DNA of 64,000 nt from an uncultured Candidatus Saccharibacteria bacterium. GTDB lineage: Bacteria > Patescibacteriota > Andersenbacteria > UBA10190. Positions 1 to 64,000 of this stretch are shown here, piece after piece. The position numbers were made by a program, and so were the translations under genes. Positions within the stretch are counted from its first letter, which is position 1. Every line of letters starts with the position of its first letter. The DNA lies in contig CAZSUC010000001.1 in assembly GCA_964610055.1 (NCBI GenBank), forward strand, positions 431,912-495,911. The letters are read 5' to 3'. The notes below the pieces were generated by a model. It ran no database searches and had not been told where the DNA came from. It was given only the letters and a program-made list of their open reading frames with translations.

Positions 1-557
1 TCTTTCTTTTTTGGGTCAATCTGCGCTTCTAATAATTTTATTCTTAACATCCAATCTCGTAATTTTGGATTCATACCTAAGCCAATAAAATCATCAAAAC
101 TCATTAATTGGACAGATATTCTTTCCCCTCCTTCTAGTTCTGGTTCCGTCACCTTTGTTGCATCTCGGCCGATAAAAGCATGTACTAAATATTCTGTTTT
201 TCCACTTGGCTGGTATGTATGCCAATGCACTACTGTTTTCGGTGCGTATCCAGTCTCTTCTAGTAACTCTCGTTGTGCTCCTCTCTCCGGATCTTCATTA
301 GGATCAACTTTTCCTCCTGCAGCCGTTAACACGCTACCTCGATCTGGTTGTTCATCTTCAACTAATAAAACTCTTTGATCCGGTAATACTCCAATCATGT
401 ACGCGTAATCCGGACGCCTAGCTCGTTCAAATACAGCGGTCGAGCCGTCATATAATTCTTGTTCCCACTGCCAAATATCAAAAATATGCCCCGTAAATAC
501 TTTCTTAGCCGTGTTTGGCATTGGTCTAGTCGCGGCTGGATTCTCAACTGTAAACAT
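1..557 (-). CDS. NUDIX hydrolase (ADP-ribose pyrophosphatase-like), 3' end cut by window edge
   Basis: Minus-strand ORF starting ATG at 555-557 (MFTVENPAATRP...), no stop before window start; Nudix-box-like segment GGKVDPNEDPERGAQRELLEETG. Confidence 0.55.
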   Translation of the reverse strand, partial: MFTVENPAATRPMPNTAKKVFTGHIFDIWQWEQELYDGSTAVFERARRPDYAYMIGVLPDQRVLLVEDEQPDRGSVLTAAGGKVDPNEDPERGAQRELLEETGYAPKTVVHWHTYQPSGKTEYLVHAFIGRDATKVTEPELEGGERISVQLMSFDDFIGLGMNPKLRDWMLRIKLLEAQIDPKKK

Positions 558-673
558 GGCTCCATACTACGTTAAATTTTACTTTAACGCCAAATCAAAT
601 TATGCAAAAAACCCCGCGCGTCCGCAGAGTTTTTTGTTCCCCCAGTTAATGTAGCTACTTTGGGTGAAATGCC

Positions 674-1303
674 CTAGGTTAGGGCCGGTGTGTATTGGGT
701 TAAGTTCTGCAACTGAGTTCCGTTCAATTGTCCAGCTGCTGCCACGGCTTCTTGTATCAAATCGTACGATACTGATACTTGTTCACCGATGGCCAGACCT
801 TGAGTTCCAATCTGGTTCTGAATGTAATCTTCAATATATATGCGATGTTCATTTGTTACTTCGTAACCAGTTTGGTTTTCGCTTAGCCAGCGAGTGGCCG
901 CTCGCCTTGCTAAATGCGTAATTCCGTCACCTGCTTGCGCCACTTCCACAAAAGATGCTTCAGTTCGAGAAACTTCCGGTAATTGCGTGGCTGATTCAGA
1001 TAACTGCTCTTGGGTAACAACTTCTAAATCCGGTTTTGTATCGACAGCGCCATCACCATTAATTCCCGCGTTATTCTCTGCTAATTTGTCGACATCTTGC
1101 CCGTCTTCAACTTGAGCAATTTCCGGAGCAGCGTTACCTAAGCCTTCGTCTGGGATTTCTTGTTTATCTCCAGAAAAAGCATACACCGCGGCGACTACAA
1201 TCAAAACAATAATCAAAGCCGACACAGTTCGTGGAGATTCCTTAATCTTATCTAACCAACTTTTTGACTCCACTTCATAGTCCTCTGCCATGCTATGCTT
1301 CAC
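674..1303 (-). CDS. hypothetical membrane-anchored protein (single N-terminal TM, acidic extracytoplasmic region)
   Basis: 209-aa ORF; hydrophobic segment ALIIVLIVVAAVYAF after charged N-terminus; no recognisable catalytic motif. Confidence 0.4.
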   Translation of the reverse strand: MKHSMAEDYEVESKSWLDKIKESPRTVSALIIVLIVVAAVYAFSGDKQEIPDEGLGNAAPEIAQVEDGQDVDKLAENNAGINGDGAVDTKPDLEVVTQEQLSESATQLPEVSRTEASFVEVAQAGDGITHLARRAATRWLSENQTGYEVTNEHRIYIEDYIQNQIGTQGLAIGEQVSVSYDLIQEAVAAAGQLNGTQLQNLTQYTPALT

Positions 1304-1380
1304 CTCCTTTGAAGGATGTTGAATTAGGAAGAAAATCGACCATCATTTCAGCCTAAGAAGCAAATGCTTTCGCGTCAAAC

Positions 1381-2196
1381 TTATATGTATGTGGAAAACT
1401 CCTTTTGTCGCTCAATTAATAACGGAAATTCTATAGTTGCCTGCCATATACGCCTATATCGTGCTGGATCAAGCCATAGGCGCCACAACCATTCTGCGTT
1501 AATTTTACGCATCCAATAAGGAGCGCGTGGTTTTTCTTCGCTTAAAATCGCAAATGCTCCTCCAACCCCAATCGCTATCCGTACGCTCGGCAAGTCTGAT
1601 CGATGTCGTTCAATCCAAATAGTTTGTTTTGGTGATCCATATGCAACTAATAAAACAGTTGGTCGAGCTTTGTTAATCTCATCTAAAATACGTTGTGGCC
1701 CTTTTTCGTCATAAACATGGCCTGAACTAAAAGATACGTGCAAACCAGGAAAACGTTGTCGTAACCATCTCGCTGTTTTTTGGGCCTGGATTTCTGTTCC
1801 TCCTAATAAGTACATTGATTCTTTTTGTGCTTCGCATAATTGTGCTAAATGCATCACCGAATCAACTCCGGTAATTCTTTCCACCTGCACAAATGGGAAA
1901 GCTAATAAACTAGGCCATAACGACCAAAAATTCGAGCGTAAAAACCAACGCGCCCATACTAATCCAGCTCCATCCGGCACGCGAATATCCGCTCCTTGAA
2001 CCGCCTCTGTAAATTCTGGAAATTTTTCCGCTTGCATTACCATTTCCGGATTTAAGGTCACAATATGTCGCAATTGATTTTCTTTTAACCAGGCGCGGCA
2101 CAAATGTATATAGTCTTCTGGAAGAATATAGTCACATTTAACCTTACCTAGAGTTAATTGTTCTATTTGATTAATTATCGAAATGGAATCTCGCAT
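1381..2196 (-). CDS. WecB/TagA/CpsF family glycosyltransferase
   Basis: 271 aa; family-typical segments TLNPEMV, GADIRVPDGAGLVWA, VAYGSPKQTIWIERH, IGVGGAFAILSE. Confidence 0.75.
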   Translation of the reverse strand: MRDSISIINQIEQLTLGKVKCDYILPEDYIHLCRAWLKENQLRHIVTLNPEMVMQAEKFPEFTEAVQGADIRVPDGAGLVWARWFLRSNFWSLWPSLLAFPFVQVERITGVDSVMHLAQLCEAQKESMYLLGGTEIQAQKTARWLRQRFPGLHVSFSSGHVYDEKGPQRILDEINKARPTVLLVAYGSPKQTIWIERHRSDLPSVRIAIGVGGAFAILSEEKPRAPYWMRKINAEWLWRLWLDPARYRRIWQATIEFPLLIERQKEFSTYI

Positions 2197-2774
2197 AAAG
2201 GCTTGTATTGCACCCCCTGAGGAGTTAATAAACTGCTATATAATATTACCGCTGGCACGCTAAAATTAACTGTTAAAGGAACATCGGCTAATCCTACTCC
2301 ACCTGCTGCCGGGTAAAAATCTCCTACATGAATATGAGGCACAAAATCTTGTTTTATCGTTTCCGCCGGAATTGGGAAACGCATTTTTTTAAGTCTTTGC
2401 AATAATTCCTCGCGAATATTAAGCAAAACTTGATTCTTTTCAACATACGCCCACAACTGATCTCTCTTTCGTCCCCGGCCCAAATACATTAATCTAAAAC
2501 CTGGCGTAAATGATTGTCGCAGTGGCTTGCTTAAACGTGCCACGTATTGCTGTGGATTCATGACTTCTCCCAGCCATGCCAATGTTATATGCCAATTACT
2601 TCCTGGTACCATCTTATCAGTTACATGAGCAAAATTAGGTATCACGCCTTGAACGCTCTCCTGAACGTGTTGGGGCGCGGGAACAGCTAAAAAGACCCTA
2701 ATTGGTTGTTCGGTATCACTATACATATCTTTTAGACTATATGGCTGATCTTGGTCGCTATCAAGCAGCTTCAA
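2175..2774 (-). CDS. 2H phosphoesterase / LigT-like RNA 2',3'-cyclic phosphodiesterase (tentative)
   Basis: 199 aa; two H-x-T/H-x-H motifs (HITLAWLG and PHIHVGDF) at the spacing typical of the 2H superfamily. Confidence 0.4.
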   Translation of the reverse strand: MKLLDSDQDQPYSLKDMYSDTEQPIRVFLAVPAPQHVQESVQGVIPNFAHVTDKMVPGSNWHITLAWLGEVMNPQQYVARLSKPLRQSFTPGFRLMYLGRGRKRDQLWAYVEKNQVLLNIREELLQRLKKMRFPIPAETIKQDFVPHIHVGDFYPAAGGVGLADVPLTVNFSVPAVILYSSLLTPQGVQYKPLCEIPFR

Positions 2775-2822
2775 AATTTTATTTATGCTAAGATTGCCTT
2801 AACTTAGGGGGATATAACATTC

Positions 2823-3341
2823 ATGTATAACAAACTTGCCCGTTCCGCAGTTGAATATCTGGTAAAATACGACCAATATTTACCAATTCCCGGTTCATTA
2901 GCGCCTGATTTATCTCGTCAGCGCGCTTGTTTTGTCACAATTACTGAGCGCCCTGGCAACAAGCTCATTGCTCAGTACGGGTCATTATTACCTAAATATT
3001 CAAACCTAGCCGAAGAAATATTTGCTAACGCCGCTCAAGCTGTCTTGTCTCATTCTGCTAAACGCTTGCGTCGCCCTGATCTCCCGCACTTGTCTTATTC
3101 AGTTGCTATTATTAGCCCACTTCAGCGTGTCGGAGATATTACTCATCTCAATCCAGCTGTTTTTGGTCTTTATCTAACCACTGATCGCGGTAAGAGCGTC
3201 ACTATTATGCCTGGTCGAGCCGGTATCGAAACCGCTGACGATCAATTTGCTACCGCTTTGCGTGAAGGCGATATTCTGCCGCGCGAAGAAGCTTTAACTA
3301 TGTATCGTTTTGCTGTGGAGTATGAAAAATCAACGACCTAA
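2823..3341 (+). CDS. AMMECR1-like domain protein (divergent; Cys of LRGCIG motif replaced)
   Basis: 172 aa; FVTITE...LIAQYGSLLP aligns to AMMECR1 FVTL...LRGCIGT..P pattern with C->Q. Confidence 0.35.
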   Translation: MYNKLARSAVEYLVKYDQYLPIPGSLAPDLSRQRACFVTITERPGNKLIAQYGSLLPKYSNLAEEIFANAAQAVLSHSAKRLRRPDLPHLSYSVAIISPLQRVGDITHLNPAVFGLYLTTDRGKSVTIMPGRAGIETADDQFATALREGDILPREEALTMYRFAVEYEKSTT

Positions 3342-5214
3342 GTACGCAGAAGTCGCTCCGATTGTTCCTCTGCCCGCTCATAGCCGCCAAGCTTATACTT
3401 ACGCTTATCCTGCGCACGAACCCATCTCTCCTCTTTATTCCCGTGTTACCATTTCTCTTGGACCTAAGCATTTAACCGGAGTCATTGTTTCGCAGCACAG
3501 TCATCGTTTAAGTTATCCGACCAAATCATTAGCTCCCCTATCTTCGGTTACCTTAACCGAAAAACAAATTCAATTCGCTAATTGGATTAGTCACACAATG
3601 TTAGGCGGTTTAGGATACACTTTGCGTCTTTTCTTTCCCCCAGCCCTAAAAAAACAATTACCACTACCTCCAGCTAAACATCATAAACCAGTCACCTTAC
3701 CTCGATCCGGAAGAATTGCTAATTGGCCGCCCCAATCGTCTCAACCGAGTTCTATGATGATTGCTGATCCGTTGCAGCGATTACGTCATTTAGCTTGGAT
3801 AGCGGCTCATATTGCCCGGGATGATCAGCAATGTCTCATTCTTTTTCCAGAGAAATGGCAATTAGATCGCGCCGCTGCTATTTTCCAGCCTCTATTTACT
3901 GACCAACTTTTAATTTGGCGAGCCAATACTTCTTCGCGCCAATCTTCTCAAGATTGGCATCGAGTTCAATCCAATGAAATTAAAATTATTCTGGGTACGC
4001 AAAAAAGTCTTTTCCTACCATTCAACCATCTCGGACTTATTATTCTAGAAGATGAGGCCAATTCAGTTCATAAACTTTGGGACGCCTACCCGCGCCTTGA
4101 TAATCGTTTAGCCGTGCTTGAATTAGCACGTATTCATCAGGCTTCTGTGCTGTACAGCGGCGCTTATCCTTCACTAAATCTGTCTTGGCAAATAACATCT
4201 AAGCTGGTGACTCCCATATTGGATCATCCACTTCAGCTCAATCCTTCAATCTACCCACTTACGTTTACTGACCGTGCTGCTAAGCGGTTATTACCGCTTG
4301 AATTCACGCATATTCTATCTGCCTGGTTACGCCAACATGAACGCATCTTTATTTTGCATAATCGCAAAGGTTCTTGGTCAACTATTATTTGTCGTCATTG
4401 TCGTTCTTCACTTAAATGCCCGGTGTGTGGAGTTGTCTTGTCTGTTCATGGTTCAAGTCGCCATTCTCGTCTTTCGTGTCACCAGTGTGGCTATGCTAAT
4501 CCCCTTCCCACAAAATGCCCTACCTGTCATCAAGGCCCCTTGCGTGTTTTTGGCGTTGCTAATGAACGCGCAGCTCAGTTTCTTCAAACTGAACTGAAAA
4601 ATACCAAGATTACTGTTTTAGATCAGACATCTTTGCGTCCCGAAAACATCAAACAATCTTTGTCTGGCTGGAAACGGCGTCATCTTTTTATTGGCACTAC
4701 TGCCGCTTTTTCGATTTTAGCAGAGTTAGGGATTGATCGCAGTGTCTTGCTTATGCCCGAACAATCATTGTTGTATCCTGATTTTCGGAGTGACGAACGT
4801 GTGCTAAGACAAATTATTCGTTTACGTGAATTCAGTCGTTCAAAAGACGTTTTAATTGTTACTCGTTTTAATCGTCTTGTTCGCGATAAACTAGACCTTC
4901 CGCTAGCACAAATTTATCAAAACATTCTGACTGAACGTCGGCGTTTACATTACCCCCCGTTTAATTCAGTTATTAAACTCACTTGGCAAGCGTCAACTCT
5001 TGCCAAAGCACAAACAAAAACAATCGCAGCGCGAGAAAAAATATCAAATTCTCCCTCGCTTATTATCCGTGGACCATTTCAATCCAGCTCTCAACGCTCG
5101 CGTAATGTGGCTGAATCCCATCTCTTATTACTCGGCCAACTTAACGAATTGGTTCAACTCTATCCCTCTCTTAAGCCTGATATAGTTGATATAAATCCAG
5201 AAAGAATTATCTAA
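3310..5214 (+). CDS. priA: primosomal protein N' (PriA)-like, Walker A P-loop absent
   Basis: 634 aa; PriA Cys-rich region CRHCRSSLKCPVCG...CHQCG...CPTCHQG; DExH-like LIILEDEANSVHK; the region expected to hold GxGKT reads MIADPLQRLRHLAWIAAH. Confidence 0.6.
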   Translation: MLWSMKNQRPKYAEVAPIVPLPAHSRQAYTYAYPAHEPISPLYSRVTISLGPKHLTGVIVSQHSHRLSYPTKSLAPLSSVTLTEKQIQFANWISHTMLGGLGYTLRLFFPPALKKQLPLPPAKHHKPVTLPRSGRIANWPPQSSQPSSMMIADPLQRLRHLAWIAAHIARDDQQCLILFPEKWQLDRAAAIFQPLFTDQLLIWRANTSSRQSSQDWHRVQSNEIKIILGTQKSLFLPFNHLGLIILEDEANSVHKLWDAYPRLDNRLAVLELARIHQASVLYSGAYPSLNLSWQITSKLVTPILDHPLQLNPSIYPLTFTDRAAKRLLPLEFTHILSAWLRQHERIFILHNRKGSWSTIICRHCRSSLKCPVCGVVLSVHGSSRHSRLSCHQCGYANPLPTKCPTCHQGPLRVFGVANERAAQFLQTELKNTKITVLDQTSLRPENIKQSLSGWKRRHLFIGTTAAFSILAELGIDRSVLLMPEQSLLYPDFRSDERVLRQIIRLREFSRSKDVLIVTRFNRLVRDKLDLPLAQIYQNILTERRRLHYPPFNSVIKLTWQASTLAKAQTKTIAAREKISNSPSLIIRGPFQSSSQRSRNVAESHLLLLGQLNELVQLYPSLKPDIVDINPERII

Positions 5215-5828
5215 CCAATCGTTTCTTTAACTGTCATACTAGTAATAATCGCTGCCCTTTCTTGTTCGTCTAGCTTCATGCGAATGTAACGAATTGTGCT
5301 TTTAAGCTGCGGAATTAACACATGCTCTAAAGCATTAACGCGTCGTCGAGTTTTTTCAATTTCTTCTGCGAGTAACTGTGCTGTTTTTTCTACCGCTGCT
5401 AATTCTAAGAGTCGAGGCAATACTTTTTGCAAGGCGGCTTGTCCTGCATCTAATTCAGCTGAAGTTTCCCAAACACCATATGTTTGTTTGGTGTCTTGCA
5501 AACTAATTTCAAAATGCGGAATCTTAACTCCCATCACATTTTTTTCACTCACGCCCAAGTCTAATTTTTGAGTTTGTACATGCCGCACCACTTGAACTGC
5601 CTGTGGCTCCATGGCGGCCTCTGCCATCATAAAATGCTTTAACGCCGCAACTAATTCCAAATCAACCGCTTGGCGCAAACTGTGAGCTTGCCGCACAATT
5701 TTCATAAATTCTTGCATTAAGCCATCTCTCTTCTCTTTCAGGAGCTTATGTCCTTTTGCCGCTAAAGCCGCGCGCTTTTTTAAGCGCAGCAGCTCCATGC
5801 GGGTTGGATTTACACGTAGCTGGGACAT
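5211..5828 (-). CDS. atpD: A/V-type ATP synthase subunit D
   Basis: 205 aa; signature N-terminus NPTRMELLRLKKR. Confidence 0.9.
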   Translation of the reverse strand: MSQLRVNPTRMELLRLKKRAALAAKGHKLLKEKRDGLMQEFMKIVRQAHSLRQAVDLELVAALKHFMMAEAAMEPQAVQVVRHVQTQKLDLGVSEKNVMGVKIPHFEISLQDTKQTYGVWETSAELDAGQAALQKVLPRLLELAAVEKTAQLLAEEIEKTRRRVNALEHVLIPQLKSTIRYIRMKLDEQERAAIITSMTVKETIG

Positions 5829-5848
5829 ACTTGAACTTATTTAGAGAA

Positions 5849-7237
5849 TTACGCTACCGCGTACTTCTCGATGTACTCCGGCTTAATCCGTTTTAACTCT
5901 CCCTTCGGCAAACCGCTTAATAATTTCCAACCTAATTTTAGTGTGTCTTCAATACTACGGTTCTCATCGTTTGCTTGTCGGACAAATTGATTTTCAAACT
6001 CCTGCACAAACCGTAAATATTTCTTATCTGTATCGGTCAAAGCTCCTTCACCCAAGATTACGGCCAATTCTCGTACTTCTTGTCCGCGTGCGTACGAAGC
6101 AAATAACTGGTTTGCTACTCCAGAATGATCTTCTCTCGTTTTGCCTTCACCGATTCCTTTAGGCATTAACCGTGACAATGAGCCTAAGACATTTACTGGC
6201 GGATAAACACCTTTTTGATGTAAATCTTGACCCAACACGATTTGTCCTTCCGTGATATATCCTGTTAAATCTGGAATCGGATGAGTCTTATCATTTTCTG
6301 GCATCGACAAAATTGGCAGCTGTGTAATTGAACCTTCTTCGCCTTGTAAACGACCAGCTCGTTCATACAAAGTTGCTAAATCAGAGTAGAGATATCCTGG
6401 ATATCCGCGTCGTCCCGGAACTTCTTTTCGCGCTGAGCTAATCTCTCGCAACGCTTCCGCATAATTTGTCATATCGGTCATAATCACCAAAACATGCATG
6501 TGCTGCGTAAAGGCCAAGTATTCCGCGGCCGTCAGAGCCATACGTGGAGTTGCAATTCTCTCCACCGCTGGGTCATCAGCCAAATTAATAAAGAGGACTG
6601 ACCGTTCAATCGCTCCGCGATTAGTGAAGTCAGAAATAAAGAATTCCGCTTCTTCAAAGGTAATTCCCATCGCTGCAAATACAACCGCGAATTCAATTCC
6701 TTTTGCTCCTTCTTTATGAGCTGATGGCACTGTAGCCTGACGCGCGATTTGTGCCGCTAATTGCGAATGTGGCATTCCTGCTCCGGAAAAAATCGGCAAT
6801 TTCTGACCCAAAACCAACGTATTCATCCCGTCGATTGTCGAGATACCAGTCTGAATAAAATCATCCGGATATGCTCGTGCTGCTGGATTGATTGGAGAAC
6901 CATTAATATCCCGTTCTTCGTCCGGTACGATTTCTGGCTTACCATCAATTGGTTTGCCTGAACCAGAGAATGTTCTTCCCAGTAAATCCATTGATACTGG
7001 TAATTTCAAAACATCCCCCTGGAATCGAATCTTGGTTTCCGGGATATTTAATCCGCTGGTGCCTTCGAACATCTGTACGACTGCACGATCACCATTAATT
7101 TCCAAGACTTTTCCACGTCGTAAGCTACCATTAGGTAATTCCACTTCGACTAATTCGTCATATGACACCCCCTCAATCCCCTCCGCAATTAACAAGGGGC
7201 CGGTCACTTCTGCTGTTGTCTTATATTCCTTTAACAT
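5849..7237 (-). CDS. atpB: A/V-type ATP synthase subunit B
   Basis: 462 aa; non-catalytic nucleotide-binding subunit, segments [11 protein letters not shown] and [27 protein letters not shown]. Confidence 0.9.
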
Positions 7238-7253
7238 ATCTTTCCTCCTTAAA

Positions 7254-9062
7254 TTAATTACTCGTAGGTGCTACCTCGGACTGGGATGCTATTTGTTCAT
7301 CCTCGGCTCGCAGTCCTTGCACCGCACTTACGATTTCTTTTTCAATTTGATCAAACTTTGTTGTTACGTCTTCTTCGCGGGTTAACTTTGCCCGAGCAAT
7401 CATTTCCCAAACCGGTAATCTCATTAAGTCAGATAAATCATAATCAGATTTCTCTAAGTGTGCTCTGGATGTGCGGTACAACAGGATGATTACTTTTAAC
7501 ATGCGGTACTGTTTGTTGATAGAAGTGTAGGTATCTACTTCATCAAATGCATTTTGTTGCAAGTAATCTTCTCGAATAGATCGAGCTATATGCATCAGAA
7601 TCTGCTCTTGCTTTGACAAAGCTTCCAAGCCAACTAAACGCACCACTTCTTCCAACGCCGCTTCTTCTTGCAAGATACCCATTGCCTCAGTTCGTAATTC
7701 TTCCCACTCCTCACTGGCTTGTTCCGTGTAATAACTGCCTAACTGATCCAAGTACAAAGAGTAGCTATTGAGCCAGTTAACCGACGGATAATGTCGACTA
7801 TAAGCTAACTTTTCATCTAATCCCCAGAAAACTTTTACTACGCGCAAAGTATTCTGTGTCACTGGTTCCGACAAATCTCCACCCGGAGGCGATACCGCAC
7901 CAATTGCAGTTAATGATCCTTCTCGCCCTTCTGAGCCTAATACTTTAGCGGCACCGGCTCTTTCGTAAAACTGGGCTGTACGTGATCCTAAGTAAGCAGG
8001 ATAACCCTCGTCACCCGGCATTTCTTCCAAGCGACCTGACATTTCTCGCAACGCTTCCGCCCAACGCGAAGTTGAATCAGCCATTAACGCCACGGCATAT
8101 CCCATGTCACGATAATATTCTGCAATCGTCATGCCGGTATAAACTGAAGCTTCTCGTGCCGCGACCGGCATATTGGATGTATTTGCAATCAAAATAGTGC
8201 GTTGCATCAAAGGTTTTCCTGTATTTGGATCCTCTAATTCAGGGAACTCTAATAACACGTCAGTCATTTCATTGCCGCGCTCACCGCATCCAATATAGAC
8301 AATTACTTGTGCGTCTGCCCATTTAGCAATTTGCTGTTGCACTACAGTTTTGCCTGATCCGAATGGACCAGGAACAGCTCCAGTTCCACCTTTGGCGATA
8401 GGGAAAAATGTATCAATTACACGTTGTCCGGTTACTAAAGGTTTACCCGGGACTAATTTCTTTTGCACGGGACGCGGTTGTCTAATTGGCCATTTTTGCG
8501 CCAATTGCAATGTATGAGTTTTTCCTTCAGCGTCAACTACTTCAGCAATTACTTCTTCTACAGTAAAACTTCCAGAAGCAATCTTTTTGATTTTACCTGC
8601 TACATATGGCGGCACCATGACTTTATGTTCAATCACGTCTGTTTCCGGTACTGTACCTAAAATATCGCCTCCGCTTACTTCGTCCCCTACTTTGGCTGTA
8701 GCGGTAAAATCCCACTTCTTTTCTAAATCTAAAGCAGGCACATTAACTCCTCGTGCAATAAACGCTCCGCTTTGGGAACGAATCACGTTTAATGGTCTTT
8801 GAATACCATCATAAATGTTATTCAACATTCCCGGCCCTAGCGTGACCGATAAAGGAGTACCCTCAGTGTGCACTTCCATTTCTGGTGCTAATCCAGACGT
8901 TTCTTCGTAAACCTGGATTGAAGCGGTATCACCTTCTAATTCAATAATTTCTCCGACCAGCTGTTGTGGCCCCACGCGCACTACATCATACATCTTGGCG
9001 CCTCGCATGTTCGTAGCCACCACCAGCGGTCCTGCAACTTTTTTAATTTTGGCGTTTGCCAT
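7254..9062 (-). CDS. atpA: A/V-type ATP synthase catalytic subunit A
   Basis: 602 aa; Walker [10 protein letters not shown]; typical A-subunit non-homologous insert region. Confidence 0.9.
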
Positions 9063-9081
9063 AGCTGGTTAATTATATTAA

Positions 9082-9420
9082 TTAATTAGATCCTAAAATA
9101 TCCGAACCCACTGCTTTGATCATCAGATTTTTCATTTTCGCAGCCGCGACGTTAGCTGGTTGCAACGCGTTTGGTAATAACACAATTGCTGGCAATGTAT
9201 CTCCATTAATTTTTTCCACCTCAAGGAGAACACTTTCTGCCAACCCTTCATCAACAAAGATAATGCGAAATTGTCCTTCTTCTTTGAATTGACGCAGGGT
9301 TTTTAACAAATTCTCGCCATCCACACACGTTTCTACGTGAATTCCTGACATCGCAAAACCAAGTCCGCTACCTGGCGGAGCGATATAAGCTAAGGGTGTT
9401 GTGTTTATGTGGGCTTGCAT
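9082..9420 (-). CDS. atpF: A/V-type ATP synthase subunit F
   Basis: 112 aa; position between C and A in operon; GFAMSGI segment resembles subunit F GFRLAGI. Confidence 0.6.
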   Translation of the reverse strand: MQAHINTTPLAYIAPPGSGLGFAMSGIHVETCVDGENLLKTLRQFKEEGQFRIIFVDEGLAESVLLEVEKINGDTLPAIVLLPNALQPANVAAAKMKNLMIKAVGSDILGSN

Positions 9421-9422
9421 AT

Positions 9423-10346
9423 TTAAGCTGTTTGCAAGTATAAAGGTCGACGCAAATTTGTTATTGCTTCTGATTCCAAGCCCTGTGCGCGCGCAGTGAC
9501 TAATAAGCGCACAGACTTTGCTTCCATCTCAACCGCGTACCAAAAAGCCATAATCGAGTCATATCCTACTGGTTCATATTGATACGGGCGTACCAAGCGC
9601 ATGAGTTCTATATCCCAAGCGCGTTCGTAATCAGCGCTGCTTTGCTGCATTTGAACTTGTTCAATTGCTTCACGGGTCAAGGCCGGATAACGTTCCTGCC
9701 AAGCCACAAGCGTTTGTGACATACCTATTTTATCCGACGATTGACGTATTTCGCGATCACACTCTAAGCGATCCTGATACCATCGCAAGACTGTGTGACT
9801 TAATGGAGTTTTAGCATTGGCTTTCATAGTCTTTAAAACCACTGCCTCTGCTTCGTCCATTACTGTTTTCGTCGATTCTGGCGCATCGGGATCAAGCGTT
9901 AACATCTGGTGAACATAATCTTGCCAATTTTTTGGCAATGCCTCCCATCCTACTTCATCCCAAATTACGCTTTGCCATGTTTCAGGCAAAACACTGCCCA
10001 AACGTGATAAGGTTTGAGGCGCTGTTTGTCCGCTCATTTTATCTAAGATCGCTGCTGCCGCATTCAGTCCGTCATAGCGAGCTTGATAAAACTGCAGCAC
10101 CCTCTCATCCGTAATCATTTCATCTAGCCAGGTTTTTAGACGAACAAGACGCTCTTCAATTGCGCGTTCCGCCACGTCTGCTTCTGCCGTAGGATTCATC
10201 CATTTTCCGTAAGAAGTATCTACTAGCACATGAACCGCTTCCTGCAAAGTCGGCGCTTCTATGATGCGAGTATATTCATCCTCTTGCAGTAGTTTCATTT
10301 CTTCTGCGCGGATGATCCCAATTATATATGGCGTGTCAAAACCCAT
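9423..10346 (-). CDS. atpC: A/V-type ATP synthase subunit C
   Basis: 307 aa alpha-helical protein at the C position of the H-I-K-E-C-F-A-B-D operon. Confidence 0.6.
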   Translation of the reverse strand: MGFDTPYIIGIIRAEEMKLLQEDEYTRIIEAPTLQEAVHVLVDTSYGKWMNPTAEADVAERAIEERLVRLKTWLDEMITDERVLQFYQARYDGLNAAAAILDKMSGQTAPQTLSRLGSVLPETWQSVIWDEVGWEALPKNWQDYVHQMLTLDPDAPESTKTVMDEAEAVVLKTMKANAKTPLSHTVLRWYQDRLECDREIRQSSDKIGMSQTLVAWQERYPALTREAIEQVQMQQSSADYERAWDIELMRLVRPYQYEPVGYDSIMAFWYAVEMEAKSVRLLVTARAQGLESEAITNLRRPLYLQTA

Positions 10347-10357
10347 GATAATTTGTG

Positions 10358-10918
10358 TTAATTGAAGAGATGTTTAGCGATTTCAGTTCGATGCCGCGTA
10401 AACAATTGTCTAACCAAGTGTCGCACTCCTAAATTAATCTCGGTCTTTTCGTCTCGAAAAACTAAACCACCATCTTGAGGTATTGTGTCTGGACTTACTT
10501 GCCAATTATCTTGTTTACTGACAAGGTCTCGAACGATATTTGCGTGTTTTTCTCCTGGAATAATCTCTCCTGGCTGCTTAGGTAATTTATCAAGTAATGC
10601 CTTGATTAAACCTTTGGCCTGTTTATCATCCCATGCGAGAATTGCATTTACAGTATCTTGTTCAGTTTGCTCTAATTCAGATTGTTTGCTTGCCAAAACA
10701 TCAGCCTTGGCTTGCAGTTGTCGTTCCTGGTGCAATTTACTCCCAGCTTGTACTGCCTGTGCATCAGCTTGGTCTAAGATTTTTTCTTCTATTGCCTGGG
10801 CTAACTTTGTAATCCGTTTTTCTTCATGGCGCAATTGTTTTTCCGTTTGCACTTTAATCTCACGGATTTTATTTGCCGCTTCTTTTAAGATATTCCGTTT
10901 TAACGAATCAAACGACAT
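10358..10918 (-). CDS. atpE: A/V-type ATP synthase subunit E
   Basis: 186 aa, charged coiled-coil N-terminus, operon position. Confidence 0.6.
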   Translation of the reverse strand: MSFDSLKRNILKEAANKIREIKVQTEKQLRHEEKRITKLAQAIEEKILDQADAQAVQAGSKLHQERQLQAKADVLASKQSELEQTEQDTVNAILAWDDKQAKGLIKALLDKLPKQPGEIIPGEKHANIVRDLVSKQDNWQVSPDTIPQDGGLVFRDEKTEINLGVRHLVRQLFTRHRTEIAKHLFN

Positions 10919-10922
10919 TTAT

Positions 10923-11399
10923 TTACTTTAAGCCTAACCCGTTAACTAAGAGGATCGTTACTAACAATCCTAAAACGGCATATGTCTCTACAATCGCCGC
11001 CAAGATAACAGCTTTACCGGAAGCATCTGGCTGCTTCGCTGTTACATTTACACCGGCTGCCGCTAAACGTCCCTGAAACATGGCTGATAACAAACATGTG
11101 ACTGCAACCGGAACTGACGCTGCAAGTACCATCCAGCCTTGTCCAATTGTCATATCAACTGCGTTGCCTGATAAGATACCAGTCGCATTCGCAATGATAA
11201 TCGCGGCCAAGAAACCATAAATACCCTGGGATCCTGGCAAGGCAGTTAAGAGTAAAACTTTACCGAATTTATCCGGGTCTTCTGAAACCAGTCCCGCGCT
11301 GGCTTGTCCGGCTGTCCGTACTCCTAAAATCGAGCCGACGCCTGCCATCACTGTGGCTAACGCTGCACCCGAGAGAGCAAGTACTAATCCGTATTCCAT
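10923..11399 (-). CDS. atpK: A/V-type ATP synthase proteolipid subunit K
   Basis: Gly/Ala-rich double hairpin (MEYGLVLALSGAALATVMAGVGSILGV...); probable start MEYGL rather than the upstream ATG of the ORF track. Confidence 0.75.
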   Translation of the reverse strand: MEYGLVLALSGAALATVMAGVGSILGVRTAGQASAGLVSEDPDKFGKVLLLTALPGSQGIYGFLAAIIIANATGILSGNAVDMTIGQGWMVLAASVPVAVTCLLSAMFQGRLAAAGVNVTAKQPDASGKAVILAAIVETYAVLGLLVTILLVNGLGLK

Positions 11400-11489
11400 A
11401 ATAATTGCTTGTTTAAAAATAAAATTTTGAGGTGGAATTTCGTAATTCCTGTCTAGTTTATTAGCATCTCTGCCAACACCAGACACCAA

Positions 11490-13475
11490 TTACGAAAACT
11501 CTCGAGGATTATCAACGTATTTACTTACCCTTCCTAAAGGCTTATAAGCCGTTCCTCCTCCGTCCATAAACTTCGGAAAGAATTCCACAAATTGTAATCT
11601 TCCGGAATGAATAAAAGCGCCTAAGGAATTAATTCCCAAATTAAATACATGTCCCACTAATAACACGACTGCCGCAATTAAAAATCCGACTCCTGGCACC
11701 ATGTCGATTACCATGCCGCCAATCAGATTTACAACTAGACCAATAATTCCTGTTGCTAAACCTAAAGCTAACAAGCGCGAATAGCTCAAAATATCACTTA
11801 AAAAGCCTATTAAACCGTATAAACTTAATAATCCTGATCCAAGTTTAATAATGATATTTTTTTGTTTTCGTCCTTGAGTCAAAACTAAAACAGCTGCATT
11901 TATTTCCACCCAAATTAACATTATTTTCTCCCAGGACATAGGTAAATAACCTAATTTTGCTCCCGCCCATGCCAAGATACCCAGGATCATGGTGATCCAG
12001 GCATAGCTATCGAAAATCGCACTGAATCGATCCCCTTTTCGCCAAGAATCATATCCTTTTACTACTCGAGCAAAAAGTAATTGCACGATTCCCAATGCAA
12101 AAGCGACCATCAACAAAGTAATTGGTTCACCCACCGGATCGATTAACTTAATCTTGAGTAAGATATCTTTAATTGCACTTGGCGGTAAGTTTTCTAGTGT
12201 AATTCCAAACCATCCGCCCGTTAACGCTCCTAGAATTACAGTAAAGAACCCGGCATAGAATAACAATCGCACCATTTTCTTCAATGATCGCTTGAGACGG
12301 AAAAACTTTTCTGCAGCTGCCATGCTAATCATTAACACTATTCCGTATCCAGCATCAGTGAGTGCTAATCCAAAAGCAAGCAAGAAAAATATTGATAAGG
12401 CTGGCGATGGATCGAGCTCATTGTATTGCGGCTTACCATAAATATCCGTGACTGCTTCAAAAGGACGCATTAGTGAACTGTTTGCGAATAAAACCGGCGG
12501 ATTTTCATCTGGTGAATTTTGCACTGATTCAATCGCCGCTGCGGGAAAAATGCGTTCCAAATCATTAGTAAAAGACTGTAATCGATCTTTTGGTATCCAG
12601 CCTTCTAAAACTGTAGTAAATGGTAGTGCAGCTATATTCTGCGATAACGCCTCTCTTTCTTGGCGATGTAGCAAAGCATCGTATGCAAATTTCAAATTTC
12701 TTTCTTGTTGTAAATAGCTTTGAGCACGCGCCATCTCTTCGGTGTATGCCGTTTCATTTTTCTGTAATTTTTGTTCTAAATGACGCAAACGATCAGCCGG
12801 AGTCTCCGTTGTATGAAGTGTCAGTGTGACAACATTAGCACTAATTTCTCCTAAAGCCTTATCTAATAAAGCCTTATCCTTATTCTCGGCAATAACTTCA
12901 ATATATAAAGTCCCCTGTTTCTTGACTTCAACCTTATGCACAATTTGCCAAACAGCCGTTGGCACTTGCTCAAATACAGTGTTAAGTCGCTCCTCTTCTG
13001 CTAATGGTGCGACAGCCAAAAGCTGAGTTGTTGTTTTTGTGCCTCCTAAATCTTGACCCAATAAAGCCAGATTCACCCACGGAGCAACTAAATCTTTCTC
13101 TTCGGTTAAGGCTTGTTTCTCTGCTACTAATTCCGCCAGACCGTCACTCATGACACGGATATTTTCTAGCAATTTATCTAAACCTAACTGATTTATAATC
13201 TTTTCTAACTCATCTAAGCTCGCCGTTGGCTTACCAGCAAACATGTCACGCCATGACCGTTTTTCCGGCATAGACAACTCTCGTCTAATTCTTTGCATGA
13301 ACTCCAAAGCAAACTGAATTTGAGCTAATTGATATCCAGTCGGGGTTGTGGCAGCCTCGTTCTGATTTTGCAACGGAATAATATGAACTATTTCTTCGTC
13401 TTGCAGCCAACGCAAACATTTCGCTGTGTCTTTAGCTGGAATAGCAATCTGAATTTTTTGCATCGGCGCTATCAT
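11490..13475 (-). CDS. atpI: A/V-type ATP synthase subunit I (a-subunit)
   Basis: 661 aa; soluble N-terminal half, C-terminal polytopic membrane half. Confidence 0.8.
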   Translation of the reverse strand: MIAPMQKIQIAIPAKDTAKCLRWLQDEEIVHIIPLQNQNEAATTPTGYQLAQIQFALEFMQRIRRELSMPEKRSWRDMFAGKPTASLDELEKIINQLGLDKLLENIRVMSDGLAELVAEKQALTEEKDLVAPWVNLALLGQDLGGTKTTTQLLAVAPLAEEERLNTVFEQVPTAVWQIVHKVEVKKQGTLYIEVIAENKDKALLDKALGEISANVVTLTLHTTETPADRLRHLEQKLQKNETAYTEEMARAQSYLQQERNLKFAYDALLHRQEREALSQNIAALPFTTVLEGWIPKDRLQSFTNDLERIFPAAAIESVQNSPDENPPVLFANSSLMRPFEAVTDIYGKPQYNELDPSPALSIFFLLAFGLALTDAGYGIVLMISMAAAEKFFRLKRSLKKMVRLLFYAGFFTVILGALTGGWFGITLENLPPSAIKDILLKIKLIDPVGEPITLLMVAFALGIVQLLFARVVKGYDSWRKGDRFSAIFDSYAWITMILGILAWAGAKLGYLPMSWEKIMLIWVEINAAVLVLTQGRKQKNIIIKLGSGLLSLYGLIGFLSDILSYSRLLALGLATGIIGLVVNLIGGMVIDMVPGVGFLIAAVVLLVGHVFNLGINSLGAFIHSGRLQFVEFFPKFMDGGGTAYKPLGRVSKYVDNPREFS

Positions 13476-13481
13476 GGCGGC

Positions 13482-13802
13482 TTAGTTTAAATATTCAGCT
13501 TCAAACAATTCAACAATTTGTTCCACTGTTTTCTTGCGGTTTTTATCTGCTATTTTTTTCACTGATTCGACCGCTTTCTTCCCTGCTGCCACTAACTGCC
13601 CCACATCATTATGATCCTTAGTTATTCGTTCCTTAAGCACTGCTTCTGCTCGTGTTTCTGCTCTTTGTCTTACTTCAGCTAACATCGTCTTTTCATGCGC
13701 TAGCATATCTGCAATTTCTTGCTTGGATGTGTCTTCCGCTTGCTTGATTTGTTGTTGCGCTTCTTGTTCTACAACTTTCACTTTGTCTAATAGCGTTTCC
13801 AT
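13482..13802 (-). CDS. atpH: A/V-type ATP synthase subunit H/G (peripheral stalk)
   Basis: 106-aa charged coiled coil heading the operon. Confidence 0.5.
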   Translation of the reverse strand: METLLDKVKVVEQEAQQQIKQAEDTSKQEIADMLAHEKTMLAEVRQRAETRAEAVLKERITKDHNDVGQLVAAGKKAVESVKKIADKNRKKTVEQIVELFEAEYLN

Positions 13803-13948
13803 ATATGTTTTAGTTAACCATATATTTAAAAACCGGCATCATCACTTCCCGCCGGCTCGCTTCTTCATCGAAGCAGCCACATTCTATACATCCACCTGTT
13901 TATTGTCAAGATCAGTTAATCTTGCAAATTATCAAATTTTATGGCCTT

Positions 13949-14938
13949 TTACTTTCGTTTATATGCCTTTTGGATAGCCACCATGATTGCTTCAGCATCA
14001 AGGTGATATTTTTTGAGTAATTGTTCTGGTTCACCCGATTCCCCAAAGGTATTTTGCATGCCAACCATTTCCATTGGGACTGGGTAATCACGCACTACCA
14101 CTTCTGCAATCGCACCGCCAACACCAGCCATGACTTGGTGTTCCTCTACTGTCACAATTGCGCCGCATTCACGCGCTGCTTTTTCAATTGTATCAGCATC
14201 TATTGGCTTAATACTGGGAGAATTTATCACACGCACTGAAATTCCTTTTTCTATCAACCGATCGGCGGCTTGTAGGGCCGCATACATAATTGGGCCGGCT
14301 CCAATCACGGCCACATCTTTGCCATCGCGTAAAGTTATCGCTTTCCCCCAAGCAAAGGGTGTTTTTGCCGTGGTTATCACTGGTGACTTTGCTCGTCCTA
14401 ATCGCATATAGACTGGCCCAGTTCGAGCTGCAGCCGCATGGACAACTTTACGCGCTTCTTCTGCATCCATCGGCACCGCCACAGTCATATTCGGCAGTAC
14501 CCGCATTAAGGCGATATCCTCTAAAGCTTGATGTGTTGCTCCGTCCGGGCCAACTGTTACTCCGCTATGTGCCCCAGCAATTTTTACATTTGCTTTGTTG
14601 TAACACACCGATACTCGAATTTGATCCCAAGTTCGTCCAGGAGAAAAAACCGCATAAGTTGAAGCAAATGGTATCTTACCCTGCAAAGCCATACCCGCCG
14701 CAACGGTAATCATGTTCTGCTCTGCTACTCCGGTCTCAATGAACCGATGCGGAAACATTTTGGCAAACTTATCGACTCTAGTTGATTCAGCTAAATCAGC
14801 GCACAAAGCCACGACTTGACGATTATGCTCAGCTATCTCGGTTAAACCAACTCCATAACCATCTCTAGTGGCGGCTTGTTCGGCATGTCCTCCTAGGGCT
14901 TTAACGGCTAAATATGCGGCTTTATTTATTATCGCCAT
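13949..14938 (-). CDS. transketolase, C-terminal subunit
   Basis: 329 aa; transketolase pyrimidine-binding/C-terminal section (FIETGVAEQNM, GAHSGVTVGPDGATHQ). Confidence 0.9.
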   Translation of the reverse strand: MAIINKAAYLAVKALGGHAEQAATRDGYGVGLTEIAEHNRQVVALCADLAESTRVDKFAKMFPHRFIETGVAEQNMITVAAGMALQGKIPFASTYAVFSPGRTWDQIRVSVCYNKANVKIAGAHSGVTVGPDGATHQALEDIALMRVLPNMTVAVPMDAEEARKVVHAAAARTGPVYMRLGRAKSPVITTAKTPFAWGKAITLRDGKDVAVIGAGPIMYAALQAADRLIEKGISVRVINSPSIKPIDADTIEKAARECGAIVTVEEHQVMAGVGGAIAEVVVRDYPVPMEMVGMQNTFGESGEPEQLLKKYHLDAEAIMVAIQKAYKRK

Positions 14939-14939
14939 A

Positions 14940-15824
14940 CTAAAAAATATTATCTAACTCTTTTAAAGCTTTTTCAGCTTGTTTCGGAGTTGGCGGCATT
15001 CCGTGCCAACGATAGTCATGCTCCATGAAACTCACACCTTTCCCTGGAATAGTGTGCGCTAAAATCAAAACCGGTGATTCAATAATCGCATGCGCTTCAC
15101 TGCAAGCATCAATAATCTGCTCCATGTTGTGTCCGTCAATTTCAATCACGTGCCAACCAAATGCTTCAAACTTATCTTTAATCGGCTCTTTGCTCATAAC
15201 TGACTCTGTGTCTCCGTCAATCTGAATATTATTCCGATCTAAAATTGCTGTTAATCGTCCTAAGCGATAATGACTAGCAAACGCTGCTGCTTCCCAAGTT
15301 GAGCCTTCATCTAATTCGCCATCAGAAATAACACAGTAAGTCTCATATTTCAGTCCATCTAATTTTCCGGCTAAAGCGCAGCCAGATGCTAAACTCAGAC
15401 CTTGTCCTAAACTTGCCGCAGAAGATTCTACTCCCGGCACAGTTAGTCGATCCAAATGTCCTTGTAAACGCGTTCCTAACTTACGCAGTGACGCTAATTC
15501 TTCAATAGGAAAAAATCCTGCTCTCGCTAAAGCCGCGTACCACACCGGAGCCGTATGGCCGCAAGACACAAACAAGCGATCTCGTTCTGGATCTGATTTT
15601 GTTTGCGGCGAAACATTCAAAATATGAAAATACAAAGCAGTCACAATATCGGCCAACCCTAATGGACCCGCGGTATGTCCTGATCCTGCCGCAGCTAACA
15701 TCTTAATAACGTCACGACGCAAAGTTAGCGCCATTCGCGTTAAGTCTTCCAAAGTAGACAGTTTTTGCATGGAGGCAGAAGGAATAAGCTCTTTGTATAT
15801 TACACTGCTCCCGCCCCTCCTCAC
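14940..15824 (-). CDS. transketolase, N-terminal (TPP-binding) subunit
   Basis: 294 aa; GSGHTAGPLG TPP-binding motif, GDGELDEGSTWEA; real start may be MQKLSTLED (~15770). Confidence 0.9.
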   Translation of the reverse strand: MRRGGSSVIYKELIPSASMQKLSTLEDLTRMALTLRRDVIKMLAAAGSGHTAGPLGLADIVTALYFHILNVSPQTKSDPERDRLFVSCGHTAPVWYAALARAGFFPIEELASLRKLGTRLQGHLDRLTVPGVESSAASLGQGLSLASGCALAGKLDGLKYETYCVISDGELDEGSTWEAAAFASHYRLGRLTAILDRNNIQIDGDTESVMSKEPIKDKFEAFGWHVIEIDGHNMEQIIDACSEAHAIIESPVLILAHTIPGKGVSFMEHDYRWHGMPPTPKQAEKALKELDNIF

Positions 15825-15830
15825 AACTCC

Positions 15831-16529
15831 TTAAGCTTGTTCGCCTTCCGCCGCTTCTCCTCTGGCACCCGCTTCCGCTAATAATTGTAATTGTTCTAAG
15901 TTTTCACTTGCATTGCCTGCGCCAAAAATAGCCGTATTTGCACACAAGATTCTGGCTCCACTATCAACATAATTGCCGATCGTTTCTTTATCTACGTGTC
16001 CATCTACAGCAATCCGAATATTTGGATGCTTATCATGAAAAGCGCCAATTTTACGATATACGTCTGGATTTAAAGGTTGATTCGCCCATCCCGGATTGTA
16101 TCCCATAAACAAGACGTAATTTACTAAGCCCAAATATTCTTCAATCCAATCAGCCGGACTTTCCGGATTCAATGCCAAAGCTAATTCGCTAGTCGTTTTC
16201 TCTTTCAAACGTGCAAATGTCATTTCAATATCGCTAGTACCTTCAAATGCTTCAACATGAAAAATACATCGGGCCGGATTCAAATCAATAATATCGTCAA
16301 TAAAATTGCTGGGTGTATGTACCATTAAATGCAATTCTGCTTTCTCACTTTGCGGCAACTGCTTAAATCGACGTATGTCTCGAAAAGTTCCCTCTCCTGC
16401 AAAGATACCGTCAGTGACGTCTAACTGGATATGATCTGCTTTTGTGACAATAGTTTTCCAATCTTGTTCAATATCTTCAAAATTTTTTCTTAAAATTGCT
16501 GGAACAACTTCGACTTCTATCATATGCAT
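15831..16529 (-). CDS. rpe: ribulose-phosphate 3-epimerase
   Basis: 232 aa; HIQLDVTDG, HLMVHTP, IAVDGHVD correspond to Rpe metal/substrate motifs. Confidence 0.75.
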   Translation of the reverse strand: MHMIEVEVVPAILRKNFEDIEQDWKTIVTKADHIQLDVTDGIFAGEGTFRDIRRFKQLPQSEKAELHLMVHTPSNFIDDIIDLNPARCIFHVEAFEGTSDIEMTFARLKEKTTSELALALNPESPADWIEEYLGLVNYVLFMGYNPGWANQPLNPDVYRKIGAFHDKHPNIRIAVDGHVDKETIGNYVDSGARILCANTAIFGAGNASENLEQLQLLAEAGARGEAAEGEQA

Positions 16530-16541
16530 TAATAAAATTAG

Positions 16542-16997
16542 TTATAAATTCTTTTCTTCGTATGTATGTACTTTTTGCACGCGTCGTTGATGCCTCTCTG
16601 CTGCTGAAAAAGGTGTTTTAAGCCACGCCTGAACCACTGTTTTAGCTTGATCGGGTGTAATATGTTTTGCTCCCAGCGTTAATATATTTACATCATCGTC
16701 ACGTTGAGCCGTTTGCGCGATTTCGGGATCATAAATCATAGCCGCCCGAATCCCCTTCACCTTATTAGCCGCGATATTCATGCCAATCCCTGTCCCGCAT
16801 ACTAAAATGCCTCTCCTGTTCTTCTCATCAGCCGCCACCCATTCTGCTACCGGCCAAGCATAGTCTGGATAATCGTCTTGTGGATCCAGATCTTGTGGTC
16901 CCAAGTCTTTAACAGTGAATCCTTGTTCACTTAACCAGCTCACTAGCTGGTTTTTTAATTCCCATCCGTTATGGTCAGATGCTAAAGATAACTCCAT
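16542..16997 (-). CDS. rpiB: ribose-5-phosphate isomerase B
   Basis: 151 aa; GILVCGTGIGMNIAANKVKGIRAA. Confidence 0.9.
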   Translation of the reverse strand: MELSLASDHNGWELKNQLVSWLSEQGFTVKDLGPQDLDPQDDYPDYAWPVAEWVAADEKNRRGILVCGTGIGMNIAANKVKGIRAAMIYDPEIAQTAQRDDDVNILTLGAKHITPDQAKTVVQAWLKTPFSAAERHQRRVQKVHTYEEKNL

Positions 16998-17097
16998 GCT
17001 GTCACCATAACAAAAACCTACCTACTCCGCCAATTACTGTTTTCAAAAATGGCGTTACGCGGTAAAATATTTATATAAACAAAGGAGGTGATCATGC

Positions 17098-17301
17098 ATG
17101 AAATCTAATGCTTTAACAATGGTTGCCATGACATTGGTAATAATTGGTGGTTTAAATTGGGGGCTAATCGGCCTCTTTAATTTTGACTTAGTGGCTGTTA
17201 TTTTTGGTGATATGACTGCGATCACTCGCACCGTTTACGCTCTCGTTGGTGTTGCCGCAGTTGTCATGGCTGTTGCCCTTCCTAAAATGAAGGCCGAATA
17301 A
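17098..17301 (+). CDS. DUF378 family small membrane protein
   Basis: 67 aa two-TM peptide (IIGGLNWGLIGLFNFDLVAVIFG); strong RBS AAAGGAGGTGATCATGCATG. Confidence 0.7.
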   Translation: MKSNALTMVAMTLVIIGGLNWGLIGLFNFDLVAVIFGDMTAITRTVYALVGVAAVVMAVALPKMKAE

Positions 17302-17323
17302 CTGCTTAAAACAGCGGTTTTCC

Positions 17324-17357
17324 AAAAGCCCGTTATAATTCGGGTTTTTGGTTTTTT
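17324..17357 (+). terminator. rho-independent terminator
   Basis: AAAAGCCCG-ttataatt-CGGGTTTTTGGTTTTTT hairpin plus U-tract downstream of DUF378 gene. Confidence 0.6.
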
Positions 17358-17638
17358 ATTACTTCTTCAATCATCTGAATACATCACTCTTCTTCTTGAA
17401 AAAAGAGCCTTTGTGAAGACGATAAGCAAGCCTATCATCAAGGTGACGCATCGGGGTGCCAATCAACTGCCTGCACTGGGGACATGTCAGGTTCTCCATA
17501 TCTTGCGGGCACTGAATGTCCGCCCGTCCCTGTAGCTCCGATAAGTGAAGTTGAGAGAAACCTAGCTGTTCCTCCGTGCTCCTTACGATACCTGTCATTC
17601 TTCAGCGTGAACTGTTGTTTCGGTTGTGACATGGTTTT

Positions 17639-18445
17639 TTAATTAACTTTGTTAGTACATCCAGCGTCAATTAGTTGTTGCTGATATTGAGCTCTGTATT
17701 GAAATAGCGCAATTTGCTCCTCGGCACTCGAACTAAACTGATTACTATGAGAGGCGAGAAATTCATTCCTTAGGTCATACCATTCGCCAGCAGCAGCGTC
17801 GCATGCTTGCCGGTGCTTAAGTTCAAGCGCCGCAATGTCTGCATCATACTTAGTCTTTTCCTCTGCCTGCTTGTTCAACTCTTCTTGGTGTGCATTTAAT
17901 TTATCCATACACTCTTGCGCAGTAATATAGTAATAATTCGTGCCAACATGACAACTCATCTTCATTGGCGTGTATGCTGGTACATCAACTGGCTCGTCGG
18001 TTGGCGTAGCTTTAGGCGTAGCTTTTGCTGCCTTAGCTTGCTTTGCGTATAAGGCATCACATTCCGTTGTCCAAACAACCTGCCATTTCCCAGAAGCAAC
18101 TTCGCATTCTGTTTTTGTGCCAGCGCATTCACTTTGTTTGATGGCTAGTGTGCCTACATGAGGATATTCACAATTCACAATCGGGTCAGCATCTACAATG
18201 GGTGATGATTTGCTGGTTTTGGCACTAAGTACCGCTGGATTTGATGTGGATTTTGTTGGGAAAGACGGGCTAATGCTTATAGTGGGTGCAATTGAAGGAG
18301 CTATAGGGACGGTTGCTATAGCTTCGCTCTTCACATTCAATTGTTGCTCAATTCTGTTATTTACCACATTACCAACACCAAAAATTAGACCTCCCGTAAT
18401 AGTACAGGCCAACACCGTTCCAATCATATTACTATGCAGCATCAT
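17639..18445 (-). CDS. hypothetical Cys-rich secreted/membrane-anchored protein
   Basis: 268 aa; N-terminal TM, Pro/Ser/Thr-rich linker, 8 Cys in C-terminal half. Confidence 0.4.
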   Translation of the reverse strand: MMLHSNMIGTVLACTITGGLIFGVGNVVNNRIEQQLNVKSEAIATVPIAPSIAPTISISPSFPTKSTSNPAVLSAKTSKSSPIVDADPIVNCEYPHVGTLAIKQSECAGTKTECEVASGKWQVVWTTECDALYAKQAKAAKATPKATPTDEPVDVPAYTPMKMSCHVGTNYYYITAQECMDKLNAHQEELNKQAEEKTKYDADIAALELKHRQACDAAAGEWYDLRNEFLASHSNQFSSSAEEQIALFQYRAQYQQQLIDAGCTNKVN

Positions 18446-18446
18446 A

Positions 18447-19157
18447 CTAATGCGATTGCAAGTAGCCGACCAAGCTGTAGGTATTAATACCAGAGGAGAG
18501 AAATGAGTTTGTTGTTAGATAACCAATAAAGGTGTTGCCAAGAAAAATTCTAGGTGGAGTAGATGTGTAGTTATTGAATGGGCTTTGTGATGAGTAAGCC
18601 CCACCATATCGACCATATTCATTGAAGATGCTTTTTGAGGAGTATTTACTTCCATAGGTTCCGTACGAATTAATAATAGAATTAGAGCTGTACTGATTCG
18701 AGGAAATAAGCCCTAGATATGTGCCATCATTGGCAATAAGCACGCCTATCCCATCAAGTTGAACAAATACATCAGAAAGTGTTAGTAATGGAGCAACACT
18801 TGCCACAGTTGAAGTACTGTTAGTTTTAGGGGTAACGCTTACGGCTTTCTTAGCGCTAGTATCTGGCATTGTAAGGCCTTTAGCCTTCTGAAACGCCATA
18901 GCCCCCTTCAAGGCTTCTTCTGTCTTTTTGTCGGTTCTAGCTCGCTTCTTCCAATATTCGCTTTCCATCGCATTTATTTTTTTACTAAAAACCTCACCAA
19001 AAATACGCTCAACAACTAATGGCACGTTTTTGTTGGGAATCAAATCCGAATCTTGTTGCGTTGCCGCAAGTCCATCTATAGGCCAAACAAACATCAACAA
19101 ACCAGTTGCTAATATTATAAATACGCCTTTTCTAAAATCTGTATTTAGTGGATTCAT
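18447..19157 (-). CDS. hypothetical secreted protein with Tyr/Gly/Ser short repeats
   Basis: 236 aa; signal peptide; C-terminal repeats NSYGTYGSKYSSKSIFNEYGRYGGAYSSQSPFNNY. Confidence 0.4.
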   Translation of the reverse strand: MNPLNTDFRKGVFIILATGLLMFVWPIDGLAATQQDSDLIPNKNVPLVVERIFGEVFSKKINAMESEYWKKRARTDKKTEEALKGAMAFQKAKGLTMPDTSAKKAVSVTPKTNSTSTVASVAPLLTLSDVFVQLDGIGVLIANDGTYLGLISSNQYSSNSIINSYGTYGSKYSSKSIFNEYGRYGGAYSSQSPFNNYTSTPPRIFLGNTFIGYLTTNSFLSSGINTYSLVGYLQSH

Positions 19158-19261
19158 GGTAATTTAACTGGTCTATTTAGATACTTTTGGTATACCACTC
19201 TTAGAGAAAAGCTACAAGCTGTATGTAGACCGTATGTAGCACAAGGAAGACGCTTAAATTA

Positions 19262-19465
19262 ATGACCGACATACGAACTAAGTTTGGTAAACGAATCCAG
19301 AAGCTACGTCTTTCGCGAGGTATATCGCAAGAAAAGCTTGCTCACTCCGTAGGCGTACATCGAACCTACATGGGATTCGTGGAGCGTGGCGAACGAAACC
19401 CCACTCTGACCAAAATTGAACGCATAGCTAAAACCCTTGATGTTTCGATACGGGATTTATTTTAG
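19262..19465 (+). CDS. XRE-family HTH transcriptional regulator (Cro/CI-like)
   Basis: 67 aa; LRLSRGISQEKLAHSVGVHRTYMGFVERGERNPTLTKIERIAKTL HTH_3 pattern; RBS AAGGAAG. Confidence 0.85.
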   Translation: MTDIRTKFGKRIQKLRLSRGISQEKLAHSVGVHRTYMGFVERGERNPTLTKIERIAKTLDVSIRDLF

Positions 19466-19819
19466 CGTCCAATAACAAACTTACGCCTAATTGCTCAGAA
19501 GGCTATCATCTATTTTGATCATGGTGCCAAAAAAGACTTGAGAATTGATTCCTCTGTTTCTAATAAGTTTGAGCCAGAAAAAACGGCGTACAATATGTAC
19601 AAAATAGCGAATCTAGAAAAATCATGGGACCTAAGTCCGGATCAGTTCGCCACCTTGGTTTCGAACCAAAAAAGAGATACCAGGAGCGGAAAATAAGAGG
19701 GTCTTGAGAGGTGTTTAGGACGGACTTTCGAACCGAAAATGAGACAGTTTGAGACACTATAAAAAAGAGGGTGTTTCGTGTCTCATTTATTGGACTTTGC
19801 AAATATTTTGTGGCCTAAC

Positions 19820-20146
19820 CTACTTTGATCTAGGCGAACAAACAAACCAATCTTGGTTCTTCGGGTTTACCCGCTCAAACTCAATTCCATTCCATTCATA
19901 AAGCAAGCAATACCAGGATTCATCAGCATGTAAACTACTCACATCACGAGCAATTACATCATCGCTTAGCTTTTCAAACTTTCGCTCCTCACCATTTAGT
20001 AAAGTGTAATCCGTTACTTCAACCTTAAAGGCAATTTCAATTCCCCCCTTCGCTTCATTTGAGTATATCCCTCCTTTACGGATCATGATGCTGGGTTCTC
20101 CTGTCGACCAATTGAATTTCTCGTCTTTATCCATAGCACTACTCAA
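19820..20146 (-). CDS. hypothetical protein, last gene of TIR operon
   Basis: 108 aa; start overlaps stop of TIR gene (ATGA); no recognisable domain. Confidence 0.45.
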   Translation of the reverse strand: MSSAMDKDEKFNWSTGEPSIMIRKGGIYSNEAKGGIEIAFKVEVTDYTLLNGEERKFEKLSDDVIARDVSSLHADESWYCLLYEWNGIEFERVNPKNQDWFVCSPRSK

Positions 20147-21123
20147 TTACCCTCATATTCACGCTCAATATGCTCAACCAAGTTCTCCCACAACAACTCA
20201 AGTAGCTCAGAGGTAGTCAACAAGACCTTACCAACGCCTACTGGCTTTAGTAAACTCACATCCATCAAGTTAATAACATATGAATCCTTTTCTTGACTCC
20301 ACTCAATTCCACCAAACGCATGCATTGCTTTGCGATCAAAACGCCGATCAGTCCACTGATAGAACGATATGTCATCATCACCAGTCATCCCACCAAGCCA
20401 GATAGCAAGATTGTAAATTTTCTTATTTCCACTTCTAACACGAACAATCCGCTCTCCATTACGATTAACTAACGAAACTTGAATACCTCTATCCTTAAGC
20501 AACTCCCCTCGCTTAACTAGCTCATCGACAAGAGAATCTACAACATAATCTGGGTCACTAGATGGATCATGTTCAATCGTTGGGATCCGCGGCAACCTAA
20601 TATTAACAGCGGGAGACACGGTCTGGGGTACTGACTCAACAACAACTTCACCACTAGGCGGCTGCACTTTCGCTGCTATACTTTGAGCTAACTCCTGAGG
20701 CGTAATTCTATTATTTCGCGCGTCGAGGTACTTAGTAGTTGGGTTTAACTGCTCTGGTAGCTCATCTCCTTGCAGCATAACTGGTAGAATGTAATCTCTC
20801 TTTCCACTTAAAACGCCCTGCGATAGCGCACTCTCTAACTCATGCGTTGTAAATGCCTTCTGTTGATAGATATCAGTAACAAAGATGACACAATAACTAG
20901 CACGACCTTTCCCAAAAATATTTTGTAGATACCCCGGCAAGCTATGGCCCCACATTTCCGTCTCTATATCTGGATCACGATCGTAAAATACAGAAACGCC
21001 TCTCTTCCGTAACTCACTATACACAGCTTCTACATATTCACGATCTTCACCTGCATAAGACAGCGCAACAGAATAAGTCGCTTTCTCTTCATTGGTACTG
21101 CTTTGTTCGTGCTTATTAACCAT
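20143..21123 (-). CDS. TIR-domain protein with ~170-aa C-terminal domain of unknown function
   Basis: N-terminal YSVALSYAGEDREYVEAVYSELRKRGVSVFYD and SYCVIFVTDIYQQKAFTTHELESAL match TIR motifs including the catalytic Glu position. Confidence 0.7.
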   Translation of the reverse strand: MVNKHEQSSTNEEKATYSVALSYAGEDREYVEAVYSELRKRGVSVFYDRDPDIETEMWGHSLPGYLQNIFGKGRASYCVIFVTDIYQQKAFTTHELESALSQGVLSGKRDYILPVMLQGDELPEQLNPTTKYLDARNNRITPQELAQSIAAKVQPPSGEVVVESVPQTVSPAVNIRLPRIPTIEHDPSSDPDYVVDSLVDELVKRGELLKDRGIQVSLVNRNGERIVRVRSGNKKIYNLAIWLGGMTGDDDISFYQWTDRRFDRKAMHAFGGIEWSQEKDSYVINLMDVSLLKPVGVGKVLLTTSELLELLWENLVEHIEREYEGN

Positions 21124-21167
21124 GACAACACATTATGCCACGACAGTATCAGAAAGTGAACACTACT

Positions 21168-22919
21168 TTAAGATGATGTATCGACCGTAATTCCATCTTC
21201 AACCCAAGGGAATTCAAATTCCACATCTATTCTTGCCTTCTTGGGATACTTCTTCAGAAAATTCTCATTTTCATCCACTAGATAGATGGTGCAGTAATCT
21301 GATCCATCGACACGTTTAAGCTTTCGACCATTCAGGACACCCTTCCGCTCCAACGCCTTTCTCGTCGATGGATGAACACTATAGTCATAATTCGTTTGCC
21401 ATTCAGTAAACCAGGTATCCTCGTTATCGCTGTGTAGTGAGGGGATAATGCCTTCCTTAATGTTACGCCAACAGTCAGCGCAGCGAAGTCCATCAAGATT
21501 CCACCATGCTTTACTGCCAGGCATATTCTCACCACAAATACCACAGGTATACATACCACCCTCACTATCTTCTAAAAAGAATCCATCCGGCTCTTTCTCA
21601 AGTCTGCGCTTGCGTGCGTTCTCGATACCTTCAAACTCACCAGACATTTTAGCTAATTGCACCCAGTTGTTGTTGGCATGCTTTCGCTTCATCTCTTCCG
21701 TTATTTTCGCAGCTGGCTTCTTTGGTTGTTCTTCTGTATATAGCTCCATTAAGTCCTCTTCTCGTTCATAGCCACGAATACGTCCAGATAAATATCCGAG
21801 GCGGTAAGAGATATGACCAGACAAGAGTCGCCAGTTTGTATCCTTGAGAGTTTCCTTGATAAGCTGTCGTAACTCATATTCACTGGCGCGGGTACTACGG
21901 TTAGGGTCAGCATCCTGAACACTGAATGGAAGAATGAAATTCATACCATCCTCTGGCTTTCCAAGCGAGAATTCCATGTACTGCGCTTTTTCGAGAGGCT
22001 TAATGAGCTTCTTCTTAAGATCGGCGACCTTAATTTTCTTAAGCTTTGACACTTCAGCATACGCCTGACCCTCATATTTCTCTCGCTCTTCCTTCAGAAC
22101 AACTGAAGCGACTTCAAGTGCTTCTCGTTGATCAAGGGCGGCTTTGCCCTGTTCTTCGGTAAGACAGAATAGGTGACGATATTTTTTAAGTAGTGCCTCA
22201 TCCTTTTTCTTCTCTTTTTCCTTTTCAGCTTCAAATTCTGAGAAGTCATCTATTTCAGTAGCTGAATATCCACATGCTTTACATGCACTTGTAGTAGTAA
22301 CAACATCACCCTTTCTTTTAGATGTTACGGTTATTTCTTTCCCACACTCGGGACATAGGTCTGGCTCTGGCTTCCACTCCTTACCATTCTCAAAGATTGC
22401 TTTTCGTTTTTTGCAATCGGGACAGGCAAAAAAGAACAGCATCTTCGATGGCTTATCATTAATCCCAGTTCGAAGACTCTTAAAGGTGGCGTGCATAAGA
22501 ACACCACACTGACATTGAATATCCTGAGGTGGTGGAGTGTTATCGTATTTATTTTGAAGCTTTTGATCTTTTTCTACCCACTCAGCTATTGTCTTTTCTT
22601 TCTCTTCATAGCGGCCGGTTAGAGTATAGAAGAGTTGATTGTAGAGCATTCGGTTAAGGTGGTTCTTTGTTTGGAGGGGCGTTTCTGTATTTCGAGAGTC
22701 TTTGACCATTTTTTGATACGTTTTCTGGTAGACATCTACTACATCCAGTGCTCGATGGATGGTTATGAGGTCGTAAAGATCAGTGTAGTGTTGCCCCGAC
22801 TTCAAATAGAGAGACTTTTGCATAGCCTCTAGAAGGCCCCTTTCCTTGAGAGCCTTAACCCCATCAGAAGCATGATTGCCAAAGAAATACCCGTAATGAT
22901 AAACGCCTCCTGAATCCAT
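21168..22919 (-). CDS. multi-zinc-ribbon coiled-coil protein of unknown function
   Basis: 583 aa; CxxC pairs QCQCG..CPDCK, CPECG..CKACG, CGICG..CADCW; Lys/Glu-rich coiled coil; alternative start MQKSL at 22823 lies 5 nt after upstream stop. Confidence 0.5.
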   Translation of the reverse strand: MDSGGVYHYGYFFGNHASDGVKALKERGLLEAMQKSLYLKSGQHYTDLYDLITIHRALDVVDVYQKTYQKMVKDSRNTETPLQTKNHLNRMLYNQLFYTLTGRYEEKEKTIAEWVEKDQKLQNKYDNTPPPQDIQCQCGVLMHATFKSLRTGINDKPSKMLFFFACPDCKKRKAIFENGKEWKPEPDLCPECGKEITVTSKRKGDVVTTTSACKACGYSATEIDDFSEFEAEKEKEKKKDEALLKKYRHLFCLTEEQGKAALDQREALEVASVVLKEEREKYEGQAYAEVSKLKKIKVADLKKKLIKPLEKAQYMEFSLGKPEDGMNFILPFSVQDADPNRSTRASEYELRQLIKETLKDTNWRLLSGHISYRLGYLSGRIRGYEREEDLMELYTEEQPKKPAAKITEEMKRKHANNNWVQLAKMSGEFEGIENARKRRLEKEPDGFFLEDSEGGMYTCGICGENMPGSKAWWNLDGLRCADCWRNIKEGIIPSLHSDNEDTWFTEWQTNYDYSVHPSTRKALERKGVLNGRKLKRVDGSDYCTIYLVDENENFLKKYPKKARIDVEFEFPWVEDGITVDTSS

Positions 22920-25384
22920 CGCGGCTTATAAACAAAAACAACTTCATGAGCTTCTCCTGGCACGTAAACTCCTCGAAATATACTATCCGTTCGATAAACA
23001 GGAACTTCATTCCCATCGACATACGCCTTCCATCCTGGGAAAAGCACGTCTCTCATTACAAGAAATCCGTCACCTTCATTCTTCACTTGTACAGCAACGG
23101 TATTGCGATTGTCCTGGACGCCTAGAACTTCACCAGTGGCTGCAAAGTCCATATTTTCTGAAACACTAGCTACTGCAAAGTTGATATCCTGAGAGTCAAT
23201 ATCTAGTAAGATATTTTTCTGTTCTTTACTACTATCTGCAGATGCCTGTACATGCCTAACAAAATGCACTCTAGGAAATGCTTCTTTGTTCTCATAAGTA
23301 CGAATAATCTTATCCCCCAATGGAATTTCTGAGACCTCCTCAAAATCTAGAAGATTATCTGCAAAACGATAAGGTGGGTATAAGCCTATTACATGCGTGA
23401 TAGGGAAACGATTTACCAACGAACGGTTATCTTGCCAAGCTGAACCACTGCCACGATCACCAAGAAATTCTAAATACTTACTCACGTCGTATAGTGGAAG
23501 TGGTCCCGTCCATTGCGCAGTGTTAATTCCAAATCCAGCCGGTGTATAAGGCGCTAATAGTTCATAGCCTTTTATTAGATCATTCGATACTACCAACTGG
23601 AAGGATATGTCAGTCGTGTTATCTCCTGCGATTACAGCTTCACAGTCATCAACGTTCCTACAGGAAAAAAGTTGCCCAGTAGGATTGTACTGATTGCTAT
23701 CAGGGTTTGTATGTATGTATAAACGAGAAGCTTGTTGCTTTTGAGATATATCTGAAGTGATCTCAAAATACATTGCCTGATCCTGAATGTTATCCAATTG
23801 CTCAAAAGAAAACGTACTCCATTCACCATCTCTAATATTTTGAGTAGATATTGAGCTCTTTCTTAGTAAATCACCTCTATCGTCAAATAGCTTCAAGGTA
23901 ATTTCTCCAACCACCGAGGACTCAGAAAGGCGAAGATTAATACCATCAATTTGATTAAAGGGGGAGGAAAAACTTTGCCGATATGCATACTGTGGGACAA
24001 TAGGATTCCAAATCATAATCCCGAAGTTGTTGTGTGGAGCAATTGCCGATAAACGCTCTTTGGAAAAAACTCGTACAAATGAATTTTGACTATTAAAAAA
24101 CTTTGCTACTTCTGGTTCTTGAGTAGCCTGCCAAGACACTTCATCGTGCCATCGCCAAGAAACATAAAAAACAGGAACAATGCTTCCTATAAGAATTATC
24201 ACTGCGAGAACAGTCTTCATTCTTCTGCTATGAGCAAGGTTCACAATCCAGTGAAATCCGATAGCAGAAAGCAAAATTAAACCAATATTAGAAAATAGAA
24301 AGAAACGCGCGGGCGAATTAAAATATCTCCACCCCATATCAACTAACCACACATATACAGCCGAATCTTTTCCGAGGGCTAACACGAAACCAAGATTTGT
24401 AATCACTACAGAAAAAAGCCAAAGGAATCGAAAACTTTTTCTACCAACTAAAAGACCAAACAAAGAGAGAAGTAGCGTTATTGGACCCAAGTAGCTTGAT
24501 AGTTCAGCTTCATTTTTAGGCCCCATATATTCGTCACCATGACCAAACGGATGTGGAATCACTAGCCCCTTTAACGCCTCAATAGGAAAACTAAAATCCA
24601 ATAACTCCTCATCCGTGCTAACACCTTGTGCCCGATCAGTAAAAGGAATGACTTCAACTATTGGCAACCAGTAGAAAGATGTTAATCCAATGACGATGAA
24701 TACACTTATCAGAATCAATAGCGCCCGCTTCCATTTCTTGTAATCAGTGACAAGAAGACACAAAACGAATATCGCTTGTAAAACGAAGATGATGACAGCC
24801 ATCTGAGGATGGCCAACTAATACACAAAGGGAACTACTCAAAATCCAATAAATTAATATACGGACTCCCCCTGTTTTCAAAAACATTTGTAGAAAAAGAA
24901 ATAAAAGTGGCACCCAGGTAAAAGGCAAAATGAGATTAATCATTTCATACTTACCTACAAAGGCTGCCCCTAGTGGCAGCAACAACGCTGCCATCCCGGA
25001 TGCCATAGTCTGAACTTTGTTAAATCTCAAAAAAGAAAAAACACCAATCGCTGCTAATAAGCTGTGAATAAGCATTGAAATATTAAGCGTCCAAACAGCT
25101 GGGAAAAACTGGCGTAAAGCCATATGCAGTGGATAAAAGAAACCTAATTGACCGGTCGCAAGTAATGGGTAGCCACCAGCTAACTCGGGTGACCACAAAG
25201 GCAACTCTCCGGACCTTTGAATGACACCATATAGGTTTTCTAACGCCGTCGTAGTGGTAACGAGGTCGTTATTAAACCACAATCCCCGAAAAACCCACTT
25301 TGTAATAAAGAAAAGGCAGATAATTAAGGCAATAACGCCAAAACTTCTAGTATCAAAATTTAACTGAAAGTTTATTTTCCTCAT
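22829..25384 (-). CDS. YfhO-like polytopic membrane protein (putative GT-C type glycosyltransferase)
   Basis: 851 aa; ~12 TM helices in first ~420 aa then large extracytoplasmic C-terminal domain, the YfhO family architecture. Confidence 0.4.
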   Translation of the reverse strand: MRKINFQLNFDTRSFGVIALIICLFFITKWVFRGLWFNNDLVTTTTALENLYGVIQRSGELPLWSPELAGGYPLLATGQLGFFYPLHMALRQFFPAVWTLNISMLIHSLLAAIGVFSFLRFNKVQTMASGMAALLLPLGAAFVGKYEMINLILPFTWVPLLFLFLQMFLKTGGVRILIYWILSSSLCVLVGHPQMAVIIFVLQAIFVLCLLVTDYKKWKRALLILISVFIVIGLTSFYWLPIVEVIPFTDRAQGVSTDEELLDFSFPIEALKGLVIPHPFGHGDEYMGPKNEAELSSYLGPITLLLSLFGLLVGRKSFRFLWLFSVVITNLGFVLALGKDSAVYVWLVDMGWRYFNSPARFFLFSNIGLILLSAIGFHWIVNLAHSRRMKTVLAVIILIGSIVPVFYVSWRWHDEVSWQATQEPEVAKFFNSQNSFVRVFSKERLSAIAPHNNFGIMIWNPIVPQYAYRQSFSSPFNQIDGINLRLSESSVVGEITLKLFDDRGDLLRKSSISTQNIRDGEWSTFSFEQLDNIQDQAMYFEITSDISQKQQASRLYIHTNPDSNQYNPTGQLFSCRNVDDCEAVIAGDNTTDISFQLVVSNDLIKGYELLAPYTPAGFGINTAQWTGPLPLYDVSKYLEFLGDRGSGSAWQDNRSLVNRFPITHVIGLYPPYRFADNLLDFEEVSEIPLGDKIIRTYENKEAFPRVHFVRHVQASADSSKEQKNILLDIDSQDINFAVASVSENMDFAATGEVLGVQDNRNTVAVQVKNEGDGFLVMRDVLFPGWKAYVDGNEVPVYRTDSIFRGVYVPGEAHEVVFVYKPRWIQEAFIITGISLAIMLLMGLRLSRKGAF

Positions 25385-25530
25385 TTCCTGGTACGGATTT
25401 AGAGGCGAGGGCTATATAAACACAAAGCCCGCCGCCAGCTCGCAATCTTTCGATCGCGCATACCCCTTTCGGGGTATGACCGTACCAGGGCTGCTGAACG
25501 ACGGGTTCAGTATCCTGGTACGGGGTTTCA
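25385..25530 (-). promoter_or_regulatory. structured 5' leader RNA with alternative-pairing elements (candidate translational RNA switch)
   Basis: CCTGGTACGG at 25387-25396 and 25514-25523 and its complement at 25478-25487 (inside GACCGTACCAGG, 25478-25489); perfect hairpins CATACCCC-ttt-CGGGGTATG and CTGAAC-gacgg-GTTCAG; GC-rich vs surroundings; the copy at 25387 abuts the AGGAA-ATG of the downstream gene. Confidence 0.45.
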
Positions 25531-25624
25531 ATGCCATGCCTCGAAAATTGAGGTTTAGGCAAATATTCAGTTATGTATCCATTTTTGCTCTAAACAGGCT
25601 TTAAATCAACTTTTCTAAATACCA

Positions 25625-25652
25625 TTGACGATGAGAGCGTTAAGAGTAAAAT
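25625..25652 (+). promoter_or_regulatory. sigma70-like promoter (TTGACG-16-TAAAAT)
   Basis: TTGACG at 25625-25630, TAAAAT at 25647-25652. Confidence 0.45.
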
Positions 25653-25701
25653 TTACTTAGAAGCAACGCTCGTTTAAAGAATAATAAAAAAGGATACTTC
25701 A

Positions 25702-25758
25702 ATGTCTGCAAAAGACGTAGTTGTATTCCCCTACTCCGACGGAGGCGTGCTCCGATAA
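25702..25758 (+). CDS. 18-codon leader ORF (MSAKDVVVFPYSDGGVLR)
   Basis: ATG with AAGGA RBS 6 nt upstream, between promoter and a strong terminator hairpin. Confidence 0.3.
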   Translation: MSAKDVVVFPYSDGGVLR

Positions 25759-25806
25759 CAAATGTAGAGTAGAGCTGGCAGTTAGCCTCGCGGGCGTAAC
25801 AGCGTA

Positions 25807-25876
25807 GAACTGTTCAGTGAAATCGAAGGTGGTTATTTTAACCATTTATTTTCGATGTCACTGAACAGTTTTTTGT
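25807..25876 (+). terminator. long intrinsic terminator / attenuator hairpin
   Basis: GAACTGTTCAGTGAAATCGAA ... TTCGATGTCACTGAACAGTT (about 20-bp stem, 1 mismatch) followed by TTTTTT. Confidence 0.55.
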
Positions 25877-25947
25877 TGGAGATAAGAAAATAAATAACAC
25901 CTTTGCTATCATCGAGCGTGGCTTTATTTAATCCTTCAAATAAAGTC

Positions 25948-27291
25948 ATGAAAAAGACTCCATACAAAAACCAACAAAATATCGACGTCGAGTACGTCAA
26001 CACAAAGAATCTAAAATCAGCGTCATATAACCCTCGGCATTGGAACGACGACGCAAGGAAGCAGCTCAAAGAGAGTGTGCGGCGATTCGGTCTCGTTGAT
26101 CCGATAATCTGCAATAGTGCTCCTTCTCGGAAAAACACAGTCATTGGTGGGCATTTTCGCTTGGCTGTTGCTAAAGAGCTTGGCTTCAAAGAAGTCCCCG
26201 TCGTTTACGTTAATATCCCTACTCTTGAGCGGGAAAAGGAACTTAATCTTCGACTCAATAAGAATCAAGGTGAATGGGATTTTGACCTATTGGCTGAATT
26301 CGATGAGAAATTACTCGCCGATGTCGGATTTAATTCCGAGGAGCTCGATGAAGTATTTGCTGAAATTGAAACGCCAGAAGAATTCGACCTTGAGAAAGAA
26401 CTTCAAAAACTTGATATCAAAACTGTTGAACTCAAGAAAGGTGACATCGTGCAATTAGGTGACAGTCGGATGCTAGTTGGAGACTCGACTATTGAGGCCG
26501 ATTTCATAAAGCTCATGAATGGTGAACAGGCGGACATGTGTCTGACCGATCCCCCATATTTACTAGATTATTTAAACGCCAAGCGTCATGGCAAAGCAGT
26601 AACAGGATTTGGGGCAAAGCGTGATCGACGGTATCTCGAAACGGATGTTTTACCAGATAACTTCACTGAGCTATGGATGGGTAATATTGCCAAGGTACAA
26701 AAAACAAACTTCAGTATTATCGTCTACGAGAATTGGAAGAATCTGCGCGTTATTTGGGAAGAAATGGAAAAGCACTGGAAAGTTAAGAACATGCTGGTCT
26801 GGCATCTGCCGAATCGCCATCAAGGCTTCTCCGCTAAGCACAAATTCTTCAGCAAGCATGACATCGCAATGGTAGGTGCAAGCAAGAATTCCGATGTCAC
26901 TTACAACCATTCCGAAGAAGCAGATGGTCTTCAAGAAGAATATGAGACTGCTTTGTATGCCATAGCCGGAAAACCACACTGGGAGGGATACAAGAAGGGC
27001 AAGAAAGTGATGCCAACTGACTTCATTGAATTCAATGCTTCTGATGAGAAGCATTCTGGGCAGGGCGTTGTGTTCGGTACCAAGCCCATCGAAATCCTCA
27101 TTCCCTACATCAAGGTACTCACGAAACGTGGCGACTTAATCGTGGAGCCATTCGGAGGATCAGGAAGTACATTGATCGCTGCCACGAAAATGAAGCGACG
27201 CTGCTACATCATGGAAAAATCTCCTGTATACGCGGAAGTGATTCGTAAGCGCTGGGAGAAGCTAACTGGGGAGAAAGGAGTGGTTGTATGA
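25948..27291 (+). CDS. ParB-like nuclease domain / DNA methyltransferase fusion (beta-class N6A or N4C)
   Basis: N-terminal ParB motif GGHFRLAVAKELGFKEVPVVYV; DPPY motif IV (CLTDPPYLL) preceding motif I (VEPFGGSGSTLIAA); ORF track begins at TTG 25903, ATG at 25948 more likely. Confidence 0.8.
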   Translation: MKKTPYKNQQNIDVEYVNTKNLKSASYNPRHWNDDARKQLKESVRRFGLVDPIICNSAPSRKNTVIGGHFRLAVAKELGFKEVPVVYVNIPTLEREKELNLRLNKNQGEWDFDLLAEFDEKLLADVGFNSEELDEVFAEIETPEEFDLEKELQKLDIKTVELKKGDIVQLGDSRMLVGDSTIEADFIKLMNGEQADMCLTDPPYLLDYLNAKRHGKAVTGFGAKRDRRYLETDVLPDNFTELWMGNIAKVQKTNFSIIVYENWKNLRVIWEEMEKHWKVKNMLVWHLPNRHQGFSAKHKFFSKHDIAMVGASKNSDVTYNHSEEADGLQEEYETALYAIAGKPHWEGYKKGKKVMPTDFIEFNASDEKHSGQGVVFGTKPIEILIPYIKVLTKRGDLIVEPFGGSGSTLIAATKMKRRCYIMEKSPVYAEVIRKRWEKLTGEKGVVV

Positions 27292-27722
27292 GCAAGGCAC
27301 TAGCCATAAAGCAGAGTAAGAAAAAAGAAGCATTACTTGAACAGCTCAGGAAAGTACCGATTGTGCAACTTGCCTGCGATCGCACTGACGTAAGTCGAGC
27401 AACGTTCTATCGCTGGAAGAAAAGTGATAAGGATTTTGCCGAAGCCGTTGATGAAGCTCTGCTATCAGGATCTTCGCTTATCAACGACATGGCGGAATCA
27501 AAGCTCATTGCCGCTATCAAAGAGGGCAACATGACTGGGATTATCTATTGGCTGAAACATCATCATCCGGCATATACCACCCGAGTAGAGCTGTCTGTGG
27601 GACCGAAGCAAAACGATGAGCTTACCGCTGAACAGCAGCAAGTAGTTCAAGAAGCGCTAGCAAAAGCAGCCCTTATTGAACAAGGGGAAATTAATTCACT
27701 AAATGAAACCTATGAAAAATAA
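27288..27722 (+). CDS. putative terminase small subunit (HTH)
   Basis: 144 aa; HTH RATFYRWKK; start overlaps methyltransferase stop (ATGA) and its end overlaps the large terminase start. Confidence 0.5.
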   Translation: MSKALAIKQSKKKEALLEQLRKVPIVQLACDRTDVSRATFYRWKKSDKDFAEAVDEALLSGSSLINDMAESKLIAAIKEGNMTGIIYWLKHHHPAYTTRVELSVGPKQNDELTAEQQQVVQEALAKAALIEQGEINSLNETYEK

Positions 27723-29151
27723 TATTCTATCGCCTGAAGTATTAGGTCACTTAATGCGTGACCGCATGGCACGACAAGCAGTAGCCTCTCATAACCATCT
27801 TCTGTTCTTCCATATCTACTTATCCCGATACGTAAAGTACGACACTGCAGAATTTCAACGTAAGCTATTCAAGCTCACCGAGGACTCGAGTATCCGACAT
27901 GCAGCTATCGTTGCATTTCGAGGGTCTGCCAAGACAACCATCATGACGCTTTCATACCCCCTTTGGGCTATCCTCGGTGTTCAGCAGCGTAAATTCGTCA
28001 TGCTTTTAAGCCAGACGCAGGGACAGGCTCAACAAATGCTTGTGAATCTGAAGCGTGAGATTGAGAATAATGAAATATTGCGGAATGACTTCGGTGCTCT
28101 TGAGCACGCAACCGATGAGTGGGGTCGAGAATCACTCGTTATCAAAAAATACGGTGCCAAGATTATGGCGGCTTCGAGCGAAACGAGTGTACGAGGCGTA
28201 CGGTTCGGAGAACACCGACCGGATCTCATCATCTGCGATGACGTTGAAGATTTGCAGTCAACCGCTACCCGAGAGGGACGCAATAAGACATATAACTGGC
28301 TCATGGGAGATATCATCCCAGCTGGAGACCGCAACACCCGAGTTGTTGTTATCGGAAATCTACTGCATGAAGACTCACTCCTCATGCGATTAAAAGAAGA
28401 TATGGATCGTGACCGACTTGATGGAGCCTTTCTGCAATTCCCTCTTTTGGATGAGAATGATAAGCCGCTCTGGCCAGGCAAGTTCCCTGACCAAGAAAGC
28501 ATTGATCGTCTACGTAAGACTGTACCAAGCCTACCAGCCTGGCATCGTGAATACATGCTTAACATTGTTCCAAATCAAGACCAGATTGTGCTTCAAGAGT
28601 GGATTAAATATTACGATAACCTTCCGCCAGAGGAGCGCTACAAAACTGTCGTGGCCGTTGATCTCGCAATCGGACTTGAGAAAAACAATGATTACACAGC
28701 AATCCTAAGTGCTCGCATTTATGGGTATGAAGATAAGATGCAGATATTTATTCTGCCAAATATCATCAACAAACGAATGAGCTTCCCAGACCAGCGCCTT
28801 ACGCTACAATCTGTTGCAGATAGCTTGGGGCATCCCAAGATATACATTGAAGATGTCGCCTATCAAAAATCGTTAATCCAGCAATTGAAAGCCGACGGGT
28901 ACAGTGTTGATGGCGCAAAGGTATTCGGACAAGACAAGTTCTCACGTCTCGAAACCGTAACTCATCTTTTGCAAAACGGTCAGGTGTTCTTCCCTCGAGA
29001 ACGTTCCAAGGAGCTTGTTAATCAGCTAACGGGCTTTGGAATTGAGAAACACGATGACCTAGCAGATGCCTTTTCAATTCTTCTGCAAAAAGCGATCGAG
29101 AATAACCGACGGCGAGGGCGAGTATGGGCACATAAGCCAAAGGGATTCTGA
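27703..29151 (+). CDS. phage terminase large subunit
   Basis: 482 aa; ATPase Walker A-like AFRGSAKTT, Walker B LIICDDVED; C-terminal RNaseH-like nuclease (VAVDLAIG...DYTAI). Confidence 0.8.
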   Translation: MKPMKNNILSPEVLGHLMRDRMARQAVASHNHLLFFHIYLSRYVKYDTAEFQRKLFKLTEDSSIRHAAIVAFRGSAKTTIMTLSYPLWAILGVQQRKFVMLLSQTQGQAQQMLVNLKREIENNEILRNDFGALEHATDEWGRESLVIKKYGAKIMAASSETSVRGVRFGEHRPDLIICDDVEDLQSTATREGRNKTYNWLMGDIIPAGDRNTRVVVIGNLLHEDSLLMRLKEDMDRDRLDGAFLQFPLLDENDKPLWPGKFPDQESIDRLRKTVPSLPAWHREYMLNIVPNQDQIVLQEWIKYYDNLPPEERYKTVVAVDLAIGLEKNNDYTAILSARIYGYEDKMQIFILPNIINKRMSFPDQRLTLQSVADSLGHPKIYIEDVAYQKSLIQQLKADGYSVDGAKVFGQDKFSRLETVTHLLQNGQVFFPRERSKELVNQLTGFGIEKHDDLADAFSILLQKAIENNRRRGRVWAHKPKGF

Positions 29152-29159
29152 TGTGCCAA

Positions 29160-30305
29160 CTAGACAAGGACATCATTGGAAGATTTTTCGCCAAAGAATT
29201 CACTAATCATCTCGTTGTATCTAAAGAAAGCACCAAGTAGTTGGAATGCATAGTCTGGTTGGATAATTCCATCCAATCGAAATAGCTTAATCTTTGTCGG
29301 CTTTCCCCTGCTCCTACTAAGAAGAGGATTCCACTCATCCCTAAATCTCTCATTGTGAACTGCTCGGCTATACGCAAAAACAGATCCATCAAAATGAGTA
29401 AACTTTTGCTGAGACCTATCCCATTCTAAGTGTGCAAACCGGTGCAGTACAACCTTGTCAGTAATTCCAGCACTTCCATTAATTGGCAAAATTTCTTCGA
29501 CAGAAATCGATTTCTTAGGTCCTGTCGACTGATTTTTTATATCAAAGACTGTAGCGTTAATCGGGTAGGTATCGTCCAGTATTTTCTTCTGACTATTTTC
29601 CATCCTCTTGTGCAGTGTCGTTCCTACATAATTTTGATCATTCAAATTTTCAATTGAAAAGTAAGGACCATGCCAATAGTCAGCCTCTACATACTCTAAA
29701 TAGTTCTTCGAATCAGTCATTCGGCTTGGATCAACAGCTAACTTAAGCTCAATATCATTATCATCATGAGCCTTCATCAGCAGGCTAGTTGTATCAGTAA
29801 ACTTTCCCTGAAAAAACCTTCGCAAAAATGGATGATAGTAGATAAGCTTATCTCCAAAAATAATTCCCTGTCTTCTTAAATCAAACAAACTAGCTTCTAC
29901 CAAATTATCACCATCAAACTCCAATTTCTCTTTCTTCAAAAAATCTACCACCAAACCACTGCCACCACGTTCAATATAAAAATTGATTCTCGGGAATAGT
30001 TTATCAACGTCATAGGTTATACATGCAAAAACAATATCTTCAATATTTTCAGAGCCCATTGGAAATAGCAGAAGTTTAAGATCAGGATATTTTTCCATTA
30101 AATCTTGAATATCTGCTTTTTTAACTCTCGTCTTATAAATAGCATCGAGCTTATCGTATAGGTGACGTAGCTGACTGCTATTTAGATAAAAATTTAAACG
30201 AGTAGGAATTCCATCCCTATGAAAAAGCTCTTGGGAAAAGTTGTTGAGCAATTCCTCCTCTGAGCTATTACCACCAACAAAATTGAGAATCGTCTTTTCT
30301 TGCAT
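29160..30305 (-). CDS. hypothetical protein (island cargo, unknown function)
   Basis: 381-aa ORF convergent with terminase large subunit; no recognisable motifs. Confidence 0.45.
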   Translation of the reverse strand: MQEKTILNFVGGNSSEEELLNNFSQELFHRDGIPTRLNFYLNSSQLRHLYDKLDAIYKTRVKKADIQDLMEKYPDLKLLLFPMGSENIEDIVFACITYDVDKLFPRINFYIERGGSGLVVDFLKKEKLEFDGDNLVEASLFDLRRQGIIFGDKLIYYHPFLRRFFQGKFTDTTSLLMKAHDDNDIELKLAVDPSRMTDSKNYLEYVEADYWHGPYFSIENLNDQNYVGTTLHKRMENSQKKILDDTYPINATVFDIKNQSTGPKKSISVEEILPINGSAGITDKVVLHRFAHLEWDRSQQKFTHFDGSVFAYSRAVHNERFRDEWNPLLSRSRGKPTKIKLFRLDGIIQPDYAFQLLGAFFRYNEMISEFFGEKSSNDVLV

Positions 30306-30377
30306 ATAAATAGCATAACATTTGAGGCCAGTTACCTACTTCCCTTGTAGAAAACCTTGCGGCACTGTTGACCTGCT

Positions 30378-31661
30378 ATGAGCGACATCCGCTACTGCCT
30401 ATATGCCAGAAAATCGTCAGAACGGGACGAACTTCAAGCCCTTTCAGTGGATTCCCAAGTAAAAGAGATGCAGGACATGGCTAGACGAGATGGGATTAAC
30501 GTGGTGGAGATATATCGAGAAAGTCACTCAGCTAAAGACTCGGGGCAACGTCCGGTATTCATGAAGCTAATTGAAGATATTAGGAGTAGCAAATTCAATG
30601 GAATTCTGACATGGGCGCCAGACCGCTTAAGCAGAAACGCTGGTGACCTGGGATCACTAGTTGATCTCATGGATCAAAAGAAGCTTGAAGAAATCCGCAC
30701 TCACGGTCAGACATTCCATAACTCGCCGAATGAAAAATTCTTACTCATGATCCTGTGTAGCCAAGCCAAGCTTGAGAACGACAATCGAGGACTAAATGTG
30801 AAGCGAGGCCTGCGCGCTAAGTGTGAGATGGGGTATAGGCCAGGGGTATCGCCGCTTGGGTATCTCAACAATAAATTTGCGAAGAAGGGCGAGAAGAAAG
30901 TTACACTTGATCCCGCTCGCGCGCCCATTATTAGGGAGATGTTCGAGAAGGTCGCATATGAAGGCTACAGCGGCCATCAAATACTAAGATGGATTAACAA
31001 TGAGACCGACTTTACTACCAGATCAGGAAAACAAATGGTGCTAAGCACCGTCTATCTCCTACTTCGCGATACTTACTACTATGGGAAATTTGAATACCCG
31101 AAGGGTAGCGGAAATTGGTACAAAGTTAATCACAAATCAATCATCACTAAGAAGATATTTGATCTGGTACAAGAAAATATCGTGGCTACAAAAAAGCGTA
31201 AGCCCGGAACACTGGAGTTCGACTTCACTCGGCTCATAACTTGCGGTGAGTGTGGCTCTGGAATATCAGCGGAGGAGAAATACAAACAACTTAAAAACGG
31301 ATCAGTAAATAGATATGTGTATTACCGATGCAGTAAGGGCAAGCGAGTAGAATGTCACGAACCGTACGTAAGAGAAGAAAACCTTGTTGAGCAGCTATTA
31401 CAGCTGATAGACAATCTGGATATGGATAAAATGCTTATTAGTAATAAGCTAGCCAAAGAATTAGAAAAGTACCAAAAGTTCGCATCTGGAGTGCTGCAGG
31501 TAGAAGAAATTAGTAGTACGCCAAAAGTAGATATTCGCAGTTATGCGAAGTATGTTTTAAAAGAGGGCAGTCGAAGCGAGAAAAGAGACATCTTATCTTG
31601 TCTGCAAACAAAATTAATTCTTACCAATCAAAAAATTTCTCTTAGAGCGCATAGCAACTAG
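30378..31661 (+). CDS. large serine recombinase
   Basis: 427 aa; resolvase catalytic domain YCLYARKSS...Q; recombinase domain; zinc ribbon CGECGSG...YYRCSKG. Confidence 0.9.
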   Translation: MSDIRYCLYARKSSERDELQALSVDSQVKEMQDMARRDGINVVEIYRESHSAKDSGQRPVFMKLIEDIRSSKFNGILTWAPDRLSRNAGDLGSLVDLMDQKKLEEIRTHGQTFHNSPNEKFLLMILCSQAKLENDNRGLNVKRGLRAKCEMGYRPGVSPLGYLNNKFAKKGEKKVTLDPARAPIIREMFEKVAYEGYSGHQILRWINNETDFTTRSGKQMVLSTVYLLLRDTYYYGKFEYPKGSGNWYKVNHKSIITKKIFDLVQENIVATKKRKPGTLEFDFTRLITCGECGSGISAEEKYKQLKNGSVNRYVYYRCSKGKRVECHEPYVREENLVEQLLQLIDNLDMDKMLISNKLAKELEKYQKFASGVLQVEEISSTPKVDIRSYAKYVLKEGSRSEKRDILSCLQTKLILTNQKISLRAHSN

Positions 31662-31678
31662 TCTAAGTAGGTACCTGC

Positions 31679-34600
31679 CTAAGCACTGCATATAACATCA
31701 AGATCTGTTCCAATAGTTTCTTTCAAGTAACTATGCGCAGCTGCAAGTACGGCTGCTTGCTCCGGGGTATGCGAAGCAAGCGAAAGCCCTGGTTGGACTA
31801 TAACTATCTCTGACCTTATCTCTTTAAACCTACTTACCTTTACATAGCGGTTAAGGTCTGAGGTTTGACCTACCAAAAAACGAGTTGCTCTGACCACTTT
31901 TATCAATCTCTTCTCTCTTCCCAAAACATGGCGGCATAAATCTCTAAATTTCCATTTCCACTTTGCTGACCGAATAGCCTGAGAACACACTTCAACTACA
32001 TCATTTACTCGTTCACCGGGGGTACTTCCCTTTGTAAATTTGCAATGAACCAATGTGAGTCTAATATGATCATCCTCTTCCTTTAAACAAACAAGATCAG
32101 CCGCCTCTCCTGAAGCGTCGTCATTAAATACCACGTCAAAGCCCCCTTCAATGAAATGCTGCGCAGCACGCCACTGAATCGAATCCAAATGCTCAGCGCC
32201 CTCTTTCCACATTGATTCCTTGCTAATGTCCACACCTTCCCAATCCCAAACCTCAAATCTTTCTACGGGAAAAGTGAGATCTTGTGTGCTCTGAGGGCGA
32301 ATCAGAAGGTTGCCATCCAGTTCTGATAGATCCATAAAACGTATTAGTGGAGGATAGTTAGAAAAATACTCTTCAACTTTCACTTCTAAGGAGCCGACTC
32401 GAATTTTTAGTTCCATCGAAGATGAGCGAGTAACCCGAAAGCCCTCTATACCCCCAACAGTTAGTTTAAAAATCCCCCAAACATCTCCTGTACTTGAACG
32501 AAGTTGGAAATCAACCTCACTAGTTGTTGCATCAGAGTGTAGTATTTCGATATCAAACATAGCAATCGATAGCTCATCATCTCCCTTTAGCAGTGTCACG
32601 CGCTCTTCCGACTGACGTATCAACTCTACCGGCCAGTCGATGCTTAATATTTGTGCGTCTGGAAGAGCGGTAACCTCTTCCGGAATCAAAACGTTTTCAA
32701 TAATTTTTTTTGTATCAATAGTATCGTCTTTCAACTTCCTACCAACAGCTTCACACCATCTTACAAGCTCGGGTACAGTCCCGGGCTCACGGGCCCAAAT
32801 ACGGCCCTTATATGAACACCCTATTGTTACCGGCCCACCATTTTCCCAGCCTGTTCCACTCAGGTTTGATTTTATAGATCCAGCTCTTTCTGAAATACTT
32901 AGAGCTTCTGCAACATCAGAACCTGTATACAACGCGTACCTTAAATTACGTCGCCCATGCTTCCGAACTCCCACATTTTGAAAAATCAGGCGATTAATAT
33001 TGCCAAGCGACCGAAAAATTATATCTCCTGATATTATCTGTGTACCACCGACTGCTAATGCAACCTTTTCATGATTTGAAGATTTGTCGCTCGATGACAG
33101 AAAAAGCAACCCTTGATCCTGATCATAGTGAAGAACAAAAAGATCCCATATGCGATCACGAATCTTTTTTGAGCGGGTCCACCGGATCGGTGGCTCCAGC
33201 CGAGTTACAAAATAAAGAGTATTTGTTTCCTCATGAAGCCATACCCTATGCACATTGAGACCTTTTGGTATTCCTTTAAAAAACCTTTTTGGGTTAAAAG
33301 ATGCTGCTTCATAGACAAGGGTACTGAAAGTTGGCCTTAGAAGATGGTGCGATATCTCAAGCTCCTCATCACCGTCAACTTCATCAAGTCTCTGTGACGA
33401 GTTAAGAAATTCAACCAAAGATGCGTGAGACCGAGCAGCATCAGAACTAAGCTCACTTAGAAGGTGGTTCCAGTCAGCATCTTCACTGTAAAGTCTTTCT
33501 AAAGCAGAAGACACACCTTGCTCGGCAATATTCGCAATCACAGTTGCATCACCAATTGACTCAGCAGAACTTCGAGTAAATCTTCCGGTAAATTGCAGAA
33601 GTATTGCTAAACTTTTGTGCGTATCATGAATAGCGGCAACTTTCAGTTGAGGAAGATCAAAACCTTCTCCTAGCATATTAACACACACGACTATTCGACT
33701 CCCTCCAGACCTTAACGTGTCTATCAATCCATCGGTATCAGCTAAATCAGAGTGAACAAGAACAGGGTTAAGATCGGGAGCAATTTCTTGATAAATTTGG
33801 CAAACATAGCTAGCCCTGCTTATGTTTGCACATCTTGCCATCATTATGTGGTTTTTCCCTGAGGCGACATCTTCACGTAAACGATCCACTGCAGCTTTTG
33901 CAATTGCCTGATCGGCTGCCTCTTGGTCAATCTCATAAACTGATTCAAAAGAAATCTTTTTGAAATATCCATCACGCTGTGCCAATTGAAGTGGGTATTC
34001 ATAAATCACTTTCCCATCAACCAACTTCCCATCTCGCCGATATGGTGTGGCAGTAAACTGTAAAACTTTGCACGCAGAAAAATTTTCACGGAAAGATGCC
34101 CAACCCTTTGCTGCGACGTGATGAGCCTCGTCAACAATTAAAGTATCAACTACTTCCGCAACTGCAGGTAGCAGACTAGATGTAACACTTCCAGTTAAAG
34201 CGCTCATGGTAGCTACTACTACGTTGCAATCCTCGAATATGCTGACTTCATCCTTAGTCCGGGGGCGCCTGGTAACTATTCCCACAATAGGGTTTTTTGC
34301 TCCAGGCATTAGGTTCCCAAGTGATCGCAGTAAGCCAAGGGTAAGAAATTTTTTAGCCGTTTGATCGCGCAGCACTCTAGACGGAACCACAACTAGTAAC
34401 CTCCCAGAGGCATATGCGATCAAGGTGGCAAGCATTGTCTCGGTTTTGCCAGTACCTGTGGGCATTACGATGGTAGCTGGCTGATTATTCAAGCTCCAGT
34501 GTGAACCGATTGCATGCAGTCCTCCTATTTGAGGTGGCCTTAAACCCTTCGATACAACATTACCAGCTTTATCCCTCTCCTCAGCATGAAAACTAAACTT

Positions 34601-34999
34601 ACCATTCCAACTAGCTGCTATTTCGGTTGCAATGTGCTTAAGGCCTTTTTGTTCAACATTTTCTTGAAATTCATCAAGTAATCTATGGGATAACCACTTT
34701 GATTCAGTACTAGCATCAATTTGCAATATGCCGTCCACACTAGAGGGACGAGAAAGTTTTTTTCGTTCTGTAACAATAATTGCTTGCCCGTCCGAGAGTT
34801 TGTATAGTTTTTCCCTAATTCTAGAAGAGACCTGAATGTCCTCAATGCTAATCACATCTTTTACCCCACCTTCTCCCAAAACGTGACTAATGTGCCCCAC
34901 GGCATGTTTAAGAGGTCCAAACTCAAGAGCAGGGAGTTTCAATTTCGTTGCAGTATTTTCTGATTCTAAATTTGGACTCATTATTGATATTAGAGACAA
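31679..34999 (-). CDS. SF2 DEAH-box helicase with large C-terminal region ending in a putative PD-(D/E)xK-like nuclease domain
   Basis: 1106 aa; Walker A MPTGTGKT, Walker B LIVDEAHHV, motif III FTATP, motif V NMLGEGFDLP, motif VI QFTGRFTR; C-terminal GEAADLVCL...LTLVHCKF; ORF track start is TTG, first ATG at 34981. Confidence 0.65.
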   Translation of the reverse strand: MSLISIMSPNLESENTATKLKLPALEFGPLKHAVGHISHVLGEGGVKDVISIEDIQVSSRIREKLYKLSDGQAIIVTERKKLSRPSSVDGILQIDASTESKWLSHRLLDEFQENVEQKGLKHIATEIAASWNGKFSFHAEERDKAGNVVSKGLRPPQIGGLHAIGSHWSLNNQPATIVMPTGTGKTETMLATLIAYASGRLLVVVPSRVLRDQTAKKFLTLGLLRSLGNLMPGAKNPIVGIVTRRPRTKDEVSIFEDCNVVVATMSALTGSVTSSLLPAVAEVVDTLIVDEAHHVAAKGWASFRENFSACKVLQFTATPYRRDGKLVDGKVIYEYPLQLAQRDGYFKKISFESVYEIDQEAADQAIAKAAVDRLREDVASGKNHIMMARCANISRASYVCQIYQEIAPDLNPVLVHSDLADTDGLIDTLRSGGSRIVVCVNMLGEGFDLPQLKVAAIHDTHKSLAILLQFTGRFTRSSAESIGDATVIANIAEQGVSSALERLYSEDADWNHLLSELSSDAARSHASLVEFLNSSQRLDEVDGDEELEISHHLLRPTFSTLVYEAASFNPKRFFKGIPKGLNVHRVWLHEETNTLYFVTRLEPPIRWTRSKKIRDRIWDLFVLHYDQDQGLLFLSSSDKSSNHEKVALAVGGTQIISGDIIFRSLGNINRLIFQNVGVRKHGRRNLRYALYTGSDVAEALSISERAGSIKSNLSGTGWENGGPVTIGCSYKGRIWAREPGTVPELVRWCEAVGRKLKDDTIDTKKIIENVLIPEEVTALPDAQILSIDWPVELIRQSEERVTLLKGDDELSIAMFDIEILHSDATTSEVDFQLRSSTGDVWGIFKLTVGGIEGFRVTRSSSMELKIRVGSLEVKVEEYFSNYPPLIRFMDLSELDGNLLIRPQSTQDLTFPVERFEVWDWEGVDISKESMWKEGAEHLDSIQWRAAQHFIEGGFDVVFNDDASGEAADLVCLKEEDDHIRLTLVHCKFTKGSTPGERVNDVVEVCSQAIRSAKWKWKFRDLCRHVLGREKRLIKVVRATRFLVGQTSDLNRYVKVSRFKEIRSEIVIVQPGLSLASHTPEQAAVLAAAHSYLKETIGTDLDVICSA

Positions 35000-35127
35000 T
35001 TGTTAACCCCATACAATAGTATATCCACGACACTTAGGCACGCCTGGACTTAGGGGCACTTCTGTGCTCCATATGATAATTGAGACCTTGGATAGAGTCC
35101 GGTTGACTCGAACTAAATTGGCTTGCT

Positions 35128-35198
35128 CCGGGACAGGGATTCGAACCCCAATTTTTGGGACCAGAACCCAACGTCCTGCCGTTAGACGATCCCGGAAT
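35128..35198 (-). tRNA. tRNA-Gln (anticodon CUG)
   Basis: Cloverleaf derived by hand: acceptor tccggga/tcccgga, anticodon arm ttggg-ttCTGgt-cccaa, T-arm ggggTTCGAATccct. Confidence 0.7.
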
Positions 35199-35276
35199 AA
35201 GTATTCATAAACTACCTTAAAAGTATAAAGTAAGCAACTAGTCAAATCAGGTCATTCGGGGTACAGTAAAGCCCGA

Positions 35277-35350
<74 letters not shown>

Positions 35351-35374
35351 CTAGCATGTGGTATAATCAAGAAC

Positions 35375-36328
35375 ATGACCGGTCCTTCCGCGTACGTTGA
35401 TGTTCGCAATTTATCAGTTACATATACCGCGCCTCGCTCTAAACTAAAGGCAATTTTTGGTCGCGCTCCTCTGTCATTTCCTGTTATTAAAGATCTTAAT
35501 TTACAACTTTCGCACGGCGATCATGTTGTTTTGTTTGGGTTAGCCGGGTCTGGTAAAAGCACACTTTTACGTGCTTTAGCAGGCGGTATAACTCCTCTGT
35601 CTGGTCGGATTCTTGTGAATGGAATTAATCCAGCACATAATCGTCGCACTGCTGCTGGTTATGTTTCCAGCGAAGAAACTGAACCCCAAGGTGACTCATT
35701 GCGTGACATTCTTTATGCTTATGGCCGCAGTCATGATGTTTTGAATTTGTCTGAAAAGATTGATGCTTTAACCGACGCTGCCGATTTAAACGGAATTTTA
35801 GATCGCACCCCATCCCAACTTTCCACCACCGAACGCTTGCGGCTTAATCTGGCACGCGCTGCTTTATCCGACGCTCCTCTTGTTCTGCTTGATGATGTTG
35901 CTGATACTTTGCCCCCGGCCTTTCTCGCCAATTTTATTGCTGCCGCCATGCCTCATCAAACTATTATTATCGCTACTCGTTTTCCTGAAGTCGCGGAAGC
36001 TTTTGATTGGCCTATTTTGTTATTAAGCCAAGGCCATTTAGTTCACACTGGCACTTGTGATGAATTAGCTGACGCGACCTCCTGTCCCCGCTTTCTTGAT
36101 GTCTGGGTTGAAGGCTTGCGTTATGATTTGTTGCGTCGTTTGCGGCAGCACCCGGGTATTTTATCTGTTAGATTAGTTCCGACCACTCAATTTTCCGGTC
36201 AAAAATTACGCGTCGCTTTACGTTCCGCCCGTTATTTACCCTCAGTGTATGACGCTATCAGCCAAGCGCCTTTAGTGAGCGTTAAAGAAATTCCCGTCAG
36301 TCTGACAGAAATTCTCAGCCGCATCTAG
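35375..36328 (+). CDS. ABC-transporter ATP-binding protein-like (degenerate Walker B and signature)
   Basis: 317 aa; Walker A GLAGSGKST; signature-like LSTTERLRLNLARA; Walker B LVLLDDVAD lacks catalytic Glu. Confidence 0.65.
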   Translation: MTGPSAYVDVRNLSVTYTAPRSKLKAIFGRAPLSFPVIKDLNLQLSHGDHVVLFGLAGSGKSTLLRALAGGITPLSGRILVNGINPAHNRRTAAGYVSSEETEPQGDSLRDILYAYGRSHDVLNLSEKIDALTDAADLNGILDRTPSQLSTTERLRLNLARAALSDAPLVLLDDVADTLPPAFLANFIAAAMPHQTIIIATRFPEVAEAFDWPILLLSQGHLVHTGTCDELADATSCPRFLDVWVEGLRYDLLRRLRQHPGILSVRLVPTTQFSGQKLRVALRSARYLPSVYDAISQAPLVSVKEIPVSLTEILSRI

Positions 36329-36340
36329 CCCTCAAATTTA

Positions 36341-37267
36341 TCAGTCCCTCAAGTATCGTCTGATCGCAATCAAGCTGCTAAATGTCGCCAAACCAATCGC
36401 GATTATTAATTGCAATCCGACAATTTTAACCCAGTTCTCTACCGCGTATTGGTAAACATTAAATGGATCAGTGTGGGAATCAAAGAAAAATCGTTGTAAT
36501 TGTGGGGTTGCGGTACGTAGTAAAGGAAATAAAATCACGTTCGACAAACCAACTCCCACAATGGCAACCAAGACTGTTTCAAAAATAAACGGCCCTTGGA
36601 TAAACCAACTCGATGCTCCAACTAACCGCATAATATCAATCTCCTCTCGGAAACTGTAAATAGCCAACCGGACTGTATTGAAAGTGATTAATATGACCAA
36701 CAATGCAAAAATTATGGAAATTACAATCGTAACGTTTTTAATCGAATCAATTAACGAAATTAAACGGTCAATCACGCTACGAGAAGAGTCGTAATTAATT
36801 TCTTCAATGTAAGGGACATATTTTTCCGCCTCCAAAGCCTGGGCAATTTTTTCGTAAAACTGCGGCTCAGTCGCCACAATATAAATACTTGCTGGCAGCG
36901 GATTGTCTTCTAGTTCTTGTAGTGAATCCTCGATTAACGGATCATCCTGGTGGCGCGTTTTGAAATTTTCCAACGCTTCTTCGCTGGAAACAAGCCGCAC
37001 GCTCTCCACGTCACTGCGCGCTTCCAGCTCCGCTGCAATCGCATCAATGTATTCTTGCTGAATATTTTCTTTAAATGTAACTGACAAATCAACCTTTTGT
37101 TCAATCGTGTGCAATACTTCGCTGCCAAATACATTCGCAAATAACAAAAATGACACCATTAACAAGGTTAGAGTCATCATAATAGCCGTCGCGACAGACA
37201 GCCAAATATTTCGCCAAAAGTTTTGAAACGCTGATCGTGCTACTCGAAAAAAAGAAATTCCTACCAT
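36341..37267 (-). CDS. ftsX: cell division permease FtsX
   Basis: 308 aa; 4-TM permease with large first periplasmic loop, immediately downstream of ftsE. Confidence 0.8.
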   Translation of the reverse strand: MVGISFFRVARSAFQNFWRNIWLSVATAIMMTLTLLMVSFLLFANVFGSEVLHTIEQKVDLSVTFKENIQQEYIDAIAAELEARSDVESVRLVSSEEALENFKTRHQDDPLIEDSLQELEDNPLPASIYIVATEPQFYEKIAQALEAEKYVPYIEEINYDSSRSVIDRLISLIDSIKNVTIVISIIFALLVILITFNTVRLAIYSFREEIDIMRLVGASSWFIQGPFIFETVLVAIVGVGLSNVILFPLLRTATPQLQRFFFDSHTDPFNVYQYAVENWVKIVGLQLIIAIGLATFSSLIAIRRYLRD

Positions 37268-37269
37268 AG

Positions 37270-37950
37270 TTATAGTTTATAAGTTCCTCCTTGCTGGTCA
37301 GAAACAACCAAGCCTTTACTAATAGTTACCACCCGCTTTTTTAACGCGTTTACAATATCGTCGTTATGAGTTGCTAATAAAACTGTTGTTCCTAATTTAT
37401 TAATTTTAATCAGCAATTGCACTATATCCCACGAATGCAAAGCATCTAAATTACCTGTTGGCTCATCCGCTAAAAGAATTTGCGGCTTATACGCCAACGC
37501 TCGTGCAATCGCTACTCTTTGTTTCTCTCCGCCAGACAAATTCGTCGGATATACATCTGCTTTTTCCAGTAAATTCACTAATTTCAAAATATGCGGCACT
37601 GCATTCCGAATTTCACGCGTCGGTGCTCCACCAACTTCCATCGCAAACGCCACGTTTTCAAACACACTGCGCTTCGGTAATAATTTAAAATCTTGAAACA
37701 CTACTCCAATTTGCCGGCGCAAATGCGGAACTTGCCACTTTTTAATCCGTGTAATATCCCAGCCATCAATCACAATCTTACCTGCTGTCGGTCTTTCCTC
37801 AGCCGACAATAATTTTAATAAAGTTGATTTCCCTGCTCCACTTTGCCCTACAACAGAAACAAAATCACCAGTTGCAATGCTCAAAGATACATCTTTTAAA
37901 GCCGCACTACTCGGTGTGTATGCTTTCGAAACGTTAGAAAAAGTAATCAT
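37270..37950 (-). CDS. ftsE: cell division ATP-binding protein FtsE
   Basis: 226 aa; GQSGAGKSTLLKLL, LSGGEKQRVAIARAL, LLADEPTGNLD. Confidence 0.85.
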   Translation of the reverse strand: MITFSNVSKAYTPSSAALKDVSLSIATGDFVSVVGQSGAGKSTLLKLLSAEERPTAGKIVIDGWDITRIKKWQVPHLRRQIGVVFQDFKLLPKRSVFENVAFAMEVGGAPTREIRNAVPHILKLVNLLEKADVYPTNLSGGEKQRVAIARALAYKPQILLADEPTGNLDALHSWDIVQLLIKINKLGTTVLLATHNDDIVNALKKRVVTISKGLVVSDQQGGTYKL

Positions 37951-37973
37951 GAATTGGACTTAGCCCGTACCTT

Positions 37974-39069
37974 TTATTTTGCCTCAAATGTGGAATCAAG
38001 GAAAGTGTCGAGTTGTCCGTCTAGTACCGCTTGTACATCCGTCGTCTCAACCCCACTGCGATGATCTTTAACTAATTTATACGGATGCAAAACATATGAC
38101 CGAATTTGATTGCCCCAGGCTGCCTCTTTAATTTCACCGCGCAATTCGCTCACTGTTTGTGCGCGTTGCTCTTCCATCAGCTGGCTTAATTTCGCTTTCA
38201 AAATACTTAGAGCCTGTGCTTTGTTCTGTCCCTGCGAGCGTTCATTCTGGCACTCTACTGTAATTCCGGTTGGCATATGTTTGACTCGTACCGCTGAGCT
38301 CGTCTTATTCACTTTCTGTCCTCCCGCCCCGCTGGCGCGGAAAGTATCAATTTCAATTTCTTTCATATCAATTTCCGGTAATTCTTTTTCCGGCAATTGT
38401 GGAATCGCTTCCACGCGTGCAAACGAAGTTTGGCGCAAACTATCCGCGTTAAAAGGTGATTGTCGCACTAATCGATGCACTCCCCGCTCCCCTCTTAATT
38501 TGCCGTAAGCTAAACGTCCGCTAAATAAGATTGTACTGTGTTTTATCCCCGCTTCTTCTCCCGGAGACCGATTAATAATTTTCGTTTGCCATTTTTCATG
38601 CTCTGCAAACCTTAAATACATCCGTTCCAGCATTTCTGCCCAATCTTGGGCGTCTGTCCCTCCTACCCCGGCTTGAATTGTCACAATTGCATTTTGATCG
38701 TCATGCGGCCCGTCAAAACGTAAATCATGCTCAATCTGTGTTAACCCCTTCTCAATTTTTTCCACATCAGCTAACAATGTCTCAATTTCCTGCGCATCTT
38801 TTTCCGCCGCCGCTAATGCCAATAATTCTCGTGTTTCAGTCAGTAACTGATCTAATTCTAGCCACGCTTCAATTCGTCCCTGTGCCGCTGCTTTTTCCTG
38901 CTGCAGGGCTTGCGCGGTTTCTCGATTATCCCAAAATCCGGGCATCAATTCCTGCTGACCTATATCCTCAATCCGTTGTTTTAAGTTTGGTACGTCAAAG
39001 ACGGTCGGCTGCGTCTTGCAGCCGCCGGCTCATGTCTTGTAGTCGTTCTGACCAAGTATCAGGTACCAT
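37974..39069 (-). CDS. prfB: peptide chain release factor 2 with programmed +1 frameshift
   Basis: Frame-0 ORF MVPDTWSERLQDMSRRLQDAADRL ends at CTT TGA C (plus coords ~38985-38993); +1 frame continues DVPNLKQRIEDIGQQELMPGFWDNRETAQAL...; GGQ motif (SGAGGQKVNKT), SPF motif (RQSPFNADS). Confidence 0.85.
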
Positions 39070-39073
39070 ATTG

Positions 39074-39145
39074 AGCCACCTGTCGGATTTGAACCGACGA
39101 CCTACGCGTTACGAATGCGTTGCTCTACCACTGAGCTAAGGTGGC
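39074..39145 (-). tRNA. tRNA-Thr (anticodon CGU)
   Basis: gccacct acceptor, D-arm gctcagtggtagagc, anticodon loop ttCGTaa, T-arm gtcggTTCAAATccgac. Confidence 0.75.
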
Positions 39146-39193
39146 TTAGGCGCTGACGTAATACTAACGGAGATTTGAGCTAGTAGGCAATCC

Positions 39194-40414
39194 TCAAGAC
39201 TCGCTCTCGTCAGTTGGCACTTCCTCTAAGGTCGCGGTTATCTGAGTTTCCTGTCCTTGGTGCCATAATTTTATTTGCACCTGATCGCCAACTTTTTTCT
39301 TGCCAACAATATTCGCTAATGGGTTGTCCTCATCTATTTTTTGCCCGTCAATCTCTAAAATAATGTCACCTTCTACAATCCCCGCCTTATTCGCTGGTGA
39401 TCCTGGTACCACCGCTAATTCACTCACGGTCTGTCCGCGCATGACTAAGGCGCCGTAATTGTACTGCAAATGATTTGCGCTTTGAATCTCATCTGTTACC
39501 GTTGTGTACCGCACCCCCAAATACGGCCGTGAAATCTTACCAGTTTCTTCCACGTTTTGCGCCGCCTCCTTCACTAAATTACTTGGCAAAGCAAAACCAA
39601 TGTTTTCACTATCCACCGCCACCGCCACATTCACCCCTACAACATCACCATTCAAATTTAACAACGGTCCGCCGGAATTGCCCTGATTAATCGCAGCATC
39701 AGTTTGAATCACTTGATCCAATTTTTCCGTTGAACCGTAATTTGAACTCGCAACAATTGAACGCGACAATCCCGACACTACCCCAACTGACACAGTATTA
39801 TCGAACTCGCTTAATGCATTTCCAATCGCAATTACAGTTTGCCCCACCTTTAATTGATCCGAATCGGCAAATTGCAAAAACGAATAATTGTCCCCTTCAA
39901 TCTTTAATACTGCGACATCATTCACTGGATCCTGAGCCAAAACTTTTGCTTCATGCTTCTCTCCATCGCTTGTGAACACTGTATATGAAGCATCTGTTTC
40001 CGACACCACATGCTTATTCGTCATTACCAAGCCATCCTTCGAAATCAAGAATCCGCTTCCGCCGCCAATCTCCTGTTCTTCTGTTCCGTTCTGGCGCAAT
40101 TGCGGTACTCGAAATTGGAAATTTCCAAAGAATTGATTCAACGGCGAATTAGAGTTGTCATCGTAATATTGCTCTAAAATCGGTACATCTTTTGTAATAA
40201 TAATTGAGACCACTGCCGGCGACGCTTTTTCCACTGCACTAATCACCGCCGATTCTGTATTTTGATACGCATCTTGAGCCAATGGCTCTCCAGTTGCCGG
40301 CGAGGAAGTTACCCCGGTTGTTTGCGGCGAATGCAGCACCAAACCTGCTCCCACCGCTCCGGCGACAAGACTAATTAAAATATTTAATCCATGTGCTTTT
40401 ATAAATTTCTCCAT
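39194..40414 (-). CDS. HtrA/DegP-family serine protease with PDZ domain
   Basis: 406 aa; catalytic TNKHVV, DVAVLKI, GNSGGPLLN; C-terminal PDZ. Confidence 0.9.
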   Translation of the reverse strand: MEKFIKAHGLNILISLVAGAVGAGLVLHSPQTTGVTSSPATGEPLAQDAYQNTESAVISAVEKASPAVVSIIITKDVPILEQYYDDNSNSPLNQFFGNFQFRVPQLRQNGTEEQEIGGGSGFLISKDGLVMTNKHVVSETDASYTVFTSDGEKHEAKVLAQDPVNDVAVLKIEGDNYSFLQFADSDQLKVGQTVIAIGNALSEFDNTVSVGVVSGLSRSIVASSNYGSTEKLDQVIQTDAAINQGNSGGPLLNLNGDVVGVNVAVAVDSENIGFALPSNLVKEAAQNVEETGKISRPYLGVRYTTVTDEIQSANHLQYNYGALVMRGQTVSELAVVPGSPANKAGIVEGDIILEIDGQKIDEDNPLANIVGKKKVGDQVQIKLWHQGQETQITATLEEVPTDESES

Positions 40415-40457
40415 AGACTTTTACTTTACCCAGGACTGACTTAGTCAGCAAGATAGT

Positions 40458-40892
40458 TCAACTCTTAGTGATCCAAAGATCAACCTTTTCATTTACTGGT
40501 GTGTTCGGAACTAAGCTCCCGTTGTCTTGTCGTATGCGCACAATTATCGCTGCTCTTTCCAACATAAAGTCATCCGGTATCGTGACAGTAATCTGACGTC
40601 GATGTGGCTCTAATACCTGAATCAATGTCTCGCAGTCAACGTAATCCGTATACCACCCGAAAATATGCTGATTAGCCGTACAAATCTCCACTTTTCGCGC
40701 TTTATCCGAATCTGACAAAATCGCTGTCACCTCCGCACCTTGCGCGACTTTCATCCGCGGGCTACTTGATTGCAATGCTCCCGCAGTTAATAAATCACCA
40801 GCTTCCAAAACTACCGCCAAAATTGCCGCACATCCAATCGCAATCAATAACCCCCACGCCCATACATCCGGTATTCGCTTTTCTTCATCCAT
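40458..40892 (-). CDS. hypothetical membrane-anchored protein
   Basis: 144 aa, single N-terminal TM (LLIAIGCAAILAVVL). Confidence 0.4.
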   Translation of the reverse strand: MDEEKRIPDVWAWGLLIAIGCAAILAVVLEAGDLLTAGALQSSSPRMKVAQGAEVTAILSDSDKARKVEICTANQHIFGWYTDYVDCETLIQVLEPHRRQITVTIPDDFMLERAAIIVRIRQDNGSLVPNTPVNEKVDLWITKS

Positions 40893-40961
40893 TCTTCAAG
40901 TTTAGCACAGTCTTGCATTAAGTTGCTTCGCACTTAAATTTGCAGTATACACAACGCATAG

Positions 40962-41033
40962 GCGGGTATGGTTCAGTGGTAGAACGCAGCCTTCCCAAGG
41001 CTGAGATACGGGTTCGATTCCCGTTACCCGCTC
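40962..41033 (+). tRNA. tRNA-Gly (anticodon CCC)
   Basis: gcgggta acceptor, D-arm gttcagtggtagaac, anticodon arm cagcc-ttCCCaa-ggctg, T-arm cgggTTCGATTcccg. Confidence 0.8.
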
Positions 41034-41113
41034 ACTTCAGAACATGAGTTTAAAACGCGTGAAAAGCATCAAACTATAAAACTAAATTCGCCAATTAGCC
41101 ATATAATGAACAC

Positions 41114-41911
41114 ATGGATAATCACGAATTAGAGGACTACTTAATATTCGCCAAACAATTAGCTAGTGAAGCCGGTGAGATCATGCGTCAGTATTTTAGA
41201 AGCGATGATATAGAGCAGCGTGAAAAAGACGACAAAACTATTGTCACCATAGCGGATGAGAAGATAAACAATATTGTAATTGAGCGCATTGCAAAATCTT
41301 ATCCTCGGCATGCTGTTTTTGGCGAAGAAGCGAGTCTAATTCAAGAATCGGAATATACCTGGGTTTGCGATCCAATTGATGGTACTTTTCTTTTTGCAAA
41401 AGGTATCCCTATGGCAGTTTTCTCGCTCGCTCTAGTCAAAAATGGTGAACCTCTTGTCGGGGTTGTCTATGACCCTTTTCTAGACATTTTCTATACGGCC
41501 ATAAAGGGACAAGGCGCTTTTATGAACGACAAGCAAATTCATGTTAGTACAAAACTATTAGATTATAGAGCGGCTTTAAATTTAGAAGATTGGCCAAGTG
41601 CAGAATTGCAGTTTCATCAAATGAAAATGTTGGCACAAAAAGAAAAAAGTCTAGATTTTTATCGAATCGGCAGTATCGTACATGTCAGTTGTTTGGTCGC
41701 ACAAGGAGCATTTGAAGCCGCTATTTTTGCCGGAACCGCTAAAAAATGCGACATAGCCGCGGTAAAAGTGATCGTTGAAGAAGCGGGCGGAAAAGTTACA
41801 GATGTTAACGGTCATCAACAGCGATACGATGGTGACATTAACGGAGCCATCGTATCTAATGGCATTGTTCATGAACAATTAGTTGATCTGATCAAAAGAA
41901 GCTCAGGTTAA
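41114..41911 (+). CDS. inositol monophosphatase family protein
   Basis: 265 aa; FGEEAS metal motif and WVCDPIDGT signature. Confidence 0.85.
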   Translation: MDNHELEDYLIFAKQLASEAGEIMRQYFRSDDIEQREKDDKTIVTIADEKINNIVIERIAKSYPRHAVFGEEASLIQESEYTWVCDPIDGTFLFAKGIPMAVFSLALVKNGEPLVGVVYDPFLDIFYTAIKGQGAFMNDKQIHVSTKLLDYRAALNLEDWPSAELQFHQMKMLAQKEKSLDFYRIGSIVHVSCLVAQGAFEAAIFAGTAKKCDIAAVKVIVEEAGGKVTDVNGHQQRYDGDINGAIVSNGIVHEQLVDLIKRSSG

Positions 41912-41914
41912 TCT

Positions 41915-42478
41915 TTACCTCAACCGTATACTCCCATCCGTTTTATCCCACCACATTCCAATCGGCAACGCCGCCATCCATCTCTCACCAGCTAACACCT
42001 TGTACAACTCATCCGTAGTCTCAGCTTGCCGGTACTGCCGAATATTTTCCTGGCGCAACAGCGGCAAAACCACATATTTATCATATTCATCTGCTTCTAA
42101 GCCGCTGAATTCTTTAACCTCTTCATCTGACAAATTCAAAATCTCTGTTCGGTAACGCCAAGCATCTTCCTCTGTTACCGACGATTTTAATTGCGCACGG
42201 CTCACTAAGTGCTGCCGCGCCAAAGTTGTTAGCATCTCTGTGCTGGATAATTTTGCAGTGCCTGCTTGCTCAGAAAAGCGGTCGGACAAATCAATGTATT
42301 GTGCCCAGTCCATTGTTGTAACGCATCCGCGTGTTGAACAAATTAACGGCCAAGGTAACCAGCGTGACAGCGGATTCACGCGCGGATTAGGAATCAAATA
42401 CACTGACGCCACAATCAAACTAATGATTCCGGCTAGGAATATCGTTGGGATTAATAATAGCCACCAACGTTTTTTCAT
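41915..42478 (-). CDS. hypothetical membrane-anchored protein
   Basis: 187 aa; N-terminal TM WWLLLIPTIFLAGIISLIVASVYLI. Confidence 0.4.
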   Translation of the reverse strand: MKKRWWLLLIPTIFLAGIISLIVASVYLIPNPRVNPLSRWLPWPLICSTRGCVTTMDWAQYIDLSDRFSEQAGTAKLSSTEMLTTLARQHLVSRAQLKSSVTEEDAWRYRTEILNLSDEEVKEFSGLEADEYDKYVVLPLLRQENIRQYRQAETTDELYKVLAGERWMAALPIGMWWDKTDGSIRLR

Positions 42479-42861
42479 AGTTCCTCCGTTTCTAATTCGT
42501 CAACAAAAAACATTCGCCACCATTTCTCCGGAATACTGTATTCTTCCGGCTCAACCTCCAAACTTTTTGCTTCTTCTGTAACCGCTTCAATGTCTGGCAC
42601 TAAAACCACTTTTTCCCCCTCACCGCGATAATTTAATTTTTCCCGCGCTAAGCGATCTTGGTAGGCATCGGTTCTAAAATATTGATTCAAGTTTTCCAAT
42701 TCCACTACTTTTTTTTGCATCGCCTGAGTCTCTTGTTCAAATTGGCTGACTTCCCGTTGAATTGCAATTCTTCTATTCATCTCTTGAGCCAATGAAATCA
42801 ACAAAAACAACACTATCACTACCGTTACTCCGACCACAATTTTTGGTTGGATTAAATTCAT
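42475..42861 (-). CDS. septum formation initiator (FtsB/DivIC-like) protein
   Basis: 128 aa; N-terminal TM then coiled coil (EVSQFEQETQAMQKKVVELENLNQYF). Confidence 0.5.
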   Translation of the reverse strand: MNLIQPKIVVGVTVVIVLFLLISLAQEMNRRIAIQREVSQFEQETQAMQKKVVELENLNQYFRTDAYQDRLAREKLNYRGEGEKVVLVPDIEAVTEEAKSLEVEPEEYSIPEKWWRMFFVDELETEEL

Positions 42862-42880
42862 CTCCCCTATTATACCCCGT

Positions 42881-43906
42881 CTATTCCGCTAACTGAATGG
42901 TAGTAGTTTGTTCTTGATCGTCGCGAATGTAAGTCACGGTGAAAGCAGTATTCGGTATACGGCTCATAATCGACTCTTTCCATAGAACCGGTTGGTCATT
43001 AATTGCCGTAATTACGTCTCCTGGCTTTAATCCTGCTGCTGCCGACACTGACGCTGACTTTATAGCTGCCAATTTAACGCCAAACGCTATCTCTGCATCT
43101 TCTGGCGTCCGGATAAATCCATAATCAACATTTAATCCAATTTCTTCCAAAGGATTAATTTCTCGCTGTCCAGAATTAAATCGTTCCAAGCTGGTTCGTA
43201 GTAAATTAACTGGCATCACCGTATCATCCCCTAACCAAATTCCGGCTATCTTCCCTTCTTCGTCTAATAACGGTGTGCCTGGCACCATGTCGCTTAAATT
43301 TGCGCTGCTACGCAGTACTCTTTGAATCCCCTCTCCTGGTGCAGACTGCGGCAATTCATACTGGTTGATGACGGTTGATCGGATTTTAGCGGAAAACGTA
43401 TCTTCATCCCGTCCGATTGCTAATAATGTTTGTCCGACCGGCGCATCATCTGACCTCAAATCCAAAGGTGCTACTACTGTTTTTGGAAATCGCAAATATT
43501 CTACGCCAAAAACCGGATCATCGCCGGAATACTCCACCGTTACTTCTCGCCCTTCGTTATCATACGCGGTTAAATCGCCTTTAATTCCGCTTGCCGAAAC
43601 CATTAACCCGTCATTCGTCACCGCTGTTGCCATTCCGGCTGGTTTTCCGTTTTGAAACAGCAAGAACACTGATCGGCCAGTTGATTCCACTAATTCCGCC
43701 GCCGCCTTATTCGGTGAGATTGTCACCTCTTGCATAACTGTTGTTAAGCCGTCGTCATTATCAATCAGTGGGGTTAAATCCGGTTGCATAAATTGCTGCC
43801 CTACAATTCCACCCGCCATCCCCGCTCCAGTTGTTAGAACTAACAAAAATAATACCCACCAAATCGAAAACCGAACTACCGTCGTCTCATCTATATTTTT
43901 AGACAT
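42881..43906 (-). CDS. trypsin-like peptidase-fold protein with C-terminal PDZ, catalytic Ser motif not evident
   Basis: 341 aa; N-terminal TM; PDZ (GLKPGDVITAINDQPV); no GDSGGP/GNSGGP motif found. Confidence 0.4.
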   Translation of the reverse strand: MSKNIDETTVVRFSIWWVLFLLVLTTGAGMAGGIVGQQFMQPDLTPLIDNDDGLTTVMQEVTISPNKAAAELVESTGRSVFLLFQNGKPAGMATAVTNDGLMVSASGIKGDLTAYDNEGREVTVEYSGDDPVFGVEYLRFPKTVVAPLDLRSDDAPVGQTLLAIGRDEDTFSAKIRSTVINQYELPQSAPGEGIQRVLRSSANLSDMVPGTPLLDEEGKIAGIWLGDDTVMPVNLLRTSLERFNSGQREINPLEEIGLNVDYGFIRTPEDAEIAFGVKLAAIKSASVSAAAGLKPGDVITAINDQPVLWKESIMSRIPNTAFTVTYIRDDQEQTTTIQLAE

Positions 43907-43915
43907 ATTTTCATA

Positions 43916-44686
43916 TTAAAACCATTTCGCTGTTAAGAGTAGCAAGAGCAGTCCCACGCCGCCGACCGCAATGTACTCCCAGGCATCAGTGCGTGTTAGC
44001 TTACGTTCAAAACTAATACTAAGCAAGTTAAATCCCACGTAATAAGCTACCACCGCAATTCCTGCCTGCACAATGTAATGCACCGACCAAAACTGCATAA
44101 TCCAACTAATCTCCGTAACTGCTACAGCTAACGCCAGGGTCGGCAAATATGTTTCCCACCAATTCCCTGTCACTCTGCGCAAGGCTTGCAAGCTTGCCAA
44201 CCAAGTCACAATAAAAGCTGTTGTTAAAATCCAAACTAACGGTGAATACAAGTGGTATCGAATCCCAAAAATAACGGCTAAGTCTAAAAACAAAACCACC
44301 ATGGTTAAGGTCCAATTCCACGTTGGATAAGCCTGCCGCGTACCATGCTTAAGCAGCCAGAAAAAAATAAGAGTAGCTAAGATAAAGTAAATGTGCAGTA
44401 ATCCGGTTCGAGGCAAAAATAAAGTAAAGCCAATCAATCCCGCCGCCGCCAAAACCGGTAGCACTGCTTGGGTTGGATGAAATGCATGTTGTTCTTCAAT
44501 TCGTACTAATGCCACTCCGGCTGCCATCACTAAAATCAGAGCTATTCCCACAACAATCATCCAGCCAGAAAATTGAGTTAACAGTTCTAACCCAACCCAA
44601 AACAACAACGACAGCAAAACATAATGGGAAGTCAACGGTTGGTGTAGCTTAAGCTGTGATAACTGTCGCCAATACCGTTGCCACAT
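43916..44686 (-). CDS. hypothetical polytopic membrane protein
   Basis: 256 aa, ~8 predicted TM segments. Confidence 0.4.
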   Translation of the reverse strand: MWQRYWRQLSQLKLHQPLTSHYVLLSLLFWVGLELLTQFSGWMIVVGIALILVMAAGVALVRIEEQHAFHPTQAVLPVLAAAGLIGFTLFLPRTGLLHIYFILATLIFFWLLKHGTRQAYPTWNWTLTMVVLFLDLAVIFGIRYHLYSPLVWILTTAFIVTWLASLQALRRVTGNWWETYLPTLALAVAVTEISWIMQFWSVHYIVQAGIAVVAYYVGFNLLSISFERKLTRTDAWEYIAVGGVGLLLLLLTAKWF

Positions 44687-44692
44687 AAAAGT

Positions 44693-45670
44693 CTAATTAC
44701 GAACTAAGTAATCGCCTGCTGATAAAGCCGCTGAACAACCATGCCCAGCCGCCACGACAATCTGAGCGTCTCGAATATCAGTCACATCTCCCGCTGCAAA
44801 AAATCCATCTACGTTCGTCTTGCCGTACCGATCAGTTGGTATTGCACCCAATTTGTCTAATTTAACCAGTTGGGCAACCGGCTTGGTATTTGGAACTGCA
44901 CCGATCGTTACAAACACTCCTTCTACTGCTAATTCTTTTGTTTCTTCCTCGCCTTTCACGGCATATGTTAATCCCTGTACCATGCTGTCCCCTGTAATCG
45001 CTTTAGTGTCGGCATTCAGAATAATCTCTACTTTTGGATCATTCTTAAAAGCTTCCACCAAAATTGGATCCGCATCTAATTTATCAAACAAGTGCAGCAA
45101 ATAAATTTTCTTCGCAATCTTTTGCAACATAATCACTGCTTCTGCTCCGGTATTACCTCCGCCAATCACTGCCACCGTTTTATCTTGAAACAAGGGTGCG
45201 TCACAAGTCGCGCAATAAGTTACTCCTCGATTTCGTAATTGCTCTTCTCCTGGCACGCCTAAGGCACGCGGATGTCGTCCCGCTGCATAAACAACTGTGC
45301 GACTATTGATCGTTTGTCCGTCTTCTAATATCACCGTGAATCCCTGACCGGACTTCTTGATTTCTTGTACTCGCGCTGTTAAAACTTGCACGTTTTCTTG
45401 GTGTGAACCCAAATGACGCACCATCTTATCCGCTAATTCATTACCGCTTGTTACGCCGTCTCCTGGCCAATTTTCAATTTCGCCGGAATTTCGCACCTCT
45501 CCTCCCGGCAAATCACCAATCATCACTACGCGCAATTTTTTACGAGCAGCATAAATCCCGGCCGTAATTCCCGCCGGGCCATAGCCAATAATCGCAACGT
45601 CAAATTCACTAGCATCTGTCGCCATACTATATTCCCAAGGCAGTTGCCAAACGGTTTTGGTCGAATCCAA
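44693..45670 (-). CDS. trxB: thioredoxin-disulfide reductase
   Basis: 325 aa; FAD GxGxxG, redox CATCD, NADPH site GGGNTGAEAV. Confidence 0.9.
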   Translation of the reverse strand: MDSTKTVWQLPWEYSMATDASEFDVAIIGYGPAGITAGIYAARKKLRVVMIGDLPGGEVRNSGEIENWPGDGVTSGNELADKMVRHLGSHQENVQVLTARVQEIKKSGQGFTVILEDGQTINSRTVVYAAGRHPRALGVPGEEQLRNRGVTYCATCDAPLFQDKTVAVIGGGNTGAEAVIMLQKIAKKIYLLHLFDKLDADPILVEAFKNDPKVEIILNADTKAITGDSMVQGLTYAVKGEEETKELAVEGVFVTIGAVPNTKPVAQLVKLDKLGAIPTDRYGKTNVDGFFAAGDVTDIRDAQIVVAAGHGCSAALSAGDYLVRN

Positions 45671-45875
45671 TAATTACTTCTTCATTCTCTCCCTCTGCAA
45701 TCACAATAACTGGTACGCCCATTTGACCAGATTTATCAATCATTTCTTTCGCTTTTGCTTGATCCAAAGCAACATTAATATCGGTATATTCTACTTTATG
45801 CTCTTGCATAAATTGTTTTGCGGCAGTGCAATAACCGCAAGTAGGAGTGCTGTAAATAGTCACAGTTTTGACCAT
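45627..45875 (-). CDS. glutaredoxin-like protein (NrdH/Grx family)
   Basis: 82 aa; VTIYSTPTCGYCTAAKQFM CxxC thioredoxin-fold. Confidence 0.8.
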   Translation of the reverse strand: MVKTVTIYSTPTCGYCTAAKQFMQEHKVEYTDINVALDQAKAKEMIDKSGQMGVPVIVIAEGENEEVIIGFDQNRLATALGI

Positions 45876-45994
45876 ATAATTTTTAGAAATGATTAATACT
45901 TAAAGGTAAGCCTGTTAATATACTACACCATTCCGGCTGAGCGCCAACCGCGCCAGAGCTAGACGGGTGATAATCGGTTCGCTAGAGTATAGCT

Positions 45995-47305
45995 ATGGAA
46001 CACACAACTGGTAAATTAGCTGTTATTGGTATTGGTTATGTTGGCTTGCCCGCCGCCCTTTTAGCCGCGGAAAAAGGCTGGCATGTTATCGGAATTGATA
46101 ATAACGCCGATAAAGTCGCACAAGTCTCTCGTGGAGAAATGCCTTATCAAGACGAAGCTTTAGCTGCTCAATTAAAACAATATCCTATTCAAGCTGACAC
46201 TGATTATGCTCGTGTCACGGAAGCTAATATTGTCCTGATTGCCGTGCCAACTCCGGTCAAAGATAATCATGAACCCGATCTCACTCCTTTGATTTCAGCT
46301 GTTACCAGTATTCGCCCTTATTTACACGCTGGCCAGGTTCTAATCGTTGAATCCACGATCAATCCTGGCGTGATGGACGAAGCTGTCCTTCCGGTTTTAC
46401 GAGAACGTACTGATTTGCCTTTAGATGCTGACCAGGCCGATGGCGATGTTTTATACGTCGCCCATTGTCCAGAACGTATCAATCCTGGCGATAAAACTTG
46501 GACAGTGCGCAACATTCCACGCGTAGTTGGTGGATATACTTCAGTTGGTACTACTAAAGCTCAAGAGTTTTACGAAAGTTTTATTGAAGCTCCGATTAAA
46601 CCTATGGCATCTATTCAGGAAGCAGAAGCCGTTAAAATTCTCGAAAATACTTTTCGTGATATTAACATCGCCTTTATCAACGAAATGGCCAAATCATTTC
46701 ATAAATTAAACATTGATATTGTGCATGTTATTGCTGGCGCTGCCACTAAGCCGTTTGCTTTTATGCCCCACTATCCGGGCAATGGCGTTGGTGGGCATTG
46801 TATTAGCGTCGATCCTTATTACATGATTGAGCGCGGTCGCCAAGCTGGTTTTGATCATGAATTCTTGAAACTCGCCCGCAAAATTAACAACAGTATGCCT
46901 GCTTATGTCGTGCAATTATTACAAGATAATTTATCTGGCGCTGGTTTAAATGTTCAAACAGCCAAGATTGCTTTGCTCGGTTTAGCTTACAAGAAAAATA
47001 TTGATGATTTACGTGAAAGCCCAGCTTTGGAAATCCGGCATCTTTTAGAGGAAGCTGGCTTTTCTTTACAGGTGTTTGATCCATACGCTCTCAAGCTATC
47101 CACTACTGCATCCCTAGAAGAGGCCCTGTCCGATGCGTCAGTTGTCATGTTAGCTACCGACCACACCGCCTTTACTTCTGTTCTAACTCCTGAATATTTA
47201 CGCCAACATAACATCAAGTTAGTTATTGACGGTAAAAATTCTCTCGACGGCGCTGAAATTGCTGCCGCTGGCATTCATTACTACGGCGTTGGTCGTCAAT
47301 ATTAA
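45995..47305 (+). CDS. nucleotide-sugar dehydrogenase (UDP-glucose/GDP-mannose dehydrogenase family)
   Basis: 436 aa; N-terminal Rossmann AVIGIGYVGLP; catalytic Cys region GGHCISVDPYY. Confidence 0.85.
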   Translation: MEHTTGKLAVIGIGYVGLPAALLAAEKGWHVIGIDNNADKVAQVSRGEMPYQDEALAAQLKQYPIQADTDYARVTEANIVLIAVPTPVKDNHEPDLTPLISAVTSIRPYLHAGQVLIVESTINPGVMDEAVLPVLRERTDLPLDADQADGDVLYVAHCPERINPGDKTWTVRNIPRVVGGYTSVGTTKAQEFYESFIEAPIKPMASIQEAEAVKILENTFRDINIAFINEMAKSFHKLNIDIVHVIAGAATKPFAFMPHYPGNGVGGHCISVDPYYMIERGRQAGFDHEFLKLARKINNSMPAYVVQLLQDNLSGAGLNVQTAKIALLGLAYKKNIDDLRESPALEIRHLLEEAGFSLQVFDPYALKLSTTASLEEALSDASVVMLATDHTAFTSVLTPEYLRQHNIKLVIDGKNSLDGAEIAAAGIHYYGVGRQY

Positions 47306-47751
47306 ATTCTCGGCTGCTGCTCGTCGGTTGGGGGCGTAACTTGTGGCTCTGCTTCCGGTGTTGGCATTTCTTCGGGTGTCATTTCTTCTGGCATAACTTC
47401 CTCTGCTGGTGCTGTTGTTTCTTCTTCGGATGTCATTATTTCTTGAGAAGCGCCGGCAATATCAGAAATAGCTTGTTTAAATTCTTGCACCGGTGATTGT
47501 GACGGCATTGGCTGTCCTGCTTGTTGGTACCACTGCGCTTTTTGTAAGCGATAATTTCGATATCCTCCCCATATCATGCCGATCAAAAATATTGGAAACC
47601 AAACTGCCCCGATATAAGCTGAAGCAATAGTAATCAAAAACAATAACACTCCCGCCGCTGCCCCAAACGCCAACGCCCAATACATGATTGGATAAATATT
47701 AGGTTTGAATTGATTTTCCATATAATTCAAGTATATACACTCGCCTACCAA
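47302..47751 (-). CDS. hypothetical membrane protein with Pro/Glu-rich C-terminus
   Basis: 149 aa; two TM segments, then PAEEVMPEEMTPEEMPTPEAEPQ. Confidence 0.4.
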   Translation of the reverse strand: MVGECIYLNYMENQFKPNIYPIMYWALAFGAAAGVLLFLITIASAYIGAVWFPIFLIGMIWGGYRNYRLQKAQWYQQAGQPMPSQSPVQEFKQAISDIAGASQEIMTSEEETTAPAEEVMPEEMTPEEMPTPEAEPQVTPPTDEQQPRI

Positions 47752-48647
47752 GTGGGCAAATTTAGCAGGCGTTGCATATCACGATACTGCGCTTCTTCGC
47801 TTGGACTATCCATGATTACCACAATACGTGGTTCATTAGTTTTAGTCTGTGTGACTAAACAATATCCAGCTTCGTACAAAAATCCAGTTTTACTACCACT
47901 GAAATCCTGGTTATTTTCCGTAATCATTTTGTTTGTATTATTCATTTGATGTTCTCTGCCCGATTCACCAAACACAAAAGTATATGTCGGGGCGCTAGTT
48001 GCTTTGGCAATGTCAGGGTACATAAACGCTGCTTTTGCCATCAAAGCCACTTCATAAGCCGTCGAAATATTGGTCGTATCTAAACCGGTAACGTCAGTAA
48101 AGTGAGTCTGCTCTAACTCTAGCTCCACCGCTTTACGATTCATGGCGCGAACAAACTCTTCCGTTGAAACTTTTTCTTCCAAAGAACGTACATATGCGCG
48201 TGTCGCGTTATTTGCTGACCCTAATAACGAAGCGTAAAACAAATCCTGCACCGTCGCAGTTTCTCCTGCGTACATTGTTAAATTTCCCCCGACCCCATAT
48301 TCTTCCGGCAAAATATGCATGGCTTTGCTGTAATCCAATCCGTAATCCAGCGCCACTATGGCTGTCATAAGTTTAGTTAAACTCGCCATCGGCGCCCGTT
48401 CAAACGCGTTATAGTCATACATAATCTGGTTGTCGGCTTGGCTTAATATCACCGCACTCTTCCCTTCCAAAACATTATCAGCATTTTGGCCAATCAAATC
48501 AGGCAACCCTAATGACTCTGTCTGCTTAACAGTGACACCCTTAACTTTTTGCTGGGCTGGTGTTCGCCACCATAAATATCCGGTTATGGTGCAACCAATC
48601 GTTAAGCATATAATGACAATTAAAAGCCACCGTGTACTTTTTGGCAT
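47745..48647 (-). CDS. D-alanyl-D-alanine carboxypeptidase (serine-type, PBP5 family)
   Basis: 300 aa; SxxK (ASLTKLMTA), SxN (GSANNA), KTG (GSKTGF). Confidence 0.85.
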   Translation of the reverse strand: MPKSTRWLLIVIICLTIGCTITGYLWWRTPAQQKVKGVTVKQTESLGLPDLIGQNADNVLEGKSAVILSQADNQIMYDYNAFERAPMASLTKLMTAIVALDYGLDYSKAMHILPEEYGVGGNLTMYAGETATVQDLFYASLLGSANNATRAYVRSLEEKVSTEEFVRAMNRKAVELELEQTHFTDVTGLDTTNISTAYEVALMAKAAFMYPDIAKATSAPTYTFVFGESGREHQMNNTNKMITENNQDFSGSKTGFLYEAGYCLVTQTKTNEPRIVVIMDSPSEEAQYRDMQRLLNLPTW

Positions 48648-48684
48648 ACTTCCCCTTATAGCTCTTACCTAATACACTACCCGT

Positions 48685-49308
48685 ATGACCCCCTTGTCTG
48701 CAATCTCATTACCTGAAGCAATCCACGCTTTGAGCGTTGGGCGAGTTGTTGCTTTTCCCACCGGTACTTCTTATGGTCTCGCTGCTGATATTGCGCAGGG
48801 ATTTGCCTTACAGCGAGTTCGTAATCTTAAAAAACGTCCTCAAGATAAAACTTTTACTGTCTTTATGAATGACAGCTTATGGGATGAGTATTTAGTCCTT
48901 AATCGCACCAGTCGCACTTATCTTGAACGGCTCAACGGTCACCCCGTCACTGTTTTAATTAAATCAAAACCTAATCTCGCGCACCTCGCTCAGGATGGTT
49001 TGGTCGGTGTTCGTCTAATTGATCATCCGTTAATGCGTGATTTGGCCGCCGGTTTTTCTTATCCTCTAACCGCTACCAGTGCCAATCCTTCCGGCGCTGA
49101 TCCTTGTTTATCAACTGATTGTCTCTGCCAAACTTTTCCGCGTGAAGTCGCTGATCATGTTTATGATTTATCTTTAGCTGGGTATATCGATGGTGGTACG
49201 CTTGCTTCTTCTCAATCCAGTACCATTATTCGTCCTGAAAAATCCGGCTATACCATTGTCCGGGAAGGAGCACTTCCCGGACAAGAAATTGATCGTTTGT
49301 TAGCTTAA
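48685..49308 (+). CDS. tsaC: L-threonylcarbamoyladenylate synthase (YrdC/TsaC family)
   Basis: 207 aa; VVAFPTGTSYGLAAD. Confidence 0.85.
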   Translation: MTPLSAISLPEAIHALSVGRVVAFPTGTSYGLAADIAQGFALQRVRNLKKRPQDKTFTVFMNDSLWDEYLVLNRTSRTYLERLNGHPVTVLIKSKPNLAHLAQDGLVGVRLIDHPLMRDLAAGFSYPLTATSANPSGADPCLSTDCLCQTFPREVADHVYDLSLAGYIDGGTLASSQSSTIIRPEKSGYTIVREGALPGQEIDRLLA

Positions 49309-49310
49309 AA

Positions 49311-50444
49311 CTAAGCCGTGATCGTTGGTTCCGCTGGCGTGCGGATTGCTCGTCCAATTGTGACTAAGATACTTCCCAGTGTCATCAGAGTTATAATCGC
49401 CACTGTCAGCCAACCTAAAATCGGAATCGCACGGATAATTGCTAATGCTAACGCTCCCACCAACGCTTCTCTCCAGCCCAATTTGCGCTCCTCATTTCCT
49501 TTGAAGACATATTTTGCTAAATACGCCCCCGTAATCACATGCGCATACGCAACTGCCAAAATTCCCAGGGCGATCGTAGCGATTCCAATAAAACCAGCAG
49601 CTGGAATTCCGATGACTGTAATTACCAGAATAAAGACGGCCGGTACACAAGCCACCATCCAACCTAATCCCCAAACGAAACTCTTACCCGGATGTTCTTT
49701 TTGCTGCTTGATAATTCGTGTTGCTAAACTCGGTGCTATTAATATCAAAAGCCATGCTAAAATCGACCAAGTTACAATCCGGCGCGCAATATCGGTAATC
49801 CACACCATTCCTGTCCATGACGCCATCCCGTCTGTTTTCTGTCTAGCATTTGCTTGTAAGTGATAATGGTGCCGCTCTCCTCGAACCAAGGCTCCATCTT
49901 CTGCAATAATAGTTGGTTCCGTATCGCCGTAAGTTAATAAGTCGCCGTTAATTTCTGTGTTATTACCTAATCGAATCGTATCCGCAGCTACTTTAACGTT
50001 ACCGTCAATTTTACCGCGAAGAACAACAGTTGCGCCGGCTAAGTAAACATCGCCAGTCACATGCGTGTCTTGGCCAATCAAGACGGAACTTCCGGCCGCA
50101 ATTACATCATCGACTGTGGTGGGTTCAATCATCAGCGCGCTTCCGGCCGCAATCACATCATCGCCAACTGCTCCGCGCACCATCACTGATTGTCCTGCCG
50201 CAATTACATCTCCCGTGACATTTTTTGTGACTTCCACCGTACTGCCTCCGGCCATGACATCCCCCTGGACGTCACCACGGACCGAAACGACTTGGCCGGC
50301 TGCGTACACATCATCATCTACTGCTTGGCTGAAATCAGCATTTCCTTCCGACAAAAAAGTCGCAGCTAGCGCTGCTACCGGCAAGCCAACTAATGCTGCC
50401 GTGATAGTCATGCTGGCTAATAAATATGGAAAAGGTTTGGTCAT
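49311..50444 (-). CDS. bactofilin-like (DUF583) beta-helix repeat protein with signal peptide and C-terminal polytopic membrane domain
   Basis: 377 aa; repeated GDV...AAG...V units; C-terminal ~170 aa with several TM helices. Confidence 0.55.
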   Translation of the reverse strand: MTKPFPYLLASMTITAALVGLPVAALAATFLSEGNADFSQAVDDDVYAAGQVVSVRGDVQGDVMAGGSTVEVTKNVTGDVIAAGQSVMVRGAVGDDVIAAGSALMIEPTTVDDVIAAGSSVLIGQDTHVTGDVYLAGATVVLRGKIDGNVKVAADTIRLGNNTEINGDLLTYGDTEPTIIAEDGALVRGERHHYHLQANARQKTDGMASWTGMVWITDIARRIVTWSILAWLLILIAPSLATRIIKQQKEHPGKSFVWGLGWMVACVPAVFILVITVIGIPAAGFIGIATIALGILAVAYAHVITGAYLAKYVFKGNEERKLGWREALVGALALAIIRAIPILGWLTVAIITLMTLGSILVTIGRAIRTPAEPTITA

Positions 50445-50466
50445 AAATCAATTTTTAACAATAAAA

Positions 50467-50670
50467 TTAGTCATCAAATTTTTGTTCAATTTCCTCCACC
50501 TTATTCTTCATTGTTCCTAACTGTTGTTTTAACTGCTTAACCAATTTCATACCCTGTTCAAACTTCGGCATGTCTTGTTCTAAATCCAATTCTTTAGTTT
50601 CAAAATCATGCACGATTTTCTCAAGTTCTTGATAAGCAGTTTGAAAATTTTGTTTAGTCGCCATACTCAA
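50467..50670 (-). CDS. xseB: exodeoxyribonuclease VII small subunit
   Basis: 67 aa helical; FQTAYQELEKIVHDFE...LEQDMPKFEQGMKLVK. Confidence 0.85.
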   Translation of the reverse strand: MSMATKQNFQTAYQELEKIVHDFETKELDLEQDMPKFEQGMKLVKQLKQQLGTMKNKVEEIEQKFDD

Positions 50671-50673
50671 ATT

Positions 50674-51801
50674 TTAGTGCTTTATTTGGGCTTTTTCAAC
50701 CTTAGCTTGAATTACGCCGTCTCGCATTTCCGCCTGAATGACTGTGTCTTTTTTCACTTTAGCAGCTGAGGTTAAAACTTTTCCCGACTCATCTCGCAGA
50801 ATACTAAATCCTCTCTTTAAGACTGTTTGCGGTGCTAAAGACGCTAACAGACGTTCATATGCCAAAATATGCTCCTGTGTTTGTTGGTAAGTCGTATGCC
50901 AACGTTCATGCAATACCTGCGCCCAAAACCTTGTTTGTTGCTCTCGATTCGACACCTCGATAATTAATTTTTGGCGCAATTTTACCGCCCATTCTTCCAG
51001 CCGGGAGTGTAATTCTTCGCGCGACCGCACTAATAATTCAGCTGCGTTGCTTGGCGTTGAAGCGCGTTGATCGGCCGCTAATTCTGCTAACGTTATGTCA
51101 CGCTCGTGTCCGATTCCCACAACTGTTGGTATCCGTGATCCGGCTACCGCACGCACTACTTCTTCAGTGTTAAACGCTTGCAAATCTTCCATGCTGCCAC
51201 CTCCGCGCACCATCACAATTACATCAATCCGATCTAAATTAGTATTGGCGTAATTCAAAGCCCGGACAATTTGCCGCGGCGCGTCTTCGCCTTGCACTTG
51301 TACGTGCAAAAGTTGCACTGTTAATCCGCCCATGCGCGCCTGCAAAATTTTAATAAAATCAGAGTAAGCCGCTGCCTCACGACTAGTAATCAAAGCTATG
51401 CGTTCCGGAAATTGCGGTAGGCTTCTCTTTCGTTCCGGGCTAAACAGCCCTTCCGTCTCTAATTTCTGTTGTAATAGCAGCAACGCTCTCTTTAAAGCTC
51501 CTTCTCCTGCCGGCTGCACGTCAGTTAACACAAAACTAAAAAACCCTTTCTCGCGTAATCGTGGCTGTCCAGTTACCTTTACCAGCATCCCATCTTCAAT
51601 CTGGGTTTTAAGCTGCCAGATTGTCATAAAACAATTAACACTAGCTCGCTCGTCTTTCAGCGTAAACGTTACCCATTTGTTATGGATAATCTTGTACTGA
51701 TCAACCTCTCCCGTGACGCTAATCCCTTGAGCGGCATCTAAAGCGGTATTTATTAAACTAACAAATTGACTAACAGTCAGTGAGTCGCTGAAATCTGCCA
51801 T
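50674..51801 (-). CDS. xseA: exodeoxyribonuclease VII large subunit
   Basis: 375 aa; N-terminal OB-fold then catalytic region; adjacent to xseB. Confidence 0.85.
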   Translation of the reverse strand: MADFSDSLTVSQFVSLINTALDAAQGISVTGEVDQYKIIHNKWVTFTLKDERASVNCFMTIWQLKTQIEDGMLVKVTGQPRLREKGFFSFVLTDVQPAGEGALKRALLLLQQKLETEGLFSPERKRSLPQFPERIALITSREAAAYSDFIKILQARMGGLTVQLLHVQVQGEDAPRQIVRALNYANTNLDRIDVIVMVRGGGSMEDLQAFNTEEVVRAVAGSRIPTVVGIGHERDITLAELAADQRASTPSNAAELLVRSREELHSRLEEWAVKLRQKLIIEVSNREQQTRFWAQVLHERWHTTYQQTQEHILAYERLLASLAPQTVLKRGFSILRDESGKVLTSAAKVKKDTVIQAEMRDGVIQAKVEKAQIKH

Positions 51802-51804
51802 ATT

Positions 51805-52767
51805 TTATCCCCGTAACGCCAAGCTCGTCATATACGCTCCGTATAATACCAACATTACAATTGCTTCGCGCCGTTCTAGCATATTTCTTCGCCCCAAAAA
51901 CAACGATAAAAACAGAATCGCAGAGGCAGCGATCATAACTAACAAATCCAAATTCATTGTTGGCGTTAGCTTAATTGGCGTGATCGTGCTTGTGATAGCT
52001 AAGACTAACAACAAATTAAAAATATTTGATCCTACTACATTACCAACTGCGATGTCAGCATTTTTGCGCCAAGCCGCCATGATTGACGTTGCTAATTCCG
52101 GCAGCGACGTTCCAAAAGCAACTATCGTTAATCCGATGACATTTTCACTAATCCCCATCGCCGCCGCCAGTATTTTCGCATTCTCAACAATCCAGTACGC
52201 TCCCAACATTAAACCGCCTAAACCAAGCACAATTAGAGTCACAATCATTGTCATTGATCTGCGTTTTACATCCGGATTATCCTGTCCGCCCTGAACCTCT
52301 CTGATTCCATAGGTGTAATACAGGAAAATAATGAAAAAGAGCAGTAACGCTAATCCATCTGCTCGAGATAATAAAGCTGATTTCGCTCCATCTAAAATGA
52401 CGTCATTTGCCAAAAAGAATACCGCCACTGCCGCCAACAAAGAAAATGGAATTCCACGCCATACGGTAGTTCGCCCGACTGCCAAAGGATAGATTGCTGC
52501 CGTTGCTCCTAGAATTAGAAATACATTTGCAATATTGCTCCCCACAATATTTCCGAGCGCTAAATCAGTGCTGCCGCGCACAGCAGAAAGCATGTTCACA
52601 AAAAGTTCCGGACTCGATGTTCCAAAAGCAACCACTGTTAATCCAATCACTAACTCACTTAGACCAAACTTTTTTGCTAATGACCCCGAACCATCAACTA
52701 ACCAATCAGCTCCTTTAATTAAAAACCCAAAACCTAAAATCAATAAAATAACACTAAGTGCCAACAT
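51805..52767 (-). CDS. Ca2+/Na+ antiporter (CaCA family, YrbG-like)
   Basis: 320 aa; two alpha-repeats GNIVGSNIANVFLILG and GNVVGSNIFNLLLVLA. Confidence 0.85.
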   Translation of the reverse strand: MLALSVILLILGFGFLIKGADWLVDGSGSLAKKFGLSELVIGLTVVAFGTSSPELFVNMLSAVRGSTDLALGNIVGSNIANVFLILGATAAIYPLAVGRTTVWRGIPFSLLAAVAVFFLANDVILDGAKSALLSRADGLALLLFFIIFLYYTYGIREVQGGQDNPDVKRRSMTMIVTLIVLGLGGLMLGAYWIVENAKILAAAMGISENVIGLTIVAFGTSLPELATSIMAAWRKNADIAVGNVVGSNIFNLLLVLAITSTITPIKLTPTMNLDLLVMIAASAILFLSLFLGRRNMLERREAIVMLVLYGAYMTSLALRG

Positions 52768-52772
52768 AATCT

Positions 52773-53543
52773 TTATTGCAATTCATAAGTAATGCTCACA
52801 TCCGCTTTAACTGTTTGCGTGCCAGTCGCAACTTCTGGCAGCGGTACAGTTGCCTTACTATCCTCCGTCACCGCATTGCGATAAAGTACCGGTTCAGTTC
52901 CCGCTTGGCTGGTATTAGCTTGAAAGTTTTTCACTTGACCCAAACGTACACCTAAGCTCGCCGCCAAAGCCTCGGCCTTTTGGCGCGCATCTTGAATTGC
53001 ATCGGCTTGCGCGGCTAATTCGATTTCACTCGGATCATCCACTTCAAAACTAACGCCTCCTACTTGATTGATTCCTAAAGCTGTCGCTTGGCCGACTAAC
53101 TCCCCAATTTTATCTAATTCTCGAATGGTTACAGTTAGCTCTTCTCGTGCCTCAAACCCCCGCAAATTTTGACGCCCATCAGTATAATCATACGACGGAT
53201 TTACTGATAATCCTGTTGTCTTAATATCTTCTTCCGCAATCCCTGCGTCTTTTAGCGCCTTAATTACTTGATTAATTTTATCCGCAATAACACTTAAAGC
53301 TTGTTCAGCATTCGTTTGAATTCCCGAATTTGTTGCCAAAACAACTCGCGCAACATCTGGCCGCTGCAAAGCTTCTCCTGAGCCTTGCACGGTAATCTCA
53401 CGGTTTAATTCTGCTTCTTGTTTAATCCGGTCGGGTTGAGAAGCAATATACTGCCCGGCTACATAAAATACGCCTGCTAAGATAACTACTAACCAAAGTT
53501 TATTCATATATTTATCATAAACTATTCCATAAAAGCGGGCCAA
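52773..53543 (-). CDS. SIMPL/DUF541 family protein
   Basis: 256 aa; N-terminal TM, family-like core (ITVQGSGEALQRPDVARVVLATNS...). Confidence 0.6.
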   Translation of the reverse strand: MARFYGIVYDKYMNKLWLVVILAGVFYVAGQYIASQPDRIKQEAELNREITVQGSGEALQRPDVARVVLATNSGIQTNAEQALSVIADKINQVIKALKDAGIAEEDIKTTGLSVNPSYDYTDGRQNLRGFEAREELTVTIRELDKIGELVGQATALGINQVGGVSFEVDDPSEIELAAQADAIQDARQKAEALAASLGVRLGQVKNFQANTSQAGTEPVLYRNAVTEDSKATVPLPEVATGTQTVKADVSITYELQ

Positions 53544-54379
53544 ACCGGCTTAAGCCCATAAGTATTGCCGCCTCCTAAAGTTCCAAAGGTTTCGTGATTA
53601 GGATCATGAAAATCAGATCCCGCCGTTTCAAATAATCCGGCTTCCAACGCTACTTCATGCCAAGCCAGTGTCATTTCACGTGTATAAGACGGATAAAAAA
53701 CTTCTAAACCATCCAAACCAGCATCAATATAATCCGCTATAATCTGCATCGGTAAATCTTTCTGATCTTGGAATGTCCAAGCCGGATGAGATAAAACCGC
53801 ACTCCCTTTCGCCTGATGTAAGAGTTGAATTGCATCCTTGGTTTCTAACTTAAATCTTTTGACGTAAGCCGGCTTCCCTGGCTCTAAATAATGGACAATC
53901 AAATCACTCGTATTCACTATTTTTTCCGTTTGTAATCGAGCTTGATTCTCGCGGTGTGCTAACACTGCTCGCGCAATATGCGGCCGACCAATTGGTCCTT
54001 GAGCTTGCTGCGCAACATCTGTCATAGTTACTTCCCAGCCAATTTCACGTAATAATTTCACCATGCTGTGGGCGCGATTCTCACGTGCCTGAGCAAGATT
54101 TTGGGTAGTTTGCGCTAACATTTGATCATGAGGATCAAAATTATACCCTAGCAAATGAACTTCTTTGTCATTATGGACGGTTGATAATTCAATCCCGGTA
54201 ACAGTTTTAATCCCATATTTCTTACCTGCTTCTGCCGTTGCTTCCAAATGCTCGACCGTATCGTGATCTGTGACAGAGGCAATCCTTATCCCAGCCGCTG
54301 CGCATCGGCGCATAATTTCATGAGGTGATAATGTTCCGTCAGAAAAATCAGAGTGAATTTGCAAATCAATATTCAACAT
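53522..54379 (-). CDS. PHP-domain phosphoesterase
   Basis: MLNIDLQIHSDFSDG...SVTDHDT PHP motifs; start assumed at MLNID rather than the upstream ATG. Confidence 0.75.
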   Translation of the reverse strand: MLNIDLQIHSDFSDGTLSPHEIMRRCAAAGIRIASVTDHDTVEHLEATAEAGKKYGIKTVTGIELSTVHNDKEVHLLGYNFDPHDQMLAQTTQNLAQARENRAHSMVKLLREIGWEVTMTDVAQQAQGPIGRPHIARAVLAHRENQARLQTEKIVNTSDLIVHYLEPGKPAYVKRFKLETKDAIQLLHQAKGSAVLSHPAWTFQDQKDLPMQIIADYIDAGLDGLEVFYPSYTREMTLAWHEVALEAGLFETAGSDFHDPNHETFGTLGGGNTYGLKPVWPAFME

Positions 54380-54440
54380 ACCCCCAAAGTCTAACATAAA
54401 AAACAACCCCCTATAGTGCATCGCGCTATAGGGGGTAAAA

Positions 54441-54548
54441 TCACAGAGTACTCCAGGCATGAATCGTCGCTACAGAGTATGCTAGGATCAGCACCAAGCA
54501 TACGACGTAAGCGACATTGATAATAATCGTGCCTTCCTTGGCTGTCAT
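54441..54548 (-). CDS. small membrane peptide (35 aa)
   Basis: MTAKEGTIIINVAYVVCLVLILAYSVATIHAWSTL with RBS AAGGAGAG. Confidence 0.3.
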   Translation of the reverse strand: MTAKEGTIIINVAYVVCLVLILAYSVATIHAWSTL

Positions 54549-54564
54549 CTTCGTCTCTCCTTTG

Positions 54565-54792
54565 CTAAAGTACTGCCCTGATATACAACGCAGCACCTCG
54601 CTGCGATTCTTTCTCAGGGCCTTGATACTCTTGATACCGTTGTTCTGCTGGGATTGAATGGTTGTTTTGCTGAACCTGCAATTGCAGGTAAACAGCAAAG
54701 ATCAGGCACAAGATGGCCGCTCCATAGAGCACCATCTCGCCCCAGAAAAGCCATCCGTGCCCGTTACTCTTATCCTTCTTCATTCGATTCAT
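54565..54792 (-). CDS. small single-TM membrane protein (75 aa)
   Basis: MNRMKKDKSNGHGWLFWGEMVLYGAAILCLIFAVYL... with strong RBS GAGGAGG. Confidence 0.35.
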   Translation of the reverse strand: MNRMKKDKSNGHGWLFWGEMVLYGAAILCLIFAVYLQLQVQQNNHSIPAEQRYQEYQGPEKESQRGAALYIRAVL

Positions 54793-54874
54793 CCACAACC
54801 TCCTCGCTAACAAAAAAGAACCTATTTAACTATAGCATAAATAGGCTTATTTTGTCAAGTTAGACAAGTAGCGG

Positions 54875-56224
54875 CTAATTCCAATCGTCTCTCGTTAATA
54901 GTTCTTCTAAAAGAATTCTATTTTTCCATAAAAGTTTTATATCTGCACTCGAAAGCTCCATTTTTTCTGTTTGATCAGTCTGCGATTCTTTTAATTTTTC
55001 TTTAAGCTCTTCACTTATTTCCGCAATCCGTTTTTTAAATTCAGCATTGCCTGAAATTCCTTGCCGGCTCTCAACTATTTGTTCGCTTTGTGTAAATAAA
55101 TCAAATAGCTTCTCATATACTGCTTTCGAAACCGTTTCGTATCTTATTTCCGAGCTAACCGTACCAGGGTTTTTAGTAGCAGTTACAATCTTATTTAGTA
55201 ATCGCAACAAAACCTCGGTGCTATATTCGTTTATTTCCTTCTTGATCTGCGGTGCGGTTTTATTCATAAATTCCTGCTCCAAACTCGTCTCTGGTTTTAC
55301 TAACGGCGTCGGTGCTGACGCTGGTACTGCCGCCGCTTTCGTCTGCTGGCTTTGCCGCTCTATTTCTTTCAATTTTGCCGCATATAACACTGTTTGCCAT
55401 AATCCATTCTTCTGCGTGCGAGTTTCTTTTACATGCCCGACTAATTCATTAACTGGTCGTCCAACTTGAGCAGCTTGTGGCCACACCTGGTTATAATATC
55501 TTTTCGTCTCAACAAACTGAGGAGCCGATGTAGTTTGCGCTAAATATTCGTCCGCTTTTTCCTGCGCATCTGGCTCAGGCTTAAAATTCTCCCCTTTTTC
55601 CGACAAATATTTAATTTGTGCCATTAATTTAACCGCATCTGGTACTTCTTTTTGCTGTAGCAATTTCTTTAATTTTTCCGCTATTATTTGTCCGGACTTG
55701 CCTTGGAATGGAATTCCTATAATCTTGGCGTTTACGCATAAAGCAGCTAGCTTTGTCGGATCAGTCTTCGGATCTTTCATCTGTCTTTTAATTTCCTCAA
55801 CAATTATAGTTCGTGTCTTATTATCCACCTCCAACATTCCTGTTCTTTGCATAACCGCGGCATATCGTGCCAAGGATTCCGGCCTCGCTTGTAAAATACG
55901 CATACCTCGCTTCAATCCTGCTTGAAAAGCAGCCGGCGGATTTTTAATCACAATCCTCATCGTTTTCAAAGCCGCTATCTTCTCCGCAATCCTAACAAAG
56001 CCCTGTTCGTTATATCCAGTTTTGTTTTCTGGACCCACAAAAGGATCATCTCCTTGCACTAGCATGCTCTTCTGTTTGAGTGCTTCCTGTAAATCTGTTT
56101 GTAAACTCTTCCCGACTTCCTTTAGATCATCAGGACTTAAAACTTGCTCGCCAAATATTTCCACTCCATTAGCTAATGATTCTTGCTTCCCAGTATTTTT
56201 CTCGCCGCTATTTTCAACTGACAT
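54875..56224 (-). CDS. hypothetical Lys-rich protein
   Basis: 449-aa ORF with good coding continuity; no recognisable domain. Confidence 0.45.
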   Translation of the reverse strand: MSVENSGEKNTGKQESLANGVEIFGEQVLSPDDLKEVGKSLQTDLQEALKQKSMLVQGDDPFVGPENKTGYNEQGFVRIAEKIAALKTMRIVIKNPPAAFQAGLKRGMRILQARPESLARYAAVMQRTGMLEVDNKTRTIIVEEIKRQMKDPKTDPTKLAALCVNAKIIGIPFQGKSGQIIAEKLKKLLQQKEVPDAVKLMAQIKYLSEKGENFKPEPDAQEKADEYLAQTTSAPQFVETKRYYNQVWPQAAQVGRPVNELVGHVKETRTQKNGLWQTVLYAAKLKEIERQSQQTKAAAVPASAPTPLVKPETSLEQEFMNKTAPQIKKEINEYSTEVLLRLLNKIVTATKNPGTVSSEIRYETVSKAVYEKLFDLFTQSEQIVESRQGISGNAEFKKRIAEISEELKEKLKESQTDQTEKMELSSADIKLLWKNRILLEELLTRDDWN

Positions 56225-56241
56225 AATTACAGCCTAACACC

Positions 56242-56736
56242 CTACGAATTTAACACCCAAATCGCGTAATTTAAGTAACTAGCAAAACTGACCCAGAGTA
56301 AATAAGGAACCAGCAGCCAAGCTGCCAACCGCGAAATACGTCCAAACTTTACGATAGTCACGACAATCATTATCCATAAAAATATAATTTCAATAAATGC
56401 TGCCCCTGGGTTTTGCCGTCCAAAAAATATGATTGACCACAACATATTCAAACCCAATTGCACACCATACACTGTTAACGCTGTTTTAACCACATTCTTA
56501 CTCCATCCTTTTTGCCAAATAAAATAAGAGGCAATTCCCATTAAAGCAAATAATGTCGTCCACACTGGTCCAAATACCCAATTAGGCGGCGATAATTCTG
56601 GACGCACTAAAGTCGCGTACCATTCCGGGATTACTGGCGTTGTGAAAAATGAACCAATCACACCCGCCATCTCAGCTATAACCACCGCCACTATCATCTG
56701 CCACCAGTTTATTGGTTGTTTTATCTGAGCTGTCAC
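56242..56736 (-). CDS. tspO: TspO/MBR family tryptophan-rich sensory protein
   Basis: 164 aa; 5 TM; Trp-rich (WWQM, PEWY, PPNWVFGPVWT). Confidence 0.85.
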   Translation of the reverse strand: MTAQIKQPINWWQMIVAVVIAEMAGVIGSFFTTPVIPEWYATLVRPELSPPNWVFGPVWTTLFALMGIASYFIWQKGWSKNVVKTALTVYGVQLGLNMLWSIIFFGRQNPGAAFIEIIFLWIMIVVTIVKFGRISRLAAWLLVPYLLWVSFASYLNYAIWVLNS

Positions 56737-56762
56737 CCTTTTATTTTACCGCAAAATAACGA

Positions 56763-56791
56763 CTTTGACACTCGCTTTTAACAAGCGTACA
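56763..56791 (+). promoter_or_regulatory. sigma70-like promoter (TTGACA-17-TACATT)
   Basis: TTGACActcgcttttaacaagcgTACATT upstream of the RBS-bearing ATG at 56852; the ORF-track N-terminal extension starts at the TTG inside this -35 box. Confidence 0.45.
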
Positions 56792-56851
56792 TTCACCTTG
56801 TTGTTTTTATTGCCCGTTCTCTTGTTCTCTTCATTCATTGGAGAAAGAACC

Positions 56852-58027
56852 ATGTTAGAAGGCATCGACATTGCGTACTGCAACGCAGCGATTGAGGCGT
56901 TGCTGAGTGCTAACAAGACTTTGTTAGGCACTGCGATTGCAGAAGCTGTCAACCCCTCTCACGTCTGGTGCAAGGGTGATACCTTGGGGCTTGATCGAGG
57001 CCCAGAAAACGCTATCACGCAGGAATTTTCCGGCTTTGACAGTCGCGCTATCATTATCTCAGAAGAAGTTGGTGAATTTGCCAATCCCTTGTTGGGGCAG
57101 GGCTTCGGAAACGTTTCCGGTGCTCGGACGTTCATTGGATGCGATCCCTTTGATCGTTCCAAGAATGCTCGTGCGTTTATTCAAGAACACTCTCAAGGTA
57201 GGCAATACGTTAGCGATCTGGTTTTAGGTGAACCGAATGTCGTTCATCTTTGGGAAGCAAAGTACGGTGCTCCTGCCAGTGTGACTGGATTTAGCGGCGC
57301 CGCAACCATCGTGCGCCGTGGTGTTCCGATCGGTACCGTCATGTTCAATTATTTAACTCAACAGATTTTCCTCTGCTGCCAAGCCGGTTTCTTCTATGCA
57401 TCCGTGACGACGGACAATCAGTCTGCTATCAGTGTTGCCTATTTGCGCCAGCATGGCACCCCGATCACTTTCCCGAACATTACTAATCAGGATTTTCGAC
57501 GGATTGTGACATTTCTCGGCAAACCTGAGCGTGGCTATCCGCAAAACTTTTCCGCCATCAACCTGGTCAATGACACTGAGTTGTCTCAGTGTTTGCATGA
57601 TCGTGAAGCCGGTGGGCCTTTACGTGTTCTCTACCTCTCCTCCTTGTACGCCAATGCTAATCCGGATCAGCAGATTGGCATTATTGTGGCCAACGGGGAA
57701 AAATTTGGAGAATGGCTCCACTGGCTCTCGCCGGTTCGTTTCTGCGCTCGCACTGACGACCCGTCTGATCCCGCTCTGCGTATTTTTGAGGTCTCGCAAG
57801 ATCAATCACCAATGCGAGACGGGTATCTCATGATGCCGTCTCCGATTTACAGTGCTTTTTGTCGGGTGGACGATCGCGATCCGCGCGTGACCTTTGATGT
57901 TGAAAGGCTGCAGGGCCTGGATAATCCGAGCCGGTATCGCGCCACTCTTTTGCTTGTCCCCGCAACCAACAAATGGGCGATCAGCCGTATTCAACAATAC
58001 GGGTACCGGGAACTTATCTTCCCCTAA
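56852..58027 (+). CDS. hypothetical protein, weak similarity to IMPase/FBPase superfamily; higher-GC acquired gene
   Basis: Start MLEGIDIAY with RBS GGAGAAAG; ISEEVGE and GCDPFDRS resemble IMPase metal-binding motifs; local GC ~52% vs ~42% background. Confidence 0.4.
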   Translation: MLEGIDIAYCNAAIEALLSANKTLLGTAIAEAVNPSHVWCKGDTLGLDRGPENAITQEFSGFDSRAIIISEEVGEFANPLLGQGFGNVSGARTFIGCDPFDRSKNARAFIQEHSQGRQYVSDLVLGEPNVVHLWEAKYGAPASVTGFSGAATIVRRGVPIGTVMFNYLTQQIFLCCQAGFFYASVTTDNQSAISVAYLRQHGTPITFPNITNQDFRRIVTFLGKPERGYPQNFSAINLVNDTELSQCLHDREAGGPLRVLYLSSLYANANPDQQIGIIVANGEKFGEWLHWLSPVRFCARTDDPSDPALRIFEVSQDQSPMRDGYLMMPSPIYSAFCRVDDRDPRVTFDVERLQGLDNPSRYRATLLLVPATNKWAISRIQQYGYRELIFP

Positions 58028-58078
58028 TCCCACTGCCATCCGCTGTCTTGAAAAAGACAACGGATTATTTAAAAACTA
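58003..58078 (+). repeat. direct repeat copy 1 (~75 bp; 3' end of upstream gene plus terminator hairpin)
   Basis: GGTACCGGGAACTTATCTTCCCC..TAATCCC..CCATCCGCTGTCTTGAAAAAGACAACGGATTATTT recurs at 59313-59392. Confidence 0.7.
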
Positions 58079-58219
58079 GCGGCGGCATTCTGATCCTGTA
58101 CTCCTGACTATCAAATAACAAGTAGAGACTGCGGGTCTCGTTTCCAAAGAAAAAGCCCCACTGAACATCATGTTAGTGAGGCCTCTACTAAGATAATCTG
58201 TTTCGTGGTTCTTGCTTAC

Positions 58220-59101
58220 TTAGATCAACTGCGTTACCTTCATGGGCTTGAAACTGAAGTGATGAAGATAACACGTCTGCATCGCCCATCCTGCCGGCAC
58301 CCACATCGCGTGTGGTGGCTGTTCTTTCCAGTAACAATCGCGACTAGGACGTAAATTATCACAGGTAATGTATCCGAGAGGGGGAACTTCATCCCACCAT
58401 GCCTCATCCGTTTCCTGTGATCCGAACGGTGCATCACTCGGCTTATCGCCGCAACGGACGTGCAGAATGTGCGCGCTGGCACCTTGAGCGTTCCGGCTCG
58501 AGCCGATACTAATATGGAAATAGAAATTCCACACTACCATCGGGTCTTCATCGAGACACTCTGCCAGTTCGCTCAACCGCGCCCACCGCCATCTTTTTAC
58601 GCGAGTGAAATTGGGGTGACGAACGCTGGGGGTGTTGGTGATTTTATTACCCTTGACCTTACGAGCCACCACGAAATCCTCCCACTTAAGGGAGTAGCAA
58701 TCGGAGTAGCAGGTGCAGTTTTCCCAGCATAGGACTCCGAAGGGTTGATCAGCGACAAGAGCGTACTTCCAGTGCTCGCGTCCGTGGTATTCAGGAAAGT
58801 CATCGTCACCAATGTTGATCGAACCGATGCAGCCCAGGACGTAATGCTGAAGATTGATGGGTGAATGACTGAGCGTAGCCAGTCGTTCTGTTTCAACGTA
58901 GTCGCGAAGCAGTTTCCGGCCTTCTTTCTCGCCACTGATCTGCATCAGCTCCTCGGGCAGAGGAAGAACCGGCTTCATCTGTTCAGCAGGAACCGCGGTA
59001 TTCAGTGAACGAAACACAGCAATCCAACTTCCATCAGGAATGTCCGTTTCCACGAACTCTCCCTTACCCCTCTCCAACATCCTGACAGTACGAATCTTCA
59101 T
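58220..59101 (-). CDS. hypothetical protein (GC-rich cassette gene)
   Basis: 293-aa ORF, ~55% GC; Cys/Trp-rich; no motif recognised. Confidence 0.4.
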   Translation of the reverse strand: MKIRTVRMLERGKGEFVETDIPDGSWIAVFRSLNTAVPAEQMKPVLPLPEELMQISGEKEGRKLLRDYVETERLATLSHSPINLQHYVLGCIGSINIGDDDFPEYHGREHWKYALVADQPFGVLCWENCTCYSDCYSLKWEDFVVARKVKGNKITNTPSVRHPNFTRVKRWRWARLSELAECLDEDPMVVWNFYFHISIGSSRNAQGASAHILHVRCGDKPSDAPFGSQETDEAWWDEVPPLGYITCDNLRPSRDCYWKEQPPHAMWVPAGWAMQTCYLHHFSFKPMKVTQLI

Positions 59102-59312
59102 GGTAAATCTCCTTCATAGCGACTCGATTGTTTTTCAGAAAGCCATCGCTCTGCTTTCTGATGCCGCAGGAACTATCCAGCGGAAGATGTCAAAAAACAG
59201 TAAAACCAGATTCAGTTTCTAAAAGAACCTATATTCTATAGAATATATTCATTCTAGTGTCAATGTTTTTGATGATCTAGCTACCTACAGCTTACCTTAG
59301 GTCATTAATACT

Positions 59313-59392
59313 GGTACCGGGAACTCATCTTCCCCCCCCTAATTCCCCGCCACCATCCGCTGTCTTTTTCAAGACAGCGGATTATTGAAACA
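59313..59392 (+). repeat. direct repeat copy 2 (perfect 12-bp stem ATCCGCTGTCTT/AAGACAGCGGAT)
   Basis: CTGGTACCGGGAACTCATCTTCCCCCCCCTAATTCCCCGCCACCATCCGCTGTCTTTTTCAAGACAGCGGATTATTG. Confidence 0.7.
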
Positions 59393-59765
59393 CTTTCATT
59401 GGATCTGAGCCCCAGTAAACAGCTCGAATTTTATCTGTCTTATCAAGCTCGTATTTCAATATCTCTCCAATGCCATCAAAATCATTACCACCAGTAATTT
59501 GAAACATATCCTTCCCTGCTAATTTCAAAGGAGATAATCCATCTGTCGGATCATGGGCAAGCGGAAAAAACATACACAAAGAACCGTTGATTTCAATCAC
59601 ATCAGTTTCTCCCCAACGCGAAGTAAAACGTCCTTCATATTTACTTAAATTAATTTGACTCTTTTTCTCTTGCGTATTTAGAAAATGCCATAAAGTCGAG
59701 AATATGCCATCTATCAATATAAACGGCAAGCGTGAAGATAAACAAGCTATTCTGGCGTGTGTCAC
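59382..59765 (-). CDS. hypothetical protein
   Basis: 127-aa ORF between repeat copy 2 and tRNA-Gln(UUG). Confidence 0.35.
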   Translation of the reverse strand: MTHARIACLSSRLPFILIDGIFSTLWHFLNTQEKKSQINLSKYEGRFTSRWGETDVIEINGSLCMFFPLAHDPTDGLSPLKLAGKDMFQITGGNDFDGIGEILKYELDKTDKIRAVYWGSDPMKVFQ

Positions 59766-59818
59766 TACGGTTTTGTATCTGAAGTCAAAAGCAATCAGAA
59801 CCTCGCGACCGAAACTAG

Positions 59819-60526
59819 TTAATCGGCCACAAATAAGTGAATGACTAACTGATTAGCGAAATCATATACATTCAAAAACATTTGTTTATCAACAAACCTC
59901 TTTGCAGTATCCCAAATTATCGGGTTGTCTTTGGCGAGCACATCCAATTCTTCCATCGTTCTGGTTTTAAGATTTACATGTTTCACTTTTGGCGCGACTA
60001 CGTCCTTGGTTAACTTTTTTATATTGTAATGAAGATAAGGATTTCTAACCGTATTTTTAAAACTATTCAACTGCTTCACCATTTTTCCGTCAATAAGTTC
60101 AATATTTTTTGCCTCAACAATGACAGATCCTAGCTCCATTGATTCAATTCTATCCCACTCCTCTTGGCTGTAAGTTTCTCCGGATTTCTTTTTAACGATG
60201 GCATACTTTATAGAAAATTCTACAAGAATAGCGCTAAGGGAAATAGCTGCGCCATACAATCCAAAAAGGATGCACTCTCTTATTTCGTTATAAAGAGTCT
60301 CAATTTCTGGGATTGCGATAGTAGGAGTCTTGGGTAGCTTTTCAATAATGGCAAGGGCCTCTAATCTCCTTTGCTTAAATAACTCCTCGACAAACTGATC
60401 TGCTGTTTTTGTAATGTGTTTGATATCGGCTCCTTGTTTTTCGAGCTCCTTTAGGGTTTCTGGATTTGCAATAATATGCGTGCTTCCTTTCGCTAATTCT
60501 GATAGAAAATCGTTAATGTCTTGCAT
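59819..60526 (-). CDS. hypothetical protein adjacent to tRNA-Gln(UUG)
   Basis: 235-aa ORF, low GC, no recognisable motif. Confidence 0.4.
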   Translation of the reverse strand: MQDINDFLSELAKGSTHIIANPETLKELEKQGADIKHITKTADQFVEELFKQRRLEALAIIEKLPKTPTIAIPEIETLYNEIRECILFGLYGAAISLSAILVEFSIKYAIVKKKSGETYSQEEWDRIESMELGSVIVEAKNIELIDGKMVKQLNSFKNTVRNPYLHYNIKKLTKDVVAPKVKHVNLKTRTMEELDVLAKDNPIIWDTAKRFVDKQMFLNVYDFANQLVIHLFVAD

Positions 60527-60572
60527 AGGAGGTTGGATAGGAAATGGTCGGTTTTAGAACCTGTTTTTAGTG

Positions 60573-60643
60573 TTCCGGGACAGGGATTCGAACCCCGATT
60601 CACGGCTCCAAAGGCCGCTGTCCTGCCATTAGACGATCCCGGA
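60573..60643 (-). tRNA. tRNA-Gln (anticodon UUG)
   Basis: Same acceptor and T arms as the CUG isoacceptor (tccggga...ggggTTCGAATccctgtcccgga); anticodon arm gcggc-ctTTGga-gccgt. Confidence 0.7.
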
Positions 60644-60686
60644 TTGGTATGGCTTACTATACTGAAAATCTGTTTCAGCGGCAAGT

Positions 60687-62183
60687 TCAGCCAAACGCCT
60701 CTTTAACTGCACTTAAAAGCTCATCTTCTTGGGCATTTGGTTTAGGAATTGCCAGTTCATTCCGACTACTCGGCTCCGCCAATGCACATTGCACCGTCAA
60801 TTGCTTCCCTAAAATCTCGTTTAGAGCTTGTTCCAACACCTGCTTATTCTCCGCTTTATTCAAAAAATTAAAATGCAGAGCGTAAGCCGCTTCCAATTTT
60901 ACGGTTTTGCCTGACGTTTCAACAGGATGCATGGCGCGTAAAAAGGTTGATCCTACCGGATTAGTTTTACGGACCGCTTCAATCAATTGTGGCCAGATTT
61001 TTTGAATAGCTTCCACCGTTACTTCGCCCACGGCTTGTGGCTCCGTTATTGGTGCTGGTACTGGCGCTGCAATCTCTATTTTCGCTGCCGGTACTGGGGT
61101 TGGCTTTGGCGTGGTCGATGTTACCTCTCCTTTTTTTGAACAAATAGTCGCAATCGCTATCTGTACTGCTATGATCGGCTGCGGCACATATGCCAAATCT
61201 TGGACTGCTTGAAGTAAAGTGCGCACTATGCCTAAAAGTTTTGTTCTGGCACCTGGTAAGGACGCAAATTCAAACGGCAATTGTTTATCTTCTTTGATCA
61301 AAGCCAGTAACGCATCTCGCGCGGCCAAAACGCTTTCGTGCAATAGCTGCTCCGGATCAAATCCTTGCCCAAAAGCTTCTTCTAAAGCTGCTAATGATGG
61401 TTGTGATTCTCCTGTTACTAAGCCACCTAAAAATTTCTCTAATACTACCTTTGGCGGCAATCCCAGAAAATCATTTAAATGCTGTGCTTGAATTTGGCCT
61501 TCGTCGTAGACTGACAAGACTTGGCCCAACATTGATTCTGCATCACGGTAACATCCGTCGCTGCGATTGATAATCAACTCCAGCGCCGCGTCCTCCGCCT
61601 CACGTTTTTCTTGAGCTAGTAAATATTTAAGCCGAGCTTGCATTTGATCATGGGTCGCGCGTCGAAACCGAAAAACTTGGCAACGAGACAAAATCGTGTC
61701 TGGAACTTTATGAAATTCAGTTGTCGCTAAAACAAAAATAGCGTGCTTAACCGGTTCCTCCAGTGTTTTTAATAAAGCTGTGAAAGCCGGACCCGACAGC
61801 ATATGCACTTCATCCACAATATATATTTTATATTTCCCCATCCCCGGTGCTAATCCGATTCCTTCTTGCAAAGCGCGAATATCGTCAATACTGCGATTAC
61901 TTGCCGCATCGATTTCAATAATATCCATACTTTGGTTTGATTGAACGGCTTGGCAATGCTGGCATTTCCCGCATGGCTCTGGACCGTCTGGATCCGTGCA
62001 GTTTAATCTCTTCGCAAAGACTCGAGCCGTGGTCGTTTTGCCAGTGCCGCGAGGGCCATGAAAAACATACGCATGCGCCAAGCGATCTTGAATTATCGCT
62101 CGGCCTAGCGTCTGCGTAATATGTTCTTGTCCGCTAATATCCTGAAACTTTTGCGGACGGTATTGCCGATATAGTGTTGCCAT
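60687..62183 (-). CDS. dnaX: DNA polymerase III subunit gamma/tau
   Basis: 498 aa; AAA+ Walker A GPRGTGKTT, zinc module CGKCQHC, sensor motifs. Confidence 0.9.
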   Translation of the reverse strand: MATLYRQYRPQKFQDISGQEHITQTLGRAIIQDRLAHAYVFHGPRGTGKTTTARVFAKRLNCTDPDGPEPCGKCQHCQAVQSNQSMDIIEIDAASNRSIDDIRALQEGIGLAPGMGKYKIYIVDEVHMLSGPAFTALLKTLEEPVKHAIFVLATTEFHKVPDTILSRCQVFRFRRATHDQMQARLKYLLAQEKREAEDAALELIINRSDGCYRDAESMLGQVLSVYDEGQIQAQHLNDFLGLPPKVVLEKFLGGLVTGESQPSLAALEEAFGQGFDPEQLLHESVLAARDALLALIKEDKQLPFEFASLPGARTKLLGIVRTLLQAVQDLAYVPQPIIAVQIAIATICSKKGEVTSTTPKPTPVPAAKIEIAAPVPAPITEPQAVGEVTVEAIQKIWPQLIEAVRKTNPVGSTFLRAMHPVETSGKTVKLEAAYALHFNFLNKAENKQVLEQALNEILGKQLTVQCALAEPSSRNELAIPKPNAQEDELLSAVKEAFG

Positions 62184-62198
62184 ATCCCCCTCTGGTCT

Positions 62199-62708
62199 TT
62201 ATCTGGCTCCAAAGCGCACAGATTTTGTCTTACGGTTAAACACTAAGAATTTACTGCCAATAAAATTCACAAACAAGATAATTCCAATCGCTAACGCTTT
62301 GGCTACATTGTCTTTTTGCGCGCCAAACAATGTTTCCATTATCGGTACATTGAAAGTGAAATATGACATTAACAATTGATTCAAAACCCATGTTACAGCG
62401 TTTAATCCAAAATATCCGAACCACTGCTGGACTACTTTCTCACTCTTGTCTTTAAACGTCCAATATTTATTAAACAAGAAATTGCTGACGATAGCCGCAA
62501 ACACACTGACATTATTTGCCGCCACAATCTTTTGGCCGAAAACCACATAAAAAGTTGTCCAGCCGGCGCCTCTGACTAATAAATTATATGTTGAAAAATC
62601 AACAATCGCACCGATCGTTCCTGTCACTCCAAACTTTAAAAATTGCCGCGCTGTATTTTGATACTTAAACGGCAGCCAGCCAATCATTTTGTTAATCAAT
62701 TGATTCAT
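62199..62708 (-). CDS. GtrA-family membrane protein
   Basis: 169 aa, 4 TM, GtrA-like N-terminus (FLKFGVTGTIGAIVDF). Confidence 0.55.
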   Translation of the reverse strand: MNQLINKMIGWLPFKYQNTARQFLKFGVTGTIGAIVDFSTYNLLVRGAGWTTFYVVFGQKIVAANNVSVFAAIVSNFLFNKYWTFKDKSEKVVQQWFGYFGLNAVTWVLNQLLMSYFTFNVPIMETLFGAQKDNVAKALAIGIILFVNFIGSKFLVFNRKTKSVRFGAR

Positions 62709-62720
62709 ATCTTATTTACT

Positions 62721-63263
62721 TTATTTCCGGTGTATAACATTTTCAACTGCTCCCCATTCAGCTTCGCCGTTTTGCGGTAGCAAAACCGCCACCTCATCAC
62801 CTTCTTCTGCTTTGTAAAATGTCACACTAGCTAACAAAACCCGGTAAGTCTGTTCCGGAGTCTCAACCCCAAAATTTCCATGTTCATCCACGACCAATGT
62901 TCCAGTCACCCGCTTGCGCTCAACCGGTCCGACTTGCTTATACGTAAACGAACCTTCTGTGCCAATAGTCAGTTTTAAAATATCTCCCTCAACCAATTTT
63001 GATTTTGACGCGTAATTTGGTGGTACTGGATATTCTTCCCCGTCGTTACCTCGCATATTTTGTCCATCAAACACACCTTCCACAATTCTCTCTCCTGATG
63101 GTTGCGTAACTGGCTCAGGCACTACTGGTTCTGAATGACTGCTGTACGTTTCACTTAAGTTTCCTTCCGCATCTTCTAAAATTTGACGAACATATTGGAC
63201 GCTGCGCTCAGCCTCATCCAAGCGTTGTTTGATTAAAGCTAATGTTCTCGCGTCGAAATTCAT
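62721..63263 (-). CDS. hypothetical protein
   Basis: 180-aa ORF, N-terminal coiled coil; no motif recognised. Confidence 0.4.
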   Translation of the reverse strand: MNFDARTLALIKQRLDEAERSVQYVRQILEDAEGNLSETYSSHSEPVVPEPVTQPSGERIVEGVFDGQNMRGNDGEEYPVPPNYASKSKLVEGDILKLTIGTEGSFTYKQVGPVERKRVTGTLVVDEHGNFGVETPEQTYRVLLASVTFYKAEEGDEVAVLLPQNGEAEWGAVENVIHRK

Positions 63264-63373
63264 ATTTTTGTTTTATGTATCAGTAAATCGTTATTCTTAT
63301 TCTACATCATGCTTGCAGACTGCAAAAGTCAATTTTATTCAAAAAAAAGCAAATTTCCGCTAAACTTACTCGC

Positions 63374-64000
63374 ATGAACCGAGTGTTCGCTACCTGGTTA
63401 TTAATTTTCATAGTTGTTGGTGGAATTGGCTTACGCTCTTATCATCTTACTGCGCGCAGTCTTTGGTTCGACGAAGCTTTCTCTTGGCGCTTAATTCAGT
63501 TTCCGGTTTCGGAAATGATTGTACGGGATGCAACCGATGTTCATCCTCCTTTGTATTATCTCGCCTTAAAGGGTTGGGCTTTTATTTTTGGCACTTCATT
63601 ATTATCCTTGCGTAGTTTTTCAGTTTTTTGTGCTGGCCTTACTATTGCCGCTGCTTATCTATTAGTCTCATATGGTTTTAAATCTCGATATGCTGGTTTT
63701 GTCGCCGCCTTATTAATTGCGGTCTCCGGTTTTCAAATTCAATACGGTTGGGAAGCTCGTATGTATACTTTAGGCACCGCTTTGGCGCTATGGTCAACGT
63801 ACGTGCTCTTAAAAGCCATTCGGACGCAACACAGTGAATCATTTGGCTGGTGGATGTTGTATGCCGTTTCCGCTGCTCTGCTAGCTTACACTCATTATTA
63901 CGCCTTCTTTACTTTAGTTGGTCACGCCATCTTTGTGGCTGGCTTTTTCTTAGTTCAAACTCGAGGGCGCATTGGTGAACTTATCCAATCATCTTCTTTC
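63374..64000 (+). CDS. ArnT/PMT-like (GT39/GT83-type) membrane glycosyltransferase, 3' end beyond window
   Basis: ATG at 63374; TM-rich N-terminus with LWFDEAFSW and YGWEARMYT segments typical of GT-C glycosyltransferases; no stop in window. Confidence 0.55.
   Translation, partial: MNRVFATWLLIFIVVGGIGLRSYHLTARSLWFDEAFSWRLIQFPVSEMIVRDATDVHPPLYYLALKGWAFIFGTSLLSLRSFSVFCAGLTIAAAYLLVSYGFKSRYAGFVAALLIAVSGFQIQYGWEARMYTLGTALALWSTYVLLKAIRTQHSESFGWWMLYAVSAALLAYTHYYAFFTLVGHAIFVAGFFLVQTRGRIGELIQSSSF

Follow-up and report, generated by a model that had tools for sequence, protein, structure and literature searches.

A probable large serine recombinase element at the 3′ end of tRNA-Gln(CTG) in an Andersenbacteria genome, and the tRNA-docking family to which it belongs

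Large serine recombinases (LSRs) act on att sites that share only about 2 bp, exchanging strands at a 2-bp core without leaving long repeats. LSRs move the staphylococcal cassette chromosomes, including SCCmec, which use CcrA, CcrB or CcrC, and they integrate phages such as phiC31, Bxb1, TP901-1, A118 and SPbeta; the phage satellites known as PLE use an LSR as well. Other satellites include PICI and cfPICI, of which the latter encode a large terminase subunit (TerL) (de Sousa et al. 2023, PMC10085698). In Prochlorococcus, modular cargo elements termed tycheposons are integrated at tRNA genes; a PICI-like subset encodes a packaging function (terS or a capsid gene), and 27 of 937 employ a large serine recombinase (Hackl et al., bioRxiv 10.1101/2020.12.28.424599). 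Here, we analysed a stretch of 64,000 nt (the window) from the genome of an uncultured member of the Andersenbacteria (CPR), in which a region of about 16–18 kb probably represents an integrated mobile element, inserted by its own LSR at the 3′ end of tRNA-Gln(CTG). The island is one member of a recurring family of LSR-driven mobile elements that dock at the 3′ ends of tRNA genes and combine defence genes with a small phage-packaging cassette and the orphan LOOT RNA.

Table 1. Features of the island and its borders, in window positions
Feature	Position	Strand	Evidence and remarks
DUF378 gene	17098-17301		Terminator at 17322-17351
Candidate left-junction zone (attL)	17303-17638	.	Between DUF378 gene with terminator and first compositionally foreign gene
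Two secreted proteins (268 aa, 236 aa)	17639-19157	-	No Pfam family; codon z -2.5 each
Small XRE/restriction-modification controller-like HTH protein (67 aa)	19262-19465	+	PADLOC Control_protein, E = 7.5e-22
Non-coding stretch	19466-19819	.	Terminator-like hairpin 19737-19788 for leftward operon; earlier candidate left edge
Leftward cargo block (108-aa ORF, TIR-domain protein, 583-aa zinc-ribbon protein)	19820-22919	-
TIR-domain protein	20143-21123	-	TIR_2, E = 2e-14; weak ThsB and PDC-S66 matches (PADLOC)
583-aa zinc-ribbon protein	21168-22919	-
YfhO-like polytopic membrane protein (851 aa)	22829-25384	-	First gene of leftward operon
LOOT RNA (Rfam RF03000)	25441-25561	-	57 nt upstream of YfhO-like gene; divergent from methylase gene
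ParB-N/DNA methyltransferase fusion	25903-27291	+	Pfam; phrog_498, 3e-81
Small terminase (TerS)	27288-27722	+	Pfam; PHROGs TerS families
Large terminase (TerL)	27703-29151	+	Pfam; phrog_38 TerL, 3e-83
381-aa protein, function unassigned	29160-30305	-	Variable slot, TerL to LSR
Large serine recombinase (427 aa)	30378-31661	+	Pfam Resolvase, Recombinase, Zn_ribbon_recom; putative element integrase
Superfamily-2 helicase (ResIII/DEAD), 1106 aa	31679-34999	-	Pfam; long C-terminal region
Conserved right terminus	35041-35125	+	CGCCTGGACTTAG (35041-35053), box GGATAGAGTCCGGT (35090-35103); probable P arm of attR
tRNA-Gln(CTG)	35126-35196	-	ARAGORN, Rfam (start 35125/6); putative target (B′ arm), right island boundary

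An earlier note on this DNA had taken the region for a discrete foreign insertion, a view that composition, synteny with relatives and the LSR element family all uphold. Every gene between 17639 and 34999 has foreign codon usage (z ≤ -2.15) and the flanks are normal; trinucleotide composition marks the island in agreement with this profile, and both measures shift sharply at its two ends, while GC content does not distinguish it from its surroundings. A distance of 18.1 kb separates the backbone blocks transketolase-rpe-rpiB and tRNA-Gln/Arg-ABC-ftsX-ftsE-prfB here, compared to 5.1 kb in L008 and 2.5 kb in L029, two relatives with unrelated genes in between. Together with L124, the nearest relative (a 2.2-kb contig), these genomes have unrelated or far shorter content at this site, at an identity of just 73% (L124), 53% (L008) and 47% (L029) in the flanking ABC protein, too distant for any of them to represent a true empty site. 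Gene order near these tRNAs is fluid among relatives, with an inverted tRNA-Gln in L029. A second, decayed island is found at tRNA-Gln(TTG).

At its right end, the island meets a minus-strand tRNA-Gln whose 3′ end is directed left, facing the island, as previously noted and as both ARAGORN and Rfam confirm. The right edge proposed at this point also holds, since the same geometry and a terminal box recur in relatives: all six homologous elements that we looked up from their LSR (L122, L123, L151, L152, L153 and L155; LSRs 60–88% identical to that of the window) abut a tRNA 3′ end, with Gln-CTG, Gln-TTG or Asn-GTT (the last with or without a group I intron) as targets, and an intron-containing tRNA of unassigned type in L155. 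The box, with the consensus GGATRG..CCGGT, lies at the same offset as in the window in five of these six elements, starting exactly 35 nt before the tRNA GCTCC in the window, L122, L123, L151 and L152, and keeping this distance in a sequence-degenerate form in L153; L155 has a shifted variant. Homology to L124 begins at 35127. By these comparisons, a right boundary at the tRNA 3′ end is well supported; from where conservation ends we infer a crossover at 35125/35126, the junction at which the P arm of attR would probably end. A second tRNA gene, tRNA-Arg(CCG), is located at 35278–35351, divergent from tRNA-Gln(CTG), and the divergent pair is also present in L124 and L008.

The sole recombinase identified by Pfam between 17 and 35 kb is the LSR, positioned one gene away from the tRNA, both as the earlier note had it; the intervening gene encodes the helicase. 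Its domains follow the order PF00239 (1e-20), PF07508 (5e-12) and PF13408 (5e-9), and residues 9–15, YARKSSE, contain the N-terminal Y-x-R-x-S serine motif, as read by eye in the translation rather than from an alignment to a solved enzyme. The protein is full length relative to its homologues, matches the integrase family phrog_95 in PHROGs (1e-65) and has CcrB as its nearest NCBIfam entry (1e-32), with 113 bits against a cut-off of 900. Homologues number at least 8000 at E < 1e-30, with source names mostly from Patescibacteria. In the cargo-free L122, 160 bp separate the LSR stop codon from the junction, whereas each of the other relatives has different genes in this gap; the helicase is thus the content of a variable cargo slot and not a spacer. 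The integration mechanism had previously been called unclear. The serine recombinase stands as the relevant integrase, and the puzzle posed by the intervening gene and the missing repeat is explained by the element family.

That no unambiguous attL direct repeat can be found was borne out. Across the whole window, direct or inverted copies of at least 13 nt of the tRNA 3′ end or its flank were confined to the tRNA-Gln(TTG) paralogue and a chance 13-mer inside rpiB, leaving the island without a distal direct repeat of the tRNA 3′ end, and between 17 and 26 kb we found neither a sequence mirroring the P arm nor one repeating the tRNA end, and hence no attL. Because LSR att sites have so little in common and strands are exchanged at the 2-bp core, a long attL/attR repeat is not expected, and its absence is consistent with this mode of recombination; attR is the only site that can be recognised. 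The left edges suggested earlier, 19470–19810 or 19160–19260, and the island start at 19200 did not hold up: foreign genes already begin at 17639, the backbone anchor rpiB, conserved in synteny in L008 and L029, ends at 16997, and the 236-aa gene is a rare accessory, with 3 full-length homologues among 5.8 billion proteins versus 122 for the flanking ABC gene. For these reasons, the left junction is most likely located at about 17.3–17.64 kb, a zone rather than a base. Codon-usage z changes from -1.3 at rpiB to -2.5 at 17639, and trinucleotide deviation climbs from about 17.5 kb; no att-like sequence was identified in 17303–17638, where the junction is placed by inference. The block at 17.6–19.5 kb could be a separate, older insertion, and its 268-aa and 236-aa genes may be either cargo or part of such an insertion. 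As for the former candidates, 19158–19261 is a divergent intergenic region between the 236-aa gene and the 67-aa HTH gene, which was uncalled in the earlier note and matches a PHROGs transcriptional regulator. In 19466–19819, the T-loop octamer TTCGAACC occurs twice (19660 and 19727) and Rfam returned no tRNA-like match; a putative tRNA repeat at 19645–19667 shares 15 of 23 positions with a native tRNA-Gln 3′ end and is not significant, with about 3.7 such matches in shuffled windows.

Between these borders, the element would consist of a leftward cargo operon (YfhO-like, 583-aa zinc-ribbon, TIR and 108-aa genes) preceded by the LOOT RNA, a rightward core of ParB-methylase, TerS, TerL and LSR, and a second cargo slot from the LSR to the terminus, filled by the helicase in this genome and empty in L122. 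The cassette genes have the codon z values -4.7 to -5.6, and their order recurs in L107–L114, L123, L151 and L152. At least 11 independent contigs carry all four genes intact and no portal, capsid or tail genes, with protein identities of just 44–76%. Searches of the island ORFs for virion structural and lysis genes (PHROGs, Pfam) yielded only TerS and TerL, too little for a prophage, and the gene tables of L123, L151 and L152 likewise contain no virion genes. From the cfPICI/PICI core set, the same databases gave an integrase analogue, TerS and TerL only, and no capsid, portal, alpA or primase. Because the terminase cassette lacks adjacent capsid genes, the element may be packaged into helper phage capsids in a satellite-like fashion. 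What is new is that this capsid-less ParB-methylase/TerS/TerL/LSR cassette recurs, and that the LOOT RNA is a recurrent component. The window copy of LOOT spans the full-length model (positions 1–121) with 82.9 bits, compared to a gathering score of 46.4, homologous copies in L151, L123, L152 and L155 reach 83–95 bits, and their alignment displays compensatory stem changes.

The cargo itself is varied. For the YfhO-like protein (codon z = -2.6), the Pfam match to the YfhO C-terminal region (E = 2.6e-6) is below the curated cut-off. An assignment of the TIR gene to Thoeris or another TIR defence system was rejected, given a weak ThsB match (4e-5) and no ThsA-like neighbour (SIR2/SLOG). In L122, the same TerL/LSR is found at a different chromosomal site together with a TIR homologue (59%) and what remains of the 583-aa gene, and in L108 and L113 homologues of the 583-aa protein adjoin the methylase. 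The 381-aa protein has no match in Pfam, PHROGs, PADLOC or NCBIfam; in relatives, the slot between TerL and LSR is taken by a non-homologous gene in L152 and L122 and is an unannotated gap in L112 and L114. The helicase, with PADLOC matches to PbeA (8e-15) and, weakly, to HamB and Cas3, is probably a defence gene.

It is conceivable, though in our view unlikely, that the LSR element extends only from LOOT to the tRNA (~25.4–35.13 kb) and that 17.6–25.4 kb stems from one or more older, unrelated insertions in a composite variable hotspot. In the compact L151, LOOT is near the left side, with just three small ORFs before recognisable host genes; host-looking genes are visible there on both sides, the left edge not being a mapped position. 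Codon usage, too, deviates far more in the core cassette (z about -5) than it does among the left genes (z about -2.5), the two T-loop-like octamers lie in the non-coding stretch, and tandem accretion at these tRNAs is proven by L155, where two such elements share one tRNA and a terminal segment of ~200 bp is repeated. However, cargo that is certainly internal is equally moderate in its codon deviation (helicase, z = -3.3; 381-aa gene, z = -2.4), the TIR and 583-aa homologues are found with the cassette or beside the methylase elsewhere, as described above for L122, L108 and L113, and 17–35 kb contains no internal copy of the terminal box of the kind seen at the L155 tandem junction.

The phage-derived terminase genes, the undetectable attL and the decay in L122, with a truncated TerL and loss of methylase and TerS, would also suit a prophage remnant, in which methylase, TerS, TerL and LSR were left behind after deletion of the structural genes, immobile and at the tRNA for historical reasons only. 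We regard this as quite improbable, as the recurrence of the intact capsid-less cassette in independent contigs, including L151, L123 and L152, indicates long-term selection as a unit rather than repeated identical deletions, and identity to known phage TerL proteins does not exceed 29%. Still less credence is due to the notion of a fast-evolving host region without any insertion, with the box as part of the tRNA 3′ trailer. The unremarkable GC content and the fluid gene order, including the inverted tRNA-Gln of L029, would be compatible with it, but six tRNA-Gln genes in LSR-free relatives have no such box in their 3′ flanks, which contradicts a host trailer, and wherever the LSR occurs the box accompanies it, next to different tRNAs; the compositional shifts are sharp at both ends, and the same genes occupy another locus in L122.

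For the integrated element that we favour, the LSR would insert directly downstream of the host tRNA-Gln(CTG) gene, or 1–2 bases inside its 3′ end. The terminal segment joined to the tRNA would then constitute attR, with the box GGATAGAGTCCGGT and the next 21 nt as the likely, predicted recombinase-binding P arm and the tRNA acceptor and T-arm as the B′ arm. Two points fit this reading less well: tyrosine integrases are the enzymes that more typically insert at a tRNA end and keep the tRNA whole, and a canonical attP × attB serine-recombinase reaction does not predict a tandem array such as that in L155. More tentatively, and as a possibility we hold with some doubt, these elements might represent an undescribed, abundant CPR/Patescibacteria family of helper-capsid satellites, with an LSR that docks at tRNA ends via the terminal box, two slots for anti-phage cargo and a minimal packaging module plus LOOT, the RNA serving as a regulator or as a packaging or recombination cofactor.

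Few mobile elements have been well characterised in CPR bacteria, whose genomes are tiny. A tRNA-end LSR family of this size (at least 8000 homologues at E < 1e-30) that moves defence genes would account for some of the strain-level variation in these genomes, and genome engineering would gain new tRNA-specific serine integrases whose attR is recognisable. LOOT, an orphan RNA and metagenomic motif, gains a testable genomic context, and a terminase-only cassette that stays intact in the absence of capsid genes prompts one to ask whether CPR bacteria harbour a new kind of phage satellite. For annotation, the extent of the island is corrected, and it becomes clear why a search for tRNA direct repeats fails here.

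Compared to the known systems, the island shares with the serine-integrase phages a three-domain recombinase, the lack of a long att repeat and an integrase gene close to one end, as is apparent in the cargo-free L122; these phages, however, are complete viruses that mostly target protein-coding genes, whereas the island targets a tRNA 3′ end and lacks virion genes. With phage satellites it has in common that they are small integrated elements with packaging genes but no full virion module; it differs from cfPICI in lacking capsid, portal and head-tail adaptor genes and from PICI in lacking alpA and a primase-replicase, and no helper phage is known for it. Tycheposons have their own hallmark genes for replication and integration, mostly tyrosine recombinases, and partial tRNA repeats, while the island has no replication module, TerL besides TerS, and no tRNA repeat. 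The staphylococcal cassette chromosomes target rlmH instead of a tRNA, and the single recombinase gene, the terminase cassette, the LOOT RNA and the CPR host set the island apart from them, as does an LSR that, by its score against CcrB, is not a Ccr orthologue. Yet both systems rely on an LSR to put a cargo island at the 3′ end of a conserved housekeeping gene, and both combine highly variable cargo with tandem and composite arrays.

The region to the left of the tRNA-Gln(CTG) gene is a real island, and its right boundary and the assignment of the large serine recombinase (LSR) as its integrase are likewise well supported. The two backbone blocks that flank it are also adjacent in two distant relatives, the MAG L008, whose flanking proteins are 45-89% identical to those of the window, and the metagenome contig L029. 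The distance between the blocks, taken up by unrelated genes, is 5.1 kb and 2.5 kb in these relatives, compared to 18.1 kb in the window. In the nearest relative, L124, the ABC protein is 73% identical and the same divergent tRNA-Gln/tRNA-Arg pair is present; its homology to the window begins exactly at the tRNA 3' end, at 35127. Among homologues of the flanking ABC gene, the source names point to an uncultured Candidatus Andersenbacteria (CPR/Patescibacteria) as the organism. A search for an empty site by genome scan, metagenome scan and homologue search with the flanking proteins yielded no relative closer than 73%. Sequence composition delimits the same region: trinucleotide deviation is continuously elevated from about 17.5 to 35.1 kb and drops sharply on both sides, and no gene between 17639 and 34999 has a codon-usage z above -2.15 when scored against 44 backbone genes, with values of -4.7 to -5.6 for the methylase, the small and large terminases (TerS and TerL) and the LSR, while the flanks are ordinary (rpiB, -1.3; ABC gene, -0.7).

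Features of the window and of loci with LSR homologues or LOOT RNA (RF03000)
Locus	Feature	Position	Strand	Remark
Window	Left backbone: DUF378, rpiB, rpe, split transketolase			
Window	Two secreted proteins without assigned function	19157 back to 17639	-	
Window	Small XRE/controller-like gene, 67-aa HTH protein	19262-19465	+	
Window	Non-coding stretch	19466-19819		
Window	Leftward operon: YfhO-like membrane protein, 583-aa zinc-ribbon protein, TIR protein, 108-aa ORF	25384 back to 19820		
Window	LOOT RNA	25441-25561	-	Rfam, 82.9 bits (gathering score 46.4)
Window	ParB-N/DNA-methylase fusion, TerS, TerL	25903-29151	+	
Window	381-aa protein without assigned function, between LSR and TerL		-	
Window	LSR	30378-31661	+	
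Window	ResIII/DEAD helicase, 1106 aa	31679-34999	-	
Window	tRNA-Gln(CTG)	35126-35196	-	ARAGORN, Rfam
Window	tRNA-Arg(CCG), divergent to tRNA-Gln	35278-35351		ARAGORN, Rfam
Window	Right backbone: ABC ATPase, ftsX, ftsE, prfB			
Window	Second island	56765-60571		
Window	tRNA-Gln(TTG)	60572-60643	-	
L122	LSR homologue			88% identity; tRNA-Asn interrupted by group I intron
L123	LSR homologue			79% identity; tRNA-Asn-GTT
L151	LSR homologue			75% identity; tRNA-Asn-GTT
L152	LSR homologue			71% identity; tRNA-Asn with group I intron
L153	LSR homologue			63% identity; tRNA-Gln-TTG
L155	LSR homologue			60% identity; intron-containing tRNA
L151	LOOT RNA	5814-5937		Rfam, 83-95 bits across L151, L123, L152 and L155
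L123	LOOT RNA	6233-6359		Rfam
L152	LOOT RNA	9716-9832		Rfam
L155	LOOT RNA	4346-4465		Rfam

As the earlier note had claimed, the tRNA-Gln gene faces the region with its 3' end, and the LSR is the sole recombinase there, separated from the tRNA by a single gene, the helicase. The LSR belongs to a family of at least 8000 proteins at E < 1e-30, with source names mainly from Patescibacteria, and all six homologues whose loci we examined, reached from the recombinase, lie next to a tRNA on the minus strand, at its 3' end, with the tRNA facing the LSR. A terminal box, GGAT[AG]G..[AT]CCGGT, begins exactly 35 nt before the tRNA-end GCTCC in the window and in L122, L123, L151 and L152; in L153 its sequence is degenerate at the same offset, and in L155 it is a shifted variant. 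Since the 3' flanks of six tRNA-Gln(CTG) genes from LSR-free relatives are unrelated, the box is element DNA rather than tRNA trailer. The contexts of the LSR homologues thereby settle the right boundary, with the junction very probably at 35125/35126. A 15-mer scan of viral contigs for the box gave 25 matches, none with an LSR or TerL, which we attribute to chance or to D-arm-like sequence.

The tRNAs adjoining these elements carry GCTCC at the junction, and thus the discriminator G73 (window 35125-35127), while GTTCC (A73) is found in the three nearest LSR-free tRNA-Gln(CTG) genes (L124, L008 and L028) and in the window's own tRNA-Gln(TTG) (60572-60574). G73 also occurs in two more distant LSR-free relatives, so we take it as a mere hint that the terminal one or two bases of the tRNA may come from the element, which would replace the discriminator base. 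Group I introns interrupt the target tRNAs of L122 (11500-11848), L152 (14154-14398) and L155 (17949-18150), all three of which were missed by ARAGORN; in these CPR genomes, elements seem often to integrate beside tRNAs that contain introns. In L153, an RNase P RNA gene (11821-12148, minus strand) lies immediately past the target tRNA-Gln(TTG), so that this island adjoins two essential RNA genes.

Between LSR and tRNA, the elements differ in content: a helicase in the window, an M78 peptidase with an XRE regulator in L123, a caspase-like peptidase in L151, three genes without assigned function in L152 and a 73-aa ORF in L153, while in L122 the LSR stop codon lies 160 bp from the junction. This gap is therefore a cargo slot, and the helicase of the window lies inside the element.

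On the left, the earlier note had proposed edges at 19.2-19.8 kb, probably about 2 kb too far right. An edge at 17.3-17.64 kb is more likely on indirect grounds: codon usage in the two genes at 17639-19157 deviates to the same degree as in the internal cargo genes, the 236-aa protein encoded there has only three full-length homologues among 5.8 billion proteins, compared to 122 for the ABC gene, and rpiB provides a conserved synteny anchor on this side. The 75-aa ORF at 17371-17598 returned no record in an exact-protein look-up. A composite origin, in which the LSR element proper would span 25.4-35.1 kb and the genes to its left would be older insertions, appears unlikely to us. In L122, homologues of the TIR and 583-aa proteins accompany the same TerL (97% identical) and LSR at a different chromosomal site, and homologues of the 583-aa protein adjoin the methylase in L108 and L113, two IMG/VR contigs reached through TerL; as these genes travel with the TerL, LSR and methylase, the left edge is certainly left of 20143. 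The first reading had left the gene of the 67-aa HTH protein uncalled; its product matches restriction-modification controller (C) proteins best (7.5e-22), and there is no restriction endonuclease gene nearby.

Several other candidates for the left terminus were considered. The reverse complement of the box, taken as a P' arm, gave no consistent match in the window and four relatives, and in a pairwise comparison of the window, L122, L151, L123 and L152 for a shared left terminus, nothing but the LOOT region aligned better than shuffled controls. No tRNA relic turned up at 19450-19850 in a permissive Rfam scan, and a T-arm-like fragment at 19645-19667, with 15 of 23 positions matching the native tRNA-Gln end, is within chance, as shuffled windows give about 3.7 such matches. 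The octamer TTCGAACC has five copies in the 64 kb, three in tRNA T-loops and two within 70 bp of each other (19660 and 19727) in the non-coding stretch, the first of these inside the palindrome TTGGTTTCGAACCAA. This pair may be a tRNA 3'-end relic or a recombinase half-site; the test for tRNA-Gln similarity was not significant. Identical contigs occur in three Logan runs, and the assembly breaks, which lie inside tRNA-Arg on the right in both samples and differ on the left (17515 versus about 17884), were rejected as boundaries and treated as artefacts because of conserved tRNA sequence and coverage.

Apart from the paralogous tRNA-Gln(TTG) and a 13-mer that rpiB shares by chance, no repeat of the tRNA end reaches 13 nt, in agreement with the earlier note; when the whole window was searched by k-mers and Smith-Waterman for copies of the tRNA end and its flank in either orientation, nothing exceeded chance. 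This is expected, since serine recombinases cut at a 2-bp core and the left and right junctions, attL and attR, share nothing longer. L155 carries two LSR elements in tandem at one intron-containing tRNA, where a terminal segment some 200 bp long is present twice (11861-12056 and 17730-17923). Between these copies lies a relic, 66 nt in length, of an LSR 3' end; the paired stretches are 11317-11382 and 16242-16307. Such re-use of an occupied site is not predicted by the canonical attP x attB reaction of serine recombinases.

The window holds a second, decayed island beside tRNA-Gln(TTG), with the TspO gene of the host as its left limit. It comprises four genes without assigned function, three with a codon-usage z of -3.2 to -6.4, with GC up to 0.51, and has no recombinase left; its degenerate terminal box (GGATAGGAAATGGTCGGTTTTAGAAC, 60535-60560) lies about 2 nt nearer the tRNA than in intact elements. 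A 17-nt match between the left ends of both islands (p ~0.015 across eight tests) was rejected, being in the wrong orientation.

The order ParB-methylase, TerS, TerL (sometimes duplicated) and LSR, all on the same strand, recurs in seven IMG/VR contigs reached through TerL (L107-L112 and L114) and in L123, L151 and L152, reached through the LSR; in an eighth IMG/VR contig, L113, a type I restriction-modification system comes after the cassette, with no LSR seen. Protein identities among the copies are only 44-76%, and TerL proteins of known phages reach no more than 29% identity. None of these loci (L107-L114, L123, L151 and L152) has portal, capsid or tail genes, and since it is implausible that structural genes were lost in the same way time after time, the cassette seems to be kept together as a unit. 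In L151, host-like genes lie on both sides of the element, whose left edge is unmapped. The cassette is optional, being absent from L153 and L155 and decaying in L122. Two tandem, diverged TerL genes, which each share about 48-51% identity with the TerL of the window, are found in L107, L109 and L110, the latter two of which also have two methylase genes. The terminase pair may serve to package the element into the capsids of a helper phage. Every element listed carries defence-like cargo: a TIR protein and the helicase in the window, type III restriction-modification systems in L123 and L152, a caspase-like peptidase in L151, large AAA_11/12 helicases with TerB_N in L153, with a related helicase in L108, and an OLD-like ATPase with RmuC in L155.

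LOOT, an orphan metagenomic RNA motif, appears to be a recurrent and newly recognized component of this family, present in five elements. It is divergent from a DNA methylase gene in four of the five. In the window and L151 a leftward gene begins no more than 65 nt downstream of it, and in L155, too, the start of the next leftward gene is close by. Four aligned copies (window, L151, L123 and L152) show compensatory stem changes. A scan of viral contigs with a LOOT-derived pattern gave no matches, and the literature we searched assigns neither function nor host to LOOT.

The window element is an integrative island with a serine recombinase as its driver, and what makes it worth following up is the terminase cassette and its association with LOOT; the literature searched contains no description of LSR-terminase elements in CPR bacteria. 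Its genes do not make up the sets by which prophages, PICI and cfPICI are defined. Its closest ecological analogues are the tycheposons, which are modular, reside at tRNAs and in some cases carry terS, and of which 27 of 937 use an LSR (bioRxiv 10.1101/2020.12.28.424599). Mechanistically, SCCmec comes closest, where a serine recombinase likewise places an island of variable cargo against a housekeeping gene, at its 3' end; the top NCBIfam match of the window LSR is CcrB of SCCmec, albeit far below the family cut-off.

Follow-up and report, generated by a model that had tools for sequence, protein, structure and literature searches.

SpbK (YddK), encoded on ICEBs1 of Bacillus subtilis, is a single TIR protein of a mobile element whose NADase is switched on when its non-TIR domain senses the portal protein of a phage; the E192Q mutant loses defence, and Nip, a phage protein, binds the TIR domain of SpbK (PMC11984713). 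Defence hotspots have been described in prophages and satellites of the P2/P4 type (bioRxiv 10.1101/2021.01.21.427644), and in the Patescibacteria, which have tiny genomes, defence systems are few but densely packed (PMC12259885).

The 326-aa protein described here is encoded in a 64,000-nucleotide stretch of DNA from an uncultured Patescibacterium, referred to as the window (Table 1). It resembles SpbK in being one protein of ~270-330 aa with a TIR and one small non-catalytic domain, in its conserved catalytic Glu, and in its position as accessory cargo of an integrative mobile element. Unlike in SpbK, where the sensor comes first and the TIR occupies residues 116-267 (PMC11984713), the TIR domain (residues 19-138) precedes the C-terminal domain (CTD, residues 170-326), so that the SpbK-family arrangement of N-terminal sensor and C-terminal TIR is not found in this protein; this comparison concerns domain order. 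SpbK gave no match in a PADLOC scan of the 326-aa protein, a result that counts only if the release used includes an SpbK model.

With moderate confidence, we read the 326-aa protein as a self-contained, single-gene, SpbK-like anti-phage effector that would act by abortive infection through NAD+ depletion. It is best regarded as a member of a kind of single-protein TIR defence already known from SpbK, with a putative sensor domain and an architecture that are new. If confirmed, it would bring both to those TIR NADase defences that consist of one protein and are exemplified by SpbK, and its compact family, with proteins of ~300 aa, would allow study of how TIR oligomerisation is triggered by a domain outside the TIR.

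Table 1 Features of the TIR locus and its surroundings, in window coordinates
Feature	Coordinates	Strand	Evidence
XRE/Cro-type HTH regulator, in convergent orientation to the TIR gene string	19262-19465	+	Pfam HTH_3, E 2.9e-15
Small protein, 104 aa (108 aa if the ORF is taken from TTG 20146, as first listed)	19820-20134	-	Four homologs
TIR-CTD protein, 326 aa, candidate defence gene	20143-21123	-	ORF
C-terminal domain, residues 170-326, ~155 aa, α/β sandwich, proposed sensor/oligomerisation domain	20146-20616	-
TIR domain, residues 19-138	20710-21069	-	Pfam TIR_2
Putative catalytic Glu95 codon	20839-20841	-	Alignment and coordinate check
Zinc-ribbon protein, 551 aa from Met33 (ORF extends to 22919)	21168-22823	-	At least 339 homologs, gene calls
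YfhO-like membrane protein, 851 aa	22829-25384	-	Pfam match to the YfhO C-terminus, E 2.6e-6, slightly short of the cut-off
ParB-N6/N4 DNA methylase	25903-27291	+	Pfam, PHROGs
TerS	27288-27722	+	Pfam, PHROGs
TerL	27703-29151	+	Pfam, PHROGs
Large serine recombinase, likely integrase	30378-31661	+	Pfam Resolvase, Recombinase, Zn_ribbon_recom; PHROG integrase E 1e-65

The TIR domain and its conserved glutamate

The open reading frames of the TIR, small and zinc-ribbon proteins are all present, on the minus strand and at the coordinates given in the original prediction. The N-terminal TIR domain that it proposed for the 326-aa protein is recovered by Pfam TIR_2 (E 2.2e-14, 54.4 bits vs a cut-off of 28), and the motif on which it relied, FTTHELESAL, is found, with E95 as its first Glu. 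E95 aligns with the Glu of the 'YEL'/'REL' motifs in the bacterial TIR structures 7uxr and 4lzp, in agreement with the claim that the Glu position used by NADases is kept, and is invariant in an alignment of full-length TIR-CTD relatives (8/8). By profile and conserved Glu, the 326-aa protein is assigned to the bacterial TIR superfamily.

An identical copy of the protein occurs on other public contigs, and its full-length relatives share 28-60% identity. A search of 50,697 deposited phage genomes yielded no full-length relative, and its one match covered the TIR part alone. The closest relatives (P0002-P0005) have an additional N-terminal domain of ~125 aa that is absent from the 326-aa protein; the latter may thus be regulated differently or represent a reduced version. 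The length of these homologs, 436-455 aa or about 326 + 108, had given rise to the idea that the 108-aa ORF is a detached C-terminus of the TIR protein; such a split gene was ruled out, as the homologs have their extra ~125 aa at the N-terminus and show no alignment with the 108-aa protein.

PADLOC matches to the TIR domain were weaker and fell on the TIR parts of PDC-S66, RT-TIR and ThsB. The best of them, PDC-S66 (E 9.3e-13), is a single-gene candidate that, like the protein studied here, is a single TIR-containing protein, but the match joins profile positions 137-240 of 282 to query residues 5-115 and is thus restricted to the TIR part, and the TIR region of PDC-S66 lies in its C-terminal half, giving a different architecture. 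The NCBIfam equivalog model for retron RT-TIR, NF042941, scored 45.7 bits vs a cut-off of 600, again in the TIR part alone, and the protein has no RT domain. A SAVED-TIR model matched weakly (E 4e-4) in the same part, the CTD has no SAVED or STING match, and the adjacent cyclase that would be expected for CBASS or Pycsar is absent. The view that the locus lacks a Thoeris, CBASS or Pycsar layout was borne out in the Pfam and PADLOC scans, in which no SIR2, SLOG, Macro, STING or SAVED partner appeared among the neighbours scanned.

The C-terminal domain and the TIR-CTD family

Residues ~170-326, described earlier as not assignable, indeed remained unmatched in Pfam, NCBIfam, PADLOC and PHROGs. 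The fold of the CTD is confidently predicted, with a frataxin-like α/β-sandwich model, and the domain family comprises at least ~169 clusters at 50% identity, nearly all of them fused to TIR. Among the 104 members scanned, TIR_2 was matched in 81, TIR in 19 and ThsB_TIR in 2, while Mrr_cat, cytidine deaminase, GGDEF/Cas10-palm and PNP_UDP_1 were each matched in one member and an EAD7/NB-ARC/TPR domain set in one; these counts are matches per protein, irrespective of their position in it. From such per-protein matches, we read the CTD as a common sensor or adaptor whose effector domains would be interchangeable. The majority of the members are ~300 aa long, so that TIR and CTD together make up the whole protein.

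The family is found in Patescibacteria and in other, higher-G+C genomes. Distant relatives (~30% identity) occupy defence positions with differing neighbours: P0006, an actinobacterial homolog of ~300 aa, is the final gene of an HsdR-GmrSD-HsdM-HsdS (Type I R-M/GmrSD) operon, and the gene of P0007, located in an element of the same type as in the window, overlaps by 4 nt the preceding gene, which encodes a CI/LexA-like S24 repressor. The two-domain TIR-CTD protein is the only unit whose conservation extends to distant relatives. Literature searches yielded no description of this family.

We infer a mechanism like that of ICEBs1 SpbK, in a protein whose two domains are arranged in the opposite order. 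The N-terminal TIR would be an NAD+ glycohydrolase with Glu95 as its catalytic residue, kept off until the ~155-aa CTD binds a trigger that comes from the phage and is most likely one of its proteins. The TIR domains would then oligomerise and deplete NAD+, leading to abortive infection.

Conservation of the catalytic Glu would suit the synthesis of a signal molecule just as well as NAD+ depletion, and cyclase-type TIR chemistry also needs it. The TIR-CTD protein might accordingly sense infection and, as ThsB does in Thoeris, make an ADPR-derived signal for an effector that is encoded elsewhere or unrecognised, a reading we consider unlikely. Like ThsB, the protein has a TIR with conserved Glu, its ThsB matches in PADLOC are weak (E 4e-5 to 0.04, the former for ThsB1) and confined to the TIR core, two family members carry the ThsB_TIR matches counted above, and ThsB proteins can sense phage capsid directly (PMC12578639). 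However, the neighbours of TIR-CTD genes vary between loci, and the additional C-terminal domain is not a feature of ThsB in the matched profiles. Thoeris genes normally lie side by side, and neither here nor in any other locus examined does the TIR gene have a ThsA-type neighbour (SIR2-SLOG or Macro). The single-gene NADase reading is the one we retain.

The zinc-ribbon and small proteins as neighbours of the TIR gene

The original prediction joined the zinc-ribbon, TIR and small genes into one operon. A dedicated system of this kind, which might combine a zinc-ribbon sensor, a TIR enzyme and a small effector or regulator, now appears distinctly unlikely. The three genes are co-directional with tight gaps of 44 nt and 8 nt, and no terminator was predicted between them, in a promoter and terminator scan that gave fewer matches than shuffled sequence and is hence uninformative. 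In the window, L004/5 and L006, the TIR gene has the zinc-ribbon gene directly upstream, in L003 it has a remnant there, a short zinc-ribbon variant is found two genes after the TIR-CTD gene in L092, and the small protein is also encoded downstream of the TIR gene in L088-90. The family sizes, however, are unequal, with at least 339 zinc-ribbon homologs vs ~10 full-length TIR-CTD matches in the same database, and none of the 80 representative zinc-ribbon loci contains the TIR gene. In other loci, what comes after the zinc-ribbon gene is unrelated and includes stand-alone Shedu and Hhe, and TIR-CTD relatives occur without a detectable zinc-ribbon gene in L007 and, within its 4.5 kb, in L088. 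The gene after the TIR gene likewise varies by locus, encoding mutually unrelated products of 104, 170, 50 or 140 aa. In 4/5 loci of the Patescibacteria clade, the gene immediately before the TIR gene is the zinc-ribbon gene or its remnant (in L092, the two are two genes apart), and because of this adjacency a functional tie between them may exist. The zinc-ribbon and 104-aa proteins are best read as neighbours of the TIR-CTD protein and not as required partners.

The zinc-ribbon protein most likely starts at Met33 (ATG 22821-22823, 5 nt past the stop of the upstream gene), in accordance with the N-termini of its family and with gene calls, which shortens it from the 583 aa first given to 551 aa. 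The proposal of at least three zinc ribbons was supported by six Cys pairs (12 Cys) that are invariant in 17 homologs and suffice for three Cys4 sites, and the Lys/Glu-rich stretch reported along with them is present and helical. Its homologs in Patescibacteria number at least 339, are ~550 aa long and share 40-64% identity. An AF2 model of the protein has a pLDDT of 84, and neither fold nor sequence pointed to an informative relative. Its gene co-occurs with those of the serine recombinase, ParB-methylase, TerS and TerL and belongs to the core of a mobile element that is widespread in the ultra-small Patescibacteria; the protein is not a TIR-specific partner.

For the small gene, an ATGA overlap with the TIR gene and a length of 108 aa had been claimed. 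The TIR stop codon is TGA 20143-20145 and the 108-aa ORF starts at TTG, so that the overlap would read TTGA; homologs and gene callers favour ATG 20132-20134, 8 nt past the TIR stop, and thus a protein of 104 aa. The protein has four homologs with 56-100% identity and no family or PDB match in Pfam, PADLOC, PHROGs, NCBIfam and the PDB. Of five distinct loci, two have its gene next to the TIR gene, the window and L088; in L088-90, the homolog lies downstream of the TIR gene with a 50-aa gene intervening, and in L004/5 it is 6 kb away from the TIR gene. It is absent from the examined parts of L003, L006 and L092 and from L007, and in L091 it follows an HsdM-like methylase gene on a 3.8-kb contig on which no TIR gene was seen. 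The 104-aa protein is a real gene product, encoded by an inconsistent neighbour of the TIR gene.

This distribution bears on a toxin-antitoxin, addiction or self-immunity arrangement, in which the TIR-CTD toxin would stabilise the element and the small protein would neutralise it, as phage Nip acts on the TIR of SpbK. The small gene 8 nt downstream, the joint occurrence of TIR and 104-aa homolog in the window and L088 with differing upstream flanks, and the existence of small TIR-binding inhibitors (PMC11984713) are in keeping with this arrangement. It is nevertheless very unlikely: with four matches to the small-protein family, most TIR-CTD relatives would be without such a protein, and the gene is separated from the TIR gene or missing in the loci named above and also occurs after a methylase gene in L091.

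A mobile element with variable defence cargo

The mobile-island setting of the original prediction was recovered, with XRE, TerS, TerL, ParB-methylase, large serine recombinase and helicase genes in the neighbourhood. The core of the element consists of the large serine recombinase, TerL, TerS, the ParB-methylase and the zinc-ribbon protein. The module of ParB-methylase, TerS and TerL (25903-29151) lies beside the zinc-ribbon gene in 21-29 loci, as well as in L092 and L093, and the large serine recombinase is found in 20 examined loci with the zinc-ribbon gene. L093 is the single IMG/VR contig with a zinc-ribbon gene.

The gene downstream of the zinc-ribbon gene belongs mostly to singleton families. 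Cargo in the variable regions on either side of the zinc-ribbon gene includes Hhe, PDC-S37, a Type I methylase and, in 3 loci, SduA (Shedu); further cargo there includes CBASS cyclases, GajB, Type I and Type II methylases and PbeA. Because the genes beside the zinc-ribbon gene vary so strongly, with Shedu, Hhe, CBASS cyclases, GajB and R-M methylases among them, the region is a defence-cargo hotspot, in which recurring core flanks enclose variable cargo with known defence systems. As in P2/P4-type hotspots, conserved core genes flank slots of changing content that include known defence systems, whereas the host phylum, Patescibacteria, and the set of core genes are different.

The TIR-CTD gene is best read as accessory, swappable cargo in this variable hotspot of a Patescibacteria integrative element, and since the element is rich in defence genes, a defence role of the TIR protein is likely. 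That the gene lies on a mobile element beside packaging genes would also suit a non-defence role, in which the TIR would serve the life cycle of the element itself or act in counter-defence, for instance by degrading host immune nucleotides or NAD+-derived signals or as a non-enzymatic scaffold. We consider this highly unlikely, as relatives lie inside a chromosomal Type I R-M/GmrSD operon, the surrounding slots carry defence systems and not anti-defence genes, and the invariant catalytic Glu argues against a pure scaffold.

The context may outweigh the TIR gene itself, as the element is recurrent and combines a fixed core with two highly variable slots, whose cargo comprises Shedu, CBASS, R-M, Gabija-like and unknown genes. 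These slots are a practical place to mine for new defence genes in a phylum that is not yet experimentally screenable. A broader and more tentative reading is that TIR-CTD proteins are an unrecognised and sizeable family of single-chain sensor-effectors with the frataxin-like CTD as phage sensor, that their carrier is an undescribed integrative element with a terminase and without capsid genes, serving as a major vehicle of defence islands in Patescibacteria, and that a functional link might exist between the variable cargo and the conserved zinc-ribbon protein encoded beside it.

No portal or capsid genes were found near TerL in three loci (the window, L092 and L093). Interpretation of the element as a full prophage was rejected, TerL of L093 being followed by methylase-like, ATPase-like and unknown genes, not by portal or capsid genes. 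No convincing direct repeats flank the island at the element ends, and literature searches yielded no description of this mobile element. A LOOT RNA was dismissed as a feature of the element, being absent from 7 other loci.

The YfhO-like gene occupies the variable region between the ParB-methylase and zinc-ribbon genes and was found in no zinc-ribbon locus examined except L001, a copy of the window's own locus. The XRE regulator has an R-M 'control protein' as its top PADLOC match (E 7.5e-22). Its homologs lie at most 10 kb from the zinc-ribbon gene in 23 loci examined, recurring at this end of the element, and form the largest cluster among the genes downstream of the zinc-ribbon gene.

Gene arrangement and the TIR-CTD protein family

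The three co-directional ORFs that the original prediction placed at 19820-22919 were recovered, all of them on the minus strand. The large ORF is present as described, and its zinc-ribbon product, given before as 583 aa, most likely starts at Met33 and has 551 aa. The ATGA overlap reported between the TIR gene and the small gene is absent: the TIR gene stops with the TGA at 20143-20145, and homologs and independent gene calls place the start of the small gene at the ATG at 20132-20134, 8 nt after that stop, which yields a protein of 104 aa instead of 108 aa.

As had been predicted, the 326-aa protein carries an N-terminal TIR domain with a motif that keeps the glutamate. Pfam TIR_2 matches residues 19-138 (E 2.2e-14, 54 bits, cut-off 28), and E95 (codon 20839-20841), the first glutamate of AFTTHELESAL, aligns with the "YEL/REL" glutamate of the bacterial TIR structures 7uxr and 4lzp and is invariant across eight full-length relatives. 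For the following domain (CTD), already described as unassignable, residues ~170-326 gave no match in any of Pfam, PADLOC, PHROGs, and NCBIfam. AF2 modelled the isolated CTD with confidence (pLDDT 83, pTM 0.77) as a helix followed by an antiparallel sheet and a second helix.

A CTD profile search against 1.84 billion representative proteins yielded 169 clusters, 111 of them at E ≤ 1e-10, most of which comprise proteins of ~300 aa with the CTD at the C-terminus. Among 104 members scanned, 81 matched TIR_2, 19 TIR, and 2 ThsB_TIR, and one member each matched Mrr_cat, cytidine deaminase, GGDEF/Cas10-palm, PNP_UDP_1, or an EAD7/NB-ARC/TPR domain set. Conflict systems typically pair a constant domain with enzymatic heads that are swapped now and then. 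Distant relatives (~30% identity, ~308 aa) share the two-domain layout of the window protein, and the close relatives P0002-P0005 (46-60% identity) possess an additional N-terminal domain of ~125 aa (residues 1-~125; L003, L004, L006, and L088) that neither the window protein nor the bulk of the family, at ~300 aa, has. In the 1120-aa member P0157, TPR-like repeats precede the TIR-CTD end. What is conserved as a unit is TIR-CTD, a protein of two domains.

Features of the window and the basis of their assignment
Feature	Coordinates	Strand	Basis
XRE protein, 67 aa	19262-19465	plus	Best PADLOC match: restriction-modification "control protein" (C-protein), E 7.5e-22
TIR-CTD protein, 326 aa	20143-21123	minus	ORF and Pfam TIR_2
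YfhO-like membrane protein, 851 aa	22829-25384	minus	
LOOT RNA (Rfam RF03000)	25441-25561	minus	82.9 bits vs gathering score 46.4
ResIII/DEAD helicase, 1106 aa, ~600 C-terminal residues unassigned	31679-34999	minus	

Genomic partners and proposed function

The 104-aa protein does not accompany the TIR protein consistently. Its family is tiny: a database search gave four matches. Its gene comes after the TIR gene in the window and also in L088-L090, where a 50-aa gene intervenes; in L004 and L005 it is found upstream instead, at a distance of 6 kb, and the portions of L003, L006, and L092 that were fetched do not contain it. The L091 copy, adjoined by Fic and RadC genes, overlaps an HsdM-like methylase gene at the end of the latter. 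Elsewhere, the gene after the TIR gene encodes an unrelated protein of 170, 50, or 140 aa. A toxin-antitoxin pair formed by the TIR-CTD and 104-aa proteins, which their adjacency in the window might suggest, is thus a weaker reading. Some of the followers are small and cysteine-rich (L004:9333-9845, L006:9344-9856, L088:4014-4166), two CxxC pairs occur in one of 170 aa, where they are N-terminal, and two in another of 50 aa; none of these proteins has a PADLOC match or is related to the 104-aa protein.

The contexts of distant relatives point to a defence role, and a non-defence role is the weaker explanation. The gene for P0006 is the last of an HsdR-GmrSD-HsdM-HsdS operon, and that for P0003 is preceded by a type IIG-like methylase gene. 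P0007 (locus L092) resides in the same element type as the window, with TerS, TerL, and a 71% identical ParB-methylase. Its gene shares 4 nt with the 3' end of the gene for a CI/LexA-like S24 repressor, a location to be expected of genes that are expressed in the integrated state of the element, and a short zinc-ribbon variant is encoded two genes further on. No ThsA-like, cyclase, SAVED, or STING partner was found in these three contexts; Thoeris-like signalling, which would require an effector that has escaped notice, is also a weaker alternative.

The best-supported reading is that TIR-CTD is a single-gene TIR NADase causing abortive infection, of which we infer everything beyond domain identity and context. 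The CTD would bind a phage component, the TIR domains would then oligomerise, and NAD+ would be depleted, so that the infection aborts. SpbK of ICEBs1 provides a worked precedent. Neither the TIR domain nor the concept of single-gene TIR defence is new; none of Pfam, PADLOC 2.0, NCBIfam, and PHROGs contains the CTD or the TIR-CTD architecture, and no publication on either was found in the literature searched.

The zinc-ribbon protein and its carrier element

The zinc-ribbon protein has at least 339 homologs in the database search, nearly all of ~550 aa (40-64% identity), and the few named ones are mostly from Patescibacteria, including Woesebacteria and Shapirobacteria. Twelve cysteines are invariant, in six pairs (positions 104, 134, 157, 181, 427, and 448). 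Scanning genomes at one per species turned up 80 loci, of which none holds the TIR gene, and a three-gene system of zinc-ribbon, TIR, and small protein, as first proposed, is a weaker reading.

The zinc-ribbon gene is instead a core gene of a mobile element. In 86 fetched loci, a number that takes in six obtained via TIR homologs, it is accompanied by genes for ParB-methylase (29), TerS (24), an XRE regulator (23), TerL (21), and a large serine recombinase (20). Usually ParB-methylase, TerS, TerL, and recombinase lie on one strand, divergent from the zinc-ribbon gene. This recurrent Patescibacteria integrative element (window ~19200-31700; L008-L087, L092, and the IMG/VR contig L093) has as its core the recombinase, TerL, TerS, ParB-methylase, and the ~550-aa zinc-ribbon protein, with two variable slots rich in defence genes. 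In the three loci inspected past TerL (window, L092, L093), the genes adjoining it did not include any for portal or capsid proteins, and the element could be satellite-like or a reduced prophage.

The gene directly downstream of the zinc-ribbon gene differs in nearly every locus, most being singleton families, and tightly coupled ones mostly lack annotation. Matches among 43 such proteins include Shedu SduA (3), DUF5677 (3), Hhe, Type I methylase, PDC-S37/DUF6119, PDC-S19, DUF3644, REase_MTES_1575, and nSTAND3; a few housekeeping genes are probably a sign of the host flank. The region from ParB-methylase to the zinc-ribbon gene (252 to 8693 bp; 89 ORFs in 75 clusters) includes genes for methylases of Types I and II, GajB, PbeA, two CBASS cyclases (E 3e-116), and a large protein of helicase type with matches to the Mokosh, Hhe, and PDC-S37 models. 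Given this variable, defence-rich cargo, the TIR gene occupies a cargo slot of a defence hotspot, flanked by the zinc-ribbon and XRE genes. In the window, the ParB-methylase/zinc-ribbon stretch holds the YfhO-like gene with the LOOT RNA just upstream; since this RNA was not found in seven other zinc-ribbon loci, it is to be counted as part of the YfhO-like cargo, not of the element.

Defence systems of Patescibacteria are few but dense (PMC12259885). No description of the element was found in the literature searched, and the element and its hotspots may outrank TIR-CTD as a lead.

Many element-bearing contigs are titled "uncultured Gammaproteobacteria" or "Pseudomonadales" (among L010-L012, L017, L018, L020, L043, L046, and others), and single ones Methanobacterium or Nanoarchaeota; such titles probably reflect taxonomic mislabelling or contamination during binning, not true host range. 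Some genomes have two zinc-ribbon loci (CAZBEF010000001.1, L012 and L017; BOLA01000001.1, L030 and L050). A shorter variant, in L056-L087 (e.g., L081, L082) and L092:9384-10577 (397 aa), corresponds to no more than the N-terminal ~360-410 residues of the 551-aa proteins; it has no C-terminal Cys4 region and occurs mainly in genomes labelled Saccharibacteria. Two genes whose products lack annotation (18447-19157 and 17639-18445) diverge from the window's XRE gene. The 1106-aa helicase gene adjoins the recombinase gene and two tRNA genes (35125-35351) and, judging by weak PADLOC matches to PbeA (E 8e-15), HamB, and DpdF, may be another defence gene.

Follow-up and report, generated by a model that had tools for sequence, protein, structure and literature searches.

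A LOOT RNA with a start-proximal copy of its P2 arm: a candidate translational switch in the leader of a YfhO-like/TIR operon

The window, i.e. the whole 64-kb stretch of DNA that was analyzed, is part of a cellular chromosome with a small island. Its cellular genes include those for a V/A-type ATPase, transketolase, RpiB, RF-1, DNA polymerase III delta' and exonuclease VII, and five tRNA genes are dispersed along it. The presence of a terminase and a ParB-methylase had suggested a phage genome; this assignment was rejected on account of 52 other ORFs, which include cellular genes. The island (25903-29151, plus strand) encodes a protein combining ParB_N and an N6-methylase, a small-terminase-like protein and a large terminase, and it is divergent from the operon described below. 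This trio may be what is left of a prophage, or a satellite-like island, and relatives of the terminase in IMG/VR share 36-51% identity. A near-perfect hairpin of about 35 pairs (25800-25878, plus strand; -45.4 kcal/mol for 25785-25905, z = -8.0) precedes the ParB-N6 methylase ORF (25903-27291) at a short distance, within the divergent leader, and gave only sub-threshold matches to miRNA families in Rfam.

The minus strand carries a cluster of four co-oriented ORFs. The first gene (22829..25384) encodes an 851-aa membrane-type protein with a weak, sub-threshold C-terminal YfhO match. It is followed by a 583-aa ORF with no assigned function (21168-22919), a gene encoding a TIR-domain protein (20143-21123) and a fourth ORF (19820-20146). 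The TIR protein has PADLOC matches to PDC-S66, RT-TIR and ThsB, as well as a domain-level NCBIfam match to a retron TIR anti-phage protein. No significant match to known defence systems was found for the YfhO-like protein, and the 583-aa protein gave a marginal LmuB match (E = 0.007). The operon, which is led by the RNA element described here, may be a defence module.

Upstream of the first gene, a putative sigma-70-type promoter was distinguished (25581..25609, minus strand), consisting of TTGATT (25604-25609), a 17-nt spacer and AAAAAT (25581-25586). A promoter scan of the window placed this site under its threshold. It is followed by a GATACATAAC box (25570-25579), at which, judging by its sequence, transcription probably starts. 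At other loci of the same RNA family, TTGAYN/TATAAT-like hexamers are followed by TACAAY 7-15 nt ahead of GCCUAAAC. The region between this box and the first start codon would constitute the 5' leader of the YfhO-like/TIR operon, with a LOOT core inside it.

Screening of the leader against Rfam with Infernal (cmscan) revealed LOOT (RF03000) at 25441-25561 on the minus strand, with 82.9 bits, where the gathering score is 46.4 (E = 8.5e-16), and a full-length match (model positions 1-121 of 121). This is the single LOOT copy of the window. The core of the leader is thus almost certainly a LOOT RNA, and the statement of a sequence-only reading of this DNA, that no known aptamer could be recognized here, has to be corrected, since the structured part belongs to a catalogued family. 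No riboswitch covariance model of Rfam matched within 24800-26200 at E up to 10; apart from LOOT, the search returned only chance-level miRNA and sRNA matches. A blastn comparison of the leader with deposited phages gave no match, and no LOOT was found within 8 kb of the terminase relatives in 12 viral contigs.

LOOT was introduced by a comparative screen (Weinberg et al. 2017, PMC5737381), is termed a metagenome-based RNA (PMC7779021) and is described as comprising about 43 bp in six helices, with covariation (PMC7657543). Its Rfam type is "Gene; sRNA". The literature searched, which for the 2017 paper comprised the main text (where LOOT does not appear), states no function for it. Within the same scope, no description was found of the tail, the anti-tail or the start-proximal copy of the P2 arm, which are presented below.

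The LOOT core (25441..25561) is composed of four hairpins, P1 to P4, all on the minus strand. P1 (25532..25561), a hairpin closed by UGCC/GGCA and placed by alignment to the LOOT model, contains the internal loop CCUAAAC/GCAUGG (25553-25559 and 25534-25539), the columns of which are invariant in 35 LOOTs; we take this loop to resemble the 11-nt GAAA-tetraloop receptor. The basal stem of P2 is formed by arm5 (CCGUACCAGG, 25514..25523) as the 5' strand and arm3 (CCUGGUACGG, 25480..25489) as the 3' strand, and is topped by the apical hairpin CUGAAC-CCGUC-GUUCAG (25494..25510), as indicated by the sequence and the LOOT model. P3 (CAUACCCC-GAAA-GGGGUAUG, 25459..25478) and P4 (CGCGAUC-GAAA-GAUUGCG, 25441..25458) are both capped by GNRA tetraloops. 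Over 35 LOOTs, 93.6% of the cells of P3 are paired, with compensatory changes at 8 of its 9 pairs.

The Rfam model ends at P4. Beyond it lie the tail GCUGGCGGCGGGC (25427..25439), recognized by a complementarity that is specific to each locus; a U-rich tract 3' of the tail (UUUGUGUUUAUAU, 25414..25426), distinguished by its U frequency in 173 loci, which forms the loop of hairpin P5 in the alternative fold; and the anti-tail AGCCCUCGCC (25404..25413), which forms P5 with the tail in MFE structures. The last element is arm5' (25387..25396), a proximal copy of the arm5 10-mer, preceded by UAAAU and followed by AA-AUG, which is supported by a repeat search, folding and a covariance model. The distance from the LOOT core to the downstream AUG is 57 nt, and both have the same orientation.

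The sequence-only reading had drawn attention to this leader as one with a 10-mer near its 5' end, a second copy at the start codon and an exact complement in between. Both copies of CCGUACCAGG are indeed exact on the minus strand (25514-25523 and 25387-25396; CCGTACCAGG in DNA form). The complement exists as well, but its reported position, 25478-25487, was displaced by 2 nt from the true one, 25480-25489. In terms of the LOOT model, the basal stem of P2 consists of the distal 10-mer and its complement, and the proximal 10-mer falls outside the model. The two perfect hairpins of that reading were also recovered (CAUACCCC/GGGGUAUG at 25459-25478 and CUGAAC/GUUCAG at 25494-25510) and correspond to P3 and the tip of P2, respectively. 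Its remark on GC richness holds too, as GC is 0.50 in 25400-25599 vs 0.355-0.435 on the flanks. Folding agrees with a structured leader: the 171-nt RNA reaches -73.5 kcal/mol (z = -6.55), which none of 200 shuffles equalled. The loop-tail pseudoknot, the anti-tail and the part of P1 upstream of 25530 were absent from that reading.

At one mismatch or fewer, the 10-mer has 5 matches in the whole 64-kb window vs 1.26 expected, and three exact matches lie within 137 nt of one another. Only AA separates the proximal copy from the ATG (25384-25382) of the 851-aa ORF. The sequence-only reading had described a ribosome-binding site here that pairing would mask; this is not tenable, as the AGGA is separated from the AUG by a single A (1 nt) and is therefore no real Shine-Dalgarno sequence, and most homologues lack one. 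The stretch that becomes occluded is the 10-12 nt immediately 5' of the AUG. A fourth exact copy of CCGTACCAGG is present at 55159-55168 (plus strand), inside a 449-aa minus-strand ORF (54875..56224). About 0.1 exact copies would be expected in the window by chance; neither a start codon nor a LOOT-like context was found close to this copy, and it is probably a coincidence.

Homologous loci were collected with the pattern GCCTAAAC-N(8-30)-GCATGGC-N(50-80)-CGAAAG. This strict pattern replaced a broader first one (GCCTAAAC...GCATGGC), because the matches of the latter on viral contigs were mostly due to chance, with 2 true LOOTs in the 60 of lowest energy out of 120. The strict pattern gave 14 stretches in viral contigs, roughly 5-8 of them true LOOTs, at least 120 in species-representative genomes and at least 120 in metagenomes; the sample is a subset of the LOOT family, because the pattern demands CGAAAG in P3. 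Among the genome matches listed, 47 of 80 are named as Patescibacteria/CPR lineages, accompanied by a few DPANN archaea or other bins. In total, approximately 200 LOOT loci were compared, mostly from Patescibacteria (CPR) genomes and some from viral contigs, and the Rfam LOOT gathering score was passed by all 17 comparison loci tested. Bins named Bdellovibrionales, Gammaproteobacteria, Acetobacterium, and Nanoarchaeia or Pacearchaeota contain matches as well; mis-binned CPR or phage contigs may account for them, or the host range may truly be broader.

The start-proximal copy of the P2 arm recurs in this sample. In 43 of 209 non-redundant loci, the P2 region shares an exact repeat of at least 10 nt with the downstream 220 nt, compared with 3 of 209 for the upstream flank. 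The longest common substring reached at least 9 nt in 26.8% of loci compared with themselves vs 2.0% of shuffled locus pairs. In RNAduplex comparisons, arm3 bound its own downstream sequence at -16 kcal/mol or better in 18.5% of cases, and the permuted downstream sequences of other loci in 0.6%. In every case, it is the 5' arm of the basal P2 stem that is repeated, and arm5' is situated 56-100 nt past P3, after UAAA(A/U), with an AUG 0-5 nt further on. The sequence of the arm differs greatly, 32 distinct 10-mers being present among 41 copy-bearing loci. The alternative-pairing architecture put forward by the sequence-only reading therefore stands: it recurs at other LOOT loci in differing, co-varying sequences, always adjoining a start codon. 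The thermosensor offered along with it is unlikely, as discussed below. A recurrent, co-varying repeat beside a start codon resembles an expression platform for translational control. As a clean arm5' copy is confined to between roughly a quarter and a third of the LOOT loci, this platform is not universal in the family.

Six loci (L038, L148, L162, L175, L190 and L361) share one arm, CCUACGCGAA, together with its start-proximal copy, and lead unrelated ORFs of 72 to 611 aa, including those for a zinc-ribbon protein and a DNA methylase. Since the same arm stands ahead of six unrelated genes, the copy is a part of the leader and not of the gene. The promoter-LOOT-copy leader behaves as a portable module that is recombined before differing accessory genes. 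Downstream of the leader, one LOOT subfamily has a second promoter-like TATAAT together with a conserved GC-rich sequence (…GCGAUUGCCUGACGGCGUCCGGGUUUACCGGGCUAAACGAGACGGGGCUACGACUUCUGUCAUCAAC…); a near-identical stretch of this kind, which may represent another structured RNA, is common to L127 (~3860-3990), L193 (~5040-5290) and L206 (~2030-2160), in each case beyond the LOOT element.

Repeats with this arrangement might also have arisen at the DNA level, as the target-site duplication of a small mobile element or as sites of a recombinase or invertase. The geometry in the window (direct repeats 127 nt apart, with an inverted copy in between) and the location in an island with phage-derived genes are in keeping with this. 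However, the distal repeat does not mark an edge of the conserved element but follows P1, inside it. The repeat varies by locus, whereas recombinase sites would stay constant, and the occurrence of one arm before different genes shows that it is not target-derived. Furthermore, G.U pairs are frequent, and these can work only if this strand is the RNA; the window also contains a single copy of the element, whereas a MITE would have many near-identical copies. We regard a DNA-level origin of the repeats as highly improbable.

The genes downstream of LOOT were examined across the sample. A co-oriented ORF of at least 50 aa begins within 30-330 nt in 211 of 246 loci, and among ORFs of at least 80 aa, the one closest downstream has the orientation of LOOT at 109 loci and is convergent at 31. 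The 211 downstream proteins fall into 149 sequence clusters, and 89 Pfam families were recognized in 149 proteins. These include N6/N4 and C5 DNA methylases, restriction nucleases, Mrr-type nucleases and zinc-ribbon membrane proteins, as well as trypsin-like proteases, SNase, superinfection immunity and FemAB. No coherent function of the regulated genes was found among the 149 downstream proteins. A cargo of such diversity is atypical of a metabolite riboswitch and gives no hint of the signal.

Every LOOT carries a G-rich tail 3' of P4 that is complementary to the apical part of P2. In 173 loci, the tail binds the apical P2 of its own locus at -25.7 kcal/mol vs -16.5 kcal/mol for permuted combinations (p = 5e-73). 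To evaluate the pairing, 35 diverse LOOTs were aligned with plain MAFFT, with no structure fitting. The 21 proposed apical:tail pairs are 86.1% paired in this alignment, vs 71.9% in shuffled and 45-53% in slid controls, and 17 of them have changes on both sides. Seven core pairs, which in the window join the tail core CGGCGGG (25428-25434) to the P2 loop region CCCGUCG (25499-25505), are kept in 35 of 35 sequences in up to five pair types. Many of these are G.U, which indicates that the functional form is the RNA of this strand. From these sequence comparisons, we read the loop:tail core as a pseudoknot that would belong to the native LOOT fold and is missing from the Rfam model. In the window, the flanks of the tail are complementary to the remainder of the P2 apical hairpin. 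A full 20-bp apical:tail duplex was nevertheless rejected as a native structure: of the states folded for the window, it has the lowest stability (-64.3 kcal/mol), and it would be sterically incompatible with P2, so only the loop:tail core is counted in the native fold. A closing helix "P0", in which the 5' TACAA box would pair with UUUGUG after the tail, was also discarded; a visual inspection had suggested complementarity at some loci, but its energies within loci equal those of permuted pairs (p = 0.14).

A second partner of the tail is found in copy-bearing loci, in which the spacer between the tail and arm5' contains the anti-tail. In 41 such loci, the tail binds its own spacer at -15.3 kcal/mol vs -10.9 kcal/mol for permuted spacers (p = 4e-9). 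The resulting P5 helices are 69-84% paired in alignment A4, a covariance-model-based alignment that was fitted to the structure under test and hence inflates pair counts.

The U-rich tract that follows the tail, with U frequencies of 51-82% at five positions (173 loci), may be a weak terminator tract that adds a transcriptional layer. No canonical intrinsic terminator was found by a terminator scan of the window, and no hairpin lies directly ahead of the tract; the partner of the GC-rich tail lies on the 5' side of P3 and P4, at a distance of more than 60 nt. This bears on the possibility that LOOT is a free-standing, trans-acting sRNA ending near the U-rich tract, in which case the proximal 10-mer would be at most a target site. 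The Rfam type, the U-rich run 3' of the tail, the lack of a function common to the cargo genes and the fact that about two thirds of the loci have no clean arm5' copy are all compatible with an sRNA. Against this, the tract is not directly preceded by a hairpin and the terminator scan was negative. In most loci, LOOT is co-oriented with a start codon about 60-100 nt downstream, which is a fixed relation, and arm5' and the anti-tail nest with the P3 and P4 of LOOT itself in a regular four-way junction in cis. Of the attributes of an sRNA gene, the leader thus has a promoter-like site, but neither a terminator nor independence from the next AUG. We consider an sRNA decidedly unlikely, and the cis arrangement is followed below.

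The arms and the tail define two mutually exclusive folds. Fold A, the LOOT fold, contains P1, P3 and P4; arm5 pairs with arm3 to form P2 and the P2 loop pairs with the tail, while the anti-tail, arm5' and the AUG region are single-stranded. In fold C, arm3 pairs with arm5' and the tail with the anti-tail, giving a four-way junction of alt-P2, P3, P4 and P5, the closing helix of which ends 2 nt short of the AUG. When the 3' halves of the 41 copy-bearing loci are folded, almost all have this junction as their MFE structure. Since MAFFT aligned the 41 3' domains too unevenly at P4 and P5, a covariance model of the four-way junction was built instead from a 20-sequence seed. The window is the top match of this model (96.8 bits) and among the cleanest examples of the complete platform. 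In an unselected alignment of 73-74 LOOT 3' domains, alt-P2 is 76.5% paired and shows compensatory changes at 9 of 10 pairs; at least 8 of the 10 alt-P2 pairs are present in 25 of 74 alignment rows. The overall covariation score is 0.563 vs 0.200 for shuffled data, and none of 500 shuffles reached 0.563; this alignment, too, was fitted to the junction model, a procedure that favours the structure. Four competing helices are present in these leaders, and they are conserved and co-vary.

Constrained folding of the window sequence, with the pseudoknot left out, gave -83.6 kcal/mol for fold A and -79.4 kcal/mol for fold C, and by this model the leader would be close to bistable. The unconstrained MFE structure of the whole leader contains another pairing, between the 5' half of P1 (CCUCAAUUUU, 25543-25553) and the first codons of the ORF (AUGAGGAAAAU, 25371-25384, minus strand), which would likewise mask the start.

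The helix formed by arm3 and arm5' in the window has 10 perfect pairs with an energy of -19.7 kcal/mol. It can sequester the start region, as an RNA thermometer does, and the sequence-only reading had suggested a thermosensor, in which heat would melt arm3:arm5' and free the start codon. Known RNA thermometers, such as the ROSE and fourU types, use short, mismatched helices that melt in the physiological range, whereas this one is perfect, GC-rich and set inside a large conserved fold; in addition, a competing upstream copy, a pseudoknot and conserved tertiary motifs would all be needless in a thermometer. We give this explanation hardly any credence.

A constitutive element that does not switch, for example a 5' stabilizer against RNases or a ribosome-recruiting fold, with one native structure, would make the other pairing a by-product of the repeat. 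It would suit the diversity of the cargo, which speaks against a specific metabolite signal, the use of one leader module before unrelated genes, and the GNRA loops and receptor-like P1, which hint at a rigid fold. On the other hand, compensatory changes have preserved the pairing of arm3 with each of its two partners, and likewise that of the tail, which is hard to explain unless both pairings are used, and a permanent helix 0-5 nt before the AUG would silence the gene. A constitutive role is therefore unlikely in our view.

From the sequence comparisons, we favour, with some reserve, the reading of the leader as a member of the LOOT family acting as a cis translational switch. A cis-regulatory effect, its direction and the existence of a trigger are what we infer here. 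Fold A would be the ON state, with the AUG accessible and the anti-tail and arm5' single-stranded, and fold C the OFF state, since a closing helix by the AUG should block 30S binding. Stabilization of fold A would then turn translation on, and loss of the stabilizer would turn it off. Candidates for the stabilizer are a small ligand, Mg2+-dependent tetraloop-receptor folding, a protein, or the order of co-transcriptional folding. The GAAA loops might dock into the receptor-like CCUAAAC/GCAUGG loop of P1. As P2 comes first in transcription and arm5' has no toehold, the change to fold C may be slow or need a helper.

The leader presents generic riboswitch features, namely a structured, conserved 5' domain and mutually exclusive pairings, one of which occludes the start. 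That LOOT is a ligand-sensing riboswitch class of CPR bacteria is conceivable, although we regard it as rather doubtful. It shares with translational riboswitches having pseudoknotted aptamers a conserved leader, a tetraloop and a receptor-like motif, as well as exclusive helices that decide access to the start. The closest in usage is c-di-GMP-I (GEMM-I), which likewise precedes very diverse, often accessory or phage-borne genes. In contrast to riboswitches, the switching strand of LOOT is an internal stem arm contested by two identical copies, and not the closing P1 helix, and LOOT has no sequence or structure match to any riboswitch family (E up to 10). Similarly tentative is a wider proposal, according to which the sRNA label of LOOT would be wrong and the element would be an orphan riboswitch-like leader that is widespread among Patescibacteria (CPR) and their mobile elements. 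As a sensor with a pseudoknot and many tetraloops, it would respond to a global signal and gate the translation of portable accessory genes by exchanging two helices between the LOOT fold and the four-way junction. The signal might then be a metal ion, a second messenger or a cue from contact with a host, and the gated cargo would be restriction-modification, TIR or other defence, and cell-surface genes, perhaps with transcription also gated at the U-rich tract.

Refolding of mRNA is also a feature of hok/sok-type systems, with their complementary tac, ucb and fbi boxes. As in LOOT leaders, one strand has two complementary partners in one mRNA, and the order of folding or processing decides translation. 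The LOOT leader differs in having no toxin gene, antisense RNA or 3'-end pairing, and its core is a much larger conserved fold. The leader of the window agrees with the LOOT model RF03000 itself over its full length, in P1 with its CCUAAAC/GCAUGG loop, in the long P2 and in the two GAAA-capped hairpins. It differs in that the Rfam model, typed as an sRNA, lacks the tail, the anti-tail and the start-proximal copy of the arm. The object itself is a member of a known family; what appears to be new, as far as the literature searched can tell, is the recurrence of the arm5' copy in the family, the loop-tail pseudoknot and the anti-tail.

LOOT has been catalogued without a function since 2017, and the three-way repeat is a recurrent, co-varying part of this family. 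Together, the repeat and the pseudoknot turn an "unknown sRNA" into a model of a cis translational switch that can be tested by mutation. They also suggest that the Rfam model of LOOT be extended by the tail, the anti-tail and the arm copy, and that its type be reconsidered. CPR bacteria account for a large share of bacterial diversity, have tiny genomes with few known regulators and are almost uncultured. If the model is true, LOOT would be a candidate for a new riboswitch class, and its switch would be among the first regulatory mechanisms described for the CPR, as a portable leader over defence, restriction-modification and surface genes.

Follow-up and report, generated by a model that had tools for sequence, protein, structure and literature searches.

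A putative transcriptional gate with a long terminator-like hairpin before the methyltransferase-terminase operon of a compact phage-like element

In the 64-kb stretch of DNA analyzed here (hereafter, the window), the segment at positions 25625-25876 appears to be a transcriptional gate, in which a promoter-proximal terminator stands before a methyltransferase-TerS-TerL operon and its read-through is regulated; we give this reading a probability of about 0.55. A compact, phage-like integrative element carries the operon. Among related loci, the layout is conserved and orientation-specific, without conservation of the sequence. That the promoter fires, that the hairpin terminates, and that read-through is regulated, we infer from the arrangement of predicted features and from its recurrence.

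The segment falls within a 563-nt intergenic region, flanked by a minus-strand membrane-protein gene and by the plus-strand packaging operon. The features of the locus are listed below, together with those shared with two homologous leaders, L192 and L180.

19262-19465: control-protein HTH of the R-M control type, defence-type
20143-21123: TIR protein, defence-type
22829-25384, minus strand: 851-aa YfhO-like membrane-protein gene
25441-25561, minus strand: LOOT RNA (Rfam RF03000), 82.9 bits against a gathering threshold of 46.4
25625-25652, plus strand: predicted sigma-70-like promoter (-35 TTGACG at 25625-25630, 16-nt spacer, -10 TAAAAT at 25647-25652)
25654-25681, plus strand: initial transcribed region conserved in the three homologous leaders (TTAGAAGCAACGCTCGTTTAAAGAA in the window, TTGTAAGYAGTTCTTTT in L192 and L180)
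25690-25758, plus strand: Shine-Dalgarno (SD) sequence AAGGA (25690-25694) and 18-codon ORF (ATG at 25702, TAA at 25756-25758) encoding MSAKDVVVFPYSDGGVLR
25731-25781, plus strand: leader segment shared with L192, a helix of CUACUC (25731-25736) and GAGUAG (25767-25772), then CUGGCAG (25775-25781)
25807-25877, plus strand: intrinsic-terminator-like hairpin (25807-25871) and U-tract (TTTTTTGTT, 25869-25877)
25878-25947, plus strand: 70-nt spacer from the terminator to the methyltransferase start, with no promoter-like site in a consensus scan
25948-27291, plus strand: ParB_N and N6/N4 DNA methyltransferase, ATG at 25948 (Pfam and PHROG matches)
27288-27722, plus strand: small terminase, TerS (Pfam and PHROG matches)
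27703-29151, plus strand: large terminase, TerL (Pfam and PHROG matches)
3' of the terminase operon, minus strand: 381-aa ORF
30378-31661: large serine recombinase
31679-34999: ResIII helicase, defence-type

Defence-type genes flank or interrupt the methyltransferase-TerS-TerL-recombinase module in the window and in relatives. The flanks of the two relatives examined encode GmrSD, HsdM, RhuM, AAA_13, a PD-(D/E)XK nuclease, and further methylases, with GmrSD sitting between TerL and the recombinase. The module may represent a prophage remnant or a satellite-like element, acting as a hotspot for defence genes. Among the large ORFs scanned next to the module (window 17600-35000; L103, L136, and L028), none matched capsid, portal, or tail families, and the window's element has no recognizable regulatory or structural phage genes. 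The 583-aa and 381-aa neighbouring proteins have no match in PDB, Pfam, PHROG, or PADLOC. The stretch from 5.8 to 16.5 kb of the window carries cellular genes (V/A-type ATPase, split transketolase, and ribulose-phosphate epimerase).

The hairpin at 25807-25871 has a dG of -33.1 kcal/mol (-29.0 for the antisense strand) and 28 pairs, 3 of them G·U. No other close-spaced inverted repeat in the window ranks higher (its 20-nt arms are 95% complementary), and no hairpin with a T-tract on the plus strand is stronger; host-type terminators elsewhere in the window have stems of 12-14 bp. A dedicated scan for hairpins with T-tracts and an inverted-repeat search both found it, and a simple terminator scan did not list it. 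A U-tract right after a stem is the signature of intrinsic termination. The predicted structure, a G+C-containing stem-loop followed by UUUUUUGUU in one orientation only, conforms to that pattern. The very long, near-perfect hairpin with a U-tract that the original prediction described is thus present, and its T-tract ends 70 nt before the methyltransferase ATG. The entire leader (25655-25885; 231 nt) has a predicted fold of -81.4 kcal/mol (z = -6.8 in comparison to shuffled sequences). An Rfam search of the leader at E <= 10 returned no family, only chance matches of microRNA precursors on the hairpin.

The TTGACG-16-TAAAAT promoter of the same prediction is also in place, and its position is conserved in an alignment with L192 (TTGACA-16-TATAAT; 12/12) and L180 (TTGACA-16-TAAAAT; 11/12). 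The site in the window scores 10/12 in the consensus scan, under sigma-70-type rules that may not hold for CPR polymerases, and promoter-like sites in 4 kb are not above chance (6 vs 7.5 +/- 2.9 in shuffles). Transcription is predicted to start at ~25659-25660. Within the initial transcribed region lies CGCTCGTTTAAAGAA (25667-25681), which we take to be boxA-like by its likeness to the rrn/nut boxA. Across leaders, the boxA core GYTCTTT is not significantly enriched (8 matches vs ~4-5 expected); we therefore rejected a boxA-like element as a general leader feature and keep it as a lead for the family of the window, L180, and L192. The top enriched 5-mer in the first 45 nt after the -10 is GTAAG (9 of 30 distinct leader promoters vs 1.6 expected; uncorrected p = 2e-5, with some sequences kin to one another). 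The equivalent position in the window, 25656-25662, reads TAGAAG. GTAAG may correspond to the start site or to an element for pausing or loading; both this enrichment and the boxA-like CGCTCGTTTAAAGAA are weak leads.

Scans with the methyltransferase retrieved 23 viral, 77 genome, and 80 metagenome loci (up to 78% identity). The genome loci come almost entirely from Patescibacteria/CPR MAGs, and the gene order methyltransferase, TerS, (TerL), recombinase is conserved in the relatives. Layouts were counted in the 146 loci whose sequence extends 300 nt or more upstream of the methyltransferase; many of the fetched loci are interrelated, and the counts are therefore not independent events. The original prediction had proposed looking for the hairpin in related packaging modules, and hairpins of this kind recur there: at dG <= -25, a hairpin with a T-tract lies upstream of the methyltransferase in sense orientation in 46 of the 146 loci and in antisense orientation in 2, whereas same-length stretches inside the gene give 2 and 0, respectively. 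At dG <= -20, the counts are 63 sense and 19 antisense upstream, vs 6 and 8 inside the gene. In 43 of these 63 hairpin loci, the upstream neighbour is divergent, absent, or >400 nt away, which argues that the hairpins are not simply gene-end terminators. Sense promoter-like sites (at least 10/12, several 12/12) are found 54-313 nt before the hairpin in 34 of the 63 loci, in comparison to 16 for antisense sites. The distance from the hairpin end to the ATG is 4-230 nt across relatives and often <40 nt. Because no promoter-like site follows the window hairpin and the gap in many relatives is only 4-40 nt, transcripts of the operon must cross the hairpin.

The composition of the stems points to RNA rather than DNA as the conserved entity. 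Specifically, G·U pairs outnumber A·C single mismatches by 195 to 12 in 52 distinct hairpins, whose median length is 28 pairs. Were a DNA palindrome decaying neutrally, the two should be about equally common, and the disparity therefore argues for constraint on the sense transcript. In 47 of the 52 hairpins, the sense strand folds more stably than the antisense strand (Wilcoxon 7e-9), a comparison that is biased because the hairpins were picked on sense energy; the count of G·U vs A·C is less affected. Taken together, the stem sequences indicate that selection acts on the sense-strand RNA of these hairpins.

A strong hairpin is missing from about half of the loci, and in many of these a co-directional 184-306-aa ORF abuts the methyltransferase instead. 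In hairpin-less loci of this layout (L001, L004, L100-L105, L109, L119, L123, L126, L132, and L172), the ORF lies 35-92 nt upstream; its products share a '..R..LNIP..G' motif and a C-terminal HTH-like stretch, with only weak matches to Sigma70_r4_2 and HTH_7. This ORF may encode a late-gene regulator that replaces the terminator gate. A separate leader subfamily (L006, L121, L163, L166, and L177) has a small GC hairpin, GAGGC-loop-GCCUC, just 5' of the long hairpin. The long hairpin of this subfamily begins with GCCC, and a homologous 115-164-aa ORF, a candidate regulator of the subfamily, always precedes the leader. The GAGGC-loop-GCCUC arrangement is absent from the window.

Only two true homologs of the window leader, L192 and L180, were found among the fetched loci. 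All three share the promoter position, the initial transcribed region, the terminator stem, and the tail TTTTTTGTT. The terminator 5' arm ACTGTTCAGTGAAATC is identical in L180 (16/16), and the pairing of the stem is kept with altered partners, as 10 of 31 pairs are changed on both sides in at least one of the sequences. The CUACUC/GAGUAG helix is predicted in the folds of both the window and L192 (leader fold z of -4.3 in the latter); L192 retains this helix and CUGGCAG, whereas L180 is without both. When the intergenic region was compared by blastn with 255 loci, only its LOOT part matched, except for the terminator 5' arm in L180 and L192, and a search of the phage collection for leader homologs gave no match. 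The upstream regions fall into >25 small sequence clusters, and the window joins none of them at E <= 1e-4. A scan of viral contigs with a leader-derived pattern gave 4 matches, all of them unrelated.

The original prediction also contained an RBS-bearing 18-codon ORF, regarded as a possible micro-protein or leader peptide. The ORF is present, with the SD core AGGA (25691-25694) at a reasonable distance of 7 nt before its ATG, and only ~1% of dinucleotide shuffles of the leader contain an ATG ORF this long (18 codons or more) behind an SD sequence. These two observations favor translation of the ORF, with a role either for the act of translation, in control of the terminator, or for the peptide as such, but we consider that reading very improbable. 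The proposed search for the peptide in related phage packaging modules found no tblastn match to MSAKDVVVFPYSDGGVLR in 255 loci. As judged from the alignments, the ORF is not conserved even where the leader RNA is: L192 has no ORF of at least 8 codons, and its frame aligned to the window ORF has no start codon and an in-frame TAG, whereas L180 is missing the whole central leader segment, including the ORF region. The bases of the ORF segment that are conserved form an RNA helix, CUACUC/GAGUAG, which overlaps the C-terminal half of the ORF. Any SD-preceded small ORF is found in just 3 of 30 distinct promoter-leader units, and none resembles the MSAKDVVVFPYSDGGVLR ORF. The stop codon is 49 nt from the hairpin, which would leave a ribosome too far away to affect it, and the upstream leader shows no excess of pairing with the terminator 5' arm (mean z of -0.48; 11.7 vs 11.2 cross pairs; z of +1.9 in the window). 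The peptide has no run of regulatory codons, and, unlike type I toxins, for which a conserved and usually hydrophobic ORF is expected, it is neither conserved nor hydrophobic. The 18-codon ORF is probably incidental and not a functional gene, and the comparison supports neither the micro-protein nor the leader-peptide claim.

If the leader is a gate, polymerase would start at the TTGACG-16-TAAAAT promoter (~25659), transcribe a leader of ~150 nt, meet the 28-bp hairpin and U-tract (25807-25877), and stop by default. An ~218-nt non-coding RNA would be released and the packaging genes would remain silent, the operon being expressed only on read-through of the hairpin. Read-through would be brought about by a trans-acting factor that makes polymerase terminator-resistant, in the logic of lambda Q at PR'-tR', or, alternatively, by cis-acting leader RNA, in the logic of HK022 put or Tn916 canT. 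Given that no conserved alternative pairing or leader peptide was found, these are the most likely routes. Antiterminator pairing in cis gave no signal above that of shuffled sequence and was rejected, and control of the terminator by an RNA switch appears unlikely. The length of the leader before the hairpin varies from 19 to 285 nt, and some leaders have only 19-50 nt; this variability, combined with the lack of excess pairing, favors a factor that acts on polymerase over attenuation by a riboswitch or a peptide.

The hairpin lies inside the operon's only evident transcription unit, and by location it is therefore an attenuator. The attenuator reading of the original prediction is supported in this general form, in that a sense promoter-leader-hairpin unit recurs in unalignable relatives, but not in its leader-peptide version. 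The self-contained sRNA that was offered as the other option corresponds to the predicted default product and is possible, yet insufficient as an account of the locus, as the operon has no other evident promoter.

The origin of a putative antitermination factor was sought among nearby genes. Searches of Pfam, PHROG, and PADLOC with the ORFs neighbouring the leader, and with those upstream of it in relatives, returned no Q, N, or other antiterminator. Two upstream ORF families were considered as antiterminator candidates and rejected: the 115-164-aa family is found in only 9 loci, is absent in the window, and has no Pfam or PHROG match, and the 184-306-aa family likewise has no Pfam or PHROG match. 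Because the element has no recognizable regulatory phage genes, the factor would come from elsewhere, or the gate would be constitutive.

Among known systems, the lambdoid Q cassette offers a close analogy. The default product of lambda PR'-tR' is a short '6S' transcript. A Q cassette consists of a promoter, a pause element, a terminator, and then late genes (bioRxiv 10.1101/651190). The window likewise has a predicted sigma-70 promoter with an intrinsic terminator within ~200 nt, directly before late/packaging genes, and a short terminated default RNA is predicted; in both cases the content of the leader would be largely irrelevant, which fits the 19-285-nt leaders. In contrast to the Q cassette, the gene upstream of the window leader is a LOOT RNA gene on the other strand and not a Q gene, and no Q-like Pfam or PHROG match was found in the module or in the upstream ORFs of relatives. 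The window leader also has no recognizable Q-binding or sigma-dependent pause element, the element leaders have far longer stems (median, 28 bp), the operon opens with a ParB-methyltransferase gene and not with lysis genes, and the host is probably a CPR bacterium. By analogy, the leader would work like a lambda PR'-tR'-type late-operon terminator, without being a member of the Q family as defined.

Tn916 has terminators (T1-T3) and a cis-acting canT antiterminator, and its terminators also insulate (PMC11658703). Potentially harmful genes of Tn916 are silenced by the terminators, and only transcripts from one promoter of the element carry a pass (PMC11658703). The element in the window resembles HK022 put and Tn916 canT as an integrated mobile element that would silence potentially harmful genes with terminators, but it differs from them in that no leader RNA structure was found to be conserved across element families and the central domain is dispensable in L180. 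With trp/his/pheA attenuators and with riboswitches and T-boxes it shares a promoter, a leader, and a terminator before the first gene, and the window locus even has a small ORF. However, the element leaders have no competing antiterminator pairing, the ORF is unconserved (absent in L192, L180, and 27 of 30 leaders) and distant from the hairpin, and the leader contains no conserved aptamer and gives no covariance-model match in Rfam, while leaders of different families do not align. The leader can be classed neither as a riboswitch or leader-peptide attenuator nor as a piece of LOOT.

The most serious rival to a regulated gate is a fixed, leaky one, that is, a constitutive insulator or dampener that is never switched off, blocks read-through from outside, and passes a fixed small fraction of transcripts from the leader promoter, which would set a low level of methyltransferase and terminase. 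We regard this as possible but on the unlikely side. It fits the lack of an antiterminator gene or cis antiterminator structure in our searches and the reduced appearance of the element, which is without structural or regulatory phage genes, and the insulation of integrated mobile elements by terminators has documented precedent (Tn916 T1; PMC11658703). Against it, the 28-bp stem with U6 is far stronger than the window's host-type terminators, which would be odd for a leaky element; a conserved, dedicated promoter sits directly before the terminator; and the upstream neighbours, LOOT and the 851-aa gene, are encoded on the opposite strand, which leaves little outside transcription to block.

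It is less probable still that the segment is a self-contained small-RNA gene, whose ~218-nt product acts in trans while the operon uses an unrecognized promoter. The promoter and the strong terminator do delimit a discrete RNA that is predicted to be stable in both the window and L192, and the two share conserved segments outside the terminator, but leaders are not conserved between families, some have barely any sequence before the hairpin, and L180 has dispensed with the central domain. Moreover, the leader belongs to no Rfam family, it has no specific complementarity to the neighbouring LOOT RNA, and the unit is always sense-oriented directly before the methyltransferase. A further reading, that the inverted repeat acts as DNA (a pac/cos, recombinase, or ParB-domain site) or as a 5'-UTR element for RNase III or transcript stability, strikes us as distinctly improbable. 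Stems of ~28 bp exceed what termination needs and are long enough for RNase III, and the repeat adjoins terminase genes. Nevertheless, G·U exceeds A·C by 16:1 and the U-tract occurs only in the sense orientation, both of which reflect constraint on sense RNA and not on duplex DNA, and a U-tract placed right after the stem is what intrinsic termination predicts. Processing by RNase III after read-through would be compatible with the regulated gate rather than a rival to it.

The LOOT RNA next door is a different RNA on the opposite strand of the same intergenic region. Its 5' end is 64 nt from the -35 of the leader promoter and points away from it, and no LOOT match falls within 25625-25876 on the plus strand. 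To our knowledge, LOOT has been described only from ocean metagenomes, with no assigned organism. We found it in 49 of 256 fetched loci (including L024, L136, L139, L142, L156, L157, L159, L180, L224, L232, L243, L249, and L251), nearly all with a methyltransferase, terminase, or serine-recombinase homolog nearby, and the genome loci that carry it are CPR MAGs. Its placement varies: in some loci it diverges from the methyltransferase or, at a distance of up to 300 nt, from the start of the recombinase, and in others it follows closely on the recombinase or converges with TerS/TerL. The divergent LOOT/leader/methyltransferase layout of the window occurs in 10 loci. In L180, whose leader is the most similar, LOOT lies downstream of the operon instead, and the two RNAs are therefore separable. 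Pairing between LOOT and the leader or terminator, considered on account of CUGAAC/GUUCAG in both RNAs, was rejected, as the cognate duplex energies are no better than those of non-cognate or shuffled pairs.

Several further observations concern LOOT itself. In most loci (e.g. L136, L139, L155, and L156), a conserved block lies ~130 nt upstream of it, reading CTGTTGGTAAC .. CTTCGCAA .. TAAGCTA .. (TGn)TATAAT .. ACAATTTAAT .. CCTAAAC, of which window positions 25562-25620 are a degenerate version. This block could be a promoter with an operator, or a recombination site. A conserved GCUGGCGGCG is found just 3' of the Rfam model, and the 121-nt model probably falls short of the full functional LOOT unit. 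The first hairpin of LOOT and its flanks presumably resemble the P4-J4/5-P5 element of group I introns, and true group I introns (RF00028; L032 7842-8176, L042 4079-4337, and L083 1017-1211) were among the matches to a LOOT-derived pattern (CCTAAAC, hairpin, GCATGG ... CGAAAG). The LOOT region of the window has no group I match at E < 10. A tmRNA interpretation of LOOT-like 5' motifs was rejected, since ARAGORN found none and Rfam identified the sequences in question as group I introns. In viral contig L028, an RVT_1 reverse-transcriptase gene (5791-7071, minus strand) ends 138 nt upstream of LOOT (5538-5653, minus strand), in the place occupied by the serine recombinase in other loci.

Hardly any work has addressed gene regulation in CPR/Patescibacteria or in their mobile elements, as very few of these bacteria have been cultured. 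Most of the interest of the locus lies in how widely the layout is conserved among CPR elements and in the link to LOOT. A terminator gate that recurs in one orientation before terminase genes provides a testable hypothesis on how a DNA-cutting packaging machine is kept silent, and the combination of variable leaders with very long stems is a data set from which CPR terminators and promoters could be learned. Placing LOOT in a defined neighbourhood, the methyltransferase-terminase-serine-recombinase modules of CPR bacteria, makes its function approachable. More speculatively, and with a good deal less confidence than in the gate itself, the promoter, short leader, and 28-bp terminator may be the cis target of a novel antitermination system for compact, satellite-like CPR elements. 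If so, the packaging operon would be turned on by a protein other than Q, or by a leader RNA that suffices on its own, in an undescribed family of elements that carry a ParB-methyltransferase, small and large terminases, and a serine recombinase without capsid genes, and that, with their defence cargo and orphan LOOT RNA, would package themselves into the capsids of helper phages.
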